Of a DNA stretch of 64,000 nucleotides, positions 1 through 64,000 are shown one piece after another. The translations under genes were made by a program, and so were the position numbers. The notes under the pieces are model-generated. The model saw nothing but the letters and a program-made list of their open reading frames with translations, was not told where the DNA came from and did no database searches. How positions within the stretch are numbered: the stretch's first letter is position 1; the number at the start of each line of letters is the position of its first letter. Source of the DNA: Psammoneis japonica (lineage: Eukaryota); the NCBI GenBank assembly GCA_008632985.1, contig QPGO01000063.1, positions 310,001-374,000 of the forward strand, given 5' to 3'.

Positions 1-40
1 TGCTCTTACTGATAGCTTGTAAAAGTAAAAGTTGAAAGTG

Positions 41-126
41 TGGAGAGACCTGCCTACAGGCACCCAAAAATCACCTAACACGTTGGAGAGATCTGCCTAC
101 AGGCACCCAACAATCACCTAACACGT
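41..126. repeat. Tandem duplication of a 43-bp unit
   Basis: tggagaga(c/t)ctgcctacaggcacccaa(a/c)aatcacctaacacgt occurs at 41-83 and 84-126. Confidence 0.85.
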
Positions 127-520
127 AACACGTTGCATTCCTTCGCATCCCTTCGTCGCCTCCACACTTTCCCATGGCAACAAACAAACACCACACCATC
201 ATCCCTGTTGAGTTGGTGCGATCGGCGGATCGGGACTACCCACAGTCAGATCCTAACGCTATCAATACTCTCTAGAGTTTTAATTTTAGCTTCACTACTG
301 AACACAGAAAAATAGAGTACTTGCTAACTACGTATTATCAATTTGCGAGACAATATTCAAGCCATCTTCCCCCCTCAACTTGTGTCACTCACGATGAGAC
401 CGTTTCAGTAACTCTATCTTTTACTAATGATCTCCACTAAACATGCACTTCCAAACAATCGTCCACAACCCAGTGAAAAGACTACCTCATCACAACTGTC
501 CGCGCATTCCATCATTCCTT

Positions 521-835
521 CTAGGTCTTAGCTCTACAGGTGGTGACGACTCCTGCAGAAAAACCAGAATTCTTGTTCAAGCCCATGTCAATTGCACCCG
601 TAAATTCGTCGCGTTTCAAATACGCATTCAATGCAACTGAAACTTCGAGGTTCCCAAATGATGCCGCAACAGCCTTGGAAAAAGCATCGGCCTTGGCGCT
701 AACCCTGGTATAGGCCTCCGCTTCTGCGTCTCTACAATACTCGTCGATTTTAACTGGCTTACACCAAGGGAATGGGTGGCTACCGCAGAAATCCACCAAC
801 CACTCTATGCAATTTTGAATCCAAGTGTAACTGGC
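521..835 (-). pseudogene. Orphan 3' coding fragment, possibly the C-terminus of the secreted protein at 7346-8375
   Basis: Open frame ASYTWIQNCIEWLVDFCGSHPFPWCK...TTCRAKT* with no ATG. It shares Ala/Ser-rich composition and a C..P..WC motif with the 7346-8375 protein on the same strand. Confidence 0.4.
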
Positions 836-948
836 TAGCAGGGGGGTCAGACGGTCGGTGATGACGTTTCGTCACTTATAGGGGTCATTTCATTACTTAA
901 AGGGTTCGTTGAGTGCCGAGGCGAGTGACCGGGTGCCGAGGCGAGTGA

Positions 949-1110
949 TGCAGTGTCTCGCACCTTATTTTTCTGATATATAGTATTAATGACCCTATTA
1001 GATATAACGGAAGCCGTTGTAACGGGCTTCGCTGAAAGCGACCCTCGTTACCTCGGTCTTTCGCTCACAATTTTGTCATCACTGAAGTCTTTATCTCGTA
1101 AAACCTTGCA
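949..1110 (+). repeat. 5' LTR
   Basis: Matches 6175-6336 at all but 3 positions. Confidence 0.97.
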
Positions 1111-1139
1111 CTGTAATTACAGTCGATTTAAAGAACTGG

Positions 1140-1355
1140 ATGGAGACTAGGAATAATACAAACAAATTGACTAAACGTGAGAAAAGAGAACTACGCGCAA
1201 GAGCAGCAGTTTGGGCTGTTGAGCACCAGAAACAAGTGCAACAACGTAAACGACACGAACAGAATTTGGCGAGCCGAGTGCATCATTTGGAGTCAAAGGT
1301 AGAGTCCCTGGAGAGGACCATTGAACAATTGCATTCCCTTTTTCATGATGAGTGA
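1140..1355 (+). CDS. Small basic/leucine-zipper ORF upstream of gag
   Basis: 71 aa. A basic stretch (KREKRELRAR...QRKR) is followed by L-x6-L-x6-L-x6-L (LASRVHHLESKVESLERTIEQL). Its 3' end overlaps the putative gag ATG. Confidence 0.5.
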   Translation: METRNNTNKLTKREKRELRARAAVWAVEHQKQVQQRKRHEQNLASRVHHLESKVESLERTIEQLHSLFHDE

Positions 1356-2567
1356 ATCGTTGAAGGAGCCTTGCATTAGCCATGAAGCCAAATTTGAGCA
1401 TTCTGACTTGGAGGAAGTGAAATTGACCCAATCGCATGATGACGGCAGCACTCGTACAAAAAAAGTGTCCGCGTTTTGATGGTGCTCATGGTGTTGAAGC
1501 ATTGTCATTCGTTGAGGATCGTTTTCGTAAAAATTGCTGTGAAATTGGAGCACACTGCTGGCGAGGAATTGTTCGAAAATTTCGAGGAAGTGCTTGCGGA
1601 TGCTGCAGAGGACAAGTGGGCGAACTTGACCAATGCAGTTGACGATGCCGATAAAACTGTCGAGCGTTTTGATCAGGAAATCAATCGTTTTTACTTGTCT
1701 TATTGTGATGATGAAGCGCGTGACACTTTGATTGAACATTTGCCAACTTTGAAAAAACCATTCAAATCTGAAGTGCAGGCGCATGCAGATCGCATGGAAA
1801 CCCTGATTCGGTGCTCCAACAAACTTCCAGGAAATGCTCCTCAAGTCAACGAAGCTCAGAAGAAAAAGATGATGTTCGACAGCTTTCCTCGTCCGTGGCA
1901 TGAGATGTGTGCTCGAGCAGGACGAGCGACAGCGAACGACACTCTCGCTGAGATCATCAGCCACATGAACAACGAGAAATCTTTTGCTGACAAGAGCAGC
2001 AACAAGAAGCAGGACAAGAAGAGAAAAAGCAATGGTGCTTCGTCTCAAGCTTCAAGACGCTCTCGTGGCAACAGTGGCAGAACGGATCCAGAATCTAGAT
2101 GCCCGGTGCATGCGAATCACGACCACAAGTGGAAGGATTGCATTTTGAATCCAGAAAGCCAAAACCATCGACCGAGGTCCGACCGTGGCGGTCGTAGCGG
2201 AGGTCGTGGTGGAGGCCGAGGAAACCACCAAGGTGGAGGACCCCAAGGTCAAGGCGGTCGTAGCAACTTCCAAGGTCGAGGACGTGGCAATTGCGGCAAT
2301 CAAGGAGGACATGGAGGCCGAGGTTACGGCAATTATGACAACTCCCAGAATTCTCAAGGGAATGGATCCCACTGCCAAAATCAAAACGGCACCCAAGCCA
2401 ACGGTGACACCCAAGGCCATGGAAATCCGGCTGGAGCAGCTGCTCCTGGTGGCTGGCAAATGGAGTCGCACCATTTTGATCAAGGAGGGCCTCGTGAGAT
2501 GCGAGGTGGAAATGGACACGATCAGAACGGTCGCACCCATCAAGGCCAACGAAGTTGGCGCAATTGA
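1345..2567 (+). pseudogene. gag: gag of Ty3/gypsy (frameshifts in poly-A runs near 1460 and 1530)
   Basis: Capsid-like region, CHHC knuckle CPVHANHDHKWKDC and RGG-rich C-terminus. The N-terminus is distributed over more than one frame, joined at A homopolymers. Confidence 0.8.
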
Positions 2568-5500
2568 CAAGGGACGGAAGTGCCCGAGTCAGAGCGTGTC
2601 GCTCAATCTTTTTATGTTTCGTGTGATCGTGAAGAAAACACATGTTTTAATGTTGATGACAATGTGGGAGACCTGATGGAATCTTGTGCTGTGAATGAAG
2701 AAAAATTGGGCGGCGTTTTGGAGTGCGCTGCACCAACCCCTAAAACCATGACTCCTGAACCATTGAATGTGGTGCCAACGACGTTGATGGCGGTGCGTGC
2801 CATTCAAAATCAAGAGAGCAAGCGAGTGTCACGAGTGCCATTGGATTCAGGAGGTGCTGACACTCTCATTCATTCTCGAGTTTTGCCGAAGGGAACGAAT
2901 CCAACCATGAACGATGAAGGACGGTTGAGCTTTCAGACGGCAGCCGGACGATGTGAATCCTCCCGATGCGTTGTTGTGAAGGACTTGACATTGCCAGAAT
3001 TTGACAAGTCAAAACAAGTCGACAGCATTGCGGCTCAAGTATTTGATGCCCCATGCAAGTGTGATTTAATTTTGGGACAAGACTTTTTGTCGAAAGCCGG
3101 AATCGTGCTTGATTTTCGATTTGGAATGATGAAGTGGTTGGAAACGTCGATCCCAATGAAGCAATCCAATCATTGGAACTCAGTTCAGAATTGGTTGGAT
3201 GCACTGGAAGATGACGGAGAGGACGAAGACGATGAGGGAGCCTTCGGACAATCTTTTATGATGGACACCAAATGCGAGAAAGTGTCATCCGCGAAAGTGG
3301 CGCAAGCTCAAACTCACTTAACTCAAGAGCAACGTGATGAGCTACAGGCAGTGCTTGAAAAGCATGAAACCCTCTTTGATGGAATGCTTGGCAAACATCC
3401 GCATGAGACTGTTCACTTGGAAGTTGATCCCAACGCTGTTCCCTTCCATTCTAAGGCTTGCGAAGTGTCCAAGAGGGATGAAGCCGTTTTTAAGAAAGAA
3501 CTGCAACATTTGTGTAACATTGGCGCATTGGAGCCAGTGGGACCAACTGAATGGGCAGCCGGAACTTTTGTAACTCCCAAAAAGGATGGACGAGTTCGAT
3601 GGGTGTCCGATTTTCGAGAGTTGAACAAGGCACTCAAACGAAAGGTCTATCCTCTGCCGATCATTCAAGACGTTATTCACCGACGCTCGGGATGCAAGTG
3701 CTTGACCAAGTTGGACCTCACTGTGTTTTATTGTCACATCGAGCTTGACGAAGAATCCAAGGATTTGTGTGCCATTGTTGCTCCGTTTGGAAAATTTCGA
3801 TGTTGTCGATTGGCAATGGGTTTGAAAACCTCTCCTGACATTGCTCAAGCCATCATTGAAAAAGTGGTAAAAGGAATCGATGTTGAAACTTACATTGATG
3901 ATATTGCTCAATTTGATGATTCGTTTGATGCTCACATGCGTCGACTCGATGAGCTGTTGTCCAGACTAGAAGAGAACAATCTAAAAATTAACCCACTCAA
4001 GTGCGAATGGTGTGTCCAAGAGACGGATTTTTTAGGCCATTGGCTCACGCCTGCAGGAGTCCGACCGTGGAAGAAGAAAGTGGAAGCGGTGCTACGAATG
4101 CAACCACCTAAAACTATGATGCAACTGCGATCGTTTGTTGGTGCGGTGACTTATCATCGCAACATGTGGCCTCGTCGTTCACACGTGCTCGCTCCACTCA
4201 CGAAGTTAACAGGCAAGAGCAAGTTGGAATGGACCCCTGAATGTCAACGAGCCTTTGAAGACATGAAAACCTTAATGCTGGACGACACCCTTTGGGTCTA
4301 CCCGAATCACAACAAGCCATTCCATGTTTATGCTGACTCTTCAGACTGTCAGATGGGAGCCGCAATTATGCAAGACGGGAAACCAGTAGCTTGCTGGTCC
4401 CGAAAACTCAGCGCAGCACAACAGAACTGCTCTACGATTGAAAAAGAATTATTGGCGGTGGCAATGTGTTTCAAAGAATTTCAAAGCATGTCATTTGGAG
4501 CTGACTGTACTGTTTTTATGGATCATAAAAATCTCACCTTTCGTACGCTCAATTCTCAACGAGTTCTCAGGTGGCGACTCTTCTTGGAAGATTTTGCCCC
4601 AACTTTTGAATACGTTGATGGCAAAGATAATCTCTTGGCGGATTGTTTTTCAAGATTGCCGCGCATGGACCCTCCTACGGAAGGGAAGTGTGCTCCTAAC
4701 AAGGGCAAACTGATTGATTTTAAAACCATCGACCCTGCTGTGCTGCCGCATGAAGAAGAACTGGACGACCAAAACAGTGTGTCTTGTTTTTCCTGTCGTC
4801 GTGAAGAACCATCTCCATTTTACTCTTCCGTCGTGGACGACCCCGAATTGTGTGAATCATTTTTGAACTGTCCTTCTCTCGAGGAAATGCAAAACCCTGC
4901 AACCATGCAATGAATTCAAGAACACCAATTCATCGACGTGGAGCTGAACAACATGCGACAACAATGTCCAGAACGCTTCATGGTGGAACATGTGAATCAG
5001 CGTCCTGCAATTTGTTGTCGTGCTCGACCGAATGATCCTCCGACTGCGTGGAAAATTTGTGTTCCAACGGCGTTGCTGCATGATGTCATACGATGGTGTC
5101 ACAGAATTTTGGGACATGCAGGAGTGCACCGAATGCATTCCACTGTTGGCGCACATTTCCATCATCCTGCCCTTCGTCAATCCTGTGAAAGATTTCATTG
5201 TGCCAATTTTCAACGTTTGAAAACTTTGGGCCCTGGATGTGGGGACCTGCCTGAACGGGAAGCGCCTTTGTTGCCATGGACAGAAGTTGCGGTTGACCTC
5301 ATCGGTCCCTGGAAAATTGAAATTCAAAACCATGAAATCGAATTCAACGCTTTGACTTGCATTGATGCCGTTTCGAATGTGACTGAACTTGTTCGCATCG
5401 ACAACAAAACCTCATCTCACATTGCTCAACAATTTGAAAATTGTTGGTTGTCTCGTCATCCTCGTCCGAACCGGTGCATCCATGACAATGGTGGAGAATT

Positions 5501-6062
5501 CATTGGAGAGGACTTTCAATTGTCATTGCAACGAGCAGGAGTGGAAGACGCTCCAACTGCGTCGCGAAACCCACAAGCCAATGCGGCATGCGAACGCATG
5601 CATCAAACTGTTGGAAATGTCTTGCGCACTTTGCTTCATGTTTGTCCTCCACAGAATGTTGAGCAGGCTGATCAACTGGTGGACAATGCATTGGCAACCG
5701 CCATGCATGCAATGCGATGTGCGGTTTCTCGTGCTCTCAAGATTTCACCCGGTGCCATGGTTTTTCAACGTGACATGATTCTTGACTTGCCGGTCCTGGC
5801 CGATCTTGCCACCATTCAAGAACACCGACAAGCGATTGTCAATGCGAATCTCCGTCGAGCCAACGCTAAACGCCGGTCCTGCGATTTTCAAGTTGGTGGA
5901 CACGTTCTACTCAAGGCCATCGACCCAACCAAGCTCGAGCCACGAGCTCACGGTCCATGTCCTGTCGTTCAAGTCCACGCTAACGGTGCGATTACGGTCC
6001 AACGTGCACCTCATGTGACGGAACGATTGAATGTTCGTCGTGTCGTCCCGCATCGCACCTGA
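2568..6062 (+). pseudogene. pol: pol (protease, RT, RNase H, integrase) with in-frame TGA at 4911-4913
   Basis: PLDSG protease, YIDD RT, ADSSDCQMG/EKELLA RNase H, and integrase VDLIGP..HDNGGEF..CERMH, with GPY/F degraded to GPC. ORFs 2580-4913 and 4938-6062 are in the same frame. Confidence 0.95.
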
Positions 6063-6174
6063 GGTTAAGGGTTTTCTCCCCAACATTTGGGTTTCCCTTC
6101 TATCCTCATCCATTGGAATTTAAATTTTTTGAGTCCCGCATGATTCTCGACACTCGAATCATGGAAGGGAAGAG

Positions 6175-6336
6175 TGCAGTGTCTCGCACCTTATTTTTCT
6201 GACATATAGCATTAATGACCCTATTAGATATAACGGAAGCCGTTGTAACGGGCTTCGCTGAAAGCGACCCTCGTTACCTCGGTCTTTCGCTCACAATTTT
6301 GTTATCACTGAAGTCTTTATCTCGTAAAACCTTGCA
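6175..6336 (+). repeat. 3' LTR
   Basis: Matches 949-1110 and is preceded by a polypurine tract. Confidence 0.97.
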
Positions 6337-7169
6337 AGTGACCCAAATATGACGTCAGTAACAGGCTAGTGACCGAGTGCCGAGGCGAGTGACCCAAATA
6401 TGACGTCAGTAACAAGGCGAGTGACCGGGTGCCGAGGCGAGTGACAAATTTACATAACGTAGCTGATAAATTCACATAACGCAGCAATTTATTACAGACT
6501 ATGACCGTAGACTAGTATAATGTATATACATATAAATATTAAGTTTATGCAATTTGAATTTATACATTATTATGTCTATTAAGTTTATTATTATGAAGTT
6601 GGAATGCCAACGGTAAAAGCCACACGAATGCAGTGCGAGTCATCACGCTGATGCGTCCGACGAACCGGATTGAGCCACGATGACACCCAAAGCGCCGCAA
6701 AACAGCAACAGTGAGCCAAAAAGACGCAACAGGAAAGCACAATAGTGGGGTATCGTTGCACCACTATGAGTAGTTGAAGCGACCAAAAAAGAGGCGCGCC
6801 GCGACGAACAAAAGCAACAGCAACACGCACCATGCACGAAACTCATCGAAACGGCGTCAAAACAGCACAACGCAACGCAACAGCAAAAAAACCAACGCTC
6901 CCAACGAATCACAAACATCAAAATTAGTCATACACATTGCTCTTACCTCCCGAATTGCGGTGCGTCAGTCGATTTATAAGCGGCCGTGAGTCCATGGCGT
7001 GTCGTCGTCGTGAAAGTGAGTATTGTGTGTGTGAAATTCTGCACGAAAGCGGTCCCGGAAAATCGATTCAAATTGTGACTGTTACGTAGAATCCTACGTG
7101 GTAAGTATGAGCACTGGCTACTCCGACTGTCTTTTATAGATATATACAGTATATAATCCTGCTTATCCA

Positions 7170-7359
7170 GTTACCGATATAACTGGCGATACTGAAGACT
7201 TCAGCCTACCCATCACCGTGCTTCGGACATTTTTGATAGGCTTCAGGCCATGTCTTCAGGCACTGCGTGCCTTCAGACATGTCCTTCAGCCCATCAAAAA
7301 TGTCCTCGGCCGGTGCCGGTCGGCTTCAGTCGTCACTCTCGCCAGTTATTTACAGTAAC
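7170..7359. mobile_element. Small inverted-repeat (MITE-like) element
   Basis: Left end gttaccgatataactggcga versus right end (reverse complement) gttactgtaaataactggcga, with internal cttcag repeats. It lies exactly where the 7346-8375 frame stops. Confidence 0.5.
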
Positions 7360-8375
7360 CATCTGCATCGGCGACGACATCTGTGATGGCAGAAGTAACC
7401 GTTTTGGCTCTGGATTGAGTGAAGCTCGACGCTCCTCCAACCACAACAGCCTCAAAGAAATTGATACTCCTGCCTTTGGATATCACGCTTACTAACTGAG
7501 AATTTCTGGACTCTGCAAGCGAACGGGAAAAAGCGGATGACGTGCTGACAGCATCAGCCTCGCCAGTAGCTTCCACTTCCCCATATCCTTCGGTACACAT
7601 GCGATGCCTGATCCACCTGTGACTACGCGGGAGGTTTTGGCACATTGCATTCGGTTCAACCGCTGCACCAGCTGTCCCTTGGGAGAAAGCTGCAGCTTCG
7701 GACTCACTTCGGGCGAATGCCACAGATAGTGTACACGTGTGCAACTTCGATTTGAAATTGACTTCGGGGATCGGCCCGATACGTCCTATTTGCTTGACGG
7801 TGAGCTCAGCTTGCCCAAGAACCATGGCGTTCAGCCTTGTGAGGGACTTAGCCTGTGCCCAGCAGGTGGCCCCAGCTTCCACCATTGCGTAGACCGCACT
7901 CGCATCAGGTTCGTCTCGGTACAATTTTGCGAATTCAAACTCTTCGATAACTTTTGAGTTGCACCACTCGATAGGATTGATGCACAAGTCTTTCGCCCCC
8001 AGCCAGTACCAGACATAAACACTCATAATATAGGTGCTCGTGCCATCGGGATTCGTCACTTTTCTGACACCTTTGGGCAAGACACCTCTATTCCTTTGAG
8101 AGGGTCGCGTACGTCGTAAATTCCGATGCTCTTGCTCGTCTCCTTCCAAGACGACAACGCCACCATGTTCTTCTTCAACAGGACCACCTTCATATAGGTC
8201 TTCAAGCTGCACCTGCTAGGCGAGCAAGGAATGCAAATGAGAACGGGGATAATACAATATGAGAAAGACTCCGTTTTTCATGTAGCACTTACTGAGGCAT
8301 TGTTGTCCTCAGCGACCGATCCACTGACGCCAATGGCGCAAGCGGCCAACAGGAAAGCAGGGAAAGGAAACGCAT
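7346..8375 (-). CDS. Secreted hypothetical protein (2 exons; intron 8213-8292), probably 3'-truncated
   Basis: Exon 1 gives signal peptide MRFLSLL(F)LLAACAIGVSG if one T is restored in a homopolymer. Intron is GTAAGT...CAG. Exon 2 is a 288-aa ORF with an RNLRR processing-like motif. TpA content is normal. Confidence 0.6.
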
Positions 8376-9188
8376 GGTTGTCTAAAAAGTGAAGAGTCAA
8401 CGTTATGGGTTTCTCGTAAGTGTTCTCTCTTTATGATTTTGTTTTTTTGTGAGAGAAACGAGAAGTGATTTGACGAAGTGGTCTCGAAAGACTCTCGAAT
8501 TCTCGTTTGATAAATGATCACAACATCATTTTTTATTGTGACTGACTAATTTGTCACGTTCGGGCTAGCGCTACGACGCACGTACGGTATGTACAGTAAT
8601 TTGGTGTTTACTTATCAACGCATGTCATGCATGTCCTGAAGTCATTCCCAAAAACCGCAAGACATGATCGATCACATTCTCATTGGCGAAAGGGTCATGT
8701 TGTAAAACACTTACCAGGTGCGCTGAAACTGGCACTTAGACCTGATGCAGACATGCAGCACACATGTCCAAAGTGAAATGACTTGTGACGAACGATCCTG
8801 TTGCCTTCCCTCTTTTGTTTCGGTGAGCGAAAATGACGGCCGCACATGCGAGCAAGGCACTCTGCCAGGACCAGAGGTGGCAACAACTGGAAGCGCAGCT
8901 CCAGCTCCATTCTGAATCTGACACCAACATCACAGCCAATGAAAGGACACTTTGAGTTTCCCCGCAGTTGAAAAAACTGTGGGAGCTTGCAGGGTGGTGC
9001 CCCAAAATGCTCAGAAATGCCACCTCCCACTGCTGCTGCCCTGGATTCTCCCAGTCGCAAATGCCTCCTGTGTCTGTTCTTGTCTTTCAAAATGACGCTC
9101 AGGCTCACCTTGTCACCGCTTGGCACAATCTGCACCACCAGGGGAGTGCAAGGCTTGAGAACTTCAAACAATTCATCGGCAAGGCGAG

Positions 9189-9843
9189 CACTGCAAACAA
9201 AATCCTCAATCTTTAAAGGCACCAACTCTGGGACACACGCTCCATCAGTGCAGTGTCCAGCAGCACGTTCGACAACACAAGACGCATTCCAGCTCTGGGT
9301 GGGACCTCGCACCGGTGCCACTGCACTGTGACATCAACAGTTTTTTGGATCGCGTCGCATGTCGCGCACACACATTTCTGCGTGTTGTGTTCTACAAAAT
9401 TGTTTCATGCTCCCTGTTTTGCGAAGCCAAAGGCTTTCTATTTTCAACATTTGTGTGAGAACAAAAATGCGCTGGGTGTGTTCTACAATGTCTGCAGAAC
9501 ACACCCGGGCAAACCATTGCAAACAAAATCCTCAATCTTCAAAGGCATCAACTCTGGGACACACGCTCCATCAGCGCAGTGTCCAGCAGCACGTTCAACA
9601 ACACAAGACGCGTTCCAGCTCTAGAGGTGGGACCTCGCACCGGTGCCACTGCACTGTGACATCAACAGTTTTTTAGATCGCGTTGCATGTCGCGCACGTG
9701 CATTTCTGCGTGTCACATTCTATGAAATTGTTTCATGCTCCCTGTTTTGCGAAGCCAAAGGCTTTCCATTTTCAACACTTGTGTGAGAACAAAAATGCGC
9801 TGGGTGTGTTCTGTGATGTCTGTAGAACACACCCGGGCAAACT
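9189..9843. repeat. Tandem duplication of about 325 bp (flank plus left part of MITE)
   Basis: 9189-9514 is repeated at 9515-9843, and many of the differences are TA/TG/CA or CG/TG/CA. Confidence 0.85.
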
Positions 9844-10013
9844 GTTGATGATGTGCTCCAAGTGTGAAGGAGGAGATGCGTTCGTAAAATTGCCTCTTTT
9901 TCTGTTGGCGATCATTTGCATTTTCATTGCAGCACAAATTTGCTGCAGAGCTCGCACGTAGAATTCTGCGGGCCCAATGTCACATGGAGTCCCACCTGGG
10001 ACTGGAACCCATC
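9607..10013 (+). mobile_element. MITE family A (about 400 bp, TIR GACG.GTTCCAG, 4-bp TSD ACAA)
   Basis: gacgcgttccag...ctggaacccatc flanked by ACAA on both sides. Related copies lie at 9281-9514 (truncated), 58427-58832 and 63302-63697. Confidence 0.85.
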
Positions 10014-10899
10014 ACAAGCTGCTCCATTTGGCCCAGCATTGCAGACACAACTGTTGGCATCTCCTTTGTGACCACAGATGTTTTTGGTGCAATCGTTGCC
10101 ATCGTCACAATCAGCATCGACACAACACCTGCAACGGCGACAATCGGGCATTCCCAGTGGTGAAGAAACAATTTTCCCAATTGTGCCGGTGCCTTCAGGC
10201 TGGTGATCCACATCCAGGTGTGGATCCCAGAAACCAGCTGGACAAACAATGGGCCCATGTTTGGGGGGTTCAAACAACCTGGAACACATCACAGCATGTT
10301 CAGCAGTGCACTTGCACAACCAGGACATTGGGTGCCAAAATCCACCAAGCATGCTTGTTTGCACTGTTTGGGAGTGAGGCAATCATCACTTTGACAGATC
10401 TTGCAGATGTGTCCATTGCCATCTTTGAAATTGACAAAGCCAACATGTGTGCGATGGCAGCCACATCCGATGTTGGGGAGACAACAGTCATCTGGCATTC
10501 AAGTTGCATGCCAGCCATGCATGTGCCATCCTCACACCTTTCAGCTCCATTGCCTGTGCACTCAACACAACCAAGAAACCTGTCACATGTTTCTTCAGGT
10601 TGGCAGACAAGCTCCATTCCAGCCATGCACATGCGGTCATCCCCGCATGTTCCTTTCCATTGCAGACATGTCCGTCATCGCATTCATTGTCGTGGTGCAT
10701 CTGTGGCTGGCAGGAGGCACAAAAGGTTCAAGGTCCTTTTTGGTCCTGAGATGCCCACGCTCCTCCTTAAGGGACATGGCTCTGCCCAAGACAATCACAG
10801 CAAAGATCGCCTTGGTGAAGTTCATTGTCGCAAAAACTTGGCTGGTGTTTCGTCTGCTGTTTTCAACCACTGACAAATCATTGTGGACATGATGGTGGC

Positions 10900-13800
10900 A
10901 CAACAATTGCAACAGCAGGCAATGTCAAAAAGGAAAGAAGGGCAGCCAGTTCAATGTGTTTTGATGAATGAATCCAAACAAAATGTCCACAAGTGTCAGA
11001 CAGCACTGTGGGGCAGCCAATTTCACAAGACAAATGAAACAATTTGAGCCGTAGCCACGATCAACACCATCGCAACGAGTGATGAGTTGCCAGATTTCAA
11101 AACAGTCAAGCAAGCTGTGACATGTGTGAGTGACAAGGGAAGCCACCATGGGCATTTTTTTTCAGAATGTCTGTGTGGTCCAATGTGCGCATTCCCGGAA
11201 ATCCACACTGTGCATCAAACTCAAAGGTTCTCCCCAGTTGACGTGTGGAGGCATGCTCCACCTCATCTTCTCCAAGGCAAAGATTCTTTAAGAAGATGCA
11301 GGAATGCATTGCCTTTGTCATCAATGTGCCCTTTGCAACCACATTGTCCTTCACGAGCTGGAAGTGGGTCTTCACCATTGAATCTTTGCAATTTCAATCG
11401 ATGGCATGCTTGAGTTTCCTGGCATGTGACTCTGTTGTCAGGACTGTCTTCAAAATCCATGCTGGAGCACACCAGTGGTTGCATTGCACCCCATTTTTTG
11501 GCTTGCAGGATGTCATTGAAAATGGAGCAGACAAGTTTGTGATCTTCCCTTCATGGCTTGTGATTGCAATTGAATGCAGCACAGTGCAGGCATCCCCCGA
11601 GCTCATCACCATGTGTTCTGATTGGTTCTTTGTGCAAAGCTTCATGGTCCAATGGGCACAATGAGCATGCACACCCCACTTTGCCATCACCATGGAGTTC
11701 CAACCACTGGTCATGCATCTCTTTGTCCAACTTCTTTGAGTGCTCCTCTTGTCTCTTTGCTCCTCTCTGCAGGCATTCTTGGAGGTGAGTTGGACAATGG
11801 GGCACATGCTTTTCCACAGTGTGCTCACCATGAATGTTGCAGCAGCACCTTTGAATCATCTGCTTTGGAGGAAAAACTTCAGAGCATTCTTTGCAAAGAG
11901 CTTGCATTTTGGGATTGATCAGAGTGTTGGGCATTCCCAGTGAGTGCTGGTGTGGGTCCTGCCTTGCATTCTGTGACAGTCACAATTGCTGTGGTGAGTC
12001 CCATCCTTTTTCTTAGAAAAATTGGAGCTCTTCCTTCAAGGCATCTGGAACAACTTGACGGCAGATTTCCCATTTCATGGTCATCCCTCACATTTCTTCT
12101 CCTCTCTTTTGTTGCTCTGCTCTGTTTCTTCTCTCCTCTCTGATTGCATTTTGTGCCCACGTTGCATGGCAGGACATGTGTTTGCATGAATCCCTCTGGG
12201 AGGACGAGTTTTTGTGGGGATGTCAACTTTTCAAATGTGCTCATCTGCCTGTCAACATTTGTGCAGTGACATGACACACCACCCTCCCAGATGGTGGGAG
12301 ACATTTCCATGTCATGCCAGCATGTCACAGGCCCACCCCAGCCAACCCTTTTATGCTCAACTGCAGGAACACATGCAATGATGATTTGAAATCAAAAACC
12401 ACCATTTTCGGTGGCATGCCAACTTGCTTGCATCATCAAGCCTCTTCAGTTGAACCCAACATTGTGTCATTCTTCAGCACTCATTGTTTTTGCCATGGCG
12501 CACTCCTTTTTTGATTCGGACTTGGACAATGACTCCATTGGCTCAGATGAATTTAGGCATTGTCCCAGCAATGACAATGAGGACATCTCTAACATGCCGT
12601 CACTCACTGCACGGCAGCCCAATCTCAATGTGTCGGATGATGAAGATGACAACAATGTGACAAACCCACACTGGCCACTGCCACCAATGCACATTGCACA
12701 GCTGTTGCTGCTGCTGCTTTGTGTCAGGATGAAGCCAACAAAGAAAACCCTCATGATCACACAGGAGATGGCTGGCATCAAAATGGTGGTGACAATTTTG
12801 ATGCACAAGAGGAAGAGAAGGAGGACAACAATGCCCTGCTGTGTGACTGCACTGGCCTGCACAACATGCTTGGTGTTGTTGACATGGCATTTTTGGGGTT
12901 GGAGTCAGAGTGGAAAAGCCCTGTCATCATGCCCATTTCCATTTCAGTTGCCAAGGGAATCCCACCATCCCATTTTGTGGAAGATGACATCGCTGAGCAT
13001 TTGGGCAGCAGCTTGCAGGCAAATCTGCACAAAGGTGCTCTCACTCATTTTGACACTTTGAAACACCCCCTCCACCACCACACTGGCCAAGGGCTGCAGC
13101 AATGCCAAATCAAAAAACAGCGTGTTGTGTGCAGACCTCCAATTGCTTGGCCATGCTTCAGGATTTGAAACAAAAGCCAACAGCTCCAGCCTCATCCTTT
13201 GAAAATCCCATCTCAAGCACACTCATGACAAAGACCAGACTCTTCACCAGCAAGTTCTCTTGGGAACTTGAATGACTTCAAAGTCTCGACACTGGGTGAG
13301 GAGCTTGTGCTCATGTCAACCTTCATGTTCACATGCCAAGCTGTCTCGTTCAATTCCAGCAATTCACAAGGGAATCTGTTGACAACACATTCAAGCATTC
13401 TGGCATTGTCTTGTCCAGGCAAATGAACAGCAAGAGCCTTCATGCCAATGCACTCAAACAAGGGAGCATCCTCAAAAATGGCATCTCAAAACTCTCGCTC
13501 TTTGTGGTTGTCTTGTCTTGCTTCTTCTCCCTGACAAATGTGAGACTCAAAGTGTCTCTCTCTGGAGTGCTCTGCCAAGCTGTGTGGAGTAAAAGATCAC
13601 AAGCTCATGGTGCTGCATGTGCAGTGAGGAGCAAGCAAGTTGCTGGGAAAGTGTGAGGAACACAAGGCTTGTCAGCTGTTGCAAGGACACATTGTGTGCA
13701 CATTTGAAGCAACACAAAAAAGCTGTGAAAGTGTGTGGCACGCAAGTTTGTCTCCAACAAGTCATTTGATTGACACTTTGAAGTCTTCAATTGCAAGGTT

Positions 13801-16800
13801 TTTGCCCACAGAAGAAACATCAAATGCCCAAAATGCAGCAAACTGACAAATGTGCTAAAACAGAAGCCCTGCACTTCATTGATGCTCAGACTTGCTTGTT
13901 GTTGACATGATCTCTGGATCAGCAGCAGATTGTGCTCAGGACAGGCCCTCCTCCTTCCAGCAGCTCAGCATGCTGATGCCACTTGTTCTTGTTCCACACA
14001 AACAAAAAAGAGCTTCAATTCTGGGGAGCTGTTTCATCAAGATTGGCACCCAATTTTGGTTGGCTTCAAGCTGCAAAGCTGCATTGTGGCATGCAATGGG
14101 GAGTGAACCTGCCCCCGCACTCACAAATCTGCCCTGCTGGATTTGACAGATGAAGGCAGCAGTGAATGAAGAGGATCCAAGAGGACAGCTTCCACCTGCA
14201 ATGGCTCTTGTCAAAAAACAATGGCTTCAGCCACCGGATCAATCGGCGGATGAGTTTTGGGTCACAGCAAGAGCCACTTTGGTTGCTCTGAGAGGTTTGC
14301 TTCTGTGGCAATTCAGACCACAACCGATTCTCCTGTCCAACAATGTTGCAAGAGCTTGTGCAAACAACCTGCTGGCATGAGTGGACGAGGCATGCTGAAA
14401 CTAGCTACACTGCAGGTGTGCACATTCCAGCTCTGGCAGTGGCAGCTCTCAAATTGTCAGTTTCACACTGCAGCAGTTAAGGCCTCAAAACGCCTTCAAA
14501 ATCACTGTCGTTGCATCACAAGAGTGTGAAAAGGATGGCAACCAACACGTCACGAACATTCAGACACCATCTCTAGACATGAATGTTCCTGTTCCTTCCC
14601 AAAAGATTGGCGACAAAGGATTTGCCAACCATTCAGATGTTGGTGCACCGGCATGATCAATCGTGCAAGAAGCATCGTGACCTGTTCTCCCAGTGCCATT
14701 CTGCCATTCCGACCAAGCTTTGTAAAACTTCCACAGAGCACAGGTCAAACAATTGAACAGATCATCACATGAATGATCTAGAGTTCAATGCTGCTTTCAA
14801 AGTGGAGAGAATCCAAGGAACCCTGGTTGCCACGGAAGCTTTGTTTCTTGCTCAGCCCATCAGTTCTTGAAAAGATTCTCACATCCAGGCTTGACTGGGG
14901 CCACCCAGCTCTCTTTGGATGCACCCAGCACAGCTGGGGACACAGAGCTTAGTCTCTGGTGCAATTCTCTGTGGCTGTCGAGTTGTCTCCACACAAAGCT
15001 TCAATGCACTGTTGCAGCCAGGGCACTTGGCATTTTGACTCTTGTTCTGTGGCAGAAGCATTGAGAGTTGAGTGCCAGATGAGCAAAGAGCACAAGACAT
15101 GGAAAAAGGGAGCACACAAAGCAGCTTGCAGTGTGCTTTTTCTGGTGGCAGCAATCTTTGTGTGTGCAGGTGTGCATGTGTTTTATGACTGATGCACATT
15201 TTTGCAAAAATCAATGCTGCATCCACAACAAGCCAAAGGCCCCCCACCCAAACACCCCGGGTGCTGTTGCATCAATCAGATCTCAGCAAGTTTGATGGAA
15301 ATGAGATGTGGGTTCATGGCCACACATCATGCCAAATGTTGAAATGGGCTGTGGCTTGGCATGGCATGACTGCAGCATTGGAGATCAAACATGAATTTCA
15401 AACTGCCAGCTGATTTCCAGGGGGGCATCTTCCAAAATGCCAAGTCCACATCAACCCCTGTTGTGTTGCCCAACATGCCCAAGACAACAACAGCTTGTCC
15501 ATGAGCCATTCAATGTGCTGACAGTTGAGCCGGCTACTCTGTGTGCACATGGTTGTTTCAGCTGTTTGCCATCATTCTTGTTTGACAGCAACAACTTGCC
15601 ACTGCATCATGTGGTGTGATGGCCACCCTGTGCTGCACAAAAATGGCATCACCCCCAATGAAAGCAATCAGGCAATGACACAATTCTGTCATGGCCAACA
15701 AAGTGCATGCCAAACCATGCTTTCAGACTTCCAAGTGGCAGAGCGGGCTTGCAGTGTGGCTCAGAAAGCCTTTGTGAATCACAAAATTCTCCAGTGAAAG
15801 AATTCACAACCTTGGAGGAAGAAAAAATGCCAATTGGACCCGGTGCAATGATGTCAATTCTTGCAAGAGAGATTGTGAGATGCTTCATGAAAAGCTGCAA
15901 GCAAAGGAGATGGTTGTGGCTGCTTTGATGAGCCAATGCATTGAAAAGCTGAGAAAGTGAGACAAGCTGCTTACAGAGCTCAATGTGCCAAAGAGGAACA
16001 TGGTCAACATTTTTCACTGAATCAAAGTGTTGGAAGAGTTGTTTGTCAGTGCCAAGCATTTGGTCAATGTGCAGCTCAAATTCCTCCTGAAGATCATGGT
16101 CACCTGTGCCATGCAACAATCATGATGGGAGCATGTGGAGTCATCATTGCCACAGTCATGTCACTGTAAAGCCCTGGGTGGCCCTTCTCCCCATGAAATG
16201 CTGCTTGCAAAATGCCACAATTCTCAACTGTGGCAATGAGTTTGACAACTGTGCAGTGTTTGCAATGCCAGTCAGAGAGTGCCTGCAACAACAGCAATGA
16301 TCACCTGGCAAGACAAAAAAACGGCACTGCCACAAACTTCTCACACAGGTTCAAGGAGAGCACCATTGGTCTCAGATGATTTTGACAGCTCATGCCTTCC
16401 TTGTGAGGCAAGCTTCCCCATTGAAACAACTGAAAAGTGCCACAACAAGGGAAACTCTTGCCATTTCATGAGTGCAGAATCTGGCACAAAGAGGCCCTCT
16501 TTGCAGCCTGGCTTCATTTTTGTCCCTGGCAATGTCTGGTGGCCTGGGGGTTTGTCACAAGCATCTTCACAAGTTTGGCTTTGGAGGGTGTGGTGCTGCA
16601 GAGACAGTGTGGTGTGACATGAGTGATCAGGACAAACTTCGGGTGGGTGGGACAAACAAACAATGTGCCAGGACCTCTGCACCTGACATCTGCACAATGA
16701 CCAATTTTTTTGCATTGCTTGGCAAAACACCTGCACGCACCTCATCAACTTTTTGAAGACAAGCTGTGCTCATTGCCAACAAATTTGGGTTGAATTGATC

Positions 16801-17270
16801 TGGACAAAGCTCAAATTCCTGTGACATTGCAAGGCACATGGCACAATTGTGCACACCTTGGTTCATCACTCAATTGTGCTGTTTTGCCCCAGATGGGGAC
16901 AAGATCATGAAGCCCACTCATGGCTGCCACTCCTTTTGTCACCGTGCTCCAAGCAACTTCTGGCTGCTGGTCCTTGCCCCACCTGGCTTTGTCTGTCAGG
17001 CAGCACGCCCATCTCAAAGTTGCTTTCCAGCTGATCTTGAGGTCCTTGCTGTCTGTCTCATTTGCATCTCCCTCCTCATCTTGAGGTTCTTGCTGTCTGT
17101 CTCATTTGCACCACCCTCCTCAGTTTGTGATTGAGTTTCCTGTGCAACTCATCATCATCAATGTCAGAGGGGCCAGGGATTGCTTGGGGTGCAGCCTCTT
17201 TGACAGGTTGGGTTGGTCTGCCCTCATCCACCCAGGTTGCTTGGGGGGTTTGCTGACTTTCAACTGCTCT
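10900..17270. other. Heavily eroded TpA- and CpG-depleted relic sequence, family not assignable by eye
   Basis: Only one TA in 13201-13800. Fragmentary protein-like stretches occur on both strands. Confidence 0.6.
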
Positions 17271-17274
17271 GGTG

Positions 17275-18330
17275 CCCCATGTGTGCACTGGGCGCTGAAA
17301 AGAAGATGTGTCACGACCTTGTCGTTGTGAAAATTGTGAGCTAGTTTAGAGCAGAGAAAGTGGGATCGTGCGAATGGGGAATCTTGCCAAATCCCCATTC
17401 GTTCGCATTTGGATCGTATCAAATCGATCGTGTGTTTGCATTGTGGATCGTGCGAATCAAGCCATCACGCGCTGTGCACGAGTGATGTCATCGTGTGGAA
17501 TCACGCCACCATCGTGGGCCAGACGACGGGCTAGTGTGCTTCACACGGATGCTCTCTTAGCATCCTCCTGGAATTTCCTAAGACCTAGAGCCATGCCCTC
17601 CTGTGGTCGTGCTTCCCAGGTGCGTGTTGACAACACTGCGTTGTCATGCACAAGAGGCTCATGCACGGTCTCACCATGTTGTCCAGCAGCGAGGCATGCT
17701 GCACACTCCCCCATGATCAGGGCCGTCAAGTGACAGGATGTCTTGCTGGTGACAGGGTGCAATCTGCCGTAGATTGTGCGCATCTGTCAGCGCTCCATTC
17801 TGGGTGCGCAACGTGCCGTTGTCATGTGCACGGACAACTCTGGCGGGTCCTGCATGGCTGTCAGAACTGCATTTAGAGGATTGCTCCTGTTTGACAAGTG
17901 CCAATTGCCCTGCGGCACATTGATGCTCCTTGCGTTTCTGATTTTCACGCTTGTCATTCAAGTGGACAAGCTTCTGCTTTCTGGTTTCTGTGCACTTCCA
18001 CTCAGCACGATGGGCAACAGATGAAACCGCATCGCGTCAGGATGCTAAGAGAGCATCCGTGTGAAGCACACTGGCCCGTCGTCTGGCCCACGATGGCAGC
18101 GTGATTCCACACGATGACATCACTCGTGCATGGCGCGTGATGGCTTGATTCGCACGATCCACAATGCGAGTGCACGATCAATTTGATGTGATCCAAATGC
18201 GAAGAAACAGGGATTTGGCAAGATTCCCTGTTCGCACGATCCCACTTTCTCTGCTCTAAACTGGCTCACAATTTTCACAACGACAAGGTCGTAACACATC
18301 TTCTTTTCAGCGCCTGGCACACACACAGGG
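17275..18330. mobile_element. MITE family B with about 290-bp TIRs; TA TSD mutated to TG (left) and CA (right); Tc1/mariner-like
   Basis: 17275-17566 is the reverse complement of about 18040-18330. Flanks are TG (17273-74) and CA (18331-32). Confidence 0.85.
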
Positions 18331-18393
18331 CACAGCAACATTGCTCCCGCATGTTGTGCGAGGTGACGAAATCTGCAGAAACGAAACTACAAA

Positions 18394-19470
18394 ATGTTGG
18401 CAGGACCAACAAATCTCAAAACGACCATGAAGAAGCGGATTGAGCCGCCGATTCCGTTCGCACGGCCGGAGAAGAAAGAGCTGCAGCAGGGTGAGCACCA
18501 GACGTTCAAACTGCGCAACAACCCCACTGATCCGGATGGTCCAACGCACGAGATGGGCATCCCACACCTTTCTGCGGCTACATGCGAGACACTCCCAATC
18601 TTTCTGCGCAACGTGGATCGCGTGCACAAAGGACAAAACATGACGACCGGGCCAGCGAAATTTGCCCTTGTGCGTGACCTGTTACAGGGCGATGCTCTGA
18701 CGTCATTCAACAATGCCGCTGACAAGCAGGCATCCCAAACCAATGCTGCGTGCGCAGCATGCGTCGCGAAGCTAAAGGAAAGTGTCTTCCCACATGGGGC
18801 GGTGCCATTGCAGAAGCGTCATCTGAGGCGCTTCATGCGCAAGCCCGCAGAGGTTTCTGCTCATGACTGTGTCACGAGGGCTGTTGAAATTAACGGCCAC
18901 ATCTCTCAGTTTCCACCCGTGACGGAGGATGGAGAAGCACCGGCACCATTGCCCAATGACGAACCATGCGACATGTTCGAGTGCGGTGTGCCGAACGCAT
19001 GGCAGAAGTTCATGATGTTACAGAATTTTGACCCGTTGGCACATGCCATCGCCGAATTTGCACAGTTCTGCAAGTGCATCGAGCAGGTCGAGCTTGCCGA
19101 AGGTGACCTGGACCAACACACTAAGATTCCACGCAAGCGGGGACGTAGAACGGACAATCCTGAGTCGTTGATCACGACCCAACGGAACACCCAGAAGTCG
19201 TGCATGCCACACGGGACCAACTGTGGACATCACACGGAGGATTGCCGTCAGCTCAAGCACCACGTGAAACGTGTCAAGACTGGACATTCCAATGACGGAG
19301 GCAGCAAGCCCAATGCAAAACCTCAGAATGAGGAAGACATTGGTGCTCTCATCGGATCAAAGGTCGAGGAGTTCTGTGCCAACGCTCAGAAAAAGCGCAA
19401 GGCACGCGAGGAGGAGCTCAATCACTTCCGCGACCTCAACTCAAGTGATTCCGAAGATTCGGACACCTGA
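18394..19470 (+). pseudogene. gag: gag of second Ty3/gypsy
   Basis: 358-aa ORF with CHHC knuckle CMPHGTNCGHHTEDC and no Tyr residues. Confidence 0.8.
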
Positions 19471-22100
19471 GAAGGGGGCCGACATGACACAGGTGGTTTT
19501 GGGCACATTGGGTGAATGCACTGATGAACAATTGAATTGCCATCGTACACGTGTTGTAGGCCAATCCCGCAAACGAGTTAAAAAGACTCATCTTGCTCCA
19601 ATCTTGTTTGTGGCTGTGAACACCAAACATGGCAAGGGCAAGACTCAAACCATCAAGGCACTGCCAGACAGTGGCGCCAGCAGCACTGTGCTTGACAGTC
19701 GATGCTGCAAGCATTTGCGAAGCCGTCCAACGGCTGAGACAAACTGGGCCATGGCAGCAGGCTCGTTCAGCACGTCTGACGACTGTGCCGTTAAATTTCG
19801 GTCACCAGAATTGTCCGAAACTGCAGAACCAAGGTGGTGCAGGTACAAAAGTGGGCCAGATTCTGCGCACGTAGAGACTGGCATGTTTTCTACACAAATC
19901 GCCAAAGTCGGCTCGCCAACTTGAACCCTCTCCAGGACGATGGAAACTTGGACATTTCACGTGACAAAGTGTTTGGACCACCCAGTTGCACTTCCCTCGA
20001 CTTGTTTGTGAAGAGAAGTCACAAGTTTCCATGGGTTTCTTGTTTTGCACTGCTCTTCAAAACTTGAACGTCGCGATTTCGGCACCTTTCTGATTAGATT
20101 CGTTGCACATCCTCAGAAACCTGTGAAAACTTGTAACTTCTCTCCCTGGGCAAGTCGAGGAGAGTGTAATGAGCAGGTCGAAACACTTTGTCATGTGAAA
20201 TGTCCAAGTTTCCATCATCCTGGAGAGGGTTCAAGTTGGCGAGCCGACTTTTGTGATTTGTGTAGAAAACATGCCAAGCTCTACGTGTGTAGAATCTGGC
20301 CCACTTTTGTGCCTGCACCACCTCAAACATGCCGTCCACGCACACAACGGAAAGTTGGGCAAGTGCAACATGATCATTGGACGCGACATTCTGGAGACAC
20401 AAGGCATTGACATTGTCTTCTCTAAACAGTTGACAGAGTGGCCATCAGTCAATGGAGAAGTGCCAATGAAGCACACGGATGCTGCGGTAGAAACCTCCTT
20501 CTATCTTCAAGATCCAGAAGCCTTGTCTTCAGAAACCGACCGGATTTCACGCATTTCAGATGCTGAGCACGCGCCTGCCTGCCTCGAGGACATAACACAA
20601 GGGACAGCGGGACTTTCTAAAGTTCAACAAAATGACCTTTTGGCACCATTGAAGCGCCACGAGTCCTCATTTGATGGGACATTGGGAGAATGGAAGGGAG
20701 AACCCCACCATGTCCAACTCAAGAACCATGCCACGCTCATCCGCATGAAGTGCCTCGTGCGTGCGAAGCTGTGATGCACTGTGCAAAGAATTGGAATGCC
20801 TGGTGCGTGTCGGTGTTCTCAAACGCGTCAACCGATCCCAGTGGGCAGCTCCATCATTTGTCACACCGAAGAAAGATTTGACGGCATGCTTTGTCATTGA
20901 TGATTTGAGAGAGCTGAATAAACGGATCAAGCGATCACCTTATCCGATTCCTCACATCCAAGACATGCTACTTAGGCTCGAAGGCTTTATGTGGGCCACA
21001 TCGCTGGATTTAAACATGGGCTATTATCATATCCGATTGGATGCTGATAGCAAGAAGCTCTGCACGCTCATCTTCCATTGGGGCAAGTATGAGATGCAGG
21101 TATTGCCCATGGGATTATGTAATTCGCCAGACATTTTCCAAGAACGCATGTCAGGCTTATTTGAAGATCTATCGTTCGTTCGAACGTACTTAGATGACCT
21201 TCTCGTCGTGACGAAAGGCACCTATGAAGATCACCTCAACAAACTTGAAGAAGTTTTATTGAGGGTCCAGAAAGCAGGACTAAAAGTTAACGCAATTAAA
21301 TCTCATTTCTGTCAACCCCAATTAAAATACTTGGGTTATCTGGTCAACAGAGACGTAATACGACCAATACCTAATAAAGTCGACGCCATTAAGCGAATCG
21401 CGACCCCAACCAATAAACGCGACCTACGGTCATTTATTGGTATGGTGAACTACTACCGTGACGCGTGGATTAGACGTTCTGAAGTCTTGGCTCCGCTAAC
21501 ACGACTCGTAAGCGAGACTGTTAAGTGGGAGTGGACGTCCGTTGAAGACGAGGCGTTCGAAACCGTTAAACGGGTGATATCGGATGATGTTTTATTATCA
21601 CATCCTGATTTTAATAAACCCTTTGAGATACATACCGATGCCTCTAAATATCAATTGGGAGCAGTTATATCCCAATATAATAAACCTATCGCCTTTTATA
21701 GCAGAAAGCTTAACAGTGCGCAATTAAATTATACAACAACGTAGAGAGAATTGCTCGCCATTGTGGAGACGTTGAAAGAATTTCGAACGATTCTCCTCGG
21801 TCATCGTATACTTATATATACTGATCATAAAAATCTTACGTACAGAGTATTCAATACCGAGCGCGTTATGCGCTGGCGGTTAACATGCGAAGAATACGGT
21901 CCCAAATTACGCTATGTTAAGGGTACCCATGACCTAGTCGCTGACGCTCTTAGTCGCCTTCGGCTAGCACCCAGCTTGCCTTCCGAGGCCAATCCGGATG
22001 TAAAAGACACTCCATCAAGTCGTCCTTTGCATGAAGCTTTTAATGCAGATGCGCAAGACGATGCATCTCTGCCTGTTGGCTTCAAGTGCATTCAAAAAGA
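19471..22100 (+). pseudogene. pol: pol of second Ty3/gypsy (MITE insertion, frameshift near 20750, TAG at 21742-21744)
   Basis: LDLNMGYYHI, LPMGLCNSP, YLDD, LGYLV, AFYSRKL, NYTTT*RELLAIVE, YTDHKNL and VADALSRL. Confidence 0.92.
19833..20322. mobile_element. MITE family C (about 490 bp, long TIRs GGTGGTGCAGG...), possibly PIF/Harbinger-like
   Basis: The arms are reverse complements over more than 140 bp. Removing 493 bp restores the protease frame, consistent with a 3-bp TWA-like TSD now reading CAA/TCA. Confidence 0.85.
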
Positions 22101-22500
22101 AGATGTGCTGCGACCTTGTCGTTGTGAAAATTGTGAGCCAGTTTAGAGCAGAGAAAGTGGGATCGTGCGAACAGGGAATCTTGCCAAATCCCCATTCGTT
22201 TGCATTTGGATCGTGTCAAATCGATCGTGCATTCGCATTGTGGATCCTGCGAATCAAGCCATCACGCGCCATGCACGAGTGATGTCATCGTGTGGAATCA
22301 CGCTGCCATCGTGGGCCAGACGACGGGCCAGTGTGCTTCACACGGATGCTCTCTTGGCATCCTTCTGGAATTTCCTAAGACCAGAGCCATGCCCTCCTGT
22401 GGTCGTGCTTCCCAGGCACGTGTCAACAATGCCACGTTGTCACGCACAAGAGGCTCACGCACGGTCTCGCCGTGTTGTCCAGTGGCGAGGCATGCTGCAC
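22095..22500 (+). mobile_element. Truncated copy of MITE family B left arm
   Basis: Aligns to about 17298-17704 and lacks the terminus. Confidence 0.85.
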
Positions 22501-23940
22501 TGGGATCAATGCAGTCAGCACAGTCAGCCCTGATCAGATGCTTTCTAGATGGGAGTGCAAGTGTCACTTCTTTTAGCTTCTGGCATGGCCCACGCACCTT
22601 GTCAGCTTGATCCTGGTGGTGACTTGCCAAATGGCTTGAGGGCATTGTGCTCCAGTCCCCACGGGGGGGAGCAGATTGTGCTGCACGCATGCACAACCCT
22701 GCAGCACACTGGCACATTGAAGATTGCAGCATTTGTTCATTTTCATTGAGGGGGGTCATCCCCGCGTTCATCCTAAAATTGCCGTTGCATTTGAACAAGG
22801 TTTTTTTACAGTGTTCATTTTTGAACACAAGAATCATTCACAGTCACACCCGATCGCGCACGAAAACGAGAACCATCAACACCGCGATCGAAGCACGACA
22901 ATGATGACAATCATCGACATTTCTCAAAAACGCAGTTTGCCGTCTGCCAACTTTTCATGCACGTGCAATCTTTGACACACAACAAACATAAAATAAATGA
23001 GAGTTGGCAGACGGACCACCTCCGTCACAGACTTGTGGCTTGTTGTTTTCACCACCACGGTGAAGCACGGTGAAATTCAGGAAAAATCATGCAAAACAAG
23101 CCATTCGGCCGAATTCGAGCTAAAAAAAGCAGCAACCTGCCACCCTAAGCACAGATGCTTGCAATGATGTGTGCAGCACATTGCAAAGCCGATGCTGGGA
23201 ATGCTCTCTCCACACCACTGCACTGACCTGTGGTGCACTCAAAGCCATGCTTTGGGTGGCAATCCCAAGCTCATTGCAAGCTGGCTTCAGGAGTTTCTGC
23301 CACTCTTGTGCACTGTTTGCATGACCATTTGTGCTCATCTGGGACCTTCTTGCACATGTTGGTCTTCAACTGCTGCAATGCAGCCTGCCCAAATCTCATG
23401 ATGTTTCTTGTCAATCTGTCTGACAACCTCCAACTTGCTGAAGTGGAGCAGCGCTGCATTGAAATTTCTGGGCTCCAGCACCAACCTCTTCTTGTGGAGC
23501 TCTTGAAAGAGTCTTCCACTGTGCTGATTGCTGACCTGGTCATTCTGCCTCCAGCACACATGTGGAGAGTTGTGCAAGAAAGGGCACTCCACCACACACG
23601 TTTCTCTCAAGAAGTTGAAGAAGATTTGCATTGGTTGGCTTGGCAATTGAGTTGACTCTTGCTTTGCACAGCAAACCAAGTCTTTCAGCTGGAAAAGAAC
23701 TCTTTCTTGGTCCAGCCATTTGCAGCACATGCCTGATTCAATTTTTTGCCTCTGCCATGTTGAATCTTTCCTCCTTGCCTCCACTTGCCAGTCATGTTGA
23801 AAAGCAATTGATGAATTGATGCTTGTCATTCATCAGAAAAGTGCTGTTTTGTTTTTGTTGTGGTTTTGTTGCCACGATTTGAACATTGTCACTGATCATG
23901 GTGGCACTGGACACCGGTGCTGGACAGAACCACTGAGATC

Positions 23941-24117
23941 GAACCAGCAAAAGATCCTGTCCGTGTGTGTTGGTTTGTCTGCAAAATCTTTTTTCGCGTG
24001 ATCTGGAGTCTTGCACAATTTTGTGTGACTGACAACTTGTCCCACAATCTGGTTGGGTCAAACAAGTCAAATTTGATGGCTGGATTTCATTCAAATCTCT
24101 GCATCAAAAACACACTC
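23941..24117 (+). repeat. Degenerate duplicate of the RAD52 upstream region (24857-25035)
   Basis: Shared blocks tgtgttggtttgtctgca, caatctggttgggtc and tggatttcattcaaatctc. Derived changes include tttaacgg>tttgatgg and gtcgaacgag>gtcaaacaag. Confidence 0.8.
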
Positions 24118-24119
24118 CT

Positions 24120-24833
24120 TTCATTTTTTGCCTGCTTTGCATGTTTGCGCCGTGATGGTGAGTTCACAGCACCGTGCTTGTTTTGGTGCACTGGGCTGAT
24201 TCTGCCAGTGCTGGCATGACATCATGTTGTGTGCACCACACACTGGAGTGAGCTGCAAGTGTGGGAGCTTTGAGCTGTGGGACCTGGTGCCTCTTCATTG
24301 CTGCCAGCAGAGCACCAGCTTTGTCATTTGATCACTCCAACTGTGCTGAGGGCACAAGGACAGGGCTCTTGTTCTTGATGCTGTGAGTCACAAGGTTTGT
24401 TCTTCTCTTTTCACCTCTGCCCTGCAATGAGTGCATCTAACTTTTCAGAGGACTTGCCCTTGGCAAACACTTCCAGTTCTTTTTTTCCCTGGCTGCTTCG
24501 ATGACAACATGACAAGGACTGATGCTGGCTGGATTGCCGGGGTGGCTCATCTTGAGGTTTTTGAATGACATGCAGAACAGAGCTCTGGAGATGGCATCTT
24601 TGTTCACATTCACTCCTCCTGCATGAAGCAATCTCGAATTGAAAATGCCGCAGCATCCCGCAGGCAGCACTCTCCAAAAACAGGGGGTGCTGTCCTCAGC
24701 AAGCAACACTCTGGGCTCTCGTCACCATCAGGAGGAATCAACTCTCATCCTTGAATGATTTATGTGCCTTCTGAGTGTGAGTGCCAGGCAACCATGCGGT
24801 TGGTCCCATGTCTTCCGAGACATCTTGAAGTGA
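24120..24833 (-). pseudogene. Partial duplicate (3' third plus 3' flank) of the PhyH gene at 32978-34150
   Basis: Aligns to about 32708-33403 (LPAGCCGIFNSRLLHAGG...EKLDALIAGQR*) with frameshifts and TA>TG/CA, CG>TG/CA changes. Confidence 0.93.
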
Positions 24834-24903
24834 TCATCATCACGATCAATCGATCAAAACAGCAAACGATCGTGTCCGTGTGTTGGTTTGTCTGCAGAAT
24901 CTT

Positions 24904-24911
24904 TTTCGCGC
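24904..24911 (+). promoter_or_regulatory. Candidate E2F site (TTTCGCGC) upstream of RAD52
   Basis: Matches TTTSSCGC about 180 bp before the ATG. The motif is short and could be chance. Confidence 0.3.
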
Positions 24912-25086
24912 GATCTACCAATACAAATAAATCGCGTCTAACCGCCGCGACGACGACGACTCCTCAATCTGGTTGGGTCGAACGAGTCAAATTTAACGGT
25001 TGGATTTCATTCAAATCTCGCAATCAAAAAACTCAAAACATGCAACCGACAACGGACACCGGCGGTGGAACATTTTAGCGTTGACA

Positions 25087-26602
25087 ATGTCCAACGTCAC
25101 AAATCTGACGGCAGCGTCATGTCCCACCTCGACTACTCCAAGACCGGTACATCAAGTGTCGGCAGAAGTTGCTGCCATGGAGTCACACGCCAAACAAACG
25201 TATCGTCCACCGGGAAGTCAACATTCCGCAATGTCGTCGGAACATCAACACGCTGTTCCGGTAGAATTGGTACGAAACGCCGATGGAACTCCGCTTGTTG
25301 ATTCCAAGGGTCAAATTGTTTCCGTCGACAAAATTTTGGCGACAAAACCGCTCCGCCATGAGTTGAGCAGCCGTCCGGGTCCGGGAAATCGCAAACTCAC
25401 GTACTTGTCGGGCGAAGGTGTGACTCGCACACTCAATGACATTTTTGGGTACAGCGGATGGAATCTCGACATCAAATCAACCAAGCGAGAAGAATGCGTC
25501 AAGGACGACAAGGGACGCTATCATGTGGCGTATACTGCAACGGTACGATTGACCTTGTGCAAATCGGGAGCGTACAAGGAAGACTGTGGGGCGGGAGATG
25601 CAATCGATCGGTCTTTGGGAACAGCGGTAGCGAATGCACTCAAGGCTTCCGTGACGGATGCTATGAAACGAGCAGCGAGGCATTTTGGTGATAAGCTTGG
25701 GAATTGTGAGTGCAAATAATTGATTCGTAGTTGTCGTCGTGAATAATTACATTATTTCGCTCACGTTCTTGATATCTTTTTCTTTCGGATTCTCAGCTCT
25801 CTACAATGGAAATTTCAGCATGAACAAAGCACCCACCTCTCTTCAAAATGCTCTCGACCAGTATGATATCGATCGAGCCAATACAAAGTTTGGGTTTCCA
25901 AAAGATCGTGTTGCAAAGGCTAATGTTCAGACAAATAACGCTTCGACCGTACAGAAACAAACTAATACCTCCCAGCAAAAAACCGGCAGCTCATCTCAGG
26001 CTCCAGTCACTTCCACCCCAATCACTGCGACTACAAAAACAAGTGTACTCAAGCCACCGCCGGCACGTGTCAGCATGGGAAACACTGCCAGCAGGCAAGC
26101 TCTGCCATATCAGCCGACACCGGGCCCTTCCGACAACCAAAACAATCGTCCAATGGTCACGCCTCAACCACCACAAACTTCGCAATACCAGAAACCCACT
26201 ACTGTTGGTATTAAAGTTCCTCAGTCAAAGCCACCACCACCACCACAACAACAGCAGGGCCAACCCAAGGTTCCTCCCTTTCAGTCAAAGCCGACAAGTA
26301 TGAGCCAGTCGAATACTACCCAATCGCAATCCATCAAACCCATCTCTGCTCGAGAAAGTCTCGAGTCAAGTGGTCTCTTTGATTTGTCCATGTTTACAGC
26401 CGGAACCAAAACGACGGCTCTGCAAGGCAACAATGAAAATATTCACCCATACGACATGCCTCGTCCCGCCACGTCCACGGGACGGGGCCCCATGGCTGGC
26501 AAAAAGAGGACGACAGCGTCGTCTTGTCAAGAAGCAGAGACTCGCAGCAAGAAACAACCATCCGATGGGGTCAGCAATCCCTATCTTGCAAATAGTTTGT
26601 AG
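25087..26602 (+). CDS. RAD52: DNA repair/recombination protein RAD52 (exons 25087-25705, 25797-26602)
   Basis: Rad52/22 domain RPGPGNRKLTYLSG...NDIFGYSGW...VTDAMKRAARHFGDKLGN|SLY joined across a GTGAGT...CAG intron, followed by a Pro/Gln/Thr-rich disordered tail. Start codon uncertain. Confidence 0.93.
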
Positions 26603-26964
26603 CGGTGGTGGTCGACTTTTGCGCCCCTTGTGTTTTGCTGTAACGGGGTAATTATTGTGTGTGAATTCCAGCACGATTCTCCCGTCAATTGTCCAACCGA
26701 CTGGGTTTTTGGATGTGTCGCGATTTGCAGGTCCCGAGATGCTATTCAATTGCATTATGGAACTGTCTATTTCAAAGAGTGAACAGCAAGAGCAAATATC
26801 TACAGGATACCCATACTATGGACTACCAGGTATGGAGTGTGAATGTTTCTATTCCAGAGACTGGAAAAGATCCATGTACTTTGTAATCTAGCATATTTTA
26901 CTACTGGCTCCAACGAATGTATATCTACTCTAGACAGTGTTGTCTTGAATCTGTGTGCATGATT

Positions 26965-28638
26965 TCAGTTTGACATCAGCGAAGAAGTGTTTTTCTCGGA
27001 GACGTAGTTCCTTCTCGTCTTTTCGTCCATGACCTGCACCTCGCTTGGAGAAATTGCTCCAGACGCCACCATTCTCACCAAGTCCAACGATAGCTTCTCG
27101 TTTCCATCATCACTATTTTTCTCTGCATCACTTCCGCGATATACCATGGTCCCATCTATTGGATAGTATGCGTCCTTGTTCTTTTCAAACAAGGCATTCC
27201 AATCCTTCCATAGCTCCTTTCGTACATACTGCATGGGAGAACGACCCTGTTTGTCTTGAACAAGCACTTGTTGGGGGTCCACTCGCAGAATTAAATCAGC
27301 TATTGGTTCACAAAAGTTGGATGCCCATGCAGCGTGATGCAGGGGCGTCCGTCCAAACCCATCGCAGACACGCAAGCTACAACCATGATTGACGAGGCAC
27401 TCTAGAATGCAAAAGTTGGAGCGCTTGCAAACGAGATCGACAATCGAGTCACCAAAGGAATTGCGTGGGTTGGGAGACACTCCGCATTCCAAGAGAGATT
27501 TTAATAGCGTAACATTCGAGGCATTGACGGCCTTGACCATTTCTGCTCCAAAGGATGCGAGTTGCAATTGTGTTGGGGCACTGCTGTAGCCCGCTTTTGT
27601 GGTGGATAGCTTCTTGGTGCGATACCCACGCTCGTGAAGAAGGGTCATGACGTGAACATCCGGCGAGTCTTGCGCTTGTTCCAAGTTTGCTGATAACGAG
27701 TTACGAACACCACCGCCAAATACTTTAACTTTCTCAGTTTTGTGTGGTTGGTCTACCATGATTCGAGGTTGTGGGAGAGGATTCATTTTGGGAGGGTCAA
27801 TGTCGGATAAGGTAGGCCCACGAGCCACGACATCTAGAGATCCTAAGAGAGCGTCATATCTCGGGAGTTTTGACGGAGGGGGTGCTTTTGAGGAACCGGT
27901 TCTCTTGTTGGCTCGTTTCTTAGCTGTAGACGACTCTCGTGGTTTGATAGCAGCTGCCTGTGTAGCAGACGCTACTGGTTGACCAATCTGAGAAGACGGT
28001 GCTTGACTTGATGGAACTTGAGATTGAGCGATGTATGTAGGATTCGTCGGTAAATGTAGTGGAGGAGGTGCCTGCTGAACATTAACTGCTCCAGTAGAAT
28101 AGGTAGCAGGAAGAGGAGCCATTCTCTTATCGCCGACTCCATCCTCAAAGGCCCAAAGAATAGCGTCTTCAAGGGGAGAATTGCTTCTCTTTTGCACCCC
28201 TGATGTTGCAATGCGAGCAGCATCACTGGAAGGATTCTGGTTCGAAGTAGCAGACTGAGCTTGTGACTGCTGTTGTTGCATCGGTGTCGGCAAGGGAATC
28301 TGTTGAGGTGTCGCAGTGATCGGATGAGCGCCTGGTTGTTGCTGCATTTGTTGAACGTATGCCTGAAAGAAGTTCTGATAGAGAGATGAATTCTGGTGGG
28401 GTGGTATTCTTCCATCATCTTGCGGATTTGGATGCTGCTGAACTGCAGCGGTACACACAGATACAGACGTGGCTTTGGAAAGCTCCGAATCCAAAGGAGC
28501 GCCAGCTACTTGATTCATCCCGGATGTCACATGTTGAGAGCCATCTTGATCACACTCTTGACCACTCACTTTCTCTTGTTGACCTTCATTGTTACATGAA
28601 GAGTCCTCTTGTTGAGCACGGTTGTTCGTCGGGGGCAT
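26965..28638 (-). CDS. Ankyrin-repeat protein with Gln/Pro-rich N-terminus
   Basis: GVSPNPRNSFGDSIVDLVC, DGFGRTPLHHAAW and DKQGRSPMQY ankyrin-like motifs in an intact long ORF. Confidence 0.85.
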   Translation of the reverse strand: MPPTNNRAQQEDSSCNNEGQQEKVSGQECDQDGSQHVTSGMNQVAGAPLDSELSKATSVSVCTAAVQQHPNPQDDGRIPPHQNSSLYQNFFQAYVQQMQQQPGAHPITATPQQIPLPTPMQQQQSQAQSATSNQNPSSDAARIATSGVQKRSNSPLEDAILWAFEDGVGDKRMAPLPATYSTGAVNVQQAPPPLHLPTNPTYIAQSQVPSSQAPSSQIGQPVASATQAAAIKPRESSTAKKRANKRTGSSKAPPPSKLPRYDALLGSLDVVARGPTLSDIDPPKMNPLPQPRIMVDQPHKTEKVKVFGGGVRNSLSANLEQAQDSPDVHVMTLLHERGYRTKKLSTTKAGYSSAPTQLQLASFGAEMVKAVNASNVTLLKSLLECGVSPNPRNSFGDSIVDLVCKRSNFCILECLVNHGCSLRVCDGFGRTPLHHAAWASNFCEPIADLILRVDPQQVLVQDKQGRSPMQYVRKELWKDWNALFEKNKDAYYPIDGTMVYRGSDAEKNSDDGNEKLSLDLVRMVASGAISPSEVQVMDEKTRRNYVSEKNTSSLMSN

Positions 28639-31269
28639 GGATGCTTTGGGATCTCGCTCTTGGCTAACGAAACGATGCAAGGTTTGAATGTCGAGAGGAC
28701 CGGATCCGGATATTAAGTTTTTTCGATCCTCCTCGGGCTTCTAGCTTGTTTTGTTCACTGTTGGTATGAACGGAACCGCAGCGTTTCACGACAATAAGTT
28801 GTCTCTGCTCTCTCTAGCTATGGAGAGTATCTACTTGAACTCCAACGATCGACTTGGAATCACGAAGGGCAACGAATTTTCTTGGATGAAATTCGTTGTT
28901 GATTGCCTCAACGTTGCCTCTCTTCTCCGAACACGATCTGAACAATATTTGATATATATCAGTTAATATAGATTTTTATATATGACATCATCCGTCAGGA
29001 ACAGCAACTTTTGACGAAGGAAACAGCTGTCTAATTCAGTGTGACGTAGGAGCCCTAAAAGCGGGACGTCACGTTCCTGTTCTGTTCTGCGTGCCGCGGC
29101 ATGTTTGTGGCAAGGACCGTTTTTGTTCATTCTCTGGGGCCGAGGTAGAATGCGACTGTTCTGCCAGAAAATAGAGTGCCCTGGATCTCTGCAAGCATGT
29201 CAACCCAACGAGTCTCCATCCAATGCACAACTGCCAGAAGAGCAGGGGTCTTAGATCCACCAGGAGCTCCAGATTTGGGTGTCTTTGCCACAAGGAACAT
29301 TGTTGTTGTTCAGCGAGTCTGTCAAATCTGAGATGTCAAGAGAGCCTGAAGTGGCGGGCAATGCTGGTGGAGCCTTGGGAGCACAAACTGGATGGTGCAT
29401 GGCATCAGAAAACTTGCTCCAGTCCCTGAACATGTGTTGCATCATGGCAAGCATCCTCAAGCGCAGAGATGCGGTGTGCCAACAGCGACAACACACCACC
29501 TCGGTGCAATGAGCCCAAAGAGCTTGTTCAATTTTGTGGCACATCCTCTGTCAAGACAAATGACACACTTGGTCAGAAGATGCAGGACCAACAACCTTGA
29601 AGGGCACTTTTCTGGACAGCGATGCAACTGGCGGCACATCAGCGGGGTCAACCAAGGGTTTGCGGGAGGATGAGCTCTTAAAGAACACACTCCCGAAGCA
29701 GATCAACAGTGTTGTCCTTGGCCTTTGTGTGCTTGGGATCATAAAAAAAACAATCCTGCAGTTGAAGTGCTTGGTGTCTTCATGGTTTCAAGTGTGTCAT
29801 GGCTGCAAAAACAACCAAGAATGGGGGTCATTCGAAAATGTCCCAAGAGCCACAATTGACATTTAAAAAAAAAGGAAAAACACCAAATCATGTGGAAATG
29901 CACAAAATGTCACATGAGAGGGTGATTGGAGCTGCTGACTTTTTGAGAACTCAGCTGAAATGTTGTTTGATCAAAAGCACCTTCTTGATTTGCGTGGCAA
30001 AGAGCAACACCTTTGACCAGATGACATTTCACTTGATTTCCCAAGAAGTTGACATTTGACCATGGATGGACAGACAGACTGATGTCAATTGTTTCTGGTT
30101 CCCTTCCACACAATTTCTGCACAATGACTCTGAGAGCTGCAAGGATTCCCATGGAGAAAACTCCTTGACATGAGTCACAAATGGGCTGCTTGGCGGTTGG
30201 AATTGTCATGGTTGATGAGGTGTGCAACAAAACAAAACCCAAATTCTGCATTTGAGGTGCTGCTGCACTTCCACCCTGCAACTCCGGCAAAACAAGCTAG
30301 CCCACACCCCCAGCACACCAGTGGTGTGGCAGGGGCATGCAATGACTGGCCAACATTGGCACCACCACCAGGTGGTTCAAGCCAAAACAACTGGTGACAG
30401 CACAAGTGCCTCTTGCAGCAAGATGCATCAGTTGATCATGCCAGTCTGTGGGACCTGTGTGCCAATGAAATGAGCACTTCCAGGATCAAAAATGGCAGAG
30501 CAGGCTTGTTCACAGTCAGCCCACAACAAAAACCACAAAACAAGTCACTGTGGAAATTGTGGCACAGAAGGACAATGGCCTGATGAGGCCACAACCTGAC
30601 AGAAGAGTGACAGCTGAGAGTGACAAGCATGTGGGGTTACTCCCTGCGAACCAGTGACAGTGACAACCCATGTGCCAGCAAGAAAGAGTCAGAGGAAGAT
30701 CTCAGAAAGATCATCACATTGATCTCGTCCATCTAAAAGCTGCTGCCCATCATCCATGTGCAGTCTGACCTTGTGCAGGGGCAGCTGACAGCAACCACTG
30801 CTGGCAGCCAGAGTGTGGAGTTAAGTTGAGGCAACAAAGTTGACTGCAATTGCCACATTTAGAAGCTGGTTTCCACCAAAGCCAGGGCTCCACTTGTTGG
30901 ACATTCCAAGGACCCCCTTTGGAGTCTTTGCCAGACTTTTTCAAGTTTTGCACATGAGATTTTGCTGAAAGACATGGTCCTGTTCATCAACATCCTTGAA
31001 ATCATCCAAGCAGCATTGGCTCCACATTTGTTTCCACTTTTCACAACAAGAGCTTTGTGTTGAGTTCTGCAATCCATTTTTGTCAAGTCATCATTCATGA
31101 TGGAAGGCCAAACAAGAGCACATCCTTTTTAGGCATGACAGTCAAGTCGAGTTCGGCAAAGCTTGCTTGTCCCAGCTCCCTTGAGGCTCTCATCATTCAA
31201 GTGCATGAAAACTGTCAACAACCATGGTCCCATGGGTTGTTGATTCTGCATTTCAACAAAATTGTGGTG

Positions 31270-32291
31270 TTCATGCTGACAGGTGACAGCACTTGTTCAC
31301 TTCGCACTTGAGCAGTTGCTGCAAACAATCCAAGCACCGCTCGGGAATGCCCGTCAAGTTGCCGATTTGTTCCATGATTCCCATGGCAAAGGGACTTTTG
31401 TGGCACTCATCATGGCCCCAAGCTTGTTGCAAGGCATGACAGTCTGTCACCTCAGCTTCAAACAAGACCATTGTCTTGGAAGAGCCTGTAGCTTGTGCGG
31501 TGGATCACTCGCACCCAAGAGCAGCGCCCACCTCAATCAAGGTGTCACATTCCATGTCATTCAAACAGTCATCCAGCACTGCAATCTGTGGTCCATTGGT
31601 TGTTTTGTCATCATCTGATGGTTGTGACAGAATGAAAACTTTGTGCAATTTATTCCACTTTGATTCTTGGTCGGCAATGTGCTCAAACACTTTGTGAGTT
31701 CCCTTGGCTCCATGGCACAAGCGGAATGGTTGGATCCCATGATGGACATCTCAACATGACGTCCAAATCAAAACAACAAGACATGATGCTCCACACTGCT
31801 CCAGCATGAACTGGGCATTGTTTTTGCATTCCCCAACAGTCTTCCAATGGACACAGCTCTCATTGGGGTTTGTGCACACTTGTCTCACAATGCAAACTCA
31901 CAATCTGATTCCATGTGCACTTCAGGGTGCAGACAATCCAGAGTTTCAGCAACAACAAATTGAACTGCTTCATGGTTGCCATGCAGCATGACTTGTGGAA
32001 CACCCAAATCAATTGATCCATCATTGCAGGCATGCGGACAACTCTTGCGACACAAGGATCGAACGCCAGATGAAAAGGAAGCACGGCAACAACCCGCTCG
32101 TGCCCATGTGGTGCATTGGCTGCATTCATCCACGCAAAATCCAAAGGAACATGATCCACATCATTAAGATGTGGGATGCTCTCGAGACTTGGTCTCTTTT
32201 GAGCAAAGACAGCAGCCGAACCGGTGCATTGCATTGTCACTTGTTGGAACAGCAGCCAAGCAATCAGATGTTTCGTGTGCTCCGTGATCAT
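31270..32291 (-). pseudogene. Prolyl 4-hydroxylase alpha-like gene with ShKT domain, degenerate
   Basis: ShKT NESCVHWKTVGECKNNAQFMLEQCGASC (about 31770-31865), VLDDCLNDMECDTLIEVG, and IGNLTGIP...QLLKCEVNKCC (from LLKYEV..YY). Confidence 0.75.
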
Positions 32292-32977
32292 TCGCAGCTG
32301 CACTCAGCAAGTCCTGTTGCTCACAATGTCTTTATGAAGTAGATTGTTTGTTGTATTTCACTCTTAACTCTTCAACCAGGCGGCAACGATGATGACGCCA
32401 TGGCTCAAATAGAAACATGAAACATGAGCTGAAGATTGCCGATGACAGTGAGAGCGTTGGATTCGTCCAAAATTTCAATAAAAAAGTGCGGGAATCAATC
32501 AAGCGCAAAAAACCAGCAAAACTAAAAAAAAGTGAGGCAAAATGAACAACACTGTCTGTTTGCGCTTTCACTTCACGTCCTTGGTGTTTGCATTGAAGCC
32601 GACGCATCAGTTTGCGCCCCATCACTCTGCACGTCTTCACACCAAGTATGTTTCAATGAAGGTAGGGCCCTAGCTTTTATTACATTTTCAATTTGTGAAT
32701 GATTTGTTCATTTTGCCTACAGGATTTTGCATTTGCTCCGTGTCGGTGAATTCACCGCACCATGCTTATTTGCACTTGGCTACTTCTACGGCACTGACAT
32801 GAGGTATGATATGCACCACGCAATGGAACGAGCTCCGAGTGAGGGAGCTTCAAGATGGGGCCTAGAGCCTCTTCATCACTGCCAGTAGAGTATTAGCTTT
32901 GTTATTTGATCATTCTAATTGTGAACGCATGAATGGGGCTTGACACTCTCTGAGTCACAACGTTTGTTCTTCTCTCT

Positions 32978-34150
32978 TCACCTCTGCCCCGCAATGAGTG
33001 CATCTAACTTTTCAGAGGGTTTGCCCTTGGCAAATGCCTCCAGTTCTTTCCCTAACTGCTTCACTGTAAGTTTTGCATCGCCAACATCAGGATGAACACT
33101 GGCTGGATTGCCGGGGTGGCTTATCTTGGGGTTTTTGAATGACACGTAGAACAGAGCTCTGGAGATGGCATCTTTGTTCACGTTCGCTCCTCCCGCATGA
33201 AGCAATCTCGAATCGAAAATACCACAGCATCCCGCAGGCAGCATTCCAAAAACGGCAGGCGTTGTCCTCAATAAATGATCCTTTGGGCTCTCGTCGCTAT
33301 CAGGAGAAATTGACTCGTCCTTGAATGATTCATGTGTCTTCTGAGTATGAGTGCCAGGCAACCATACGGTTGGTCCCATGTCTTCCGAGATATCTTGAAG
33401 TGACACAAAGCACGTGTAGAGGACGGGTTCATCGGCCGCCAACCCTCCCATAGCACCATAAGGTGTATCCGGATGGATGCATTGTCTCTGACTACCTGGA
33501 TCTGATATTAAGCAAGAAAACTCATAGAGAACCGCATTGGGACCTAGCAACGCTTCGATAGTTGGTCGTATGGCGCTGTGGTTTACAATTTGATCGAGAG
33601 CACGCATCACAACGTCAGCTCCAAGACGTTGTACCATATCGCATCGATTGTGCTGCAACAAAACATCTGCGAAACGATATCTTTTAGGTACTTCACCATC
33701 TTCCACCTCCTGTGTAGCCTTTTCTCGCAAATTCAGCTCAAAATCCCGAAGCTCTTTTGCCAGACTTTTCGACATCACATCATCAATTCTAACCACCCCT
33801 TGCTTTCTCAGCACCTTGGCATGGGCCTTGCCCTGTTCCTTCAACAGCCTCTTCTTTCCATCTCCTTTGTTGCCGCCACCAAATCCACCTCCAGCTCCCG
33901 CGCCCCGTATTTTCGGTTTGTTTGCTTGGAGTGGTGTGTAATTTCCCATTAAGTTTTCTTCAACTTCACCGCGAGTCACAATCATTTGTTCTTGCACTTC
34001 GTAAAGTCCAAACTCAGGCAAGTTGCTGCTGGCTGTTTCAAACAAGCTCCATGATTGTCTTGACTGGAGGGTAGAAGGAGAGAAAAAGGCTCCAGAGCTA
34101 CCCCACTGAGACACAAGAAGTAGGAGCTGAAACGTCAAGAGGGTGGCCAT
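32978..34150 (-). CDS. PhyH-family 2OG-Fe(II) dioxygenase, probably plastid-targeted
   Basis: HxD (IHPDTP)...H (LLHAGGAN) and MGPTVWLPGTH motifs. Signal peptide ends SSGA|FF (ASAFAP-like). Confidence 0.88.
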   Translation of the reverse strand: MATLLTFQLLLLVSQWGSSGAFFSPSTLQSRQSWSLFETASSNLPEFGLYEVQEQMIVTRGEVEENLMGNYTPLQANKPKIRGAGAGGGFGGGNKGDGKKRLLKEQGKAHAKVLRKQGVVRIDDVMSKSLAKELRDFELNLREKATQEVEDGEVPKRYRFADVLLQHNRCDMVQRLGADVVMRALDQIVNHSAIRPTIEALLGPNAVLYEFSCLISDPGSQRQCIHPDTPYGAMGGLAADEPVLYTCFVSLQDISEDMGPTVWLPGTHTQKTHESFKDESISPDSDESPKDHLLRTTPAVFGMLPAGCCGIFDSRLLHAGGANVNKDAISRALFYVSFKNPKISHPGNPASVHPDVGDAKLTVKQLGKELEAFAKGKPSEKLDALIAGQR

Positions 34151-34238
34151 GGTACGGTAGAGCTTTATTGGTTAGGGAAACTCTAGAAGTACCTACTAGC
34201 TAGCAGTACGCGCGCGTGAAGTTCACGTGCAACGTCAC

Positions 34239-35036
34239 CTAGTGGCGCGGGGGAGGGACAGACGCGGGGCAATGGCGGAACTGAGTCATGTAGGCAGGAA
34301 AAGGGATGGATTTCGAGTTGGGGTTTGATGTTTGCGATTGTAGTTTGGTGGAGTAGCGGGTTAGTTGGTCAGCGAGCGATTTGGTAATCGCGAGGCTCAG
34401 GCTCTGTAGACCCCATTGTGACGGTGTTGAGGAGTGGCAGGTCAGGCCAAAGCGTTCGGCAGAGATGGTTTGCCAAGTGGCGGTGGCGGCAGGGAGGATG
34501 GCAGACGGGGATTGTTGGGCGTAGGCATGTGCGGCGTGGGCAGCTGAGTGTTGGAAACAGGTTTCAGTGTTCCAAGGTGGGGCAGGTGGAGCAGGGATGG
34601 GGAGGTCTTGGTTGGCGCCAAAAAGAAGGCAGTGGGCGAAGCAGCCTGGAGCTCCTGGGTGGTCGATGGCAAAGGGAATGAGGCAGATGCCGGCGTTGTT
34701 AAGGGCGGATGTGAGGGTTGCTTCATGTTGGGTCTCATGGGTTCCGTTGAACTTCCGTTTTGTGCTTGCATTGTGTGCCTCGGCATGAGGGTTGAGGGTG
34801 GGGGCAGGCAAGCCAGGAGCAGGCAATGGGGGAGGTTTAGGGACAGTGACGTCAATGGCAAGGTATCGGTGGCCGAGAGGGGAGGCAGTAGAGGCGGCTG
34901 GGGTAAGTTGGATGCGAATGAAACCAGAATTCCAGAATGGCTGGGCAGTGGGCAGCGGGCGGGCGGCAAAAACTGACATCCGTGCGCGGTTGATGGACAG
35001 GCCGAGTAGCTCTACCGGTAGAGTTTTCAGTTTCAA
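34239..35036 (-). mobile_element. 3' fragment of a non-LTR retrotransposon with restriction-like endonuclease
   Basis: LAIDVTV...KRKF...LIPFAIDHPGAPG resembles the RLE C-terminus. Partly TpA-depleted. Confidence 0.6.
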
Positions 35037-35340
35037 TTTGCCATTCGACTCACTCTTCCTTTTCGGTCTAAGACCTACTGTAGACTAGTAGAGGTAGTCA
35101 TTGCTACTAGAGGGTTAAAAGTCATTTTTACTACTTTCAGTCCCAATCGGAAAGGGAAAATCCAAGGGCTGCAGCTCAACCACGCAACGGCATCCACCTA
35201 TTGTCTCTGCGGCTAGAGTGCCAGCTCTACGAGTTGAGACTAGCCTATGTTACCACCCTAAGCTCTCCTCTACAAAAAGAAAAGAGTCATCGATTGTAAG
35301 GATGTGTCAGGAGCTCATTTCTTTTAGAATTCTTGGTTCG

Positions 35341-38300
35341 CTACAAAAAATGAGCCGCATGAACTTCCATGTCCTGAAGTTCCTCTACGTAGGTCCTTCC
35401 CATCCCAGATGTCGCCATACCACCACTAAAACTCAAAGGAGCCCCAGTGGTTGCATCCACGGCCAACACGGTGTACCGAAGCTCACAGGTCAAGATTGCT
35501 GTCCCGTCGATTCGTTGTGGGGCGGCTGTCAAGGCACACCAGGCACACCCGGTAGAATTAAACGGAAGCGCCTTGAGTGGTACCTGCAAAGTCGGCTGAA
35601 TCGCTTCTTCCGAAGACTCAGCGACAACAAACGCGACATCACCCAAAGTCCTTCCTTCAATTGCCAAGGCTGAATTTGTAATCTTTGCTTGAATCACGAG
35701 ATGGCGAGCAAAGAAATGCTTGACAATCATCACCTCGGGAAAGGTCGGAGACGCAGAGTTCGCCGGTCGGGCTCTAAAAGCTTTGGAGGAATGAAGCGGT
35801 TCTCCCAAGTTGAGTGAACGGAGGGCAGGGACAGCGTGAAGACTTGACTGTGATTTGATCTGTGCGTCAGTGAGCTGTCTCTTTAGCGACACATATTTTG
35901 CTCTCAAGAGCGCAGCAGTAACAGTCAAACGGCGAACCTGAGATTCACTGTCAACCAGTGCCGGAATCAGAAATGGCCTTGCTACAGCAGAGACTGGGAC
36001 ATGATGAGGCAACAAGCGAAGAGCAGCCGCCCTATCGATTGAGCTTCGTCGAAGAGCCAGGACCTGAATGGCAGCAGTGATTCCCCGTTCCGTATCTGGA
36101 TCAGACTGCAGGGCCACGCGGACGAGCGGCAGATATGCACAGCTAGCTTGTTCCGGTGGCGCAACACCACCCCTCTTGTTCTTCTCGATTTCATTCCGCG
36201 CACGCTGGTACTCGTATCGAGCGTCACAGTATTCCAAAGCTAAGTCCAGGCTCCGCAAGTCACAGTATAAAATCCGCAAAGCATCGTCGTGTCGATCGAG
36301 CCGACCCAAAAGCAACGCATGCTCTTGCAAGAATGAGGATGGTAATGAAGCAAGCAGGCGTTCAGAATGCACCATTGTGTTTGGCCAGCGCAAAAGTCGT
36401 CGCAGCTTTCCCCTATATAATTGACCCAGTTCAGTATCTGTGTCATTGTCTTCGTCACCACGCTCTGCAATAATGCCTTCGAGGAGCAAGTAGGACAACT
36501 CATCATGCAAATTAGCAATTCGTTCCTCAAAGCCCTCGTCTCGTGGGAGATTATCAAACACGTCTTCTGTCGATGGTCGACCTGTCGAAATCCCAATCGC
36601 TGATTCCATGTATGTAACGGCCAATGCCCTGCCCGATTCGAGCGGGAGTGGAGCGAGTCCTTCGGTTAGTGGTTTGGCATCATCACCATTGTCCTTCATG
36701 GACACTGGCGTGTCTGGAGCTTCGTACGGAACTGCAGGTTTCACACTCTTCAACAGCTCCACCACTTGCATTGGATACGATGGATGAGCCAATGGATCGT
36801 CTCGGGCAGGCATGGACTTCCACTGACCTTCATTCTGAGGGTGCATGGCTGTAAAGACGCTAAGCCCCAACCTGGGATTGCTTTCCAATAAACGTCGCGT
36901 TGCACTTGACTGCAACACCAGTCGACAGCCCTGATCTTCGCGGCTAGCCCAAATCTCGCTTAAATGTGTCGCTGTATAGGACTCGTACTTGATTTGCGAC
37001 CAAGCTCCACCAAAGGAGCGACCATCATCATTGCTCGACTCCTGATGGAATCGATCGTGCAATTCTTCAATAGCCCGCTCGTGCCGGCCGCATGCCGGAG
37101 CAACCAAATGGCAGCCTCTGTAAACTCCGTACCCGGCGTGCTGGTCGCCGCCTTGTGACTGGGTGTAACGGGAGTCGGCGACGAGACGGCCAAGAGCGAA
37201 AAGCTATGCGCAGCCTCCTTTAACAATTTGTCAGCCACTTTTTCGCACACCGTGACAGCCGGCATGCCAACGGTGGAGCCGGCAAAGGCAACGCCCACTT
37301 TGGAACAAGAAGCCACGGCGGCGCGGTTGGCCAAGGCCGAGTTGGGTGGAGTCAATTGAGAACAAACAAGACACAGGAGCGCTGTTCCAGACACCAAGGT
37401 GGCAGGCGACGTCGAGGATGCCACCAAGGACGAGGAGTCTTGCCCCGACGACGATGTCGCGGTTGCGGTACGTCCAGCTTCATCAAAGGCTCCGTAGTGA
37501 CCGCCATCCTTTACTACAACAGCAGCAACCGTCTCGGTAAGCCAACCGGATGTGGCTCCGTTTTCAAAATCTGCCAAACCCAACACCGCCTCGAGGTATT
37601 GACGCAAGAGCGCTCGTGACGCAGCCGTTGGTTCGGGGCCCACGTACGATGTCGACGTGAAGGATGCATTGACCGCCTCGGCCAGCTCGGACCGAGGAAA
37701 TCCGTTCGAACCAAACGCATCAATGGCGAGCCTCATCATTCGATCCGCAAGATCCTAAATGCACATAGAACAAAGAGTTTCAGGAACAGCAAACAATCAG
37801 ACACACTGCAATATACTTCCAAACACACCTGAGCTGTATCGGGCTGACACTGGAGAATCTTGGCCTCTCCCGAGTGAGACGCGGCAATCAACCACGGTTG
37901 TTGCAACGTGGAATGACCGGTTGGTTCAACATCGTGCAAGGACCGCAATACAAAATAGTCATTGGGCCGCGTCCCCACTTCCACAGTCCGCAGTGGAATT
38001 GCCATGCACGAGGGTGACCGAATGGAAATCAAACCATCGCTCGTCAACACCGCCACCCACGGCCACGACGGTGCCGCTGCCAAAATGGGACTCGCCAACG
38101 TGACGGACCCGTGACGGGGAGGACCACACGAGACACTGCCGCCACCGCCAAGCGGCGTGGCATGGTACAAGACATCCACTACAGCACACTCTCGACCACT
38201 GGCGACAAACATACAAGACCATCCCGGATCTAACGATTGGTCCAAGACATCTACAACCAAAACGGGATGAACTTGTGATGATTGGGCGAAGGAAATTAGC

Positions 38301-39172
38301 TTGGCGGTTGCGTCTTTTTCACGCTTGTGCACATGTTGTGACGACGATCCCTCTGCAGCTTCGGTTGAGGAGTTAGTTTGTTCCGACAAGGACCCGGCAA
38401 TGGCATAGATGGAATTTGCCACAGCCACCACCACCACTTGTCCACCACAGGTGATTTGCATGGCATCCTGACCACTGCGACATCCCGGAGACGGCAACGT
38501 AATTTGATCAAAGGAAACATGTCGTTTGCGTCGTTTGGTGGCGCCGGCTTCTTCCAAAATCTCGGGAGCAAGTGTTGCCAAATTCCAACCCGCTGCATAG
38601 ACTAAACCACACTTGGGGTGATAGGCTGCACACGACATGCGTGGCAAGGACGTTCCGCTACCAATGGTAGTAAAATTGCCGTGTCGTAAGGATACCAAGT
38701 GCGCTGCAAAGGATCCTGATGATTTCGTCGTTGCGTCTCGACCGCTGTCCACCAAAAGTAAAAACAGTGGATGACTTGCTGTTGCTGTAGAAACGTAAAT
38801 GACCGCCACAATCGATCCCGGTGTAGCGGCTTGAAGGTCTACCGGTAAATAGCTCTTGGGTATGTTTCGATTGGACGAAGTTGATGAAGGCATTCCCAGC
38901 GCTTGTTGTGGTTGATTCCAAGCCGCCGATCGGCTGAGCGAATGCGACCGTCGTTCCGGAGGAGCGTAGGTGCGGTAGTGCAACGAGCCACGTTCTGTTC
39001 CATAGACGACGCTGTGTTGCAAAGAACGACTCGAGGCCGAGGCGGCATCAAAGGGATTGGTCGAGGACGATGCATCGGCTGACGGGCCGTAGGCAGAGTT
39101 TGGTGCGGCAAACACACAGAGCGACTGCGGAGAAGCCGAGGCACGCAAGTCCCATGTTGCTTCAATCGACAT
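35341..39172 (-). CDS. Vps39/TGFBRAP1-like vesicle tethering protein (intron 37755-37828; 1-bp frameshift near 37095)
   Basis: ALLLGRLDRHDDALRILYCDLRSLDLALEYC clathrin-repeat-like motif. Three ORFs join via a GT-AG intron and a missing G in EAAIWLLR|ACGRHERAIE. Confidence 0.7.
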
Positions 39173-39899
39173 TTTGTTTCTGTGACTTGCAAGTATATAT
39201 GCAAGAAGTTGATGCGCTGCTATTGCTGCATTTCAAAAGCGTAGCAACGTTCTTAGCTAGACGGGAATGTTATTGTGATGCTCGTTCTGCAAAGATCGGG
39301 GATGTGTGCGAGGTTGAATAAGAGTAATTCAGGATTTGATTAATGAATAAATTCTTGTTAGAATAGAAAATTTAGTGAAGAAATTTTGCGTTTTCTTATT
39401 TACCGTATCCACATGTCCACTCCAAAATTTTTCCAGTCGCAGCAACAACCACAACAGCACCATCAACCGATGCATTTTGCACAACTCTTGCATGCACAAC
39501 AAGAGTTGCAAAAGGGGCGGGGGCCTGTTCAAAGTGCACAACCGGGCGTCGAGAGGGAATGTATTCTCAACGCAGCTCTTCGCCACAGCATCATCTTGTG
39601 AAAGACAAACGCCGTTCTCCTCGCGGAATCCGATCGTGCTTCACTTTTTCATCACAGGTGATGTTGATTACTTATCTAGGTATATAGATAAGGATGTACA
39701 ATATAAAGAGATTCTTTATGAGTACAGTCATGACATGCAACAACAGTGAAAACGGATTGGAGTGTTTGCCCACCCAAATCGCGCATCTTTCGCCGCATCT
39801 TAGATGCAAAATTTTACAGTCAGCGGCAATCCATGCGCGCCATGTCAGCGCCGTCTTTTTCAGCTGACACATGAGAGCAACACGCACTGCCTTTGCTTC

Positions 39900-42800
39900 T
39901 TCACCAAAACCTGCACGGTGCAGCTGGAAGAACCAACAAAGAAAGGAAAAAGATGCAACAAAAGTGGTGGCATGGACATGCCACAAGGTTGCTTTGCCAC
40001 GATGTGGCTCCGCAGAGAAGGGCTCTCGTCAAAGGTCGCAGCAGCAGCAGCGGCAGCAGCGCCCCTGGGTCATGCTGCCCTTCCGCTCAGGGGGCGAGTG
40101 TTGTTTTTTAAAACTTCTCATGTGGTGGGTTGTCCACCAGCTGACAAATCCCCTCTTCTTGCACTTTCATTTCAAAGCTTGGGTCAACGTTGCCCAGTGT
40201 TGTCACTCCGGTGCCACAAAGCGAACTCCCTTGAGCTTGCGCACATTGTGGACGACCAATTTAAAAATGACAAACCGCAAGAGCTGTCTCCCCAAATCCC
40301 TGTGTGCAACTTTTCTCTTCAGCTGCAGCAGGACTTGTTTGATGACTCTCTTTTTGCAAATCTTTCCAATCTTGATGTTTCTCCAGAGTCGCGCTGCTCT
40401 CAGGTCCTCTCCAGCGAGTGCACGCTGGACGAAAATGGTGACTGGCAACTTTGTGATGACACAGAAATGAAGGACAGAGAAGCTTGCAGCAACAGTTTGC
40501 ACAGCTGTTGTGCTCTCGCTCTCCCAGGATCTTTTCATGTGTTTGTTGTGTGCACTGTGCCCACAAAACTGGGAAAGGACAGGTTGCACCTCATTCGACA
40601 GAGCCACTTGTTTTCTCCATGACTCTCATCAAAGCAGGTGCCTGCAGGCATTTTGAAGCATGGCACCCTCTTTGCTTTGTTTCAAAATTCACTGGCTGCA
40701 AAACAAAAAACACTGTTTTGGGGACAAACATCAGAAACTGTTGCTGCGCTCCATCTGTCATTCTCGCGTCCGCAATTGAAGTGTGCAAGAATTGCCGCCA
40801 ATGTGCCGAGTCCAACCAGGAGATCAGTGCTGTCTCAAGCATGTGGTTGTCAACAGCATCACTTCAATGGCAATGCTGTTTGCACAGCACAAGTCACCAA
40901 CCATGTTTTGGGATGTGAAAACACCTGCTGCATTGGCGATGCTTGTCACATGTCCTGGACATGCAGCAACGAACTGCTGCATTGCTGCAAGTTTTTTCTC
41001 AGGAAGTGATGGAGTGTCTCGCCATTGCAGCCCTTGGACCACCACCCAGTTCCACCAACAGTGCATGGCATTTGTGCATTGAGTCAAAAATGCACACAGG
41101 GATTTCCAAGTCAAAAGCCAAATCAATTCATTCCATGGCAGCATGCAGCACTGTTGTTCAGCGCATGAAGATTTGTGCCCCCACACACTTCACAAGGCAT
41201 TTGGCTGACACATGGTGGACAACACATTCTTTCCTCTGTGGATGGGCAATGACAGTGAGGGGGGTGTTTTTGGTTCTGCACTCCCCAACCCAATGCATGT
41301 TTTCCAAGGCAACACAGTTTCTCAAATGCTCTCCGTCATTGTTGATGATTTGCCTGACTCTGCCAAAGGCCAACCAAATGATTTGGTCAATTGCACATTT
41401 GGATCTCAGTGGTGCAGACCAGGGCAGAGTTCTGACTTTCCACTGGTCATCCTGCACAATGGTTTTTGCACCTTGTCTGGTTTGACCTGTGACCAAAAGA
41501 TGGGGAAGCTGTTTGTGCTTGCACTGATGGGTCAGACTGAGGAGGGACACAGCACACTCTGCCGTCTTTATTGCCATCCTCATTTTGACAGGAAAAAAAA
41601 AAAGCTGGCCTCCCAGTTCAACAAAGATCCTCCTGAAAACAACTGCAATTACAAAGACAAAGACAACAATGGTCGTGCACATGAAGAAGGGGAAAAAGAA
41701 GCCAACAATCCTGATGAGGCCATCCAAGATGACAACAAGTCTGCCTGTGAATCCAACAATCACCAACAAAATCCACATGAGGACAAAGAAGAGAATGGCG
41801 CAGATGAAGAATCTCCCTTGGCCACCTCCACAGATGGATCTTCTTTCTCTAATTTGAACAAGCCCCGTGTGAACAAAGAATGTGATCCTGCCAACCCCAT
41901 TTACAACAAATTCCTGGAGAATCAATGTTGCCATCATGGCTTGTTGCACATTTGTCCTTGCACTTCAGAGCTGGCCACCACTCAAGCCCACTTGTGCCAT
42001 GACATTGTGTGGATCCAAACAAGAAATGTCAACCTTGACCTGCAACTCTGCACTCCCAATGAAAAGGGTTTTTTCCGTCACTGAAAGCGTGAGACGACAT
42101 GCAGACTGACGTCCGAACCTTCACTCACAGGCAACTGACCATGACCAATGGTTTCTTTGCTCTGACATTGAAAAAGACTTGCCTCTTTCATTCTGCAACA
42201 GACCAAACAGCATGGACCTCCAGCCTGTGTGTTGTTCAGCAGACTGTGATGATGTGGAGCATCTGTTGCTGTTGCTCAACAAGCTGTTGTTGTTCCACTC
42301 CTCTCACAGCTGCAGTTCTGCCTCACTCACATGCACCAATTAAGTTGATCTCAAATGCCACCTTGTTCTTCTAATGTTTGAGCTGTGCAGCCTGATCAAT
42401 CATGTTGAGGGCATGCATGGGTGGAAAACTTCAAAATTCCACAATCTGCTTCACTTGATTGTTGCTCTTTGTTGCTTGGGCATCTTCTCTGGATGGGATG
42501 CTGCCACTGCTGAATTTGGTCTTAAGAAATGGGCTGAGCTTCCAAGCTGCACATGCCAAGCCTCACATGGTGAAGAGGAGTTCACTCATCAGCTTGCCAG
42601 CCAACTGCACGGGCAGACTCTGTTCATTGGCCATGCCAATGGAACAAATGCATTGCAGCCAAGTTCAAAATTACATGATGACTTGGCTCATGCACTTTTG
42701 CAGTCAACCACATTGAAAAAACCTGCTGCAAATGCACAGGGAACTTAGAGTTAAAAGGGATCAAAGAGCCTGCTTGGAGGAGGATGTTGTTGAGTTTTTG

Positions 42801-43340
42801 TGCCAATGAAGCCAGTGGGGCACAAAGCGGAGGCATGTTGTAGTGCACTCTGAGTTGAGTCTAAAGGCAGAACACAACTTGTGATTCTGTGCCCATCTGA
42901 ATTGCCACAAGGCTGGGCAATGGAATGACTTTGCTTGGGTTGCATGCTGAAACAATGATGGAATGGATGCCTCAATCCCAATGCAACTGCATGGGTTTCT
43001 TCTGAGTGACAATGGAGAAGAGGTTGTGGCATTTGAATGAACATGCAAAACACAAAGTGAGGAGGAAAAGAAAAGTGCCAAGAATGCTTTGTTGCAGCAT
43101 TGGTGAATGGAGGGCATGTCACCAAAAAATGAACCTTTTGCTGTTCTAAAAAAACATGCTTGTTGGTGGTGGGTTCAGCACAGTCTTGCTGAAGACAGTG
43201 CTGATGGACAATCAGAAGAAAGGAAAGAAAGGTCACAAAAAAAGCACAGTGGACAGCAGAAAGTTGCCAATTTGTCTTTGTCAGGCACTGTGTTGCACAG
43301 TGTGAGTTGTCAGACAAAAAGACATTGTTTGTCATGGACA
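39900..43340 (+). mobile_element. Degenerate Plavaka-like transposase
   Basis: KTGKGQ..STEPLVFS...AWHPLCFV, GWKTSKFHNLLHL...WDAATAEFGLKKWAELP, and FCAHLNCHKAGQWNDFAWV (about 42885-42940; RAHPNY..G.WYD-like). Confidence 0.6.
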
Positions 43341-43499
43341 TGAAGGATGAGTGGCTGGAAATCTTTTTTGATGGTCGTTTGCACTCTGCAGGCAGGAGTG
43401 TGTGCAAAGTGTGACAAATTGTTCAAAATGTTGTTCGTCCAGTCACATGATCTTTCCAAATTTTGCCAAAAATTCTTTTCAGAAACTCTCCAAGTTGGA

Positions 43500-46400
43500 G
43501 TGCAACCACACACTCTCTGGATCCATTGTGTGGTTGCATTTTGCAATGAGTTCCTTCAGCTTGCACCATTTGTTGACTGAAAAGAACTTGATTCCATTTT
43601 TGAATCTGTGTGTCCTTGCTGTGGCAGTGCACAACTCCTTGTGTCACATGGGCAAGAAGATTGTGCCATCTCCGTGCAAAAAAAAAAAAAAAGGTCCTCT
43701 TTGAGACCATGATTCTTCAAACAATGCAGGCAGCAAGATGGCTGGTCCATGCAGGCCATGGATGCCAACATTTTGTTTGCACGCATTGCTCTCCGTGCAT
43801 CTTCACACATTTTCTGAGCATCAGCGATGTCGACACTGCTGCCCAATTCAATGGAGCTAATGTTCACTGTGGCTCCAACCAGGCAGCAACAGAAACCATT
43901 CTTTTCATCTTCATTTAAAGCATCACAAGCAGTGTTCTCTGCCAGACAATCTCCAAGGCAGCCAAAAAGTTGGACATGCACAGTGCCTTGCATGCTGCCC
44001 AGCTGAACTGATTTCCCAGTTTCTTCCGGCAAATCCATTTCCTTTTGTTTGGTTGCATTTGTTGTCAATTGATGAGCTGTGTCCTTCTCTTGCTCTGTCA
44101 AGTTTGGGTCATGCAGAACATGGTCTTGCTCCTCCAAAAGCGAACTGAATGATGTGGGTGGTCCTTTGTCTTGGGGCTGCTGTTGCACAGGCTTTTGTCA
44201 CAGTTCTGCCACCTGGGATGGAAGGAACTCACTCCCAGCATTGGAAGTCTGTTGGGAGGAACTGTGAACTTTGTCAGGGTTTCCCCCACATTTGACTTCT
44301 TTCACCATTTGCAGCAGGCACTTGCACAACTTGCCTCCACATTCTCTGACAAAGCAAAGATGACACTTGCCTTTGCGGGCATGGATGTTGCAGTTGGCAC
44401 TGTCCTCATGAGAAGTGGAGTGCCATTGAACTCCATTGACACAAATGCTTTGTGCTCTGTTGCATGTCACAAATTTACTTTTCCATCACAGGAATCACAA
44501 AAGAGGATCCAGCACAGCCACGCCATGCACTTGAGCATGATGGATTGAGTCTTGCCCTCTTTCATCATAGTGCACATTCCCTCACTGCAATCTGCCATTG
44601 CATTCATGTCCACCGTGGATGGCATCTTTTGTGTTGCATCAGAAATTTCTTCCTTGTTGCACAGAGTGTGCAGATCAATCATCTTCAAGTGTTCCTTCAG
44701 CACCTTTGTGAGTGACTCAGCATGAGGGCAGTCTACATTTAACTCCAGCTCATTCAACCAGCTGTCCACAATCCACCGTGTGTGTGTGCCAAGTGGGCAA
44801 AGTGTCTGTTTGCAACTGGCACAGATTTCTTGACCAGCTTGGTGATGTTCTTTTCTGAAAGATGCAGTGTCCAGTCTTTGACCAAAAAGGAGGGTGGCCG
44901 TGATGTGATTGTGATTCTTTTCTTTTCCATTGCTTGCATCTAAATGAAAAGTGGCAGCACCTGTCAGCAAAGTGGTGTGTGCATGGAACTCCCTGAGAGC
45001 AGCCCACAGTTCGTTGGGGCAGTTCAGCCATTTTTTGCATTTCTCAGAGACCTTGCATCTCATGGCATTTGTTGCACCCTGCTGCGATGTTGGTGTTCCA
45101 TCCAGCATTCCTTTGCAAACACCATGGACAACCATTGCAGACAGCTGCAGTGCCCACTGCCGCATGTGGGCAGAAGCTTGGTTGGGTGCTCCTGGAGGAC
45201 AGCATGGCATGGCCACTCCAATGCCACCACTTCTGATCCATTTCCCCCAGGCCATGTTGATGCCAGTGTCAATGGAGCAGAACTTTCTGCATTTGTCTGC
45301 TTTGGAAAGGGTGACAAACTCACCCCCCCAAGACCATTTCACAAACCATTCTCAATGGTGCTGGAGGTTTGGGATGGCAGGTCTCATCCTGCAATTTGCT
45401 TTGGCAGTTGCAGCATTTGAAATGCGTGTCTGCTGTCATTGTCAGCATTGATGCCCACCCACTGCATTGTTTTCATTGATGACAATGGGGTCGTGGGGCT
45501 GCAATCCTGAGTGCGGATGATTGCAAGCATTTGACAGCACACAAACATCACCATGTGGGTCCAAATCCAGATTTGTTGCCAACTCCATTCCCGTTGCTGC
45601 ATGCCAGTTTGTGTCAGCAAAGATGGAGCTGCGTTTGAATCTGGCACCCTTCCTTTTTCTCAACAAACAACAACTGGTCTTTCCAGGATTTTTTGATCTT
45701 GTTCAAATTCATCAGATCAAAGTCTGGAAACAACTGTGCTTGTGTTTTGTTGATGTCCATTGGGGACAACAAGGCAGTTCCCCAGTGCTTGCTGTTTTTG
45801 CCATTCAGAGAGTCCAAAGGTTGATGCTTGTCCACCCAACCATTGAAATTTTTCTCCTTGACAGGTTGGCTTTGTTCTTTTCCCTTGTCTTTCACTGGGT
45901 TTTACCACAGAGACAGCCACAGTTAGCATCTGGTGCCTCCAAGGCTTTGTCTGGAATGGGGTCAGCATCTGCAAGAGACTTGGTGGTCCGTGCCTTGTGC
46001 AGTGGGCATTTGACTGCACATGGGACAGACAGCACAGCTTTCCAGATGTCCACACAAACATTGCATGCAAATCTTGCTGCCAATGCTCTCATCCAGTCTC
46101 ATGCAGTTGGCAACCTCACAAGCACCATCATCAGGTGACTTCTTCCATGTGCAATGAGTGCAATGAAACTTGTTTTGCCCATGTTGGCAGGACAAGTTCC
46201 AACCAGTTTGTGTTTGTTGTCACACACCACCCCTTTCATCTGAAAACAATCAGTGGACAAATGGTCAGAATCAGCTGATGACAACAGCAAGGTGACAAGT
46301 GTGCAAATGTGAGCCAACCTCTGACAACGTAAATCCAAATTTTTCGCTCTGGTGGAAGATGTCTCCTTCCTTTCCATGGGGTTCCAGTGGCAGCACCACT

Positions 46401-49400
46401 TTTGGATAAAAGAGAGGCATTTCATCCTCCCATTGATCTTGGCACAGGTGTCTGACAATTGAGACTTTGCCAACCACTTGCCAGTTTTCAAACAATTCCT
46501 TGGCAACCTGCAAGTTCATTGGCAAATGGACATTTCCAATGTCTGACAGCTTTTGACAGAATCGGGTCAAGGATTGAAGAAAGAATTTGTCAAAATCCTG
46601 CAATTGAAACAACCATTGTGCATGCAGACAATGTCCATTGAGATGGAGTTGCAGATGCATTAATTGGCAGTCCAGTTCTTTACAGTGTGGACATTGAAAC
46701 TGGCCTTGACTGGCACTTTACAACATGCCATGTCTCAACGATCCTGAATGCATTCATCAGTGGTCATGTCACCAAACACGGCGCCAATGACCAATGCATT
46801 TTTGGTGACATTGGTTTGTTCCTCTCTAGCAAAGATTTTTGCACCCTCTGCCAGAGCATTGCAAAGCCCACTCAATTCTTGCAAGTGACCAAAATCATGG
46901 TTGTCCAACTCTGCTTGATTGGAAAAGAGGGGTTCATCATAACAGATGTTTCCCAACTCTTCTCCTGGCATTTGTTGGACAGCATCATTGCTGATGGAAG
47001 CTGTGCCATCACAACCACTGACATTGTCTGGGACAGTGTCATCAACAGCAGCACCTTCACTGCCCCAGGTGCTTTGTTTGCCCTCATCAGCAGTGCTGCA
47101 GAATGGCAAGGCATGAGACAAGCTTCCTTTCCCAAACCAATCTAAATGGGAGCAAAGCTCTGCAGACATCTCATTGGGTGATTCAACCAACAGTCCTTCC
47201 ACACAAGAACCAACCAGAAGAACAGCCCATCTCTTCAGTGGATCCACACTTTTCCTCCCTGTCTGGATCATGGCCACTCTTCCTTTTGCAACGTGGAGCA
47301 GATCTCCTTGCACTTGCCTCTCTCAGTTTGGATGCCTGTGATGACAATTTGTCTGCCACCTGCCACCACAATGCAAATGACCGACATTGATTTGGGAAAC
47401 AAAAGGAATGCTGACAGAGTGTTCTTGGCCAAATGACCAAAGCTTGACCAGCAGGAAGTGTGCTGAGAAATCCATCCATGTCAAGTTGTTGGAAGAGATG
47501 CTGTGCATCAGTGGGAGACAATCCAACAGAAGATGCCCTTTTGCACATCAAGTTCCTCTTGCTGATGTGCTGACTGGATTGGAAACAAATGCATTGACAA
47601 GAGCTTTTGTTGTTTTCCCAATCCAGTCCAATGGGAAGGGGGGGGGGGGAGATGAGACTTTAAGTGGCAAGCAGAAAACAACAACAACATGGTGATGGGC
47701 AACAGAAGTTCCAGCATGAAGAAGGTGTGACCTGGCAAGAAGGCTGAGTGATGCAATTCTTGTGTTGTCACTGTGACATTGTGGTGTGGGACCATCCCAT
47801 GCAAGGGAGCACCTGGGACCACCAACCATGTTGCAGCACATGTGTCAATTGATGAAAAATGATCACAAACTGAAGGGTTGTCAATTTTTGTGACTGTGCA
47901 TTGAATGCAATCATAAATCAGCAAAACTCAAACAACAGAATGAAAAATGACAATTGAAATTTCGTGCACTGTTCAGTGACACAGAACACAGAAAGGTGCA
48001 GCAGTGAAGGTCATTCATTGCACACAATGAGAGACACACCAACAACATGCCTCAATCATGGCATTTGAGGATGCCACATTTTTCCAGTGGGTGAATGATG
48101 TGACTGCTGCCCCAAAACTAAAATTTTGAGTTTGGTGAAAGTCAAGACTGCAGCCCCTCTGTGGCAGCAACAAAACCACAATCCCAAAAACCAGCTGGAT
48201 GGCAAAAAAAAAACAGCTGCAGAGAACAACATCGCTGAGTCACAAGTGGAGAGATGAACAACAGCAACAGAAAAACTGTGCCCATGTCACCTGTGCTCTG
48301 CTCCTGTTTCTAGCAATGGGAAGAGCTGGGTGACCAGACATCCATGGAAAGTCTTATGGACTGCATTTTTTCTCATCTCAATGTGAAAAATCCATTGAAA
48401 ATGGATGAAGTGAACAAACAAATGAGGCTGTCACACAACATGTGCTTTGTGACAGGCAGTTGTGGATGACGATGCATGTGAGGAGAGACAGATTGACACT
48501 GGTGATCCCAGGTTTGCTTCAATGCAGAAACACAGGACTGCTGCACTCATGCGAAGGTTGCACAGAGGTCACATTGCAAATTTCATGTGCTGTTTGGTTT
48601 GCACCATGAGCTCAACAAAAGCAGGCTGTGCATTGGCTGTCAAAATTTCAATTGTTGCATCATTGTGGGATGGCTTGACTCAAACAAACACAATGCTGCA
48701 ATGCACAAATTGATGTTGTGAACTGAACCATTTGAAAATTTTGGCATTCAAAAAGAGAGCAGCAGAAAACAAGAAAGGCCAATGCCGTGCTGGCAGGTGC
48801 GATTGGCCTGTGGTCAATGCTGGAAATGTGAATTGTGGAGCGAGTCACAACACTGTGGGGACACATGAGCAAAAATGTCAGCACAAAACAATTCATCAGG
48901 TGTGGGCATTGTAGTGAGAGCAACACTGAGACAGGTGCAGGATTGACTGCCAACACAGATTGTGTCTTTGGTCACAGTTGGCAACTGTGAAATGGCAGAG
49001 ATGGGACCTCACAATGTGCAGATTGCAAAGATGTCAATTGTCAGCTCAGAGGCAGCTAAAAGGAAGTTTGTGGATGGTCAAATCACCAACTGCATCATGA
49101 TGGCAGTGCGCCCAAAGACCAAGTTTGTGACACACAACAATGTTGAGTTGACTTTTGGCGGCAAAATGCAGACGAAGGTTTGCAAACACCTCAACATGGC
49201 TGACAGTGACTGTGCAGTTTGGTGGGAACAGAGCAATGAGAAGGTGAGGAAAAGACCAAATTTGAGATGAAACAACAGACAGGAGGTTTTTAGGAAGAAG
49301 ATGGTTGGTGCACATGATGCAGGCAGCATCCAAATGTGAGGGAGAAGAATGCTCACCCATTTGTTCTTGTTTGGCCATGACCAGAGACAACAGCCTAGAA

Positions 49401-49500
49401 ACTGTCGACAATGTCAAAAAAGGCAGGGCATTTGTGGGTGCATGGAAGTGCATGCTGCAGAGATGGAAACAGCAAAATGGACAACCTGGGAGGTGCCAAA
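43500..49500. other. Eroded TpA-depleted relic, probably accessory ORFs of DNA transposons
   Basis: Protein-like fragments, mainly on the minus strand at 43556-47400, with no motif I can assign. Confidence 0.4.
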
Positions 49501-49516
49501 AGACCATTTGCTAAAT

Positions 49517-52500
49517 TGTGAGAACTAAAACTGATGCTCCACTTGACAACCAAGGCAACAAGAATTTGCAGAGAAAGAGAAGTGACTTGCCTTTGCACCC
49601 CAAACCCAACACAGATGAATGTGGTGCAAAGACTTGTCCTGAACGAGCAGTTTTTGATCACATGAAAGAAGAAAAGAAGTGAGGCTCCACTCTTGTTTTG
49701 AACCCCTGACCTCCAATCTCATCTGTTTCTTGATCCATGATTGGGTGAGTCGTCAATGATGGTCAATGGCGGTTTCTGAGCAGTCATTGTAACATGCAGG
49801 ACTTGGTGGTGTGACGACACATGAACACATGTGTTCTCACACTCCCTCATGCCAAAATGTCTGAGTTGTTGCCAGCCCTGCACAGACAGGCGATGGCAGA
49901 TGAGTGACGATGGGTCTGGCATTTTTGTCAGGAAGTCTGCTTGCTGGAGTTTGGTGCCAACAGCGTCAATCAGGAGACGTCCATTGGCAACTTCAGAGTG
50001 GAAATGGTGATGGACATTGTTGACATGATGCGTTCTTGGATGCATCTTGGGCACCTTTGCAATTTTGAGTGCAGCCAAGTTGTTCTCAAAAGCTTGCAAC
50101 ACAAATGGTTGGCATGGTTGCCACTGGGCAGAACTTCTTGTTCACCTCCTCAAGGAGGTGCACAGATGCTGTGACATGCCCAGCAGCCACTGAGGAGGCC
50201 AGACATTCACTCCCACTGCCACTGAGAGCAAACTGAGTCTGCAGCTTGGATGACCAGCAGAGAGGAGCCCCTCTGCACTCAATGACACAGCCGCAGCAAG
50301 ATTTTGCCATGTTGGGATCCTCAACTGCAATCGTCTTGTCCCAGTTGTGCCCACAAAAGTCAGCATCCACACAGCACTCAAAGCTCTTGGTGCCATCCAG
50401 TGGGACCTGGATGCAGCGGCCCTTGTTGCATGTCAGCAAAAGGTGCCGTCCAAGGCATTTGAGGGGCACACCATGGGATTTCTTTGGATCAGCAGTGAGC
50501 CAAGCCAATTGGTGAGTTGCACATGCAACATCAGGGTGAGTGGACTTCTCTAGGAAGCTGACTTTGCCCATGACCAATCGGCGGTCGAAATCACAATAAA
50601 AAGGTTCACCATCAAGATCAGGCCCAATGAGCCTGGTGGAGAAAGCTGGGAGACCCCCTTGTGGTCACCACCTTCTTTGGCGTGCCATCTTTGTTGACAA
50701 GTCCAAGGTCAATGAGGGTGCTGTCAATGAGATGAGGCTGAGCCAAATGACATCGGTCCTTCTCCCTCTGAATCTTGACTCCAAGATGCTCATCAATGGT
50801 TCCTTCATTCTCCACATCAAATGTGGTTTGCATCAGCTGAGTGACCTCGTCAATGTTGGCAGTGGACTCTTTGTCAAAGACAAGACAATCATCTGTGCAG
50901 ACCAGGAGGACCGTTGTTCCCTTGTGGAAGATGCATTCATCATGCTCCGATGGCAAGAATCTGATTTGCAACAACCCCGCTTGGAGGTGTTTGCGCACCA
51001 GGCACGTCCACTGTCATGTCCGCCACAAATGTTTTTCTCAATGCAGAGACAGAACTCATTGTGATCAATGCCAGGAAATGTCACTCCCTCAGGTGGCTCC
51101 ATGAATGTTGGTCATGGAATGTCTGCCTGTGGATGTGCACAAGGACAAAATCAACTTGTCTTGAATGCCAGCCATGCACAATGCACAGGTGCAGGAACAG
51201 TCAGATTGTTGTCCAAGTTGAGGCAGGTGCATGTGTTTGGTCATGGTGTTTTCCTGGGATCTGTTTGTGTCCACCAAGATTGAGATGACTCTTCCACTTG
51301 TGGACCTCCCTTGTGTCAATTTGGTGCTTGCACTTCATTGACCACACTGTCGGCAAGACAGTCTTGTCATTGAGGACATCAGCTTTCTCACATGACTCCC
51401 AATGGAGGAGCATTCTCTGTTGTCACCTGGGGAATTGCCAGAAGCTTCAATTTCAGTCAAGTGGACAAAAGGACATAAAGATGCTGCAATTGAGTGCAAG
51501 TCTCTGTCCTTGCTAGCCAAATTGAATGTGCGTGCCGACAAGACAGCTGGCCAACATCATGGAAAGTTTCATGGCGATGCACTTTGTGCACCAAGAATGC
51601 CTCATTGCTCTGCCAACCTCCTTCTCAACAACTCCACCATCAGATCCAAGTGCACAAATCAGTTGTGCGGTGCAAAGCTTCATGCCCAGCTCTTGTTCAA
51701 CACATGAAAGATGGAAGCATGGTTGGTCAGAAGAGGTCTTTCAATCCATGGACTGGTTGTCCCACTCTAAACTTGTGTCCAAGAACATCCGGAGGAAAGT
51801 CAGCACTGCAAAGTTGGTTCAGGACCTGCTCCCCACCAACAAGATTGCACATCATTACAATCCCAACCGTCCCGATGCGTGCACTCATTGTTCACACCCG
51901 ATGGAGGACTGGGATCACATCCCAAAGTGTCCCCACAATGAGACATGGCACTGCCAGTTTTTGCAAGGCTTGTGGAAGAAGTGCGACAACATTTGCACTT
52001 CACCTCCCATGCAAGATCTCCTTCCAGCAGCCATTGAAGCATGGTTCCAAGACAAATTGGCACATGCTGACGACCTGCACTGTGGCATCACTGACATCCT
52101 TCGCCTCCGGATTGGCTGGCGACAGATCTTCAATGGCAGATTCTCAGTGCAAAATGGAACATTGCACAATGGGAGCACCTTTGTAGCGCAACCCTTCCTT
52201 CCGATGCCAAGGAGAACACAAAGAGGTTGGATTGGGCAGCCACTGTTGGAAGCTTCATCTGGACTCAGTGGCGGGAGCTTTGGGATCAGCACAATGATGC
52301 GGTTCACGGACACAATGCAGAAATGAAGAAATCAGCTCAAAGGAGAGATGCAAAAGCAGAAGCAAATGCCATTTGCCCCCAATCAAGTGACTGCTTGGCA
52401 GAGGACAGATCCATGTTGTTTGGTTCTGTGGAAGAACATCTCACTCATTCCACTCGCAGATTGAACAATTGGTTGGAAATGGTGAGACCCATGTTCAAGT

Positions 52501-53640
52501 CCAGCATGCGGGAGGTGAAGAGACTGGCTGTGAGGGGCACTCGTGCTGTTGCCAGTCATTTCGGTGTGGCATCACCATCAGGTGATGCTGGTCCAGGCTG
52601 GTCGCTGTGTGCCCCTGCTGCACACATGTGCGCTGGGGGTGTGGGTTAGCTTGTTGCCGGAGTTGCTGGGCGGAATCGCAATGGCACCTTAAAAATGGAT
52701 GTTTGGTTTTGTTTTCTCACATGACTCCCAGTGCTTGTGGGTGGTGTGGTCTTGTGTCTCCTTGACCACAGCCTCCTTCCTTGAATTTGCTGCATCTGGC
52801 TGCTTCACAGCTTCATGCATGTGCACAGTGTCTGGGTCAGCAGAGGCTTTCAAGGAACAAACCACAGGATCATCGAGATCCACCTGGAAATCATGTTCTG
52901 AGCACATGCATTGGTCCAATGTTTTGAATTTGGATCTGCACAACATGACATTGGCATGGCGCTGCAGTTCTGACTCGATCATGCGCTTTGTTGGTTGAAC
53001 AGTGCGTCCAGACCATGTTGCTCTCATTGCTGGCAGAGGCTCTGGTTTGGGTGCTTTGGACTCTGGAAGCAATTCAGGGGTTTCAGATGCTCCCTCATTC
53101 ATCGTGGTTGCATGTCTTTGTCCTCCTCAACCAGCTCCTCTGGAACAGCCACTTCTTTGGGCATTTCAGCAGGTTCGATGTCATGGCGGATGTCATTGCA
53201 ATTCACGGTTCTGGCGCGTGCTGTCGTCTTGGTCTTTTCTTCGACTTGTGGTTGAACTTGTGAGTCTCGAATGAAGTGACAGATCTGTTACAGTGTGTTG
53301 CCAGCAGGACTCAGTCGCGTGTTGAGATTTGAGCATTTCGAACAAATTGTCGAACCTCACATGACACTGTGGCGAGACCATGCCCGCTGAGAGGTTCAAC
53401 ACCAAAGCGACCGACCGACAGTGCCGCGGTGATGGTCCAAGGTGTGGACCAACTCGACAACGAGAGTCGCACTTGGGGACAGCGTTGTTTGACTGCAATT
53501 TGTTGTGCAAAACATAAGACAGGACAAGCGAATGGATGAAAGTGCCGGATTTGCTTGTCACATTTGAATTTTCTTGTGCGAAGCGGCACAAAAAAGTGTG
53601 CGCGCAGTCAAACCCTGTGTCTGCAGAACAGTGTGGCAGG
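49517..53640 (-). mobile_element. 5'-truncated Ty1/copia (integrase C-terminus, RT, RNase H, 3' LTR)
   Basis: HFHPFACPV, RVGPHLGPSPRH, VWSMKCK, VCTDDC (YxDD>CTDD), CVDADFCG, WSSKLQT and QQADFLTK. LTR 49517-49841 is bounded by TGTGAGAAC/GTTCTCACA and preceded by PPT gagggag. Confidence 0.9.
51402..52712 (+). mobile_element. 5'-truncated LINE nested in copia RT
   Basis: 18-bp TSD tttctcacatgactccca (51384-51401, 52713-52730), RNase H end KWTKGH...LNVRADKTA, CCHC finger CTHCSHPMEDWDHIPKC, and a T-rich tail. Confidence 0.88.
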
Positions 53641-53985
53641 ATTAAAAAACTAGATGGACGAACACGTTGATTGGAATGCTGAAGATGTCGTCGGATATAA
53701 GAAGTATTAGCCCCATGTTTATTTTAATAATTGATGCTGTCGCATCGATTATGACTCATTCTAGAGATTCACCAGCAAAGTCACTCAGACCACAGTTCTT
53801 CACGCCGACAGAATGCAACCCAGACAGCATTTCCCGTATTGTTAGATCCACCATATCCTTATACGCAGGCGTACGGCGTATCACCTTTTTTTTCGCGTAA
53901 CGGAGACTGTCCACATGTCGTTCGGCCTCCTCTGTCAGGAGCTTCCGACACTCATTATTAGAAGCATTGAATGTCGTCTTTGCTG

Positions 53986-54963
53986 CTATTGCCTCCCAGT
54001 CAAAGCTCCGTTCAAGAAATAACGGTTTTCATTGAAAGCTTCCCCTCGAAGCAATCGAGATGTTGAATCACGTTTCTCAAGTTTTTTGTCGGCCCAAAGC
54101 GCCATGTTTCGAAGCAACTCCACGGCCTTACCAACACCTTCGTGAAGTCGTCGTTGGTAAGCAGTTGAATTACAAAAGATAGTACTGAATTGGCGATCCA
54201 GATCCAACTGGTGAAGATTTCCATCTTTGTCCATCAGCACTTGAAAGTCATGAGTGAATAATGGCACTGCCTTGATCAGCTCCAGCGTTGTTTTGGCATC
54301 GCGCTCAAGGTTACGAGCAAACTTCTGTACTTCCGTGGGGAAATACTCCAGTTTACGCTGGACAATATCCCAACTTGATCCTTTCACCAACAAATGTGGA
54401 TCCGGCGCAACTTTGACTTTTTGGATCATCACATTCTTGCCAGTGATGTACTTTTCTTCGAGTTGCCTTCTTTTGTTTGCGTTGCGTAGGTTTGAGCTCA
54501 GCAGAGCGGCGGAAGAGTCTGTGATATTCACATAGCTCGGAGGCCCCAAAAGAAAATGGCTTATTCCAAACTCATTCGTGAGATACTGTGATAACTTCCA
54601 TCCTTCTTCCATCTGAACAGTTCGCTCGTTTCCAACGTTGGAGGCGATCAAGTACCCTAGGTGTTTGTCGGCCTTGTCATAAAAGAAGCATTTGACAGCA
54701 CCACAAAGTCCACCAACATCCATGTTCAGTCGATTCCAGTCGAAAGTATCTTCAGAAATGTGAGGCATGGAAATGTTCAAATCACTCTCTTCACTTTCAA
54801 GTGTGGAAAAGTCCAAATCGTTCTCTTCCCTTTGCTGTTGTTGTCCTAAAACACGTGTCTGCAAATGCATCTCTGTCAGAGAAACAAACACGAAAATAAA
54901 GAAAAGCACTACCTGCAGGACGAAAGGGTTTAGTTTGGTTCCTTTTTCTTTGTACAACGACAT
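53986..54963 (-). CDS. Hypothetical type II membrane-anchored protein
   Basis: Intact 325-aa ORF with an N-terminal TM helix, CGAVKCFF and DFQVLMDKDGNLHQLDLDR motifs. Normal Tyr/TpA content. Confidence 0.75.
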   Translation of the reverse strand: MSLYKEKGTKLNPFVLQVVLFFIFVFVSLTEMHLQTRVLGQQQQREENDLDFSTLESEESDLNISMPHISEDTFDWNRLNMDVGGLCGAVKCFFYDKADKHLGYLIASNVGNERTVQMEEGWKLSQYLTNEFGISHFLLGPPSYVNITDSSAALLSSNLRNANKRRQLEEKYITGKNVMIQKVKVAPDPHLLVKGSSWDIVQRKLEYFPTEVQKFARNLERDAKTTLELIKAVPLFTHDFQVLMDKDGNLHQLDLDRQFSTIFCNSTAYQRRLHEGVGKAVELLRNMALWADKKLEKRDSTSRLLRGEAFNENRYFLNGALTGRQ

Positions 54964-55159
54964 CGTTGGCAGCGACTTGACGCTCTTGGTGCCCTTGTGG
55001 ATTAGGAATGAGATGAGAGGGTTGTTACTGTATTACCGCACCGGCAACAATTTTTGTGAGCTATTTCGGCCTTCGAGTTTTGTGAGTCACGGAGCATCTT
55101 TTCAGGATCGCGTCACAAGACTTGCCCCAAGACCCACTGTACGGTACTGTACAGTAAAT

Positions 55160-55384
55160 CGTGCCGACTTCGCGTTTCCCGCGCTTTCTTTTTCTTATAT
55201 ATCGAAAAAAGTGAAGGAGATCAATTTTGAATTTTGTATCGGTCATACTGTACGTACAGTACAATGATACTATCAAGTTGACTCCTGTGAAATATTACCG
55301 GTAAAGACGTACTCTTACATGTACATAAGATTTGATCTCTGTTTTATGATAACGGTCGTGCCGACTGCGCGTTTCCCGCGCTTT
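55160..55384. repeat. 28-bp direct repeat (55160-55187, 55357-55384) containing TTTCCCGC
   Basis: cgtgccgact(t/g)cgcgtttcccgcgcttt occurs twice upstream of the 53986-54963 gene. Confidence 0.7.
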
Positions 55385-55881
55385 TTACTTCAACCCTACA
55401 GGATTCGCAGGGCTACTATGTAGGGCCTAATCTCTAGCTACGAGTAATATAATAGATTCTCTCTAGCTAGCTAGAGTACGCCGTAGCTACTACTGTAGTA
55501 GGTATGAAAAGAACAAAATCACGGCACTAATCCGCGACCAAAACCGGCGGCGCGCGCGACGACTACAGCACTGTAGACCGTAACAACAAGGGGAACACAG
55601 GATCCTCCCCGGTCAAATACATAGCGCCTGCCCCGCAACTGACCCAACCCACCCACGAGTTTGAAATGGCCGTTGTTAAGTAATCCTTCTTGCCCCAAAC
55701 TGACCCACTTATGGGAAACTAATGTTTTAAGATCATAACTGAAAATGATCATAACTTTTATTTAACAAGTTCATGTGAACTCCAGCCGAATTGCGCCATC
55801 GACCAAGGTTTGAAATGTGTGAAAAAGCAAACAAAGTTTCCTCGAGAGCACAACGAGTCAAAACAAAAGCCCAGAATCACC

Positions 55882-57430
55882 ATGGCAACACGAGTTCTGG
55901 TCCCCTTCTCACACAGCAACCGTTGCTTTGATCGCACTCATGCTGACAATGACAACAGTCGTTTCAAAATCAAGCATGGAGCGCCGCTTCCCAGTGCTGC
56001 TGCCATGGCAATGGCAAAGGAAAAGACAGTTGAGGCGGCTGAAAAGATGGGACTGACGATGTCCAACGAGAAGGCTGAAAAATGGCTTGGCACCAGGTGC
56101 TGCGAAAAGAAGAGCAAGCAAAAGCACAATGGAATGCCAGGCAATCTTGGCCGTTTCCTTGTTCTTGTTGGCGACTGCGATTCTTTGTTGATGCTGCATG
56201 AGCATGCACCAAAAAACTGCGCTTCAATGGACCCAAAGAGCATCGTGCTTTTCTGCAAGTGCAAGCGCAACGAGAAAGGCGTTCTTTTACGTGGAGACAA
56301 TGATGAGATTGTGAAAGATGTGCGCGGCACTCCCACCGAATGTGCGGGTGAGTGGAAGGATCCAGATTGTGTCGCCGGCTTGCGCACCGCAGCAAATGCG
56401 CTCCACGAGATTCACGATCAGTGTGGCAAACTCCAGAATCATTGCACTGACTGTGTTCATCTTCCACCAGAGGACCGATTCAAGGGCTGCGATGCACATT
56501 CGGGCCATCCAAAGCTCTGCCGCAAAGGAAGTCCCGTGTTCTCTGAGGTGTGGAACAATTGTCGCATGCAAAACAAGAAGGACGGGGCGAAGCACAAGAG
56601 CCATGGTTGCGAACAATCTCACCCAAGGACACATGCCTGCTCCGAAACCACCTCCTCTCAAGCAACATGATGCAAGGCCTCCAGTTGTTCGTGACAATGC
56701 TCATTGCTGTCCGCCTCTTCCTCCGTCAAGATGAGTTCAGCGACATGGAGATGTCCAATTTCCTCACCACCCTGACTGTCGTGACAGCAACAGGCGTGCA
56801 TGGGTCAGTTGCTGAAATTCAAGGAAAGTCTGATCCACATCCAGTTCGACTTGCATTGTGGGAGGAGGAAGAGTTTCCTGAATTTTGCCCACTTCATCAT
56901 TTGTGGATTTATCTCCATGTGAGCGGCACAAAGGGTGGACACCTGTTTCCAAGTGAAAAGAGCTGGCAAACACACCAGAGGATGGGGTGAGCAAAACCAA
57001 GATAGAACATTGGAAAGTGATGGACACTCTCCAGAAAATGTTTTGCACAGCATTGAACAAGCCCAACGTCAAGCTTGGAACACACAGCTTTCGCAAGATG
57101 GCTCACCTTTTCTGCGCATGGGCTGACGCAACAATGGCGGATGTCATGAAGAGTGCTCGCCACAAGACCCTGAAGCATGCTGAAAAATGCCACATGGATG
57201 CGTTGTCGCCAAAGGACATCGGTGCCATTCATGACGATCCCATGGAGTGCGTCCCTTCCAAGTGGAAGTGTGTCCTACGAGAAAGCGAAGGCAACTTGAG
57301 TCAGACAAATGCCCCTGCAGTTCCATTCCAAAAACCGCTGTCAGTTCGACCCTTGTGTCCGCAGATGTCATTTTTTTGCCCGACACATTGCATTTTCCGA
57401 TTTGGCTCAAAAGTGCATTTGACATGAGGT
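55882..57430 (+). mobile_element. Degenerate tyrosine recombinase, Crypton-like
   Basis: LFLR (Arg), CPL, GTHSFRK (HxxR), ARH and AEKC, where the catalytic Tyr is expected (TGC at 57188-57190). Several frameshifts. Confidence 0.75.
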
Positions 57431-58426
57431 CAAAAATTACCTGCACATGCACTCCGACCTCTGACAAACCACATTCCCCTGCAGGTGCTTGCGACAGTTT
57501 GACTCTTCTTTCATTGTGATGTTCTGCTTTTTGTGATGAAAATGCAGACCATTGAAAATGTGGCCCGGCTGAGCTGACTTGTCCTCTGCAGCAGCTGGCA
57601 ACATTCGTTCTGAAATCTGCGGTGCGCCAGAAATTGCACTCGAACGCCTGGCCACTCACGGTGGCTCACAAAACCGCAACCAATTTCCCATGACTCCATC
57701 ACTCCTCTCCTCACTCTCAAGCCCTGTCATCTCTTTTGGGCCCAATCATGAGGTGATGCGAGTGATGGCCCACCATCAGCAACCCGCTTTTTCCTCACCT
57801 CCTGTGCACACATGAGGGTGCAAACTGGAAAAATTGGGCAAGCAGATCAACTGTTTGGTTCAGAGGATTGACCCCCATTTGGCTTTTTTTGTTTTTGCAC
57901 TCAAACAAGAAAAAACTCTTCTTGTTGCAGCTGCGCAACAATGATTTCTCCGATTGCGTCTCCACAAAGGGGCCAACGGAAAATGTTGGCTCTGCAAAAA
58001 TGCACAGGTGCATCACTGAGGCAAACCAAGGGTGTCTCACACATTGAGCTCATGTGTCAAAGACTGGCAAAGGTGACTTTTGACACATTCTGTGTGCGCG
58101 CCACTCTGTGTTCTTGGCAAGCCAAGAAAATGCTCTGTTCAAAAGCATTTTTACATTGGCCATTCAAAGCAGGCAACTCCACAGTCAAAAAAACCAATCT
58201 TCTGGTGCACACAGCAAACCTGCTGGGCTTGAGCTTTTGTGCAAATGGGCGCCACAACGCTTGCACTCACTGAGCTTCCCCAGCCTGTGCCCTTTCCTCT
58301 TTGCCCCTTGTCTCCTCTGCACTCTTCACTTTACACTTCCACCCCGGCACCCAAGCTCCCCATTTTCCAAATTTCACCACTGACAATGCTTTCATTTGGA
58401 GATCTTTCCAACCACAAAATCCTCAA

Positions 58427-58832
58427 GATGTGCTCCAGCTCTGGGTGGGACCTTGAACCACTGAGCTGCAATGTCAGAGTTTTTTGTCATGTGCTGCAGC
58501 ATGTCATGTGCACACTTTTTCTGTCTGTGATCTTTGACAAAACTGTCCCATGCTCCCTGCTTTGTGAAGCGAAAGGCTTTTTGTTGTGCTCATTTGTGAG
58601 AGAACAAAAGTTTGTGGCATGCACTCTTTGACATCTGAAGAGCACACTTGGGCAAAGTCATGATGACATGCTTCAAGTGTGGGGAAGCTTTTTGCACTTG
58701 CAAAATTGCCTTTTTTTGTTGGCAGTCATCATTTGTGTGTTTGTCACCCAGTGGATTTGCTGCAGAGCTTGCAAGCAGAATTCTGCAGGCCCAAAGTCAT
58801 GCTCAATTGCGCCCAGCAGGGCTGGAAATGCA
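58427..58832 (+). mobile_element. Old copy of MITE family A
   Basis: Colinear with 9607-10013 (ccagctctgggtgggacc...gcagaattctgc.ggccca). TA-free. Confidence 0.75.
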
Positions 58833-61800
58833 CCAGGTGCGAGCCTCTGTTCCATGCTTTGGCGTGTCTGTTGCAAACTTTTTTCAGTCATCATTTGCTT
58901 GGTCCAATGCAAAGATGATGTGTTGAGCAACTGCATTGTGCAGATCATTGTTCAACAAGCACCCAATGTCATTTCTGGCAAATTTCCAATTTTTGCACAA
59001 GCCACACTTCCTTGTGTCATTCGTGCTAAAGTGCAGACCATTGACAGGCAAGAGCCATTTCTTTCGGAGGCCCTTTTCACACATTGCTCCACTTTGTTGC
59101 TCCTTTGCCACCATCAATGACAATGCATCACATGATGAAAGTGCCAATCTTCTCGTGTGGTCCACATTTGTAAAATCTCTCACTTGTGTCTGCTTTTGGT
59201 GAGACAATGTCTCCTCCACACACACGTTGTGCCTGAGCAAAGACCTGAATTTTGTTTGGTCACAAGGGTGGTGTGCAACTGGCAGACTTGTCAGTTGTTG
59301 GTCCAGTTGTTGGAGATGATTGAGGTGCAGAAGAGAGCCAGTGGAGAAACTCCAGATTGCTGGAATCCTGGTGAGATGCCAACATTGAAGACAGGGCAAA
59401 CCTCACATTGGGGTGCTGTTAAAGAAGCTGTCATTGGTCTGCTGAATGAGGGTGTGGCAAGGTTGTGTCAGTGTTGGTGAGCCAGAGTGCAAGGCTGTTG
59501 GCAAGCCATGAAACTCTGACCAAGTCCCAGAAATGTGGGCAAGGACAGAGCTGAGTGTGGAAACACAAAAGATTTAGAGGAACATGGTGCATGACGCCAT
59601 TGACGAGTTGGGGGACAACAGGCAGATGGTTGCATGGAAACCACAAGGAAGATCAGTGAATGCTGTTGGAAGAAAGTTTGGGCCGGAGATGCAGGTGCTG
59701 GTGTCTCTGAGGTGGGAGAACATGCCAAAAGAGCTGGGTTGTCCATTGGGAGACACTGCATCCTCAGAGAAGGATGAGGCAATCTGGGGGAAGCAATGCA
59801 ATCACCATGCAAAACAGAATGCGATCTGCAAGATGCAGAAGGTGAATGTGTTTGACATTGTTGTGGGGCAAGTTTACACTGGGCATTGACACTCATCCCA
59901 ATTCAGCCAAGGAGGTGCTGCAGGTGTTGGACACCACCTGTGGGACCAACAAGAAACCTGATTGCACAAGTTTTGTGCAGAATGAGAAGACCAAGGTAGA
60001 TTAAATGCTGGAAATGCAAAATGAGGTTGGGCATGTGAGAAAGGATTGTCCAGACAATGATCATCCATTGGTGGAGTCAGACAACATGGACTGCAGGAAT
60101 TGACAGAACAGTTGACATGGTGTTGGGTGGCATGGATTCCAAGTGTCATCTTCCTGTGCTTGACACACATGAGGTGGTCAATCAATTGACGGCTTGTGCA
60201 AACAAGTGTGTTGGAACATTGGCATCAGAGGCAGTTTTTGCAGGACAGACAGACAAAGTTGTTGTGGAAAGCACGCTGATGATTGTGGACAATTGTTCAG
60301 CAAGTTTGCATTCCTGGCTTGGATTAAGTTGGGGGTCTTGTGCACACATTTTAGCTTCTGCACCCAGTTGACATGGTGACAGTGGTTGATGGCATCAGGA
60401 ATGTACATTTGATTGTGTTGAAGTCCACACACATTTAAATGTTTTGCCATCAAGTGCTTTTTTGGCAGGAAAACAATTGCATGAACACAATGTTGTGCAA
60501 GAACATCAACTGATCCTCACAAAAACTCTTTTCTGACTTCCACTTGTGGTCAGAGAGTGATCCGCACAAGTGCAAGAAATCTGACGCCATTTTTCCTTGA
60601 AGTTGATTGAGAGGATTCCATGTGTCTTGCTGCCAAGCATGGCAGGCATGTTGAGTTGGAACCTTCACCTGACACAGGAGGAGCTTGTCATCAATTGAGC
60701 ACTCCTCTGGGTTTTGATGCTGCCCACAGTGTGGGCAATGCACATGATTCTGAGCATGTGTTGATGGAGGCAAATGCAGACACTGGCAACAAGTGTGGAT
60801 GCATCCAAGCACTGCTTGCCTCCAGAGAGGATGTGCTTGCTGTCATCAACTCATTTTCTTCCTTGGAATGAGCAGCACATGCAATCATCAGGAATTTCAT
60901 TGAAGGTGAGGACTGAGGTGAAGAAGAAACTGAGGAGGAAGTTGCAGCAGCAGCAGCTGGCAGTTGGACTGGCCCATTGGTGCCTTCCATTGTGCAACTC
61001 ACATTCAAACTGAGTGCCTTGCAAAGGGAGACAACTGAGAGCAGCAGCAAGGCCATGGACAACAAGAAGGATGAGGAGCTCATGCACCACCCAGATGTTG
61101 TGGCTGTTGGCACCATGACCAGATCAACTTGGCACTGCTTGGCCATGACAACCAAAATGTCAAAGCATGCTCATGACACCCATGTCTGTCTTGTTTTCAC
61201 AATGAGCACACAACAAATTGCACTGTCTCTTCCTTTGTTCTAAAGAGGAGAACAGATGCTGGTGACTGTAACAAATCCGCAAAGCACTGCAAAACTTTTT
61301 AGTCTGAGAAGGCAGGAGACATGAAGCCCACCACAAGGAACACCTGCTTGTCTTGGCAACAACTGGAGGCCAAGGCAACACATTTGGCAAAACCAACCCA
61401 AGGCAAGCCAGAGCCAGATTAAAGTTGTTGCAAGGACTTGTGCATTCTGAAAAGAGCTGGCTCTACATTTGCTCTGATGATGGCCATTTGCATGATTTGC
61501 TGTTAGAGTCCTTGAGACATGCAAACAAGACAGCAAGACTGACATTCACAAAAAGATCTTGGAGTGTGTGTGATGCAACACATTGCACAAATGAAAGGTG
61601 TGACATTGTCATCAAAGGAGGCAGAAGCTGAGACATCACAGCTGATGGATGAACTGGTGGGTGCCACTTGCAACTTTGCCAAGAGAGCTGCAGGAGAACC
61701 AAAACCATGCAGTTTCTCTCCCCAAGCTCATGCAGATGGCCTTGGCAGAGCCCTGGCACCTGCCCAAGGAGAGGGCATTCCCAAGGATTTGGGTTCTTTG

Positions 61801-62175
61801 GGATCAGTTGTGAAGCTCAGATCTGACTTCTGCTTTGACCCCATGATGCATGCTGAGTGTGCAAATGTGCCTCATGTGCAAATGACGACCAATGATTCAT
61901 GCACCTCTGATCACTGGCTTGCCTGGCTGGAGACGCCCCCCAGGTCAAAGGTCATGGTCAGAGGCAAACAAAACAGAAGCAGGTACTGCGCACAAAAAAC
62001 TGGTCAGTCTTCTTCCAACCAGTCTGTTCTCTTGTAAAAGAAAACTTTGCAAAATGACTTTCAGAGTGGCTTCCCATTGTTTGACATGCAAACCCAGTCT
62101 GCAAGCATCAGTGAGAAGGTCAATTTAGATCTTGGTGAAAACAGCTGGACAAATGAACGTTGCAACACAGTGCAA

Positions 62176-62531
62176 CAGTGTTTCCCGAATGTGCATTTTG
62201 GTCGGACCAAATTGGCATTTTGGTCAAACCAAAATGCTTTTGTCGACCAAATTGCCAGACCGACCTGATCAATTTGGTTGACCAAATTGACATTTGCAAA
62301 ATCTCGACCAAATTCATTTCATGCACATTTCCACACAAACAATGCCAACACAGCTTCTACGAAATTTGCATGGCATGTGTCGACATGCGCATTTTGCCAA
62401 ATTTCCCCAACCAAAATGACATTTTTGGGAAACAAAATCATTTTGGTCGCGAGCATCAAATTTGTCAACAAACTTGGTCTGACCAAAATGCCAATTTGGT
62501 CGACCAAAAAATGCACATTCGGGAAACACTG
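62176..62531. mobile_element. MITE with CAGTGTTTCCCGAATGTGCATTTT TIRs and internal ttggtc/gaccaa repeats (hAT-like ends)
   Basis: Clear terminal inverted repeats. No matching TSD seen. Confidence 0.8.
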
Positions 62532-62626
62532 ATGGGGGGGGCAAGTGGCACATTGCCATTTTCTAAGAAAAATGAATGAATGCTGCCATGACAGCTGAGA
62601 ATTGGGTGCAAGACAAGACAGAGTGT

Positions 62627-64000
62627 TGAACAGCATCAACAGGTTCTAGAATTGTGAGATGTTGCGCTGCTGGGGCCACTGAACAAGCGACAGTGGACCA
62701 ATCGCCAACAGCACTTAAACTGCCTGCATCCGTGACAGTGCATCAGCATTTGTTCAGTCCCCTCGAACTGACGCCAGCTCCGCTCGGGTCAGATCGACAG
62801 ACAAATGCAACCTGATGCTGCCCCATTCCAGGGCAGCAATTGCATTTTGGGGGTGGGAAAAAGCCGCACCTATGCGGCAAACCCGTTCGGTTTGTCCCCT
62901 TTGGGGCTCACCACAGGATGTGACTTATGATTTCCCGGAGCTTCGGCCCAGGCAACAACTTGGTCAGTGCATCCGCTAGATTCGTGTGTCCATCTTCCCA
63001 AGCAATGCGCACTGTTCCAGCGGCTTGTGCCTCACGAGTCCTGTGATGGGCAATTGCATTGTGCTTCTTCTTCAAAGTGGACTCTGGTTTAGTTGAGTTC
63101 TTGAAGACAGCTTCATTGTCGCAGAAAACGTCAGTGGCCCCATCCATGGGGATTCGAGCATCCGAAGCTTGCAACGCAAGGCTTCAATTTGCTCCACTGC
63201 AGTCTTCACAGCCACGAACTCCGACCCAAAAGCAGAGGACTCTACGGTGTTCTGCCGCTTAGAGTGATGCAAGATGGGCACTTGTTGGATAAAGATCAGG
63301 AGACGGGTTCCAGTCCCAGGTGGGACTTTTTGTGACATTGGGCCCGCAGAATTCTGCGCGCGAGCTCCGCAGCAAAATTGTTGAGCAATGGACACATGAA
63401 TGATCGCCAACAGAAAAAGAGGCAATTTTGCGAACGCATCTCCTCCTCCACACTTGAAGTACATTCTTTGCGGCATGCCCGGGCAAACTCTTTAGACATT
63501 AAAGAACACACCCAGCGCATTTTTGTTGACGTGAGTGCAGATGACAGAAAGCCTTTGGCTTCGCAAAACAGGCAGTGTGGAACAATTTTTTATAATAGAA
63601 CACGTAGAAATGTACGTGCAAAACATGCGACGGATGATAAAAAATGATTGTGTCACAGTTCAGTGGCACGAGGTCCCACCTGGAGCTGGAACACGTCAGG
63701 ATCCCAGTGTGGGACCTGCGCGTCACACGGCATCCGGCGTGATCAGCATCGACAAAGCAAGCAGCAGTCACGTCATTCCTGCGTGCCTCCGGCACATTCG
63801 GCGGCATTGGTTCAGCCGCGCCAGGGTGACATTCTTCCCAATCACACTTGGTGAAGCGACTCTCATCAAAGACGGGCTCAGTGTTGTCGAACACCAGCGC
63901 AGGCAGACTTAGAATGAGCCTTCAAGTGTGCAAAGACATGGAGCACCTTGTCCAGGTGTCCAACTCGTGGTGCCGCCAAGTGGGAGGACATGAGCGAAGA
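62627..64000 (-). mobile_element. Ty1/copia 3' part (RT end, RNase H, putative short 3' LTR 62627-62756)
   Basis: FVDADHAG..TRRSHTGIL|IF...SKRQNTVESSAFGSEF, FCDNEAV, LKKKHNAIA and NLADALTK. PPT gaggggac is followed by TGAACA...TGTTCA. Confidence 0.9.
63302..63697 (-). mobile_element. MITE family A nested in copia RNase H, TSD AGGA
   Basis: gacgggttccag...ctggaacacgtc flanked by AGGA (63298-63301, 63698-63701). Excision restores GILIF. Confidence 0.9.

What the first reader, a model, noticed from the sequence alone, without database searches (positions are those of the whole stretch)
949..64000. Repeat-targeted TpA>TpG/CpA hypermutation: a 'reverse-RIP' genome-defence-like system
Seen: nearly every transposon and dead gene copy has lost TA dinucleotides (one TA in 13201-13800 versus 19 in 21601-21780), while adjacent functional genes keep them. 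Protein motifs show the predicted codon changes: Tyr>Cys/His (YxDD>CTDD in copia RT, GPY>GPC, a 374-aa integrase with zero Tyr) and Leu>Pro (LLDSG>PLDSG and LPDSG in the two proteases). This is A>G at TpA on either strand. Established: fungal RIP does the opposite (CpA/TpG>TpA), and 5mC deamination explains only CpG loss. Inference: an active mutator confined to silenced or repetitive chromatin. Candidates are a DNA adenine deaminase (TadA-derived editors prefer TA), decay of a modified base at TpA, or error-prone Pol eta-type patch repair (A>G at WA). I do not know of a characterised system that does this.
Basis: partly seen in the sequence, partly recalled or inferred. Interest (0 to 1): 0.97.

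Follow-up and report, generated by a model that had tools for sequence, protein, structure and literature searches.

The report
TpA-to-TpG/CpA hypermutation of diatom transposons
In this diatom-like genome, two thirds of the window (transposons, repeats and a dead gene copy) has had almost every TA converted to TG or CA while neighbouring genes are untouched, which is the footprint of a targeted DNA mutator so far reported only in a 2026 preprint on an unrelated alga.

Summary
84 of 128 500-bp windows have TA observed/expected below 0.25. The deepest blocks hold 138 TA against about 2,300 expected, with TG/CA at 1.8. Accurate-read contigs of a public run reproduce the depleted sequence.

Polarised comparisons show the direction and context.
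- A dead copy of the neighbouring PhyH-family gene lost 21 of 22 TA (10 to CA, 9 to TG).
- Conserved Tyr in gypsy and copia polyproteins became Cys or His.
- A bona fide LTR pair differs only at three TA/CA sites.

Both strands are hit, and post-duplication DNA copies are hit independently, so this is a DNA-level process. CpG decay is superimposed but separable: 27 windows are TA-only depleted and none is CG-only depleted.

Named homologues are diatom proteins. A 2026 bioRxiv preprint shows the same TpA-restricted A:T>G:C hypermutation arising de novo in viral insertions of Bigelowiella natans. I found no diatom report.

The enzyme is unknown. The leading inference is adenine deamination. Unexplained: one young gypsy has TA-rich LTRs, and a 1.1-kb TA-normal island lies inside a depleted element.

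Verdict: new member of a very recently described kind, high interest.

The parts
949..6336 (+). Complete gypsy LTR retrotransposon. LTRs at 949-1110 and 6175-6336, TG..CA ends, 5-bp target duplication AGTGA. Interior is TA-depleted with normal CpG; the LTRs are TA-rich.
   Evidence: LTR pair 98.1% identical over 162 bp. TSD, and three LTR differences that are all TA versus CA. Pfam RVT_1, RNase H and rve. Interior TA o/e 0-0.5 against 0.8-1.0 in the LTRs; polyprotein Tyr 0.9%, Cys 3.6%, His 4.1%.
8700..9842 (.). TA-depleted repeat, including a 2 x 328-bp tandem at 9192-9842.
   Evidence: The tandem units differ by 24 transitions and 0 transversions, including 5 CA-versus-TG sites. Summed contig depth is very high at 9339-10005.
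9701..17500 (.). Deeply TA- and CpG-depleted block of unrecognisable origin.
   Evidence: TA o/e 0.05, CG 0.21. No Pfam family in any ORF of at least 90 aa. Reproduced by run contigs 9987-13282 (4 other letters), 13417-14073 (0) and 14655-17302 (14).
17272..20880 (+). Second gypsy-type element with LTR-like repeats (17298-17704, inverted copy 18039-18333). TA-depleted, CpG normal.
   Evidence: tblastn of gypsy homologues matches 19457-19849 and 20358-20735, and 17740-18063 on the minus strand. Marginal Asp_protease_2 match.
20900..22000 (+). TA-normal island: RT and RNase H of the same collinear gypsy pol.
   Evidence: 85 TA in 1.1 kb with sharp edges. RVT_1 and RNase H Pfam matches. Collinear with the depleted upstream part. 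Conserved Tyr kept 10 of 15.
22001..24900 (.). TA- and partly CpG-depleted block, with an LTR-like repeat at 22095-22500.
   Evidence: TA o/e 0.07, CG 0.48. The pair 17298-17704 / 22095-22500 has 32 of 33 differences as transitions and 10 CA-versus-TG sites.
24136..24833 (+). Dead copy of part of the PhyH-family gene and its downstream flank (source 32726-33403).
   Evidence: 80% identity over 670 columns. 22 TA in the gene copy: 1 kept, 10 CA, 9 TG. 26 CG: 7 kept, 10 CA, 7 TG. Context rates.
24997..28740 (.). Host genes with ordinary TA content: Rad52-domain ORF (24997-25716, +) and ankyrin-repeat ORF (26968-28740, -).
   Evidence: Pfam matches. ORF TA o/e 0.38 and 0.50.
29101..32300 (.). Deeply TA- and CpG-depleted block.
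   Evidence: TA o/e 0.07, CG 0.26. No Pfam family.
32726..39232 (-). Host genes with ordinary TA content: PhyH-family dioxygenase (32981-34171) and a Vps39-like protein with a COP-gamma platform domain (35344-39232).
   Evidence: Pfam. Homologues named from diatoms. TA o/e 0.48-0.51.
39801..53600 (.). Largest TA- and CpG-depleted block. Holds a degenerate copia element on the minus strand (RT-RNase H 49842-51419, integrase 52680-53624).
   Evidence: TA o/e 0.06-0.07, CG 0.21-0.29. RVT_2 remnant, E 5.5e-7. tblastn with copia homologues. Conserved Tyr 1 of 12 kept (6 His, 3 Cys); conserved Arg 9 of 19 kept (5 His, 2 Cys, 1 Trp).
55801..63400 (.). TA- and CpG-depleted block with a small copia C-terminal fragment at 62914-63129 (minus strand).
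   Evidence: TA o/e 0.06-0.12. Border at 55,800 goes from 7 to 0 TA per 100 bp. tblastn.

Best explanation
Non-genic DNA of this diatom-like genome has been processed by a DNA-level mutator. The affected DNA includes LTR retrotransposons, tandem and dispersed repeats, a dead gene copy and much unrecognisable DNA. The mutator converts TpA to TpG or CpA (A:T>G:C at the A of 5'-TA on either strand), nearly to saturation, in tracts with sharp edges that stop at functional genes. This is the same mutational signature that a 2026 preprint caught arising de novo in integrated viral DNA of the chlorarachniophyte Bigelowiella natans, so I read it as the same kind of genome-defence-like hypermutation in a second SAR lineage.

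A slower, separable CpG>TpG/CpA decay follows in the same tracts. That decay is what 5mC deamination in methylated diatom TEs would give.

Shown here: the direction of change, the TpA specificity, strand symmetry, independent hits in DNA copies, sparing of genes, and TA loss coming first with CpG loss nested inside it.

Inferred, at roughly 0.45: the chemistry is enzymatic deamination of adenine to inosine in a 5'-T context by a nucleic-acid deaminase (ADAT2/TadA-like or another member of that superfamily), with inosine read as G at the next replication.

Inferred, weakly: targeting follows a chromatin or 'foreign DNA' state, not sequence duplication as such, and activity is episodic.
For: Direction and specificity
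- Gene copy versus dead copy: 21 of 22 TA lost (10 CA, 9 TG, 2 other). Of 2 TA in the dead copy, only 1 is CA in the gene.
- A>G per A by 5' base: T 14/30, A 6/64, C 7/75, G 2/74. C>T per C by 3' base: G 14/45, others 2-5 of 56-74.

Protein-level polarisation
- Gypsy: conserved Tyr 7 of 18 kept, 9 Cys, 2 His. All conserved residues: 275 of 321 kept. Left-out homologues keep a median 95% of Tyr.
- tblastn columns: gypsy Tyr 7 of 22 kept (10 Cys, 4 His); copia Tyr 1 of 12 kept (6 His, 3 Cys).

DNA-level and independent hits
- All 3 differences of a TSD-flanked LTR pair are TA versus CA.
- Repeat pairs differ almost only by transitions (32 of 33; 24 of 24). The commonest class is CA in one copy against TG in the other (10 and 5 sites).

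Strand symmetry
- TG and CA are both 1.80 in the deep blocks. Both Cys and His outcomes occur in elements of either orientation.

Not drift
- GC content is the same in depleted and normal blocks.

Genes spared
- ORF TA o/e 0.38-0.51.

Order of events
- 57 windows are TA- and CG-depleted, 27 TA-only, 0 CG-only, 44 neither.

Sequence is real
- Run X1 holds 88% of sampled words. Its contigs of 3299, 657 and 2649 bp match depleted DNA with 4, 0 and 14 other letters.

Precedent
- In B. natans, 231 of 302 de novo SNMs lie in two viral regions, 230 of them A>G or T>C, all of these on TpA. TpA-poor CDS there are enriched for RT and DDE domains. An ADAT2 homologue is proposed.

Same signature elsewhere
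- 1 of 120 listed gypsy homologues (P0173) has Tyr 0.8%, Cys 3.6%, His 3.6%, with conserved Tyr 3 of 18 kept, 9 Cys, 4 His.
Against: - No de novo event was observed, so current activity is not shown. None of the 14 best-supported run-versus-assembly differences that I checked (of 40 rows printed; 1602 more were not shown) is a TpA>TpG/CpA change.
- The run that confirms the sequence may be the data the assembly was made from. It excludes a consensus or basecalling artefact only if its reads are of a different chemistry.
- In the young gypsy at 949-6336 the LTRs are TA-rich while the interior is depleted. Most of its depletion therefore predates this insertion, or LTRs are spared. A simple 'every integrated copy is mutated along its whole length' model fails.
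- A 1.1-kb TA-normal island sits inside a collinear, otherwise depleted gypsy pol.
- About 92% of the deeply depleted DNA has no recognisable origin, so 'TE' is an inference there.
- The adenine-deaminase step has no support from this window. No deaminase domain was found among the ORFs scanned and no genome is held.
- A strand-specific 3'-neighbour preference, suggested by the surviving TA contexts, was not borne out in the polarised pair: 8 concordant, 7 discordant, 3 ties.
- Five metagenomic gypsy relatives are not depleted, TA o/e 0.45-0.71.
Confidence: 0.8

Rival explanations
1. Same targeted TpA hypermutation, but with chemistry on the thymine. A dioxygenase of the TET/JBP type would oxidise T at TpA (to 5-hydroxymethyl- or 5-formyl-uracil), and the oxidised base would mispair with G, giving T>C.
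For: TpA is a palindrome, so T>C on one strand cannot be told from A>G on the other. Every count fits equally well. I recall (from no call here) that dinoflagellate 5-hydroxymethyluracil is enriched at TpA and TpC, and that 5-formyluracil promotes T>C.
Against: No evidence from this window for such a base or enzyme. 5-hydroxymethyluracil itself pairs well with A (recalled). The B. natans authors favour adenine deamination and name an ADAT2 homologue, but this too is untested.
Confidence: 0.15
2. Editing coupled to retrotransposition: A-to-I editing of the element's RNA, or deamination of single-stranded cDNA, before integration (ADAR-like or APOBEC3-like in logic).
For: The young gypsy at 949-6336 has TA-rich, nearly identical LTRs but a depleted interior. 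LTRs are the part of a retroviral cDNA that stays single-stranded for the shortest time (recalled).
Against: - Both outcomes occur on the sense strand: gypsy Tyr gives 10 Cys and 4 His, copia 6 His and 3 Cys. TG and CA are equal in the deep blocks.
- Sequences that never pass through RNA in their present arrangement are hit: a 2-unit tandem repeat and a gene duplicate with its flank.
- LTRs of one integrated, TSD-flanked element have diverged only at TpA.
- There is no 5'-to-3' gradient along the gypsy interior.
Confidence: 0.05
3. Error-prone patch repair by a Y-family polymerase (Pol eta type, A>G at WA) recruited to silent chromatin.
For: Pol eta errors are A>G with a 5' A or T (recalled). 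The tracts have sharp edges, as repair patches might.
Against: A>G after 5' A is at background (6/64) against 14/30 after 5' T. AA o/e is unchanged between classes, 1.21 versus 1.12. Near-saturation of every TA over tens of kb is hard to reach by misincorporation.
Confidence: 0.04
4. Sequencing or assembly artefact: modified bases in TEs miscalled as TG/CA.
For: Both palindromic YpR steps (TA, CG) are replaced by TG/CA, as strand-discordant miscalls of symmetric modifications would give. The confirming run is from the same sample.
Against: - Contigs of run X1 built from exact 31-mers at depth about 59 reproduce kilobases of depleted DNA with 0-14 differences. Noisy reads could not give this.
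- TA-only and TA-plus-CG blocks coexist.
- LTRs and an island inside TEs keep TA.
- The same signature occurs in an unrelated database protein and in Illumina mutation-accumulation data of another species.
Confidence: 0.03
5. No mutator: the TE lineages evolved TA avoidance under selection (UpA-directed RNA decay, codon usage, or avoidance of TA-targeting insertions).
For: UpA is under-represented in many mRNAs. The host genes here have TA o/e of about 0.5.
Against: - The changes destroy conserved catalytic and structural Tyr.
- The TA that remain are not concentrated in Tyr codons: 14, 17 and 28 by codon phase.
- Non-coding repeats and a dead host-gene copy are equally affected.
- Sister copies carry CA versus TG at the same site.
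Confidence: 0.02

Closest known systems
TpA-restricted hypermutation of integrated viral DNA in Bigelowiella natans (Mettrop et al., bioRxiv 2026, 10.64898/2026.01.13.699255)
   Same: A:T>G:C only at TpA, giving TpG or CpA depending on strand. Confined to foreign-derived tracts while the rest of the genome mutates normally. Leaves TpA-poor, CpA+TpG-rich clusters, and TpA-poor CDS enriched for RT and DDE domains. The enzyme is unknown.
   Different: - Host is a diatom-like stramenopile, not a rhizarian.
- Targets here are LTR retrotransposons, tandem and dispersed repeats and a dead host-gene copy, not NCLDV or virophage insertions.
- Depletion here is near saturation (TA o/e 0.03-0.06 over tens of kb, 66% of the window), against Rho 0.45 for the B. 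natans NCLDV region.
- Here it is followed by CpG decay, which the preprint does not mention (0 occurrences of 'CpG').
- Here only the footprint is seen, not de novo events.
Fungal repeat-induced point mutation (RIP; RID/DNMT4-dependent)
   Same: Dinucleotide-specific transition hypermutation of repeated or foreign DNA on both strands, running to saturation and killing TE genes, with sharp tracts. Diatoms carry DNMT4 relatives of RID (passages of PMC9998398).
   Different: - RIP is C>T, mainly at CpA, and creates TpA. Here TpA is destroyed and CpA/TpG created.
- RIP mutates both members of a duplication (recalled). Here the functional PhyH-family copy is unhit.
- No link to a sexual stage is known here.
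5-methylcytosine deamination (CpG decay) in methylated transposons
   Same: Explains the CG>TG/CA component: 17 of 26 CG in the dead gene copy, and copia Arg to His, Cys or Trp. TE methylation is documented in diatoms (PMC9998398).
   Different: It cannot remove TpA. TA-only depleted blocks with CpG o/e 0.90 show the two processes are separable.
ADAR / fungal TAD2-TAD3 A-to-I RNA editing and TadA-derived adenine base editors
   Same: Adenine deamination read as G, with a preference for U/T 5' of the edited A (for ADAR as stated in the preprint's Discussion; for TadA and fungal editing recalled).
   Different: Those natural systems act on RNA. Here the changes are fixed in DNA on both strands and arise in integrated DNA copies.

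Membership tests
TpA hypermutation of foreign DNA (B. natans type) | Substitutions are A>G / T>C and fall on TpA | tested here: met
   21 of 22 TA lost, 19 to TG/CA. A>G after 5' T is 14/30, against 2-7 of 64-75 after other bases. All 3 LTR differences are TA versus CA. An added C>T at CpG is present here.
TpA hypermutation of foreign DNA (B. natans type) | Both TpG and CpA products (either strand) | tested here: met
   10 CA and 9 TG. TG and CA o/e both 1.80. CA-versus-TG sites between copies.
TpA hypermutation of foreign DNA (B. natans type) | Localised to foreign or selfish DNA, with host genes spared | tested here: met
   Gypsy, copia, repeats and a dead gene copy are depleted. Rad52, ankyrin, PhyH and Vps39-like ORFs have TA o/e 0.38-0.51. 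The origin of most depleted DNA is unknown.
TpA hypermutation of foreign DNA (B. natans type) | Arises de novo at a rate about 1000-fold above background, in some lines only | not testable with these tools
   Needs mutation-accumulation or pedigree sequencing. The only recent events seen are 3 LTR differences.
TpA hypermutation of foreign DNA (B. natans type) | Same enzyme or homologous machinery | not testable with these tools
   The enzyme is unknown in both organisms and no genome is held for this window.
Fungal RIP | C>T (G>A) transitions, chiefly at CpA, raising TpA | tested here: not met
   TpA falls to o/e 0.06 and CpA/TpG rise to 1.80. C>T outside CpG is at background.
Fungal RIP | Both copies of a duplication are mutated | tested here: not met
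   The functional PhyH-family copy keeps its TA and its ORF. Only 1 site has TA in the dead copy against CA in the gene. Selection could hide hits on the gene.
5mC-driven CpG decay | CG>TG/CA with other contexts unaffected | tested here: inconclusive
   Met for the CpG component. It does not account for the TpA loss. Methylation itself was not measured.
ADAR/APOBEC-type editing of retroelement RNA or cDNA | Strand-asymmetric changes acquired before integration | tested here: not met
   Symmetric products. Post-integration and non-retroelement targets.
Pol eta WA-motif mutagenesis | A>G after both 5' A and 5' T | tested here: not met
   After 5' A 6/64, against 14/30 after 5' T.

The most novel reading that the evidence does not exclude
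TpA-directed DNA adenine editing is an old genome-defence system shared across SAR lineages (Rhizaria and stramenopiles at least). In this diatom it runs to saturation on most non-genic DNA in discrete, episodic tracts. TE families survive it because hypermutated interiors with intact LTRs are still mobilised in trans. The diatom would then supply the comparative material (many graded targets, a TA-normal island, TA-only versus TA-plus-CG stages) needed to find the enzyme and its targeting signal.
Probability: 0.3. Interest if true: 0.9.

Novelty: new member of a known kind. Interest (0 to 1): 0.75.

Why it matters
Targeted hypermutation as genome defence is established for cytosine (fungal RIP, vertebrate APOBEC3). 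An adenine- or thymine-directed counterpart acting on chromosomal DNA has only just been glimpsed, in one preprint on one alga.

This window shows the same signature in a diatom-like genome, and at a scale where it shapes most of the non-genic sequence. That has several consequences.
- It argues that the process is not a curiosity of one species.
- It gives a second lineage for finding the enzyme by comparative genomics. A natural TpA-specific DNA A>G editor would also interest base-editing work.
- It explains why old diatom TEs can become unrecognisable to homology searches.
- It warns that TE dating by LTR or copy divergence, and mutation-spectrum estimates, will be biased in such genomes.

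Tried and rejected
- No whole genome is held, so I made no genome-wide TA/CG map, no per-family TE alignments and no search for deaminase or TET/JBP genes.
I scanned stop-to-stop ORFs instead: 29 of at least 200 aa, then 148 and 79 of the 264 ORFs of at least 90 aa. Alternative-frame ORFs inside the host-gene regions were left out. No deaminase, dioxygenase or viral family appeared.
- No RNA holder was listed for the stretch searched.
- The run's summed depths (2,000-3,600 over the gypsy, about 59 where single long contigs lie) suggest tens of copies. The tool warns that depth is not copy number.
- None of the 14 best-supported run-versus-assembly differences that I checked (of 40 printed rows) is a TpA>TpG/CpA change.
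- 3'-neighbour preference: surviving TA are enriched in TAA/TTA contexts. Per kb, normal to depleted: TAT 11.1 to 0.31, TAC 11.5 to 0.66, TAG 9.2 to 1.24, TAA 9.1 to 1.86. The direct test of which strand was hit gave 8 concordant, 7 discordant, 3 ties. The pattern may reflect newly arisen TA and not an enzyme preference.
- Five metagenomic gypsy relatives (47-60% identical) are not depleted. They served only as outgroups.
- The protein atlas gave no usable hit.
- Earlier findings of this scan: nothing.
- No tRNA genes and 4 tandem arrays.
- Literature: no diatom report of TpA hypermutation in eight full-text searches. Two diatom TE papers, searched by term only, have 0 occurrences of hypermut-, dinucleotide, deamination or RIP (PMC2806351; 10.1101/2025.10.24.684338).
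- The supplements of the B. natans preprint (per-site tables) are closed and were not seen.

Full report
**1. The observation**

The window as a whole has TA o/e 0.249, CG 0.575, TG 1.56 and CA 1.55. The deficit is not uniform. Segmentation and a 500-bp scan give 84 of 128 windows with TA o/e below 0.25. Of these, 57 are also CpG-poor (o/e below 0.5), 27 are TA-poor only, and none is CpG-poor only. The other 44 windows are ordinary.

Five deep blocks (33.9 kb) hold 138 TA, where 200 shuffles give 2299 +/- 36. Their o/e values are TA 0.06, CG 0.26, TG 1.80 and CA 1.80, with all other dinucleotides near 1 and GC content unchanged. Across windows, TA o/e correlates with TG+CA at rho -0.86 and with CG at +0.75. 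Borders are sharp: 0 to 5 TA per 100 bp at 24,900, next to the Rad52-domain ORF, and 7 to 0 at 55,800.

**2. Is the sequence real?**

No genome is held. One public run, X1, holds 88% of the sampled 31-mers of 22,001-32,000. Laid on 1-20,000, its contigs cover depleted DNA in long pieces: 9987-13282 with 4 other letters, 13417-14073 with none, and 14655-17302 with 14, at word depth about 59. Such contigs need accurate reads, so a noisy-read miscall of modified bases is very unlikely. The run may be the assembly's own data, so this is not fully independent.

**3. What organism?**

The host genes are a Rad52-domain ORF, an ankyrin protein, a PhyH-family dioxygenase and a Vps39-like protein. Named homologues of the dioxygenase come from Helicotheca, Odontella, Cyclotella, Thalassiosira and Skeletonema at 46-53% identity. 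One scaffold is labelled Alexandrium. The Vps39-like protein hits a 'Leptocyl...' entry at 52% and a 'Bolido...' entry at 32%. A gypsy homologue is labelled Cyclotella meneghiniana. The best hits (59-77%) are unnamed. I conclude that this is a diatom with no close sequenced relative in the named sources. This rests on homology alone.

**4. Direction and context of the changes**

*(a) Gene copy versus dead copy.* Positions 24136-24833, inside a depleted block, are an 80%-identical copy of 32726-33403, which is part of the intact PhyH-family gene and its downstream flank. I took the gene as the ancestral state.
- 22 TA: 1 kept, 10 CA, 9 TG, 2 other.
- 26 CG: 7 kept, 10 CA, 7 TG, 2 other.
- The reverse case (TA in the dead copy, CA in the gene) occurs once.
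- With a local-identity filter, A>G per A is 14/30 after 5' T. Each TA offers two As, so about 14 of 15 sites are hit. After A, C and G the rates are 6/64, 7/75 and 2/74.
- C>T per C is 14/45 before G, against 2-5 of 56-74 before other bases. Transversions are rare.

*(b) Proteins.* Forty gypsy homologues define 18 strongly conserved Tyr. The window's element keeps 7, has Cys at 9 and His at 2. It keeps 275 of 321 conserved residues overall. Left-out homologues keep a median 95% of these Tyr. By tblastn columns:
- Gypsy keeps 7 of 22 Tyr (10 Cys, 4 His).
- The degenerate copia keeps 1 of 12 Tyr (6 His, 3 Cys).
- Copia keeps only 9 of 19 conserved Arg (5 His, 2 Cys, 1 Trp), which is the CpG signature.
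- Val to Ala, Ile to Val or Met, and Thr to Ala are the other frequent changes, as expected from TA>CA/TG in other codon phases.

The TA that remain in the gypsy ORF are spread over codon phases (14, 17 and 28). Selection has not shaped the loss.

*(c) Copies against each other.* Repeat pairs differ almost only by transitions (32 of 33; 24 of 24). The commonest class is CA in one copy against TG in the other (10 and 5 sites). This is what independent hits on an ancestral TA give. CpG is still plentiful in these repeats, so ancestral CG is an unlikely source.

*(d) A bona fide LTR pair.* The gypsy at 949-6336 has TG..CA ends, a 5-bp duplication AGTGA and a polypurine tract. Its LTRs differ at exactly three sites, all TA versus CA.

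**5. Level and targeting**

Products are symmetric: TG equals CA in the deep blocks, and both Cys and His outcomes occur in elements of either orientation. A tandem repeat, a gene duplicate and integrated LTRs are all hit. The process therefore acts on chromosomal DNA, not on retroelement RNA or cDNA alone.

The functional gene copy was spared while its duplicate in TE-rich surroundings was saturated. This fits targeting by neighbourhood or chromatin state better than by duplication as such, although selection could hide hits on the gene.

TA-only blocks are the recognisable, apparently multi-copy elements: gypsy 949-6336 and 17.3-20.9 kb (summed depths, with the tool's caveat). TA-plus-CG blocks are mostly unrecognisable. 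Together with the absence of CG-only windows, this gives an order of fast TpA loss followed by slower CpG decay.

**6. Unexplained**

First, the LTRs of gypsy 949-6336 carry 14 and 13 TA in 162 bp (o/e 0.8-1.0), while the interior is at 0-0.5. With only three post-insertion hits in the LTRs, most interior loss predates this insertion. Either mutated interiors with intact LTRs are still mobilised in trans, or LTRs are protected. The LTR-like repeats of the other gypsy are depleted, so sparing is not general.

Second, a TA-normal island at 20,900-22,000 (85 TA, Tyr 10 of 15 kept) lies inside a collinear gypsy pol. The upstream part of that pol (26-30% identity to homologues, Tyr 0 of 3) and its flanking repeats are depleted. 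Candidates are a tract-limited mutator, conversion from an intact copy, or copy-number dependence. I could not test these.

Third, surviving TA are biased to TAA/TTA contexts. The direct strand test was null at 8 against 7.

**7. Comparison with what is known**

Full-text searches found one matching system: a bioRxiv preprint of 2026 on Bigelowiella natans. I read its abstract, Results and Discussion and searched it by term. It reports:
- In 15 mutation-accumulation lines, 231 of 302 nuclear SNMs fell in an integrated NCLDV and a virophage region.
- 230 of these were A>G or T>C, all on TpA, at about 1000 times the background rate, and only in some lines.
- TpA-poor CDS were enriched for reverse transcriptase and DDE domains.
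- An ADAT2 homologue was proposed as a DNA adenine deaminase.

The preprint does not mention diatoms, stramenopiles or CpG.

Two diatom TE papers, searched by term only, do not mention hypermutation, dinucleotides, deamination or RIP. A diatom DNMT paper (passages) documents TE methylation and RID-related DNMT4 genes in many diatoms. That fits the CpG component but not the TpA one.

Fungal RIP is the logical analogue but has the opposite chemistry. ADAR-, APOBEC- and Pol eta-type models each fail a defining feature tested here (see the membership table).

One further database protein, P0173 (49% identical gypsy pol, the only one of 120 listed), shows the same Tyr to Cys/His pattern. The footprint therefore exists in at least one more source.

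**8. Verdict**

It is no longer without precedent. It is best filed as a new, much more extensive instance, in a diatom, of the TpA hypermutation just described in a chlorarachniophyte, with CpG decay layered on top. The enzyme, the targeting signal and current activity remain open. Adenine deamination is the leading but untested mechanism, and thymine oxidation cannot be told apart from it by sequence.

Noticed in passing
window 831-7418: Contigs of runs X1 and X2 join 831 to 7418, skipping the whole gypsy insertion, with 58 other letters between. They match the flanks at only about 87%. This is either a paralogous segment or a divergent haplotype without the element.
   Followed up: no
window 6400-8700 and 1-900: TA-normal flanks of the gypsy have summed contig depth of about 300-530, against about 59 for single long contigs, and many partial-depth variants at 7522-7829. 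They may be a low-copy family that is not TA-depleted. The tool warns that depth is not copy number. The ORF at 7349-8215 (minus strand) has no Pfam family.
   Followed up: no
window 9192-9842 and 9339-10005: A 2 x 328-bp tandem repeat lies in a stretch with by far the highest summed depth (about 78,000). It is probably part of a very abundant satellite-like or dispersed repeat.
   Followed up: partly
window 19832-20323: A 246-bp-arm inverted repeat (80% complementary) lies inside the second gypsy-type element, just upstream of the pol homology.
   Followed up: no
window 51419-52680: A 1.26-kb gap interrupts the copia pol between RT and integrase homology. It may be a nested insertion and it is equally TA- and CpG-depleted.
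   Followed up: no
window 6337-6445 and 41-126: Short tandem duplications (52-bp and 43-bp units, 2 copies each). The first directly abuts the gypsy 3' LTR.
   Followed up: no
protein P0173 (database, 751 aa): A gypsy pol from a JGI source has the same Tyr to Cys/His signature: Tyr 0.8%, conserved Tyr 3 of 18 kept, 9 Cys, 4 His. It was the only one of 120 listed homologues to show it.
   Followed up: partly
window 55723-56667: A 315-aa open frame with no Pfam family runs across the sharp border at 55,800, from TA-normal into TA-free DNA. Long open frames in depleted DNA are expected because TAA and TAG stops are removed.
   Followed up: no

Follow-up and report, generated by a model that had tools for sequence, protein, structure and literature searches.

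Organization of the element

In the window, the whole 64-kb stretch of DNA analysed here, positions 949–6336 of the forward strand are a full-length Ty3/gypsy LTR retrotransposon that is dead in its coding sequence. The element is bounded by a 162-nt direct repeat at 949–1110 and 6175–6336, in which 159 of 162 positions are identical without any indel and the ends are TG..CA, as in real LTRs. The 5' LTR contains 14 TpA dinucleotides (observed/expected ratio, O/E, 1.06) and the 3' LTR contains 13 (O/E 1.01). A 5-bp target-site duplication, AGTGA, lies at 944–948 and 6337–6341, and when the flanks are joined around a single AGTGA, the resulting string also occurs at 6381, within the adjacent repeat unit. 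The 140-bp leader (1111–1250) is TA-normal, with nine TpA (O/E 0.84), and no tRNA-type primer-binding site was recognised in it by eye. Open reading frames delimit a gag-like region at 1436–2567, which occupies two frames (1427–1642 and 1443–2567) and ends with the TGA at 2565–2567. The tail of this region is RGG-rich, and a knuckle-like CPVHANHDHKWKDC is present; positions 1458 and 1529 are each one base that is absent in other copies (run X1), and a Pfam search with 1443–2564 gave no match.

The first part of pol (2568–4913), identified from Pfam and homologues, comprises protease-like, reverse transcriptase and RNase H segments, with matches to RVT_1 (E 9.7e-22) and RT_RNaseH_2 (E 1.7e-24) and to Asp_protease_2 at E 0.01, below the Pfam cutoff. 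It stops at an in-frame TGA (4911–4913), whereas homologues have one continuous ORF of ~1100–1200 aa. The second part (4914–6062) continues in the same frame and encodes the zinc-binding domain and core of an integrase, both just under Pfam's cutoffs (rve, E 2e-6; Integrase_H2C2, E 2e-5). A polypurine tract read from the sequence, GGAAGGGAAGAG, abuts the 3' LTR at 6163–6174. Among the matches listed, the named relatives of pol are diatoms, bar one metagenome bin labelled Bacteroidota. An adjacent gene with a coatomer-gamma appendage domain (35344–37203) finds its best named matches, which are 61% identical, in Nitzschia inconspicua and Bacillariaceae sp., and every named match among the 120 listed is a diatom. 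Judging from these matches, the host is a diatom, and the element probably lies in its nuclear genome.

Differences between the two LTRs

The LTRs differ at offsets 28, 35 and 128, namely T977/C6203, T984/C6210 and C1077/T6303, with no other substitution. Because A follows each of these sites, all three are TA in one LTR and CA in the other, as the first-pass annotation had stated in describing a pair that differs at TA/CA sites alone. If TA is taken as ancestral at all three, both LTRs would have been hit, the 5' LTR once and the 3' LTR twice. A transition at 27% of LTR positions could give a TA versus CA/TG difference (P = 0.02 for three of three), and the probability that all three hits fall among the 60 of 324 LTR bases within TA is 0.0064. 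When the looser class of any pyrimidine-purine (YR) step was considered, 107 of 1000 simulations matched the three differences, and differing positions numbered 3 of 80 at YR steps and 0 of 82 elsewhere (P = 0.12). The LTR pair by itself is suggestive, not decisive, evidence for a TpA process; the stronger evidence comes from the conserved Tyr codons of the element, the other repeat pairs and the TA-poor bins described below. The further claim that the process acts much faster than background is weakly borne out by the pair, with three hits in 60 TA bases against none in 264 others, a rate ratio whose one-sided 95% lower bound is about 2.6-fold by hand arithmetic. If TA is ancestral, the distances of the hits to the inner edge of their LTR are 34, 28 and 35 bp; a sum this small has P = 0.027 over all 4060 triples that can be drawn from the 30 TpA site-copies, in a test chosen post hoc.

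TpA loss in the interior and its sparing at the ends

The interior proved to be strongly TA-depleted, as had been noted before, with an O/E of 0.21 across 1111–6174 and 0.18 across 1251–5860 against the values near 1 in the LTRs. A single TpA, at 5089, is left in 4822–5866, and the segment 5861–6174 is intermediate between ends and interior (O/E 0.38). The RT-RNase H part is less depleted than the integrase part at equal depth. Since five related metagenome elements have TA at 0.45–0.71 and TG above CA, part of the interior deficit and the excess of TG over CA are a family baseline. TA is at a normal level in the two flanks, the two LTRs and the leader as far as about 1250; the LTRs carry no CA/TG excess, and 27 of their 30 TA site-copies are intact. 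Although 13 of the 15 LTR TpA sites are in contexts that are removed most efficiently elsewhere, they are hardly touched, contrary to what would be expected of a process that acts uniformly on DNA.

The effect on the protein was followed at tyrosine codons, using an alignment of the first 45 homologues of at least 1000 aa among the 120 matches listed. Columns with Tyr in at least 70% of the 45 homologues were taken as conserved, which gave 23 columns. At these columns the element has Tyr in 7, Cys in 11 (all TGY), His in 4 (all CAT) and Phe in 1; conserved Tyr is thus lost at 16 of 23, in 15 cases to Cys or His, whereas other conserved residues are kept in 68–100% of columns. The seven surviving codons all lie within 3648–4611, and none of the five in the integrase part (4914–6062) is kept. 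Tyr content is 0.77%, compared with a homologue mean of 3.32% (minimum 2.56%), and Cys content is 4.04% compared with 1.96%. Four columns have Tyr in all 45 homologues; the element has lost it at every one of them, so function gave no protection. The sense strand carries both products (11 TGY and 4 CAY, together with NTA-to-NCA changes), and the unmutated RT of a second element in the window gives a direct view of the same Tyr-to-Cys/His contrasts.

Retention of TA in the LTRs (27/30) and of conserved Tyr in pol (7/23) differs with Fisher P = 9e-6, a contrast that a single process acting evenly after insertion cannot produce. The ends of the element are spared by the process, or else the interior was damaged before insertion. 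The description of a young element that was crippled quickly is not supported as worded. The statement that the process acts after insertion is supported in so far as a TA-specific transition process exists in this genome and probably acts on resident DNA, as seen in Tyr codons, repeat pairs and the TA-poor half of the window, and in line with the spectrum of Bigelowiella natans discussed below; for the timing of the interior damage it is not supported.

Regional pattern and other repeats in the window

TA O/E is below 0.15 in 33 of the 64 1-kb bins, where CA+TG reaches 1.6–2.0, while genes in the window have 0.4–0.6 and a few spots, including the element flanks and the bin 55001–56000, are at about 1.0. 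Across bins, TA is correlated with CA+TG at r = -0.90, and TA depletion accompanies CpG loss (r = 0.78). About half of the surrounding DNA has been rewritten by a TA-to-CA/TG process, with TAY/RTA contexts removed first. In the interior of the element TA is 0.18 while CG is 0.91, and in old blocks of the window these are 0.01–0.1 and 0.06–0.3, respectively; TA decay precedes CG decay, and the TpA process outpaces ordinary CpG decay. The element family is multi-copy, with a summed contig depth of 2000–3600 versus about 59 for single-copy DNA. The element flanks are repeated 5–9 fold, yet their TA is not depleted. The most TA-depleted block, at 10.7–16.7 kb, is single-copy at at least 80% identity, and a search of it for mobile-element domains recognised none, so that targeting of mobile elements stays a candidate reading.

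As comparison material, we used a nested or rearranged cluster of a second gypsy family on the forward strand (17298–22500). Its 407-bp LTR copies, in the same sense at 17298–17704 and 22095–22500, are 91.6% identical and have no matching target duplication, and the cluster includes an inverted pol-plus-LTR fragment (17743–18333), a TA-normal island (21000–22060) that adjoins a heavily hit LTR copy, and, near 20950 inside one continuous RT ORF, an abrupt edge at which unmutated and mutated sequence meet. The LTR pair differs by 32 transitions and one transversion; 30 of 33 differing columns are in YR-to-YR events (null 17.2 +/- 2.7, 0/1000 simulations), 10 CA/TG double differences are present, and YR positions differ at 31 of 219 versus 2 of 187 others (P = 2.6e-7). 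Given the nested cluster and the unmatched target duplication, these differences may partly predate insertion. The tandem pair 9189–9514/9515–9842 shows no transversion and 24 transitions, 20 of which belong to YR events (7/1000). No significant signal was obtained for the LTR against the inverted copy (9/14 in YR events, 109/1000 simulations) or for the palindromes at 19832–20323 (14/49, 125/1000) and 7170–7359 (2/24, 729/1000).

Origin of the TpA loss

We favour, at a probability of roughly 0.7, a recent insertion of a coding-dead gypsy element in a diatom combined with a process that turns TpA into CpA or TpG, in which the LTR hits came after insertion and the interior is off the LTR clock because LTRs, leader and flanks are spared. 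Such a process would be concentrated on the mobile-element and repeat DNA of this genome. As the most likely chemistry, already proposed for B. natans, the adenine of TpA in DNA would be deaminated to hypoxanthine and then copied as G. The LTRs would owe their three differences to TA-to-CA hits after integration, a single one in the 5' LTR and a pair in the 3' LTR, 15 of the 23 conserved pol Tyr codons would have become Cys or His codons by the same process, and a role in defence may be considered.

It is quite conceivable, at a little under even odds, that the interior was damaged before this copy was made, in a defective lineage moved in trans by intact relatives or in a reverse-transcription recombinant. 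On this reading the TpA process would still exist, and what is disputed is when the interior damage arose. The contrast between LTR TA and conserved Tyr fits it, as does an LTR clock by which insertion was followed by hits at about 10% of TpA sites; in a multi-copy family helper copies might be available, the edge near 20950 resembles a recombinant mosaic, and Tyr loss that is blind to conservation suits a lineage without coding constraint. However, the LTRs and leader of the source copy would have been exposed equally long, yet the LTRs lack TA loss and CA/TG excess, and all 15 LTR TpA sites would need purifying selection.

Alternatively, a domain-limited or homology-dependent (RIP-like) process on integrated DNA might spare the outer ~250–450 bp of each copy and cripple the interior after insertion, as the first-pass annotation held, with the LTRs barely reached, an account we hold only tentatively. 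The profile of TA agrees with it, being normal in flanks, LTRs and leader, 0.38 at 5861–6174 and 0.18 between, and so do the LTR hits near the inner edges, in a post hoc test that assumes ancestral TA, and the heavy damage that the second, high-copy family shows in its 407-bp LTRs and that the 162-bp LTRs lack. Present copy number is no predictor of depletion, however: the single-copy block at 10.7–16.7 kb is the most depleted, the repeated flanks are undepleted, RT-RNase H and integrase differ at equal depth, and the TA-normal island borders a heavily hit LTR copy.

Editing of adenine at TpA during retrotransposition, on RNA or single-stranded cDNA in the particle, would make the element dead on arrival with near-identical LTRs and seems unlikely. 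In APOBEC3-edited retroviruses, editing is low downstream of the polypurine tract and of the primer-binding site, a pattern that the spared LTRs and leader resemble, and identical LTRs around a hypermutated interior are the classic picture of such proviruses. Since both products are on the sense strand, the damage was not confined to one strand. It does not peak immediately upstream of the polypurine tract (O/E 0.38), the LTR differences go in each direction, unlike a single editing window, and the spectrum recurs in the tandem duplicate, LTR copies and blocks without retroelement signature; in the accessible part of the preprint cited below, the B. natans process acts on integrated DNA.

That nothing special occurred, and three chance transitions met ordinary TpA under-representation of coding DNA, is very improbable: TpA is low in the related elements and many genomes, and the events are few (n = 3) with the YR simulations permissive, but the loss of 16 of 23 conserved Tyr against 0–32% for every other residue, the TA O/E of 0.01–0.1 across 33 of 64 kb and the 10 double differences in one 407-bp pair (0/1000 simulations) contradict it. 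Fungal-type RIP in its usual direction, C-to-T at CpA with CA ancestral and TA derived, is scarcely credible even though CpA-to-TpA is the classical RIP change and diatom DNMT4 enzymes group with fungal RID in the accessible text of PMC9998398, because it would enrich TpA and deplete CpA/TpG where TpA is nearly gone and CA/TG is at 1.8–2.0, and Tyr codons are lost here, not gained.

Comparison with known systems

Fungal RIP depends on sequence homology, takes place before meiosis and involves a RID-type enzyme. The damage described here shares with fungal RIP its restriction to transitions in genomic mobile-element copies, the missense-riddled, indel-poor copies and the blocks of aberrant composition beside normal genes; RIP raises TpA, mostly through CpA-to-TpA, and here TpA is destroyed. 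APOBEC3-hypermutated retroviruses and endogenous retroviruses likewise combine near-identical, less affected LTRs with a hypermutated dead coding region, although APOBEC3 deaminates C on minus-strand cDNA, giving G-to-A on one strand only, and the changes seen here affect A/T pairs at TpA on both strands, with the same spectrum in non-retroelement repeats. ADAR hyper-editing of repeat-derived double-stranded RNA is similar in being A-to-G with a preferred 5' U/T neighbour. It acts on RNA with a loose neighbour preference, in contrast to changes fixed in DNA on both strands, including the tandem duplicate, and to our knowledge ADARs are confined to animals. CpG decay of methylated TEs accounts for the CG-to-TG/CA changes, one half of the spectrum, and for their restriction to repeat blocks, and diatom TEs are CG-methylated according to the accessible text of PMC9998398. 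TpA is out of reach of CpG decay, and the young element has lost TA with its CG still at 0.91.

The pattern matches the TpA-to-CpA/TpG spectrum measured directly in mutation-accumulation lines of B. natans (Mettrop et al., bioRxiv 10.64898/2026.01.13.699255). In the accessible part of that preprint, two viral inserts gained 231 de novo mutations, of which 230 were A-to-G or T-to-C and lay without exception on TpA, and TpA-depleted coding sequences were enriched for reverse transcriptase and DDE domains. The dinucleotide target and the two products are the same, the effect is regional, not genome-wide, with neighbouring host genes much less affected, and the long-term signature is low TpA with high CpA+TpG. 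The hosts differ, a diatom (stramenopile) here and a chlorarachniophyte (rhizarian) there, as do the targets, LTR retrotransposons and unannotated blocks as opposed to integrated NCLDV/virophage DNA. The footprint here is historical, where de novo mutations were measured there, and heavier, with TA O/E below 0.15 in 33 of 64 kb against 0.43 at the 5% tail of B. natans. CpG loss runs alongside here, while the term CpG is absent from the preprint text, and the accessible text likewise mentions neither the TAY/RTA context nor the spared element ends. A literature search found no report of TpA hypermutation in diatoms; as far as the accessible sources tell, the TpA-to-CpA/TpG process has one earlier report, from 2026, in the unrelated alga B. 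natans.

Structure and coding state of the element

The element (949-6336, plus strand) is bounded by a 162-nt direct repeat (949-1110 and 6175-6336) whose copies are identical at 159 of 162 positions with zero indels, and these long terminal repeats (LTRs) have TG..CA termini. A 5-bp target-site duplication, AGTGA, borders the element on both sides, and the target site, when rejoined by removing the element, is found again at 6381 in a neighbouring repeat unit. The polypurine tract GGAAGGGAAGAG (6163-6174) directly abuts the 3' LTR, and no tRNA-type primer-binding site starting with TGG was seen 3' of 1110 in a by-eye reading made without a tRNA set for comparison. From ORFs and Pfam, a gag-like region is followed on the plus strand by protease-like, reverse transcriptase (RT) and RNase H regions (2568-4913) and by an integrase (4914-6062) in one frame with the upstream pol. 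In the ORF at 2568-4910, RVT_1 matches residues 337-492 and RT_RNaseH_2 residues 555-648, and the ORF at 4914-6059 carries Integrase_H2C2 and rve; these last two matches and that of the protease score below the curated Pfam cutoffs. The Pfam order, protease - RT - RNase H - integrase, is that of Ty3/gypsy elements, and in homologues all four domains lie in a single ORF of about 1100-1200 aa. The element is a member of Ty3/gypsy (Metaviridae) but a dead copy that is not autonomous: its gag is split over two frames, its pol is broken by an in-frame TGA (4911-4913) and 16 of 23 conserved tyrosines are lost.

For copy number, contigs of three DNA sequencing runs from one sample were placed on positions 1-20000, which gave 1642 variant places. 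Contig depth summed over the element was 2000-3600 versus about 59 for single-copy DNA (run X1), and the ratio therefore points to some tens of family copies at 80% identity or more, or about 35-60 copy-equivalents. The flanks are a low-copy repeat (depth 300-530, 5-9 fold) that is not TA-depleted. At 1458, most of the family contig depth lacks one base present in this copy, and at 1529 about half does; both bases lie in or near the gag A-run, where either the gag frame differs from that of relatives or the assembly carries a homopolymer error. Contigs of runs X1 and X2 link 831 to 7418 via 58 other letters, so that the element is bypassed together with some 1.2 kb of its flanks. In the protein collection no further copies of the family were found, the best matches listed having 62% (near-length) and 67% identity (shorter search). 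Five metagenome loci with 47-60% identity were too distant for an outgroup and so served as a composition baseline only.

The window is nuclear DNA of a diatom. Near the element are genes for Rad52, for an ankyrin protein, for a PhyH dioxygenase and for a large protein that bears a coatomer-gamma appendage domain. The best named relatives of the last are from Nitzschia inconspicua and Bacillariaceae sp. (61% identity), and every named one of the 120 hits listed comes from a diatom. The named relatives of pol among the matches listed are likewise diatoms, bar one metagenome bin labelled Bacteroidota.

TpA changes in the LTR pair and in conserved tyrosine codons

The first-pass annotation had described the LTR pair as differing solely at TA versus CA, and this holds: all three differences in 162 bp (977/6203 T/C, 984/6210 T/C and 1077/6303 C/T) are followed by A, and no other substitution is present. 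The probability that three random transitions all give TA versus CA/TG was 0.02, and it was 0.0064 when the condition was only that all three fall in TA bases; with the class widened to every pyrimidine-purine (YR) step, the result was equalled in 107 of 1000 simulations. By hand arithmetic, the TpA rate in the pair is at least about 2.6-fold above that of other sites. With one 64-kb window and three LTR events as the evidence base, the TpA bias of the LTR pair is by itself suggestive only.

Stronger contrasts are found in the coding interior. We aligned the element pol with 45 full-length homologues, the first 45 of at least 1000 aa among 120 listed, and took the columns with tyrosine in at least 70%. 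At these 23 columns the element has Tyr in 7, Cys in 11 (all TGY), His in 4 (all CAT) and Phe in 1, so that 15 of the 16 lost tyrosine codons are now TGY or CAY, while other conserved residues of pol are retained in 68-100% of their columns. Accordingly skewed are the overall contents, with Tyr at 0.77% of the element protein versus a homologue mean of 3.32% (minimum 2.56%) and Cys at 4.04% versus 1.96%. Further replacements fit the TA rule: Thr to Ala occurs six times, five of them after a T-ending codon, Ile to Val occurs five times, with a T before three of them, and NTA to NCA yields Leu to Ser/Pro as well as Val to Ala. When the unmutated RT of a second gypsy element (17298-22500) was aligned to that of the element, the same contrasts appeared, for example YY against YH, or Y against C. 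Four columns hold tyrosine in 45 of 45 homologues and all four have lost it in the element, and functional selection therefore did not shape the interior.

The five metagenome relatives have TA observed/expected (O/E) ratios of 0.45-0.71, with CA at 1.12-1.20 and TG at 1.30-1.40, and this family baseline accounts for part of the low TA and of the TG-over-CA excess of the interior. We do not count the sense-strand bias (TG 1.50 versus CA 1.23; Cys 11 versus His 4) in favour of RNA or transcription-coupled editing, because the relatives share TG above CA, the 11:4 ratio is not significant (binomial P = 0.12) and tyrosine codons are all TAY on the sense strand.

YR changes in other repeat pairs and the second element

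The second element belongs to another gypsy family, with 407-bp LTR copies at 17298-17704 and 22095-22500 that differ by 32 transitions and one transversion. In this pair, 30 of 33 differing columns fall in YR-to-YR events (null 17.2 +/- 2.7; 0/1000), and differences are 13 times as frequent at YR positions as at the others (31/219 versus 2/187). When an ancestral TA (or CG) is resolved oppositely in two copies, the outcome is a CA-versus-TG double difference; the pair has ten of these, and the shares of ancestral TA and CG are inseparable. Both TpA common to the two copies are YTAR. Between the units of the tandem duplicate at 9189-9842 there are 24 transitions and zero transversions, 20 of the 24 in YR events (7/1000), and a diverged duplicate adjoining a gene has 61 of 132 in YR events (1/1000). 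In four further repeat pairs the YR events were weak or null (9/14, 109/1000; 14/49, 125/1000; 2/24, 729/1000; 29/75, 36/1000). Tandem units at 9189-9842 belong to a repeat family that at 9339-10005 reaches a summed contig depth of 78100, roughly 1300 times the depth of about 59 seen for single-copy DNA; copies that have diverged lie at 58.4-58.8 kb and at 63.3-63.7 kb. Taken all together, a TA-specific mutation process exists in this DNA.

Within the otherwise depleted second element, an island at 21000-22060 is TA-normal (O/E 0.8-1.5) with normal CG; it encodes the RT C-terminus and RNase H, is Tyr-rich and has intact motifs. The edge between mutated and unmutated DNA is sharp, lies near 20950 inside one continuous RT ORF and showed no internal polypurine tract; the island is followed immediately by an LTR copy that is heavily mutated. 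Just after the first LTR, an inverted pol fragment and an inverted partial LTR copy occupy 17743-18333, and the cluster at 17.3-22.5 kb is therefore nested or rearranged; its two same-sense LTR copies lack a matching target duplication. A tblastn search of the window with 40 gypsy pol homologues hit the two elements, a single inverted fragment and nothing else, with zero matches in the large depleted blocks. Three spacer-less palindromes were seen as matches to their own reverse complement, at 19832-20323 (492 bp, 81% identity), where the protease region of the second element is duplicated inverted, at 7170-7359 (190 bp, 76%) and at 62173-62534 (362 bp, 66%).

TA-depleted blocks and sequence context

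In 33 of the 64 1-kb bins, TA O/E is below 0.15, many bins having 0.01-0.06; CA+TG in these bins is 1.6-2.0, and CG is 0.06-0.3. Genes in the window have TA of 0.4-0.6 and the blocks 0.01-0.1, and block edges are sharp at 1-kb resolution; TA is normal in the flanks of the element and in bins 21001-22000 and 55001-56000. Across the window, TA correlates with CA+TG at r = -0.90 and with CG at r = 0.78.

Context was counted in 30.9 kb of depleted blocks (10001-17000, 23001-24900, 29001-32000, 40001-53000 and 56001-62000). Surviving TpA are YTAR in 66 of 119 cases versus 51 of 288 in TA-normal window DNA, whereas ATA (9/119 versus 86/288) and TAT (7/119 versus 93/288) are scarce, and this suggests the A in T-A-Y as the preferred target, a three-base preference. 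Tyrosine codons of the element survive in 1 of 9 cases after a purine versus 6 of 13 after a pyrimidine, a trend only. The TAY preference can account for the imbalance of 11 Cys to 4 His.

Since DNA with no TA has no TAA or TAG stops, long spurious ORFs arise on both strands. The depleted blocks within 9000-64000 hold 99 stop-free frames of at least 110 aa, on both strands and often overlapping, and 98 of them lack a credible Pfam match. The sole credible domain is a copia-type RT relic on the minus strand (50621-51013; RVT_2, E = 5.5e-7, just below the Pfam cutoff). The most depleted stretch, 10673-16675, has TA O/E of 0.01-0.11 and CG of 0.07-0.3. Run X1 shows it as single-copy, with a depth of about 59-195, and none of its ORFs of at least 110 aa contains a Pfam domain; it is either a very old element relic or a sign that the process is not limited to repeats.

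LTRs and interior differ in their record of the process

The LTRs of an element are identical at insertion and therefore time the process. TA is intact at 27 of 30 LTR site-copies, the LTR O/E is 1.06 and 1.01 without CA/TG excess, the 140-nt leader (1111-1250) has 0.84, and the flanks, at 0.80 and 1.18, are normal. The TA depletion of the internal region that the first-pass annotation reported was confirmed at an O/E of 0.18 over the mutated domain (about 1250-5860), though the baseline of relatives is already 0.45-0.71, and since CG there is still 0.91, TA loss precedes CpG loss. Read as a clock, the LTRs put the share of TA sites hit since insertion at about 10%, not 70%, and conserved tyrosine codons are kept at only 7 of 23 places inside (Fisher P = 9e-6 against the LTR count). 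One uniform post-insertion process therefore cannot explain both, and the proposal that the element is young but was crippled quickly after insertion finds no support, as worded, in this comparison. Thirteen of the 15 LTR TpA sites are in a susceptible context, so their survival is not due to context.

Three options can be weighed for this discrepancy. In the first, integrated DNA is targeted in its interior in a domain- or homology-dependent manner and the ends are spared; this is favoured by graded edges and, if TA is ancestral, by LTR hits at a distance of 28-35 bp from the inner edges of the LTRs (P = 0.027, the test having been picked post hoc). In the second, interior damage is inherited via trans-mobilisation or recombination, with which the sharp edge near 20950 in the RT ORF of the second element is consistent. 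The third, editing during reverse transcription, is disfavoured, with products on both strands and the same spectrum in non-retroelement repeats.

Present copy number does not predict TA depletion: the single-copy stretch at 10.7-16.7 kb is worst, and the 5-9 fold flanks are untouched. A simple rule in the style of RIP (repeat-induced point mutation) is therefore not established. In favour of a dependence on duplication above a length threshold, as in fungal RIP, the short LTRs of the element are spared and the high-copy 407-bp LTRs are hit; the single-copy stretch and the flanks speak against it.

Relation to known hypermutation systems

In Bigelowiella natans, an integrated giant virus and a virophage gained 231 de novo mutations, of which 230 are A-to-G or T-to-C, those all on TpA, at about 6e-7 per site per generation; a DNA adenine deaminase resembling ADAT2 is put forward as the cause (Mettrop et al., bioRxiv 10.64898/2026.01.13.699255). 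A measured de novo rate about 1000-fold over the rest of the genome is a mark of this type. The TpA hypermutation described here joins this newly described kind. It shares with that account the change of TpA to CpA/TpG, seen here in 3/3 LTR differences, 15/16 lost tyrosine codons and two YR-enriched repeat pairs. It differs in the diatom lineage, in its targets and in a footprint that is far heavier, and it shows two candidate features, a TAY context and the sparing of the ends. The words 'diatom', 'LTR', 'retrotransposon' and 'CpG' are absent from the main text of the preprint (10.64898/2026.01.13.699255).

Fungal RIP, in contrast, is C-to-T and raises TpA while lowering CpA/TpG, whereas TA here is 0.01-0.1 and CA+TG 1.6-2.0. 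APOBEC3 changes one strand, whereas the sense strand of the element has TGY (11) and CAY (4) as well as NTA-to-NCA. The mechanism is most likely TpA to CpA/TpG hypermutation of the B. natans type, which it matches in spectrum and products and apparently in regional confinement; by analogy with the B. natans proposal, the chemistry would be DNA adenine deamination by an ADAT2-like deaminase. A thymine modification behind the TpA change is possible, and the idea of dinoflagellate 5-hydroxymethyluracil was dropped because the host is a diatom.

As a far-reaching reading, to which we give roughly three chances in ten, diatoms would possess a RIP-like defence with another chemistry. It would act on DNA, be TpA-specific (TAY), probably proceed by adenine deamination and recognise retrotransposon copies as domains, destroying the coding interior within 2% LTR divergence while sparing about 250 bp per end. 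Dead elements would turn into TA-free, CG-free 'dark matter', about half of such regions.

Implications

For diatoms, neither TpA hypermutation nor a RIP-like process turned up in full-text literature searches that covered few subscription journals. For TpA-directed hypermutation, the 2026 preprint on viral inserts of a chlorarachniophyte is so far the one report. In genomes of this kind, the faster clock of TpA sites distorts dates taken from LTR divergence (3/3 differences here are TpA). Hypermutated elements slip past domain-based annotation, and the spurious long ORFs of TA-free DNA are a gene-prediction trap. Spared ends versus a destroyed interior give a concrete handle on the targeting of the process. 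The much heavier footprint in diatom retrotransposons would mean that the process is not peculiar to a single alga and not restricted to viruses. Fungal RIP would then have a second counterpart, of a different chemistry, in a major group of marine primary producers. If the reading of a diatom defence is true, TpA hypermutation would, together with Bigelowiella, be an old defence across SAR (stramenopiles, alveolates, rhizarians).

Follow-up and report, generated by a model that had tools for sequence, protein, structure and literature searches.

Nearly all TA steps in the repeat DNA of a 64-kb window of the diatom Psammoneis japonica (contig QPGO01000063.1, the whole stretch of DNA analysed here) have been converted to TG or CA, and the leftovers stand in particular flanks. 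The commonest arrangement is a pyrimidine before the TA and a purine after it (YTAR), a bias that is confirmed as real and is probably the footprint of a TpA-specific A:T>G:C process whose rate depends on the flanking bases. All flank counts derive from this single window, within which TA-depleted DNA was masked at ≤4 TA per 500 b (34,748 b) and TA-normal DNA was defined by ≥13 TA per 500 b (17,065 b). The 125 TAs that survive in depleted DNA divide into 67 YTAR, 52 mixed (YTAY or RTAR) and 6 RTAY, against 148, 411 and 205 of the 764 in TA-normal DNA (YTAR versus RTAY, Fisher odds ratio 15.5, p=2.7e-16). An earlier sequence-only reading of the region had proposed a count of NTAN tetramers in the two kinds of DNA; across the 16 contexts this count refutes flat survival of TA (chi-square 103.6, 15 df, p=2.7e-15).

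The bias was noticed in the interval 11000-17000 (6001 bases), which holds 19 TAs: 10 YTAR, 5 YTAY, 4 RTAR and no RTAY. Measured against the shares in the TA-normal DNA of the window, at least 10 YTAR among 19 has p=0.0012 and 0 RTAY among 19 has p=0.0026. The eight survivors that had been picked out by eye all stand in the contexts given for them (12014 TTAG, 12554 TTAG, 12590 CTAA, 13856 CTAA, 14402 CTAG, 14574 CTAG, 14779 CTAG and 14950 TTAG), and RTAY is almost absent (0/19), as had been said. The statement that survivors are ‘mostly’ YTAR holds in that YTAR is the commonest class, but its share is 53-54%, with YTAY and RTAR as the rest. The bias recurs in depleted DNA outside 11000-17000 at nine window and threshold settings (odds ratio 13.6 to infinite, p≤3e-6). 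Intermediate DNA, which retains roughly one TA in four, gives 60 YTAR, 84 mixed and 29 RTAY among 173. Observed/expected (o/e) values in depleted DNA are 0.05 for TA, 1.21/1.20 for AA/TT and 1.77/1.79 for CA/TG, and GC stays at 0.47-0.49.

The features considered below are listed by position, with the strand where one is assigned:

2580..6062, plus strand: Ty3/gypsy pol covering RT, RNase H and integrase; a single in-frame stop lies at 4911-4913
9925..17308: deeply eroded domain enclosing 11000-17000; 18 masked TA (9 YTAR, 9 mixed, 0 RTAY)
17295..17704, plus strand: repeat copy paired with 22092-22500; identity 91.6% by nucleotide, 99.5% by purine/pyrimidine
17309..20000: TA-low, CG-normal repeat block; masked TA 5 YTAR, 6 mixed, 2 RTAY
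22216..24678: depleted domain; 5 TA, all YTAR; includes the eroded copy (24140-24834) of part of a PhyH-type gene region
29298..32115: depleted domain; 7 YTAR, 4 mixed, 0 RTAY
32728..33404: uneroded counterpart of 24140-24834; 21 TA
39968..46469: depleted domain; 11 YTAR, 9 mixed, 0 RTAY
46932..53446: depleted domain; 13 YTAR, 10 mixed, 0 RTAY
50621-51013, minus strand: copia-type RT fragment in domain 46932..53446, the sole recognisable coding relic among the tested ORFs
55979..62676: depleted domain; 10 YTAR, 12 mixed, 2 RTAY

Gene ORFs lie in TA-normal segments, and the depleted segments hold gypsy parts, repeat families, the duplicated fragment of a gene and the copia relic. Domain 9925..17308 has, per kb, a TA o/e of 0.01-0.11, a CG o/e of 0.07-0.30 and a CA/TG o/e of 1.65-2.0. 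Its 23 ORFs of ≥100 aa have no Pfam match below E 0.01 (noise only, at E 0.015-0.03), and terminal repeats were not found for a putative 7.26-kb insertion at 10014-17273 (best local score 18.2-18.4, shuffle maximum 21.6). A Pfam scan of all 105 ORFs of ≥100 aa in depleted DNA returned one credible match, RVT_2 at E=5.5e-7, whose 29.9 bits fall under the 31.6 cutoff. A tblastn search of the window with its own gypsy proteins detected no eroded gypsy copy in any deep domain. The repeat family of the 17309..20000 block has further copies at 22092-22500 and 18039-18333. Separately, the repeat families at 9189-10013 and 17272-18333 have a very high summed depth in the contigs of one sequencing run. 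That run is the only one to cover the stretch; of its 340 variant positions here, the 40 considered are too few to yield a context spectrum, and as contigs it does not reveal rare variants.

Flank classes were compared by a normalisation that is immune to transitions, namely the fraction of the Y-R steps in each class that are TA. From normal through intermediate to depleted DNA this share falls from 0.208 to 0.042 to 0.003 with R_Y flanks, from 0.187 to 0.055 to 0.012 with mixed flanks, and from 0.149 to 0.081 to 0.034 with Y_R flanks, a clear dose-response. Survival in depleted DNA, calculated by hand from the shares, is 1.4% for R_Y, 6.4% for mixed and 23% for Y_R. The mixed value lies close to the geometric mean of R_Y and Y_R (5.7%), as expected if each strand's half-site acts alone, and the flank hazard ratio, likewise calculated by hand, is ∼2.9 for deep and 2.6 for intermediate DNA.

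Resolved by base, the bootstrapped half-site log-odds at position −1 are −1.13 for A (−1.55 to −0.85), −0.23 for G, +0.49 for C and +0.87 for T (0.64 to 1.16); at position −2 they are −0.66 for A and +0.70 for T. Half-site ratios are lowest for TATA (0/102) and AATA (4/128) and highest for TTTA (67/117), and through the second-base effect TTTA/TAAA is the most persistent half-site. Ordered by the base after A, TA is lost fastest before T, then before C, G and A. Conversion of TATA to TGTA or CATA refills those two classes (TGTA 26/110, CATA 10/87), and this accounts for part of the deficit of A relative to G at −1 and part of the effect of T at −2 ahead of R.

The YTAR rule holds both where CG is untouched (46 YTAR, 55 mixed and 9 RTAY; n=110) and where CG has also been lost (39, 30 and 2; n=71), and the CG survivors themselves are flank-neutral (41 RCGY, 37 YCGR and 77 mixed; n=155). 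Related copies within the window record individual changes. In the pair 17295-17704 / 22092-22500, 32 of ∼36 substituted bases fall at Y-R steps, where the differences comprise 11 CA/TG double sites, 4 sites with TA in one copy (2 CA/TA and 2 TA/TG) and 6 with CG in one copy; outside Y-R steps there are 3 transitions and 1 transversion. Across the paralogue pairs, a hand count gives TA kept at 31/64 copy-sites with Y_R flanks, 42/136 with mixed flanks and 19/76 with R_Y flanks. Relative to 32728..33404, the eroded gene copy at 24140-24834 has 19 of 21 TAs converted (9 to TG, 10 to CA), one kept (CTAA) and one deleted.

CA and TG are about equally common in every domain (CA/TG ratios 0.83-1.20 in nine domains), so there is no single-strand bias at the level of domains; from sequence, A>G on one strand is indistinguishable from T>C on the other. 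The flank does correlate with the product where both TA and CG are depleted. In these domains the excess of R-CA-R/Y-TG-Y over R-TG-R/Y-CA-Y rises by 0.100 (0.049 to 0.149) of all Y-R steps, and RCAR exceeds RTGR and YTGY exceeds YCAY in six of six deep domains, on the assumptions that neither product is favoured in CG decay and that CA/TG asymmetry was ancestrally that of normal DNA. If CG decay is symmetric, ∼78% of RTAR would have become RCAR by hand calculation, and the hazard ratio predicts 74%. The share going to R-CA-R in TA-low, CG-normal domains is 0.57 (0.35-0.76), which is not significant. Nor are the paralogue pairs significant, with 12 events that agree with the prediction and 8 that oppose it; Y_Y flanks give 6:8 and RTAR sites give CA 6 : TG 0. 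A test of products by tetramer, with normal DNA as the baseline, was noisy: ATAG and ATAC ran opposite to prediction, and in several classes TA losses were unmatched by CA+TG gains. Its Spearman coefficients over 6 classes, 0.26 in CG-normal and 0.71 in both-depleted domains, are limited by that baseline, and neither is significant.

The consequences for coding can be read in the gypsy pol, which has suffered patchy TA loss at 1551-3241 and 4862-5871. Tyrosine codons had been named as the first casualties, and they are indeed the hardest hit: at conserved columns Tyr is kept in 7/26, against 15/17 for Cys, 15/18 for His and 15/15 for Trp. The other conserved Tyr columns now read Cys (13), His (4) or Phe (2), the Cys 13 : His 4 imbalance having a binomial p=0.049. 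Tyr is retained at 6/13 codons with a preceding Y and at 1/11 with a preceding R; the R-preceded codons give Cys:His 8:2, where a half-site model predicts ∼1:1. The sequence-only reading had stated the rule as A>G favoured at 5′-TAY-3′. Its preference survives in that YTAR outlasts mixed and mixed outlasts RTAY, with products in all six deep domains leaning the same way, but the effect is graded rather than a matter of R versus Y. Its direction agrees with the deep domains and with the overall Cys excess, but is weak or off prediction in CG-normal domains, paralogue pairs and R-preceded Tyr codons. ‘TAY’ is fairly regarded as a coarse summary of the flank rule.

We propose that TpA-specific A:T>G:C transitions turned some 95-99% of TA into TG or CA on both strands; the interval 11000-17000 would lie within a 7.4-kb domain that is one of about seven so affected in the window. 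CpG decay would be slower, flank-neutral and confined to the same domains. On the strand that undergoes A>G, the target would be 5′-T-A-N-N-3′, in which the first N is preferred in the order T > C > G > A and the second is favourable as T and unfavourable as A. The same rule on the other strand would give T>C at 5′-N-N-T-A-3′, where A ranks highest and T lowest. Each half-site of the palindromic TA would act roughly independently of the other, so that ATAT, ATAC/GTAT and ATAG/CTAT would be lost first and TTAA and CTAA/TTAG last, and Tyr codons (TAY) would mostly become Cys (TGY). The data show the bias, its dose-response, the confinement of the change to TpA and the lack of strand bias at the level of domains; from these we infer that the strand undergoing mutation is the one on which the flank exerts its effect. 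The agent would be an enzyme, for example a candidate DNA adenine deaminase or thymine-modifying activity. The flank rule marks the loss of TA as a sequence-selective process rather than general decay, yields testable predictions for candidate enzymes, and allows eroded DNA to be dated and modelled.

Alternatively, what the flank influences might be the whole duplex TA step, by way of DNA shape, DNA flexibility or a symmetric recognition of RTAY; RTAY would then outrank YTAR as a site, with the choice of TG or CA independent of flank. This seems unlikely to us, even though the multiplicative fit of the mixed class is equally expected from it, the direction of change is not significant in CG-normal domains or paralogue pairs, and the R-preceded Tyr codons depart from ∼1:1. 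It is countered by the excess of R-CA-R/Y-TG-Y over the mirror products in six of six both-depleted domains (D=+0.100), by the one-sided outcome at RTAR sites in the paralogue pairs and by the flank neutrality of CG survivors. That the leftover TAs are new, created by ordinary C>T or G>A at the abundant CA and TG with a bias to YCAR/YTGR, is very improbable. Some TAs in deep domains must be new, and the eroded gene fragment has one that its uneroded counterpart lacks (TTCATG > TTTATG), but the lone survivor of that gene/copy pair is ancestral and the same shift appears in intermediate DNA, where creation is negligible. The flanks of CA and TG in depleted DNA are also near uniform, so the precursors carry no YTAR preference, and even with regeneration the equilibrium count would still mirror a context-dependent loss rate.

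We give still less weight to ancestral composition or selection, by which eroded DNA never had RTAY or TAA/TAG stops were kept, although YTAR does read as TAR, the stop-codon form, on both strands. Uneroded TE parts contain 47 YTAR and 39 RTAY among 177, gene ORFs contain 32 and 50 among 176, and purine/pyrimidine 4-mer totals are similar in depleted and normal DNA; the single credible Pfam match among the 105 ORFs gives no sign of coding constraint. The least probable source is a known one: WA mutagenesis by Pol eta, or retroelement RNA edited by ADAR and copied back to DNA. Either would give A>G changes, and the preferred 5′ neighbour of ADAR is U. As the sequence-only reading had already argued, the lack of AA depletion (o/e 1.21; TT 1.20) speaks against a plain WA-type Pol eta signature, as do the few transitions outside Y-R steps in young repeat pairs. 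ADAR also favours a 3′ G, whereas G after A is not favoured here; further, the near parity of CA and TG in all domains leaves no single-strand tracks, and a non-TE gene fragment is eroded as well.

Among known systems, RIP in Neurospora and other fungi converts CpA to TpA in repeats, which raises AT-richness and creates stop codons. The erosion described here is likewise a dinucleotide-specific transition hypermutation of repeats that acts on both strands, by domain and with a neighbour preference. It differs in removing TpA, converting A:T to G:C and eliminating TAA/TAG stop codons. The TA and CA/TG ratios and the GC content of the depleted DNA do not fit fungal RIP itself. Since stops are erased, long empty ORFs persist; the flank rule accounts for the long open frames and missing tyrosines of eroded diatom transposons, which is relevant to gene prediction in such genomes. 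Editing of retroelements by ADAR or APOBEC, in which deaminases also inactivate elements through clustered transitions, acts on a single strand (RNA or minus-strand cDNA) and leaves strand-asymmetric tracks, unlike the equal CA and TG of every domain here, where non-retroelement DNA is also hit. TadA targets UACG, with the target adenine in U33-A34 of tRNA; TadA and ADAT2-ADAT3 resemble the present process in acting on an adenine after U/T, but their natural substrates are tRNA loops. We know of no natural enzyme with an established ability to convert A:T to G:C at one given dinucleotide of chromosomal DNA, whether by deaminating adenine or otherwise. It is possible, and we put it forward tentatively, that SAR-group algae possess an enzyme which is directed at repeats and converts TpA in chromosomal duplex DNA with the footprint 5′-TA[T>C>G>A][T>S>A], as a stop-erasing genome defence that is RIP's mirror image and employs a natural DNA adenine deaminase or thymine-modifying activity. 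The flank rule would then be the specificity fingerprint of that enzyme, with its footprint of four to six bases.

BjADAT2 is the one eukaryotic ADAT2 whose DNA context has been measured (PMC10354150). Expressed in E. coli, it favours GAA when it acts on adenine and TCG when it acts on cytosine, unlike the TAT/TAC seen here; the same account gives a 5′ T preference for cytidine deamination by BjADAT2 and ABEs. In Bigelowiella natans, integrated viral and TE-like DNA undergoes TpA-restricted hypermutation according to a preprint (Mettrop et al., bioRxiv 10.64898/2026.01.13.699255), which reports roughly 230 TpA mutations de novo (its Table S2), at ∼1000-fold above the background rate, and proposes an A-deaminase. 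As the preprint describes it, that system shares with ours (i) A>G/T>C only at TpA, local to foreign or repeat-like DNA; and (ii) clustered long-term TpA depletion with CpA+TpG enrichment. It differs in its host, a chlorarachniophyte rather than a diatom, and in degree, with a TA o/e of 0.45 in its NCLDV region against 0.05 here; the DNA hit in P. japonica comprises retrotransposons, repeat families and the duplicated gene fragment, and CpG decay is nested within the TA depletion. The main text of the preprint contains no flank analysis (‘context’, ‘trinucleotide’, ‘tetranucleotide’ and ‘flanking’ have 0 occurrences) and no mention of ‘diatom’ (0 occurrences). In full-text searches of the literature neither a TpA flank rule nor TpA hypermutation in diatoms was found, the Bigelowiella preprint being the sole report of TpA hypermutation that came up.

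A metagenome scan with a single protein gave no match, and one with an alignment as query gave 23 loci. A depleted patch was found in one metagenome organism only, represented by three of these loci (L014, L015 and L016, 99.9% identical to each other), and none of the 9 ORFs in it has a Pfam match. This relative with the TA-depletion signature stands at 59% identity. If an algal enzyme of the kind suggested above exists, the signature shared by this relative and Bigelowiella would indicate an old, widespread system.

The window is eukaryotic and carries gypsy elements together with ordinary genes: those for a PhyH-type dioxygenase, an ankyrin protein and a Vps39-like protein whose platform domain is of the coatomer-gamma type. 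The Vps39-like ORF has top matches at 77% identity and a single named match ('Leptocyl...') at 52%; Cyclotella meneghiniana is the label on one homologue of the window's gypsy. On these grounds the window is probably diatom-like. The elements lie as follows.

938-1110 and 6164-6336: short repeats of the Ty3/gypsy element
2580-6062: Ty3/gypsy element with RT, RNase H and integrase
20253-22000: second gypsy RT fragment

The pol frame at 2580-6062 is nearly open, with a single stop at 4911-4913 and a retained YIDD motif, and TA loss inside this element is patchy. A palindrome-like inverted repeat of ~500 b at 19829-20326 adjoins the second fragment; its arms share 80.6% nucleotide and 91.7% purine/pyrimidine identity.

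The window has been eroded by a TpA-specific A:T>G:C process that acts on both strands within kilobase-scale domains. Overall, the observed/expected ratio (o/e) of TA is 0.25, with CA and TG over-represented (1.55 and 1.56). Some 1-kb bins hold 1-7 TA, with CA/TG o/e of at most 2.0, and adjacent bins hold 40-80. DNA was classed as depleted (at most 4 TA per 500 b; 34,748 b), normal (at least 13; 17,065 b) or intermediate (12,187 b). The CA/TG ratio is 0.83-1.20 across the nine domains examined; this equality of CA and TG in all nine implies that both strands are mutated alike.

The eroded domains include transposons, repeat families and a copied fragment of a gene. The repeats at 17295-17704 and 22092-22500 are identical at 91.6% of nucleotides and 99.5% of purine/pyrimidine classes. 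Their differences are transitions at Y-R steps (11 CA/TG, 2 CA/TA, 2 TA/TG, 4 CG/TG and 2 CA/CG), with three other transitions and one transversion outside such steps. Part of the PhyH gene region, TA-normal at 32728-33404, occurs again in eroded form at 24140-24834, where 19 of the gene copy's 21 TA are TG or CA, one is retained and one deleted. As TA>TG/CA can only delete TAA or TAG, eroded DNA retains long open frames: depleted DNA has 105 stop-to-stop ORFs of at least 100 aa, with a credible Pfam match in one. Such open-looking dead DNA could mislead gene callers.

Which TAs survive depends on their flanks. The sequence-only reading had seen mostly YTAR and almost no RTAY among the TAs left in 11000-17000, and both observations hold. 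All eight sites that it cited are TAs in the contexts it gave, and the 19 TA of this region comprise 10 YTAR (p=0.0012 against normal-DNA shares) and 9 mixed (YTAY or RTAR), with RTAY at 0/19 (p=0.0026 against the same shares). The bias runs through the whole window.

Table. TA steps by flank class (YTAR/mixed/RTAY), followed by the TA share of Y-R steps with Y_R, mixed and R_Y flanks
Depleted: 67/52/6 of 125; 0.034, 0.012, 0.003
Intermediate: 60/84/29 of 173; 0.081, 0.055, 0.042
Normal: 148/411/205 of 764; 0.149, 0.187, 0.208

For YTAR against RTAY in depleted versus normal DNA, Fisher's odds ratio (OR) is 15.5 (p=2.7e-16). The NTAN count that the sequence-only reading had proposed gives a 16-context chi-square of 103.6 (p=2.7e-15), which rejects flat survival, the outcome contrary to that reading. 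Leaving out 11000-17000 gives ORs from 13.6 to infinite (p<=3e-6 each) under nine mask settings, three window sizes by three thresholds. YTAR equals or exceeds RTAY in 7/7 deep or TA-low domains (deep meaning that CG is low too), and the six RTAY survivors in total lie only in less eroded domains. The bias is unchanged by CG state (46/55/9 of 110 with CG intact, 39/30/2 of 71 with CG gone).

Since a transition never swaps a purine for a pyrimidine, erosion leaves the totals for R-YR-Y, Y-YR-R and the like unaltered. Ancestral composition was rejected as the cause of the bias: uneroded TE parts have 47 YTAR and 39 RTAY of 177, gene ORFs 32 and 50 of 176, and other normal DNA 36 and 94 of 289. 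Precursor supply was rejected as well, CA/TG flanks being near uniform in depleted DNA. Intermediate DNA, in which newly arisen TAs hardly count, shows the shift already, and this argues for differential loss rather than creation.

TA survival, calculated by hand from the TA shares, is 1.4% for RTAY, 6.4% for mixed and 23% for YTAR. The RTAY and YTAR values have a geometric mean of 5.7%, close to the mixed value, which is what two independent half-sites would give, and the implied hazard ratio is ~2.9 in deep and 2.6 in intermediate DNA. The rate of the process varies with the two bases on either side. Half-site weights from a logistic fit with half-sites tied are graded, so R versus Y is a coarse summary; the main effect is A (bad) versus T (good) over two positions.

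Table. Half-site weights for TA survival
Position -1: A -1.13, G -0.23, C +0.49, T +0.87
Position -2: A -0.66, G -0.12, C +0.08, T +0.70
Position -3: A +0.11, G -0.22, C -0.19, T +0.30

Table. Folded tetramers, depleted/normal counts
ATAT 0/63; ATAC/GTAT 2/96; ATAG/CTAT 2/78; GTAC 4/46
ATAA/TTAT 13/123; CTAC/GTAG 15/114; GTAA/TTAC 22/96
CTAG 10/39; TTAA 21/42; CTAA/TTAG 36/67

TTTA is the most persistent half-site (67 in depleted vs 117 in normal DNA), and TATA stands at 0 vs 102. Neighbouring conversion of TATA accounts for part of the low value for A and of the high values for TGTA and CATA; it cannot account for the effect of T at -2 when a pyrimidine follows (TTTA, TCTA).

A>G favoured at TAY (that is, T>C at RTA), as the sequence-only reading had it, predicts RTAR>RCAR and YTAY>YTGY. 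In domains depleted of both TA and CG, the excess of R-CA-R and Y-TG-Y over their mirror products is larger than in normal DNA by a share of 0.100 (block-bootstrap interval 0.049 to 0.149) among Y-R steps, and both product inequalities are true in 6/6 deep domains. Because the flanks make no difference among CG survivors, CG decay is expected to feed both products equally; if that decay is taken as symmetric, ~78% of RTAR went to RCAR by hand calculation, where the hazard ratio expects 74%. The predicted-product share in TA-low, CG-normal domains is 0.57 (0.35 to 0.76), which is not significant. Nor are the paralogue pairs, at 12:8 predicted to opposite (R_R 6:0, Y_Y 6:8) with some copies shared between pairs.

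A protein-guided test aligned the gypsy pol with 40 homologues (42-62% identity) and took the 26 columns in which Tyr makes up at least 60%. At these columns the window's copy reads Cys in 13, His in 4, Tyr in 7 and Phe in 2, so that 19/26 tyrosines are lost (Cys versus His, p=0.049). Tyr codons are indeed casualties, as had been supposed: Tyr is retained in 7/26 columns versus 15/17 for C, 15/18 for H and 15/15 for W. Retention is 6/13 at Y-preceded and 1/11 at R-preceded Tyr codons (p=0.08), the latter giving Cys 8 : His 2 where ~1:1 is predicted. All four direction tests lean the predicted way, one of them strongly. The flank probably acts on the mutated strand, with A>G at TAY; the proposed preference stands in its coarse form, and the rule itself is graded and wider.

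CG loss is nested within TA loss. CG-low bases outside TA-depleted DNA number 0 of 22,974 (none in TA-normal or intermediate DNA), and 9-13 kb of TA-low DNA has normal CG.

1551-3241, 4862-5871 and 17668-19641: examples of TA-low, CG-normal DNA
11301-17154 and 41016-51649: examples of TA-low, CG-low DNA

From this confinement, TA erosion seems to come first and CG loss later, and CpG decay appears to be distinct from it and slower. CG survivors lack flank bias (RCGY/YCGR/mixed 41/37/77 of 155 vs 219/216/470 in normal DNA). Between the window and contigs of sequencing run X1 at 10006-17000, 8 of 15 listed differences are CG vs TG/CA, two (15600-15601) are one CA-to-TG double change, and simple TA changes are 0/15. 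These differences fit ongoing or polymorphic CpG decay after TA was exhausted, in contigs that do not separate allele, strain and error.

In the deep domain around 11000-17000, 0/23 ORFs had a Pfam match below E 0.01, and a search for terminal repeats of the block found none. One X1 contig joins 10014 straight to 17273, omitting 7258 b, with a weak side of 29 letters. These positions are the exact borders of the deep domain and its flanking repeat families, and a join at such edges may mean that the 7.26-kb block was inserted. The short flanking families are very abundant in X1: summed contig depth, which is not copy number, is ~72,000 at 9339-10005 and 26,000-30,000 at 17343-18676, and ~59 in the unique deep domain.

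We infer that the agent is an enzyme acting on DNA. The same sequence outcome would follow from A deamination at 5'-TA[T>C>G>A] or a thymine change, with the altered base read as C, at 5'-[A>G>C>T]TA. Deamination turns A into I, which is read as G, and the ADAT2-like family recognizes a U33-A34 geometry in tRNA, which the 5' T of TpA fits. The process is the reverse of RIP. It matches the TpA-only hypermutation of integrated viral and TE-like DNA in Bigelowiella natans, for which the available part of the preprint proposes an ADAT2-like A-deaminase (bioRxiv 10.64898/2026.01.13.699255); flank analysis and diatoms are absent from its main text as available. According to the accessible portion of PMC10354150, the only eukaryotic ADAT2 with a measured DNA context favours adenine in GAA and cytosine in TCG, unlike the flank rule here. 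Our literature search found no TpA flank rule or diatom TpA hypermutation beyond that preprint. TpA hypermutation is of a recently described kind, to which the flank rule adds a new, quantitative description.

Relatives were sought in 23 metagenome loci encoding Vps39-like homologues (47-62% identity; 179,765 b in total). Twenty of these had no 1-kb window with TA o/e <0.38. The other three, the near-identical contigs L014, L015 and L016, whose Vps39-like protein is 59% identical to the window's, share one 1.4-kb TA-depleted patch.

L014:12000-13500 = L015:3500-5000 = L016:5250-7000: TA-depleted patch just downstream of the Vps39-like gene

The patch has a TA o/e of 0.10-0.11 and CA/TG o/e of 1.6-1.96, and a Pfam search of it gave no match. 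L016 diverges from L014 within the patch, past L014:13374. In L014, the patch contains 13 TAs (6 YTAR, 6 mixed, 1 RTAY) and the remainder of the contig 480 (103/259/118), a bias in the same direction as the window's in a small sample.

Follow-up and report, generated by a model that had tools for sequence, protein, structure and literature searches.

The window analysed here, a stretch of 64,000 nucleotides from a Psammoneis japonica contig (QPGO01000063.1, positions 310,001 to 374,000), contains two gypsy retrotransposons, both on the forward strand. Gypsy 1 (949–6336) is a complete element with a TpA-stripped interior, and its reverse transcriptase (RT), RNase H and integrase are recognised by Pfam. 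Its 162-bp LTRs at 949–1110 and 6175–6336 are 98% identical, and the 5-bp target duplication is intact. TA-rich intergenic DNA persists within about 260 bp of this element. Gypsy 2 (18334–22094), known here without LTRs, is a fragment composed, in this order, of a gag with homologs, a protease region with a protease-like DSG motif, RT and RNase H (Pfam RVT_1, RT_RNaseH_2 and RT_RNaseH), and a tblastn search found no integrase in it. Over RT-RNase H the two elements share 42% amino-acid identity.

The gag ORF of gypsy 2 (18367–19470, forward strand) is stripped, with 8 TA in 1104 bp; an earlier sequence-only reading of this DNA had described the gag as lacking Tyr, which is true after the first Met of the ORF. 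The RT domain (RVT_1) lies at 20896–21339 on the same strand (E 6.6e-24, residues 50–197 of the ORF 20749–21744), and the RNase H domain at 21532–21897 (forward; RT_RNaseH_2 E 6.4e-22, RT_RNaseH E 2.7e-11) is broken by a stop. The nonsense codon that the sequence-only reading had placed at 21742 is a TAG (21742–21744, in frame on the forward strand) where relatives encode Glu, and the motifs GYYHI, TYLDD, KYLGY, NYYRD and FYSRK that it had picked out were all found in the translation. The protease region carries a 494-bp palindromic insertion at 19829–20322, which is TA-poor too and whose arms (19832–20040 and 20115–20323) are 87% complementary. This segment is absent from five contigs of sequencing run X1, in which 19828/19829 is joined to 20322–20328.

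Copies of a further repeat, repeat A, flank gypsy 2 in mixed orientation. Copy 1 (17272–17704, forward) is TA-poor; copy 2 (18039–18333, reverse) adjoins the start of gypsy 2 and is 91% complementary to copy 1 and 95% to copy 3; and copy 3 (22095–22500, forward), 91.6% identical to copy 1, adjoins the truncated end. The block 17300–23108 is highly repeated, with a summed word depth, which is not a copy number, of 1,300–30,000 compared with about 60 on the unique flanks. The window contains no second copy of gypsy 2. A scan of metagenomes kept 79 related loci at 59–69% identity, all of them unstripped, with no stripped DNA copy, and a scan of genome contigs gave 16 loci at no more than 71% identity, none stripped.

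Extent and exposure of the TpA-retaining island

A dense TpA run from 20919 to 22001 on the forward strand, taking in the RNase H domain of gypsy 2 and most of its RT domain, holds 87 TA in 1088 bp (8 per 100 bp). The same composite repeat block outside this island (17272–20914 and 22042–23107) has 46 TA in 4709 bp, or 0.98 per 100 bp, with a TA observed/expected ratio (O/E) of 0.12–0.21. The probability of at least 87 TA in the island at the rate of the rest of the block is 2.6e-48 (Poisson), so that the TA-rich stretch of about 1.1 kb reported earlier within a stripped retrotransposon is borne out. In other TA-poor blocks, the maximum per 1088-bp window was 31 TA, at the RT-RNase H of gypsy 1, and elsewhere it did not exceed 19. 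The TA, CA/TG and CpG O/E of the island are 1.01, 0.90 and 1.32, respectively. As a baseline we used 27 unmutated relatives, selected from 79 fetched by sufficient upstream sequence and an overall CpG O/E of at least 0.8. The island-to-flank ratio of TA O/E is 5.61 here, compared with 1.23 ± 0.17 (maximum 1.57) in these relatives. The corresponding ratio of CpG O/E is 1.59 (1.32 in the island, 0.83 in the flank), compared with 0.97 ± 0.25.

The left edge of the island falls between 20885 and 20919, and the right edge between 22001 and 22041, within gypsy sequence and about 55–90 bp short of the next repeat at 22095. The depletion described earlier after about 22010 begins inside the gypsy sequence, and the integrase of gypsy 2 is absent rather than depleted. 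Inward spread of mutation from flanking MITEs, one of four explanations offered at that time with no choice among them, is poorly supported, since the left flank consists of 2.6 kb of stripped gypsy sequence itself and the right-hand repeat adjoins only about 90 bp of stripped gypsy.

The most sensitive context of TA is RTAY, and a core delimited by the first and last RTAY (21030–21924, forward strand) holds all 25 such sites of the island. The TAs outside this core, 8 on the left (20919–21025) and 5 on the right (21935–22041), are all in less sensitive contexts. With the TA at 22041 assigned to the right edge, RTAY therefore accounts for 0 of 13 TAs in the outermost ~110 bp (left) and ~120 bp (right), compared with 25 of 75 in the core. 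For this grading, a joint P of about 0.012 was obtained by a geometric estimate, in a test framed post hoc on data already seen; the edges look graded over about 100 bp. Of all TAs, RTAY accounts for 28.7% within the island and for 28.9% of those in host DNA, whereas its share is 7.7% in flanking sequence and 2.6% in old stripped DNA. With its most sensitive TA contexts at host frequency, the island shows no exposure to hypermutation. Survival of the island TAs through a different make-up of contexts was rejected on the same grounds. Scans for tRNAs and Rfam families gave no match in the region.

Comparison with relatives was used to determine which part has changed. Six gag alignment columns have Tyr as the commonest residue in seven homologs; in the window, five of these are His and one is Cys. 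Of the sites with TA in at least half of the 79 relatives, the left flank retains 0 of 11 (4 are CA, 1 is TG and 6 are other), and the island 18 of 27. Judged from these alignments, TA and Tyr are evidently the ancestral states, and the flanks, not the island, are the changed part, as the sequence-only reading had proposed. An island that is itself the mutated part, in the manner of RIP, was rejected because TA and Tyr are ancestral in relatives. Selection preserving Tyr codons was likewise rejected: the island TAs are distributed over codon phases as 19:30:38, proportioned as they are in intact relatives (559:1045:1255), in agreement with the earlier statement that selection on this copy does not explain the island. 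A nested younger insertion was also rejected, since the reading frame and the RT domain continue through the left edge.

TpA loss across the window

The conversion of TpA to CpA or TpG on both strands affects about 60% of the window. In stripped DNA the CpA/TpG O/E is 1.4–2.0, CA and TG are near parity along the blocks, and both His and Cys stand in place of conserved Tyr. Young elements have a TA O/E of 0.12–0.21 while their CpG O/E is still 0.8–0.9, and older stripped blocks are depleted of CpG as well. Of the 40 variants listed among 309 in run X1, 18 have TA in other copies and CA or TG in the window, and 8 more are CpG-related. The three differences between the LTRs of gypsy 1 are all TA↔CA. 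The repeat A copy pairs differ by 8, 11 and 4 CA↔TG swaps, plus columns such as TA/CA/TG. Hypermutation acts on both strands and after integration, because the gypsy 1 LTRs differ at TA and the repeat A copies were mutated independently. Its dinucleotide specificity, both-strand outcome, post-integration action and context preference are regarded as established.

Host genes are spared: regions with Rad52, ankyrin, PhyH and Vps39-like ORFs have a TA O/E of about 0.3–0.85, and the recognisable targets are LTR retrotransposons and other or short repeats. The stripped flanks 16000–17302 and 23108–24500 are each represented by one contig at a word depth of about 60–68, a single-copy depth. As TAA and TAG are lost, all six frames of stripped DNA are open, and 98 ORFs of at least 60 aa were found in 11 kb of it.

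Two other origins of the signature were considered and rejected. RNA or cDNA editing before integration cannot be the sole cause, since both strands are affected, LTRs differ at TA and repeat copies diverge. A base-calling artefact of modified bases does not account for the loss either, as contigs of run X1 show 4 and 2 differences from the two unique flanks in their stripped form, although this run, for which the library type is not on record, may be the source of the assembly itself.

Proposed in-situ tracts and competing origins of the island

Gypsy 1 was used as an internal comparison. Its RT-RNase H zone (3257–4721, forward strand) has about 2.6 TA per 100 bp, compared with 0.75 in the remaining interior, and the earlier remark that this region retains more Tyr than the integrase is correct. 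The RTAY share there is 10.8% (over 3300–4725), and the retained TAs fall in codon phases 7:12:19, without enrichment of Tyr codons. The right edge of the spared zone (4697–4721) aligns with 21997–22020 of gypsy 2, a coincidence within about 50 bp. The stripped stretch ahead of the spared zone is about 2.1 kb long in both elements when the 494-bp insertion is discounted. Stripping of gypsy 1 starts at a point between 1192 and 1247, some 90 bp inside its 5' LTR, where recombination is not suspected, and its integrase end is stripped too. The recurrence of the spared zone in gypsy 1 is regarded as established.

Environmental relatives follow the same trend. Among 120 homologs, 9 carry at least two His or Cys at 14 conserved Tyr columns. 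In these nine proteins, the His/Cys counts per column drop from 5, 3, 5, 5, 5, 4 to 2, 2, 2, 3, 2, 1 toward RNase H, which suggests that fewer conserved Tyr were lost toward that end. One relative, P0047, switches abruptly between the two states along the protein.

We tentatively favour, at slightly less than even likelihood, an in-situ process that works in sharp-edged tracts and has not reached the core. In this proposal, transposon-derived DNA of a eukaryote, probably a diatom or near relative, would undergo TpA-specific transition hypermutation, TA becoming TG or CA, equivalent to A to G on either strand, most likely by adenine deamination. The process targets chromosomal DNA, takes each repeat copy independently and prefers R-TA-Y. 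As a TA transition cannot yield an in-frame stop, stripped DNA keeps long open frames that lack Tyr. Hypermutation would be laid down in tracts or domains with sharp edges of about 100 bp, and in both elements the first ~2.1 kb of the interior would have been consumed, with the RT-RNase H core affected last or least. An enzyme and a director, such as LTR transcription, guide RNAs or a chromatin mark, are presumed, and the island would have been spared, not replaced. It would represent a piece of gypsy 2 that was not reached, a footprint of targeting resolution with no function of its own.

The main competing possibility is that gypsy 2 was fully stripped, and a tract of about 1.1 kb was then copied into it from an unstripped family member by gene conversion or ectopic recombination. 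A length of 1.1 kb with two internal edges, the left at 20885–20919, is typical of a gene-conversion tract. The unexposed core is accommodated as well: a core of zero exposure beside saturated flanks is a stronger contrast than the roughly two-fold lower rate in gypsy 1, and the two effects may differ. The CpG O/E of the island, fresher than that of the flank, is expected of a younger segment no less than of a protected one, and no feature of the window indicates a source of protection. The left-heavy trend seen in relatives would also follow if the RT-RNase H core were converted frequently. Unstripped donors exist; just left of the island other contigs have TA and CG where the window has TG, and at many gag sites a part of the summed depth carries TA. 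The copied tract would have escaped renewed stripping because the process is episodic; in Bigelowiella natans, only 11 of 15 lines showed active hypermutation (bioRxiv 10.64898/2026.01.13.699255).

However, conversion would require the same endpoint, within about 50 bp, in two gypsy families at 42% amino-acid identity, and the RTAY-poor edges would demand an additional spill-over of mutation after conversion. As the island carries the TAG, the donor would have been defective or the stop acquired later. No donor was found, either in the window or above 71% identity in the collections searched. We therefore consider gene conversion unlikely, and the evidence leans towards in-situ tracts, because the spared zone recurs in gypsy 1 despite the low identity, because sharp edges also occur in gypsy 1 where recombination is not suspected, and because the edges are graded, relatives show the same trend and B. 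natans has a like process.

A mosaic could alternatively have been inherited, gypsy 2 being a recombinant already at insertion, formed by a template switch between stripped and unstripped co-packaged RNAs, or descending from a master of this kind. Stripped interiors could be transcribed, since they stay open-reading where mutation cannot create stops, and abruptly switching proteins such as P0047 occur among relatives. At gag positions 19134, 19239, 19311 and 19419, 72–87% of the summed depth has the stripped base of the window, which is compatible with amplified, partly stripped lineages; such common states may, however, have arisen in parallel, the outcome being set by sequence context. This origin requires two switches and leaves the context-graded edges and the coincidence with gypsy 1 unexplained, and it is judged improbable.

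An assembly or polishing chimera, in which reads of a different, unstripped member of a high-copy family supplied the island, was also considered. The block is highly repeated, no listed contig of run X1 crosses 20885–20919 or 22001–22041 as this copy, and the run contains only 0.48 of the sampled words of 17000–23500. X1 was the one sequencing run listed as a match to this DNA, with no RNA run among the matches listed. Nevertheless, the reading frame is uninterrupted at the left edge, and context-graded edges argue against a clean splice. Since the flanks retain copy-specific states that differ from the family majority (e.g. at 19233 and 19442), they have not been overwritten by a consensus. 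The repeat block is merely 5.8 kb long and lies between unique flanks confirmed by independent contigs. The same zone is also partly spared in gypsy 1, where the target duplication is intact. A chimera is accordingly very improbable.

Known systems and consequences for the genome

Repeat-induced point mutation (RIP) of ascomycete fungi is, like the process seen here, a dinucleotide-specific transition hypermutation that disables chromosomal transposons and skews dinucleotide ratios. It changes CpA to TpA, enriching TpA and creating stops, and it needs duplicated DNA. The direction here is the opposite, as TpA is lost, stops vanish and CpA/TpG is enriched, and DNA of single-copy depth is stripped too. 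The deaminases ADAR and APOBEC3 also act against mobile or viral nucleic acid, and the preference of ADAR for a 5' U fits TA, if deamination is indeed the chemistry here. These enzymes act before integration on RNA or on one cDNA strand, in a strand-asymmetric manner, APOBEC3 leaving position-dependent gradients along retroviral DNA. In contrast, both strands are affected about equally here and changes accrue after integration. Somatic hypermutation by AID forms a promoter-proximal tract that starts about 100–200 bp from the transcription start and fades after 1.5–2 kb; stripping from about 90 bp inside the gypsy 1 LTR, with the spared zone from about 2.1 kb in both elements, may be analogous. 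AID differs in base and motif, and the stripped integrase end of gypsy 1 is a further difference.

Decay of transposons by CpG methylation and deamination, as described for diatoms (PMC2806351), resembles the present loss in ending at CpA/TpG and in being limited to transposon DNA, and it is present in the older blocks here. It is a separate clock, since young elements are TpA-stripped at a CpG O/E of 0.8–0.9. In the limited literature searched, we found no report of TpA hypermutation in diatoms.

The closest counterpart, of which the sequence-only reading was unaware, was reported in 2026 for the chlorarachniophyte B. natans (bioRxiv 10.64898/2026.01.13.699255), and the present signature matches it. 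In B. natans, integrated giant-virus and virophage DNA undergoes TpA hypermutation, de novo TpA→TpG/CpA changes were recorded in mutation-accumulation lines, and an ADAT2-like adenine deaminase is a candidate agent (bioRxiv 10.64898/2026.01.13.699255). Both cases affect TpA alone with TpG and CpA as products by strand, are restricted to foreign-derived DNA in domain-like regions with neighbouring ordinary genes untouched, and do not require repetition, the giant-virus region being single-copy and the stripped flanks here being of single-copy depth. The cases also differ: the host here appears diatom-like, the targets that could be recognised in it are LTR retrotransposons and short repeats, loss is near-complete (TA O/E 0–0.2, compared with 0.45 in the giant-virus region), and older blocks are also CpG-depleted. 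Islands within an element, sparing of LTRs and the R-TA-Y preference were seen here and are not described in the main text of the preprint.

A broader proposal, speculative and rather doubtful at present, is that a diatom lineage possesses a TpA-directed adenine-deamination defence addressed at sub-element resolution (~100 bp) instead of regionally. The address would come from LTR-initiated transcription or guide RNAs, and unaddressed LTRs and the RT-RNase H core beyond ~2.1 kb would remain untouched in saturated DNA. On this view the aiming could be read directly from the island, and stramenopiles and rhizarians would either have the system in common or have arrived at it by convergence.

The signature has practical consequences for the annotation of such genomes. 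Gene callers will over-predict in stripped DNA, because all six frames are open. Stripped transposons defeat homology searches, as a family match was obtained for 1 of 99 ORFs of stripped blocks (a copia RT remnant; one further Pfam match was at chance level). LTR divergence is no longer a neutral clock, since every difference between the gypsy 1 LTRs is at TA.

So far, hypermutation specific to TpA and directed at foreign DNA has been described in one preprint, for a single chlorarachniophyte. Its occurrence in a diatom-like alga, if real, would mean either an ancient origin or more than one origin, and would make it relevant to a main group of marine primary producers. Targeting and enzyme specificity can be approached through the island, the LTRs left unstripped and the preference for R-TA-Y, and the island shows how sharply a little-known mutation process of genome defence is aimed.

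Retention of TpA within gypsy 2

By Pfam, the island at 20919–22001 codes for the RNase H domain and the greater part of the RT domain of a gypsy element; it lies within the gypsy 2 fragment (18334–22094, +). It contains 87 TA dinucleotides, about 8 per 100 bp versus 0.98 per 100 bp across the rest of the stripped block (Poisson P = 2.6e-48), confirming the TA-rich island that the sequence-only reading had described within TpA-stripped gypsy 2. Elsewhere in stripped DNA, where TpA has been turned to CpA or TpG, the maximum was 31 TA per 1088-bp window.

Conserved tyrosines were defined as 14 alignment columns with Tyr in at least 60% of the 120 best database homologs. Of the 13 columns that the island covers, 10 hold Tyr, and the residues at the remaining three (W, M, H) each occur in unmutated homologs as well. 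The gag of gypsy 2, said earlier to lack Tyr, indeed has none downstream of the first Met in its ORF; five His and one Cys occupy the six columns where Tyr is commonest in seven gag homologs. A codon alignment was then made with 79 metagenomic relatives, every one of them unstripped (TA observed/expected (O/E) 0.60–1.18). At sites that are TA in at least half of these relatives, the left flank retains 0 of 11 (4 CA, 1 TG, 6 other) and the island 18 of 27, with the final lost site at 20885 and the earliest kept site at 20919. The ratio of TA O/E between the island- and flank-equivalent regions was 5.61 in the window compared with 1.23 ± 0.17 in 27 relatives. Based on the TA and Tyr pattern of the relatives, the flanks therefore underwent TA→CA and TA→TG changes and the island did not. 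The RIP-like reading, with the island as the mutated part, is excluded because TA and Tyr are common in the relatives and lost from the flanks. Depletion resumes right of the island, as had been noticed: the final ~90 bp of gypsy sequence before the next repeat holds a single TA (22041) and, by our own count from the sequence, 18 CA/TG.

TpA loss across the window

The DNA of the window is eukaryotic. Over all 64 kb, the observed/expected ratio is 0.25 for TpA and 1.55 for CpA and TpG. The depletion is blocky, with ~60% of the window at TA O/E 0–0.2 and CA/TG O/E 1.4–2.0, and TA O/E is ~0.3–0.85 in stretches with recognisable host ORFs, namely Rad52 (24997–25719), an ankyrin protein (26965–28740), PhyH (32978–34171), a Vps39/Vam6-like protein (35341–37203) and a further ORF (53986–55032). 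Among the matches listed for the Vps39-like ORF, the named relatives are a Leptocylindrus entry (52%) and a bolidophyte entry (32%). Older stripped blocks (e.g. 10000–17000, 40500–53000, 58000–62000) are also poor in CpG (O/E 0.03–0.3), whereas younger repeats are stripped of TpA and not of CpG (CpG O/E 0.8–0.9). Blocks poor in both comprise these three together with 23200–24500 and 29500–32000, at TpA O/E 0–0.1, the same CpG range and CA/TG O/E ~1.9–2.0, and a known family was matched by 1 of 99 ORFs from them. Within the 13.5 kb of stripped DNA at 39750–53250, a domain is recognisable at one place only, a copia-type RT remnant at 50621–51013 (−) (RVT_2, E 5.5e-7, under Pfam's cut-off).

Both strands are affected, and the DNA is already integrated when the process acts. 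The complete element gypsy 1 (949–6336, +) is bounded by a 5-bp target duplication, still intact, and its 162-bp LTRs differ at three positions, every one TA↔CA (3 of ~30 TA sites lost), and LTR divergence is therefore no neutral clock in this genome. Three copies of a repeat surround gypsy 2 (repeat A: 17272–17704, +; 18039–18333, −; 22095–22500, +); in pairwise comparison the same dinucleotide is CA in one copy and TG in the other 8, 11 and 4 times, and alignment columns such as TA/CA/TG occur, so ancestral sites were resolved independently in each copy. Repeat A consists of an inverted pair of 295-bp arms (17272–18333) plus the third copy, its summed word depth exceeds that of the gypsy, and a purine run directly precedes the TG start in all three copies; instead of a MITE, it may represent the terminus of a different LTR element.

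In the public sequencing run X1, 16000–17302 and 23108–24500 each lie on one contig at a word depth of ~60–68, with 4 and 2 differences from the window, reproducing the stripped flanks at single-copy depth. The summed word depth of 17300–23108, 1,300–30,000, is a sum and not a copy number, and it marks a high-copy family. Among the 40 variants listed (of 309), the window's CA or TG corresponds in other copies to TA at 18 and to CG at 8. Four contigs immediately left of the island carry TA and CG at the window's TG.

The TAs left in stripped DNA are mostly Y-TA-R, R-TA-Y sites being lost first. The share of RTAY among TAs falls from 28.9% in host DNA to 7.7% in the gypsy 2 flanks and to 2.6% where stripping is deep; ATAT makes up 0 of 219 surviving TAs in stripped blocks of the whole window versus 8.1% in host DNA. 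Gains are greatest in RCAY and RTGY, with RTGR above RCAR on an only approximate baseline, which suggests that the edited A tends to have a purine two positions to its 5' side. The chemistry would be adenine deamination, and the targeting signal may come from transcription driven by the LTR, from guide RNAs or from a chromatin mark. TA→CA/TG changes destroy TAA and TAG and cannot create an in-frame stop, so stripped DNA becomes open in all frames; gene prediction will over-call on it with six frames open. In the 11 kb of 16000–27000, we counted 98 ORFs that run from stop to stop over 60 aa or more. The 4.6-kb polyprotein frame of gypsy 1 has only two internal stops, and Tyr is changed to Cys/His at its conserved RT positions.

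From 24500 to 25500, TA O/E climbs slowly (0.19, 0.30, 0.27, 0.52) from a stripped block into the domain-free N-terminal part of the Rad52 ORF, with high CpG (1.3–1.4). Possible explanations are spill-over of the process into the margin of a host gene and a wrongly placed gene start. Host intergenic tracts at 6501–6600, 7101–7200 and 55401–55500 hold 16–21 TA per 100 bp, often in ATAT context. They survive within a few hundred bases of stripped elements; the process does not spread far into host DNA.

Possible sparing of the island

Selection on this copy, which the sequence-only reading had discounted, is excluded by the codon phases of the retained TAs: 19:30:38 in the island versus 559:1045:1255 in intact relatives, and 7:12:19 in the RT-RNase H of gypsy 1, where Tyr codons are not enriched. 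The TA make-up of the island is likewise excluded as a cause, since the sensitive RTAY context is at host frequency (28.7%); by this share the island received essentially none of the process. Of the four causes proposed earlier, we lean towards patchy tracts in situ, on graded edges, recurrence in gypsy 1, sharp edges and a trend in relatives, and gene conversion is left as a rival. Intrinsic escape from tract-like, in-situ TpA hypermutation is our tentative reading, at slightly less than an even chance.

RTAY sites run from 21030 to 21924 in the island. The 13 TAs outside these limits (20919–22041) without exception have contexts of lower sensitivity, and 25 of the 75 in the core are RTAY (geometric estimate framed after data inspection, joint P ~0.012). 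These graded, unclean edges argue against an assembly or polishing chimera, as do the continuous reading frame across the left edge, copy-specific states in the flanks that differ from the family majority, and a repeat block of just 5.8 kb between confirmed unique flanks. Although none of the run X1 records listed spans a junction as this copy, such a chimera is quite unlikely.

The RT-RNase H of gypsy 1 is less depleted, as had been proposed, with 2.6 TA per 100 bp at 3300–4725 and 0.75 in the other interior. Its RTAY share of 10.8% indicates a partial dose. The two elements share only 42% amino-acid identity. The right edge of the spared zone in gypsy 1 (4697–4721) aligns with 21997–22020, at most ~50 bp from where the island ends on the right, and both elements have ~2.1 kb of stripped interior ahead of the spared zone, a figure that for gypsy 2 discounts a 494-bp palindromic insertion. 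This TA-poor insertion (19829–20322) lies inside the protease region and is absent from five contigs of other copies.

A sharp edge is also found in gypsy 1, without any sign of recombination: TAs are dense to 1192 and sparse from 1247, a transition ~90 bp inside the LTR. The gypsy 1 LTRs and the adjoining ~75–90 bp keep their TAs, and more than 90% are lost from the interior. For the island, the all-or-none contrast with the flank and a tract length typical of conversion would fit gene conversion at the gypsy 2 locus, for which unstripped family members are possible donors. The island exceeds its flank in CpG O/E as well (1.32 vs 0.83), a ratio of 1.59 compared with 0.97 ± 0.25 in 27 relatives. 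We regard conversion as unlikely but a serious competitor, and an inherited recombinant as improbable; a share of the probability between those two is assigned to no reading.

The trend in relatives came from the 120 best homologs of the island protein, 9 of which have His/Cys in at least two conserved Tyr columns; one has His/Cys at 11 of 12 and no Tyr anywhere. Environmental samples therefore also contain stripped copies of this gypsy clade. Across the nine, which are stripped in part or in full, the count of His/Cys per Tyr column drops from 5, 3, 5, 5, 5, 4 to 2, 2, 2, 3, 2, 1 toward RNase H, and P0047 switches abruptly ~170 bp right of the position of the island's edge. Environmental RT homologs with this replacement include P0114, P0094, P0084, P0060, P0047, P0117 and P0051, in some of them within a patch only, so TpA stripping occurs in uncultured hosts. 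For P0002, loci L080–L095 and several further proteins, the contigs with this eukaryotic gypsy clade stand under bacterial names or in bacterial MAGs (e.g. a protein named after a Flagellimonas species), probably reflecting eukaryotic contamination of the records.

Comparison with Bigelowiella natans

A 2026 preprint on B. natans (bioRxiv 10.64898/2026.01.13.699255) describes the closest match. There, de novo mutations lie nearly all at TpA, giving TpG or CpA. They occur in a region of integrated giant-virus DNA and in a virophage region, at ~1000x the background rate, and were limited to a subset of the mutation-accumulation lines. The candidate agent proposed is an ADAT2-like deaminase, and TpA-poor, CpA/TpG-rich clusters were enriched for reverse transcriptase/transposase domains. 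The window bears the same TpA→TpG/CpA signature. In contrast to B. natans, the targets that can be recognised here are LTR retrotransposons and short repeats, and TpA loss is near-complete; the host also differs, appearing diatom-like from the named relatives of the Vps39-like ORF. No report of TpA hypermutation in diatoms was found in the literature searched.

In summary, the island is real, and the window presents a further form of a genome defence that was first reported only recently. The chief value of the island is the spatial information it gives on how the TpA defence is aimed.

Follow-up and report, generated by a model that had tools for sequence, protein, structure and literature searches.

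The 64-kb window, by which we mean the whole stretch of DNA analysed, is a mosaic in which genes alternate with kilobase-scale stretches that are nearly free of TA and CG and in which the observed-to-expected ratio (o/e) of TG/CA rises to ~2 (Table 1). The TA o/e was 0.38–0.52 in the genes, where the CG o/e was ~0.7–1.3, and 0–0.1 in the depleted domains, the genes neighbouring these domains being spared. One of the genes encodes a protein of the phytanoyl-CoA dioxygenase (PhyH) family, the best matches of which were diatom proteins, with 59–60% identity over ~90% of the query; the named sources of its relatives were Dactyliosolen-like MMETSP, Helicotheca, Odontella, Cyclotella and Thalassiosira. 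Because the closest relatives are diatom proteins, the window represents nuclear DNA of the diatom type. A decayed partial copy of the 3′ end of this gene lies at the edge of one of the depleted domains.

Table 1. Genes, repeats and depleted domains of the window, in order of position.
Feature	Position	Strand	Remarks
Gypsy-type LTR retrotransposon	949–6336	+	162-bp LTRs, TG..CA ends, 5-bp target-site duplication
Depleted domains	10000–17000, 23150–24900, 29300–32300, 40500–53000, 58000–62000		TA near absent
High-copy transposon sequence	17000–23146	.	Contig depth 3,700–19,900 versus ~60 for single copy; TA-poor, CG normal
Single-copy, nearly TA-free stretch	23147–24915	.	2 TA in 1.77 kb; TA-free run 23146–24438; contains L and the pseudogene
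Left direct repeat L (~175–200 bp)	23921–24120	+	Inside the depleted domain; TA 0, CG o/e 0.44
Decayed partial copy (pseudogene fragment) of the PhyH 3′ end	24120–24833	-	TA o/e 0.05, CG o/e 0.24
Right direct repeat R	24855–25030	+	Upstream of and overlapping the Rad52 ORF start; TA 5, CG 18; domain border
Rad52/22-family ORF	24997–25716	+	TA o/e 0.38, CG 1.27, normal composition; depletion stops at its upstream edge
Ankyrin ORF	26968–28740		Normal gene composition
TA- and CG-depleted domain, mostly single-copy	29200–32332		Ends ~400 bp downstream of the parental segment
Parental segment	32708–33403	-	Last 423 nt of the CDS (32981–33403) and 3′ flank (32708–32980); TA o/e 0.49
Intact PhyH-family gene (PF05721)	32978–34150	-	Pfam E 5e-12 on ORF 32981–34171
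ORF with coatomer-gamma appendage domain	35344–37203		Normal gene composition

When the window was divided into 64 1-kb windows, TA o/e was at most 0.15 in 34 of them, in 26 of which CG o/e was at most 0.35 as well, and none of the 64 was CG-poor with normal TA. The two longest TA-free runs measured 1307 and 1292 bp, the latter having a probability of ~2e-39 from base composition alone. GC-biased gene conversion was rejected as the cause, the change being confined to TpA and G+C remaining at 0.46–0.50 in the depleted domains. The Pfam scan covered 148 of the 161 stop-to-stop ORFs of at least 110 aa; the 13 omitted ORFs all lie in the gene-rich part at 32981–39318, and two of these (the PhyH ORF and the ORF at 35344–37203) were scanned separately. 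On the fully depleted domains, its sole match was a weak RVT_2 at 50621–51013. Rfam gave no matches over the whole 64-kb window, and no tandem repeats were found in 22000–34500. Between the PhyH gene and the next gene, the segment 34242–35084 is G+C-rich (0.57–0.59), with a GC skew of up to 0.39, a raised contig depth (500–1,470) and long proline/alanine-rich ORFs on the minus strand.

Contigs from two public runs were compared with the window. The contigs of run X1 contain 93% of the sampled words, and X1 may be the source sample of the assembly and thus not independent of it. Two of these contigs, 23108–24603 and 24578–25091, cover the copy with 2 and 1 other letters, respectively, at a depth of 62–68, the single-copy level observed over the genes (57–66). 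Because the X1 reads carry the TA-free sequence at single-copy depth, an artefact of assembly or polishing is excluded. Run X2, the kind of which is recorded only as 'DNA?', gave contigs confined to ORF-bearing parts (32773–34152, 35180–36999 and 26907–28741), including a gap-free contig of 1380 nt on 32773–34152 that is collinear with the PhyH gene (no intron), and thus behaves like a transcriptome of the same sample. No X2 contigs fell on the pseudogene copy, which says nothing about its silence.

Comparison of the PhyH gene with its copy

The copied extent comprises the last 423 nt of the PhyH coding sequence and ~270 nt downstream. Using blastn, 24136–24833 was aligned with 32726–33403 in the same orientation (79.9% identity, 713 columns, E 2e-135), and the homology extends by eye beyond these ends, to 24120/32708. 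The copy has acquired frameshifts and stops, and the position of the parental stop is retained. In gap-free columns, the 22 parental TA read TG (9), CA (10), TA (1) or something else (2) in the copy, and the 26 parental CG read TG (7), CA (10), CG (7) or something else (2). In the reverse direction, one TA and two CG of the copy face a parental CA. For TA, changes away from the parental state thus outnumber the reverse by 19 to 1 (binomial p 4e-5), and for CG they do so by 17 to 2 (p 7e-4); the raw dinucleotide counts of copy versus parent were 2 versus 22 TA and 11 versus 26 CG. Differing positions made up 22/44 within parental TA and 19/52 within CG, compared with 86/575 elsewhere (Fisher p 2e-7 and 3e-4, respectively), and A>G changes per adenine in the copy amounted to 19/43 after T versus 9–14% after A, C or G. 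All seven differences between gene and copy that the initial annotation had listed are present where it placed them, as are the CG>TG/CA changes that it reported alongside those of TA, which affected 17 of the 26 parental CG.

The copy also displays 55 other transitions and 31 transversions, including 9 TG–CA swaps, which are expected if fresh TA or CG arising in the domain resolves quickly either way. With a difference of 15% at positions outside TA and CG, the copy is old, and part of the TA loss is therefore ordinary substitution.

The direction of change in the coding sequence was assessed from an alignment of the parent and 40 diatom-type PhyH homologues. At residue-changing codons, the parent was nearer to the orthologues at 24 and the copy at 6, with 2 ties; a further 13 differences were synonymous. 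Three of the eight coding TA>TG/CA changes were synonymous and five altered the residue, and among these five the parent had the ancestral state at three, Tyr333 (40/40), Val260 (22 versus 1) and Ile341 (13 versus 0). Ile/Val252 was ambiguous. Codon 283 was reversed: 28/40 orthologues share the Gly that is found in the copy, so that the parental TA there is probably a later gain. For changes of the CG type, the parent was ancestral at Asp311 (40/40) and Ala320 (39/40). The assertion of the initial annotation that the pair fixes the direction thus held for 3 of the 5 residue-altering TA sites and for 24 of 32 codons, with codon 283 reversed and Ile/Val252 ambiguous. At the 3 synonymous and 11 flank TA sites, direction rests on context rather than on an outgroup: the closest single relative of the PhyH protein (P0004, 77% identity over 65% of the query) is too distant to be of use for synonymous sites, and in a metagenome scan the PhyH protein matched a single locus, which at 26% identity is too remote for a nucleotide outgroup.

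The transposon at 17000–23146 provided two further comparisons. Among the 40 differences listed between the window and the reads (155 more lie beyond those), the reads have TA at 16 and CG at 8 where the window has TG/CA, and TG/CA at 4 where the window has CG; no window TA facing TG/CA in the reads occurred among these 40. In addition, a three-copy repeat within the transposon contains sites that read TA, TG and CA across the three copies, which supports TA as the ancestral state because TG and CA are each one step from TA and two steps from each other. The PhyH proteins, the transposon copies and the three-copy repeat therefore concur as outgroups in supporting TA as the probable ancestral state.

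The parent shows no detectable loss of TA or CG. Its TA o/e is 0.49 in the copied part (coding 0.40, flank 0.63) and 0.52 in the uncopied coding sequence, compared with 0.38–0.50 in four other ORFs; the copied and uncopied parts are alike, so the shared segment is not locally lower in TA. Because selection on the coding part weakens the coding evidence, the argument for sparing is carried by the non-coding 3′ flank (32726–32980), in which the parent retains 11/11 TA and the copy has TG (6) or CA (5) at all 11. The flank had been said to keep its TA, and it does; likewise, a check for TA loss in the parent found the copied part no poorer than the uncopied coding sequence or the other genes. For the PhyH pair, only the duplicate was hit, as had been claimed; as a rule the claim does not stand, since all copies of the transposon repeats described below were hit, and the asymmetry is therefore one of place rather than of copy versus original.

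Domain borders and transposon repeats

The depletion extends over ~1 kb of non-homologous sequence to the left of the copy, the unique part of which (23150–23920) has no TA and a CG o/e of 0.12. One contig of 1497 nt joins this unique flank to the copy, and the contig depth over both (~68–74) corresponds to a single copy at present, a depth that does not give their repeat status at the time when they were hit. On the right, the depletion ends ~80 bp past the copy, with the next TA at 24916, before the Rad52 ORF. On the side of the parent, the depleted single-copy domain 29200–32332 stops ~400 bp short of the copied segment.

The direct repeats L and R form a second asymmetric pair besides the PhyH parent and copy: L has TG/CA where R has TA at 3 positions, versus 0 in the opposite direction, and where R has CG at 8 positions, versus 1. 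As a separate observation, the pseudogene is thus bracketed by a direct duplication of the region upstream of Rad52 and poly(A) is absent, and to judge from this arrangement it looks more like the product of templated insertion during the repair of a break than like a transposon or retrocopy.

The depleted single-copy flanks, the border at the upstream region of a gene and the asymmetry of the L/R pair argue for positional targeting. A RIP-like trigger would predict hits in both partners and within the shared segment, neither of which was seen, and this argues against homology pairing. Targeting by position rather than by pairing therefore appears to be the best reading of these borders. The suggestion in the initial annotation that homology pairing is not involved is upheld by the depleted unique flanks, the gene-edge border and the L/R asymmetry, but not by the transposon repeats, in which all copies were hit.

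In the transposon repeat pair 17298–17704/22095–22500, 30 of the 33 mismatched bases were of the TA/CG>TG/CA type, comprising 10 TG–CA swaps, 4 TA and 6 CG; the two members still share 23 CG and only 2 TA. For the transposon repeats, a homology trigger could still apply. Elsewhere, the tandem duplication 9189–9514/9515–9842 is 92% identical and has an inverted relative at 63302–63697 (80%), and the differences among them include many TG–CA swaps (5 and 6).

At 3 of 162 positions, the LTRs of the Gypsy-type element differ; each time TA stands against CA, and neither LTR is free of changes. Since an element inserts with identical LTRs, these changes took place in DNA, in situ, and not in an RNA intermediate. 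The TA o/e is ~1.0 in the LTRs and 0.21 in the interior, where the CG o/e is 0.93; given TA-rich LTRs around a TA-poor interior, the TA poverty of the interior must largely predate this insertion, and lineages of transposons apparently continue to multiply once they have been hit. One guess is that the TA richness of the LTRs stems from promoter constraint. The Gypsy frame (1443–6059, plus strand) has 1539 codons with two in-frame stops, both TGA (2565 and 4911), and its product contains 0.9% Tyr, 3.6% Cys and 4.1% His, compared with 4.2% Tyr in the TA-normal reverse-transcriptase (RT) fragment described next; the YIDD motif is retained. Open frames are no sign of activity here, because TpA>TpG/CpA makes no stops and removes TAG and TAA.

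Inside the TA-poor high-copy stretch lies an RT/RNase H fragment (20749–22143, plus strand) with a TA o/e of 0.9–1.15 and normal to high CG (TA and CG both normal over 20749–22050). It may have been inserted there very recently, as a nested element, or be shielded from the process. Its normal TA means that position alone is no guarantee of depletion, and this fragment and the contrast between the LTRs and the interior of the Gypsy element are both counterpoints to a position-only account.

Order, context and strand of the changes

The loss of TA runs ahead of the loss of CG. CG is normal in the high-copy element and in the Gypsy interior, both of which are poor in TA; within the copy, CG becomes frequent again from ~24500, whereas TA stays nearly absent to 24915; and a CG o/e of at least 0.6 is retained in 3 of the 34 TA-poor 1-kb windows. 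This uncoupling of TA and CG depletion suggests that two processes are at work, of which the one acting on TpA is fast and the one acting on CpG slower.

The TA that survive in the fully depleted domains are not a random sample of contexts. NTAA/TTAN accounts for 83/105 (79%) of them, versus 309/750 (41%) in normal DNA, and ATAT, ATAC/GTAT, ATAG/CTAT and GTAC together account for 3/105, versus 295/750. The younger TA-poor elements display the same ranking of flanking-base contexts, and the sole parental TA retained in the copy lies in a CTAA context. This suggests that the target is wider than the TA dinucleotide.

The outcomes are strand-symmetric, with TG at 9 and CA at 10 sites of the copy and about as many TG as CA in the domains. 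Along 24136–24833, the TA outcomes fall into blocks of six TG and seven CA followed by a mixed part (6 runs, shuffle p 0.029), which could reflect several hits per event on one strand; no clumping was observed for the CG outcomes in the copy (12 runs) or for TG/CA over whole domains (z -1.7 to +1.7), and we do not build on these blocks.

Proposed explanation and known systems

We consider it probable, on the evidence of this one 64-kb window, that the pattern reflects a regional, position-aimed TpA>TpG/CpA hypermutation of the kind described in Bigelowiella natans (bioRxiv 10.64898/2026.01.13.699255), with ordinary CpG decay behind it. The sequence shows that a piece of ~714 bp from the PhyH gene, consisting of the end of the coding sequence and the 3′ flank, was copied ~8.6 kb away to a site just upstream of the Rad52 gene, with an accompanying target-site duplication of ~175–200 bp. 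The copy sits on the margin of a transposon-bearing domain that lacks genes and in which both TpA and CpG become TpG or CpA, and together with its single-copy flanks it has lost nearly all TA and most CG. On the explanation favoured here, the TA process would act regionally on DNA in situ, as an A:T>G:C hypermutation restricted to a specific context, and would be directed to silent, non-genic DNA by position, with neither homology nor foreign origin as the cue; it would be the same kind of process as in B. natans, and the loss of CG would be ordinary decay of methylated CpG. The weakest step is the chemistry, which may be enzymatic deamination: adenine at TpA, in either strand of a DNA duplex, would become inosine and be read as G when the DNA next replicates.

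The same regional process on TpA might instead proceed through TET/JBP-type oxidation of thymine (5-methyluracil), which we regard as rather unlikely. Oxidised thymine mispairs with G, and such mispairing would lead to T>C; TpA>CpA and TpA>TpG are indistinguishable as T>C or as A>G on the opposite strand, and the same enzyme class acting on 5-methylcytosine could explain the CpG loss as well. In dinoflagellates, a TET/JBP homologue makes 5-hydroxymethyluracil, which is enriched on repeats, and its inhibition de-represses transposons, according to the accessible text of PMC11572971. However, the uncoupling of TA and CG depletion, seen in 3/34 windows and in whole TA-poor, CG-normal elements, argues for two processes.

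It is improbable that a homology-triggered, RIP-like process, perhaps involving DNMT4, hit both copies and that selection then eliminated those lineages in which the parent was damaged. Every copy of the transposon repeats was hit, as expected of such a process, and diatom DNMT4 groups with RID, its function not being known (available part of PMC9998398). However, the polarity is opposite, TpA being destroyed and not made; the parental flank kept 11/11 TA, and the copied part of the parent is no TA-poorer than the uncopied part; and the depletion runs ~1 kb into single-copy flank, disregarding the borders of homology.

An edited retrocopy, arising through A-to-I hyperediting of an RNA followed by reverse transcription and insertion, is very hard to reconcile with the window. 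The copy does span the 3′ end of the gene and stops close to where the transcript-like contig 32773–34152 ends, and a U preceding the edited A is preferred in ADAR-type editing (cited in the accessible text of bioRxiv 10.64898/2026.01.13.699255). However, the two strands are affected about equally (TG 9, CA 10), stripping is just as thorough in the L repeat and in the non-homologous flanks, no poly(A) remnant is present at the end of the copy, and the LTR differences postdate insertion. A sequencing or assembly artefact, or selection for avoidance of TA and CG in place of mutation, deserves next to no credence: modified bases can mislead some base-callers and run X1 may be the assembly's own source, but the TA-free sequence is present in contigs at ~60–70x, one of which differs from the window by 2 letters over 1497 nt, each site resolves to TG or CA, about half each, and a pseudogene has no frame on which selection could act.

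If regional, position-aimed hypermutation of TpA is the correct explanation, its reach may extend beyond this locus. We tentatively propose that diatoms, and perhaps SAR generally, possess a fast DNA-editing defence that rewrites TpA in silent, gene-free chromatin by position, not by homology or foreign origin, and that outruns CpG decay and erases TA fully. Because no stops are created, frames would stay open, and transposons would persist with TA-purged, tyrosine-poor coding sequences and TA-rich LTR promoters. In the literature searched, we found no report of TpA hypermutation in diatoms and one precedent, in B. natans: TpA-specific hypermutation was described only in 2026, in the viral inserts of this one rhizarian alga. 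The window presents the same signature in a diatom, taken to saturation over tens of kilobases. What the PhyH pair adds to the viral case is that a piece of the host's own gene was rewritten inside a domain while its source, ~8.6 kb off, was spared, which argues against recognition of foreign or duplicated sequence and for genomic position. If general, this would constitute a mutational genome defence with a polarity opposite to that of fungal RIP and a large unrecognised force on genome composition and transposon evolution in diatoms, and it would suggest that an enzyme able to edit A:T pairs within duplex DNA exists in nature.

Among the known systems, fungal RIP is established as a homology-triggered process that converts CpA to TpA and mutates both duplicate copies (cf. 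the abstract of PMC3318451). As in Neurospora and other fungi, transitions in a dinucleotide context riddle the transposon copies in the window and make up most of the divergence between repeats; unlike in RIP, TpA is destroyed (copy 2 versus parent 22), the parent is spared and unique flanks are hit. The decay of methylated CpG resembles the changes of CG>TG/CA at 17/26 parental CG and the CG o/e of 0.03–0.35 in old domains; however, it covers only the CG half of the pattern and lags behind the TA loss, young TA-poor elements keep normal CG, and methylation itself is presumed here. The 5-hydroxymethyluracil of dinoflagellates, made by a TET/JBP enzyme, is likewise a thymine-directed modification on repeats that silences transposons in another SAR lineage, but the accessible text describes it as an epigenetic mark and not as a mutator, and mentions no TpA specificity (PMC11572971). 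ADAR-type edited retrocopies differ from the present case in that here both strands are affected, the flanks are stripped and poly(A) is absent.

The closest counterpart is that of the chlorarachniophyte B. natans, in which Mettrop et al. (2026) followed integrated viral DNA in mutation-accumulation lines (bioRxiv 10.64898/2026.01.13.699255). According to the accessible parts of that report, the mutation rate in two stretches of integrated viral DNA is ~6e-7 per site per generation. Of the 231 new mutations there, 230 were A>G or T>C, and all of these fell at TpA; the larger of the two is a transcriptionally silent, single-copy region, windows that are TpA-poor and CpA+TpG-rich form 124 clusters across the genome, and the authors propose an ADAT2-like adenosine deaminase. 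Diatoms and CpG are not mentioned in those parts. The two cases differ in that the host there is a rhizarian with viral inserts, whereas here it is a diatom (a stramenopile) in which transposons, old intergenic DNA and a host gene fragment are affected; in that the NCLDV insert has a value of 0.45, whereas here the TA o/e is 0–0.1 over tens of kilobases and CpG loss follows; and in that new mutations were measured there, whereas here the changes are known from sequence comparison. In both, TpA gives way to TpG or CpA regardless of strand, only certain regions are affected and form kilobase-scale TpA-poor, CpA+TpG-rich clusters, and reverse-transcriptase sequences are among the TpA-poor ones. 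The DNA acted on in B. natans is single-copy and silent; here the flank and the copy are at single-copy depth today but may or may not have been so when they were hit. Of the 64 1-kb windows, 37 fall within the cluster thresholds of the B. natans report.
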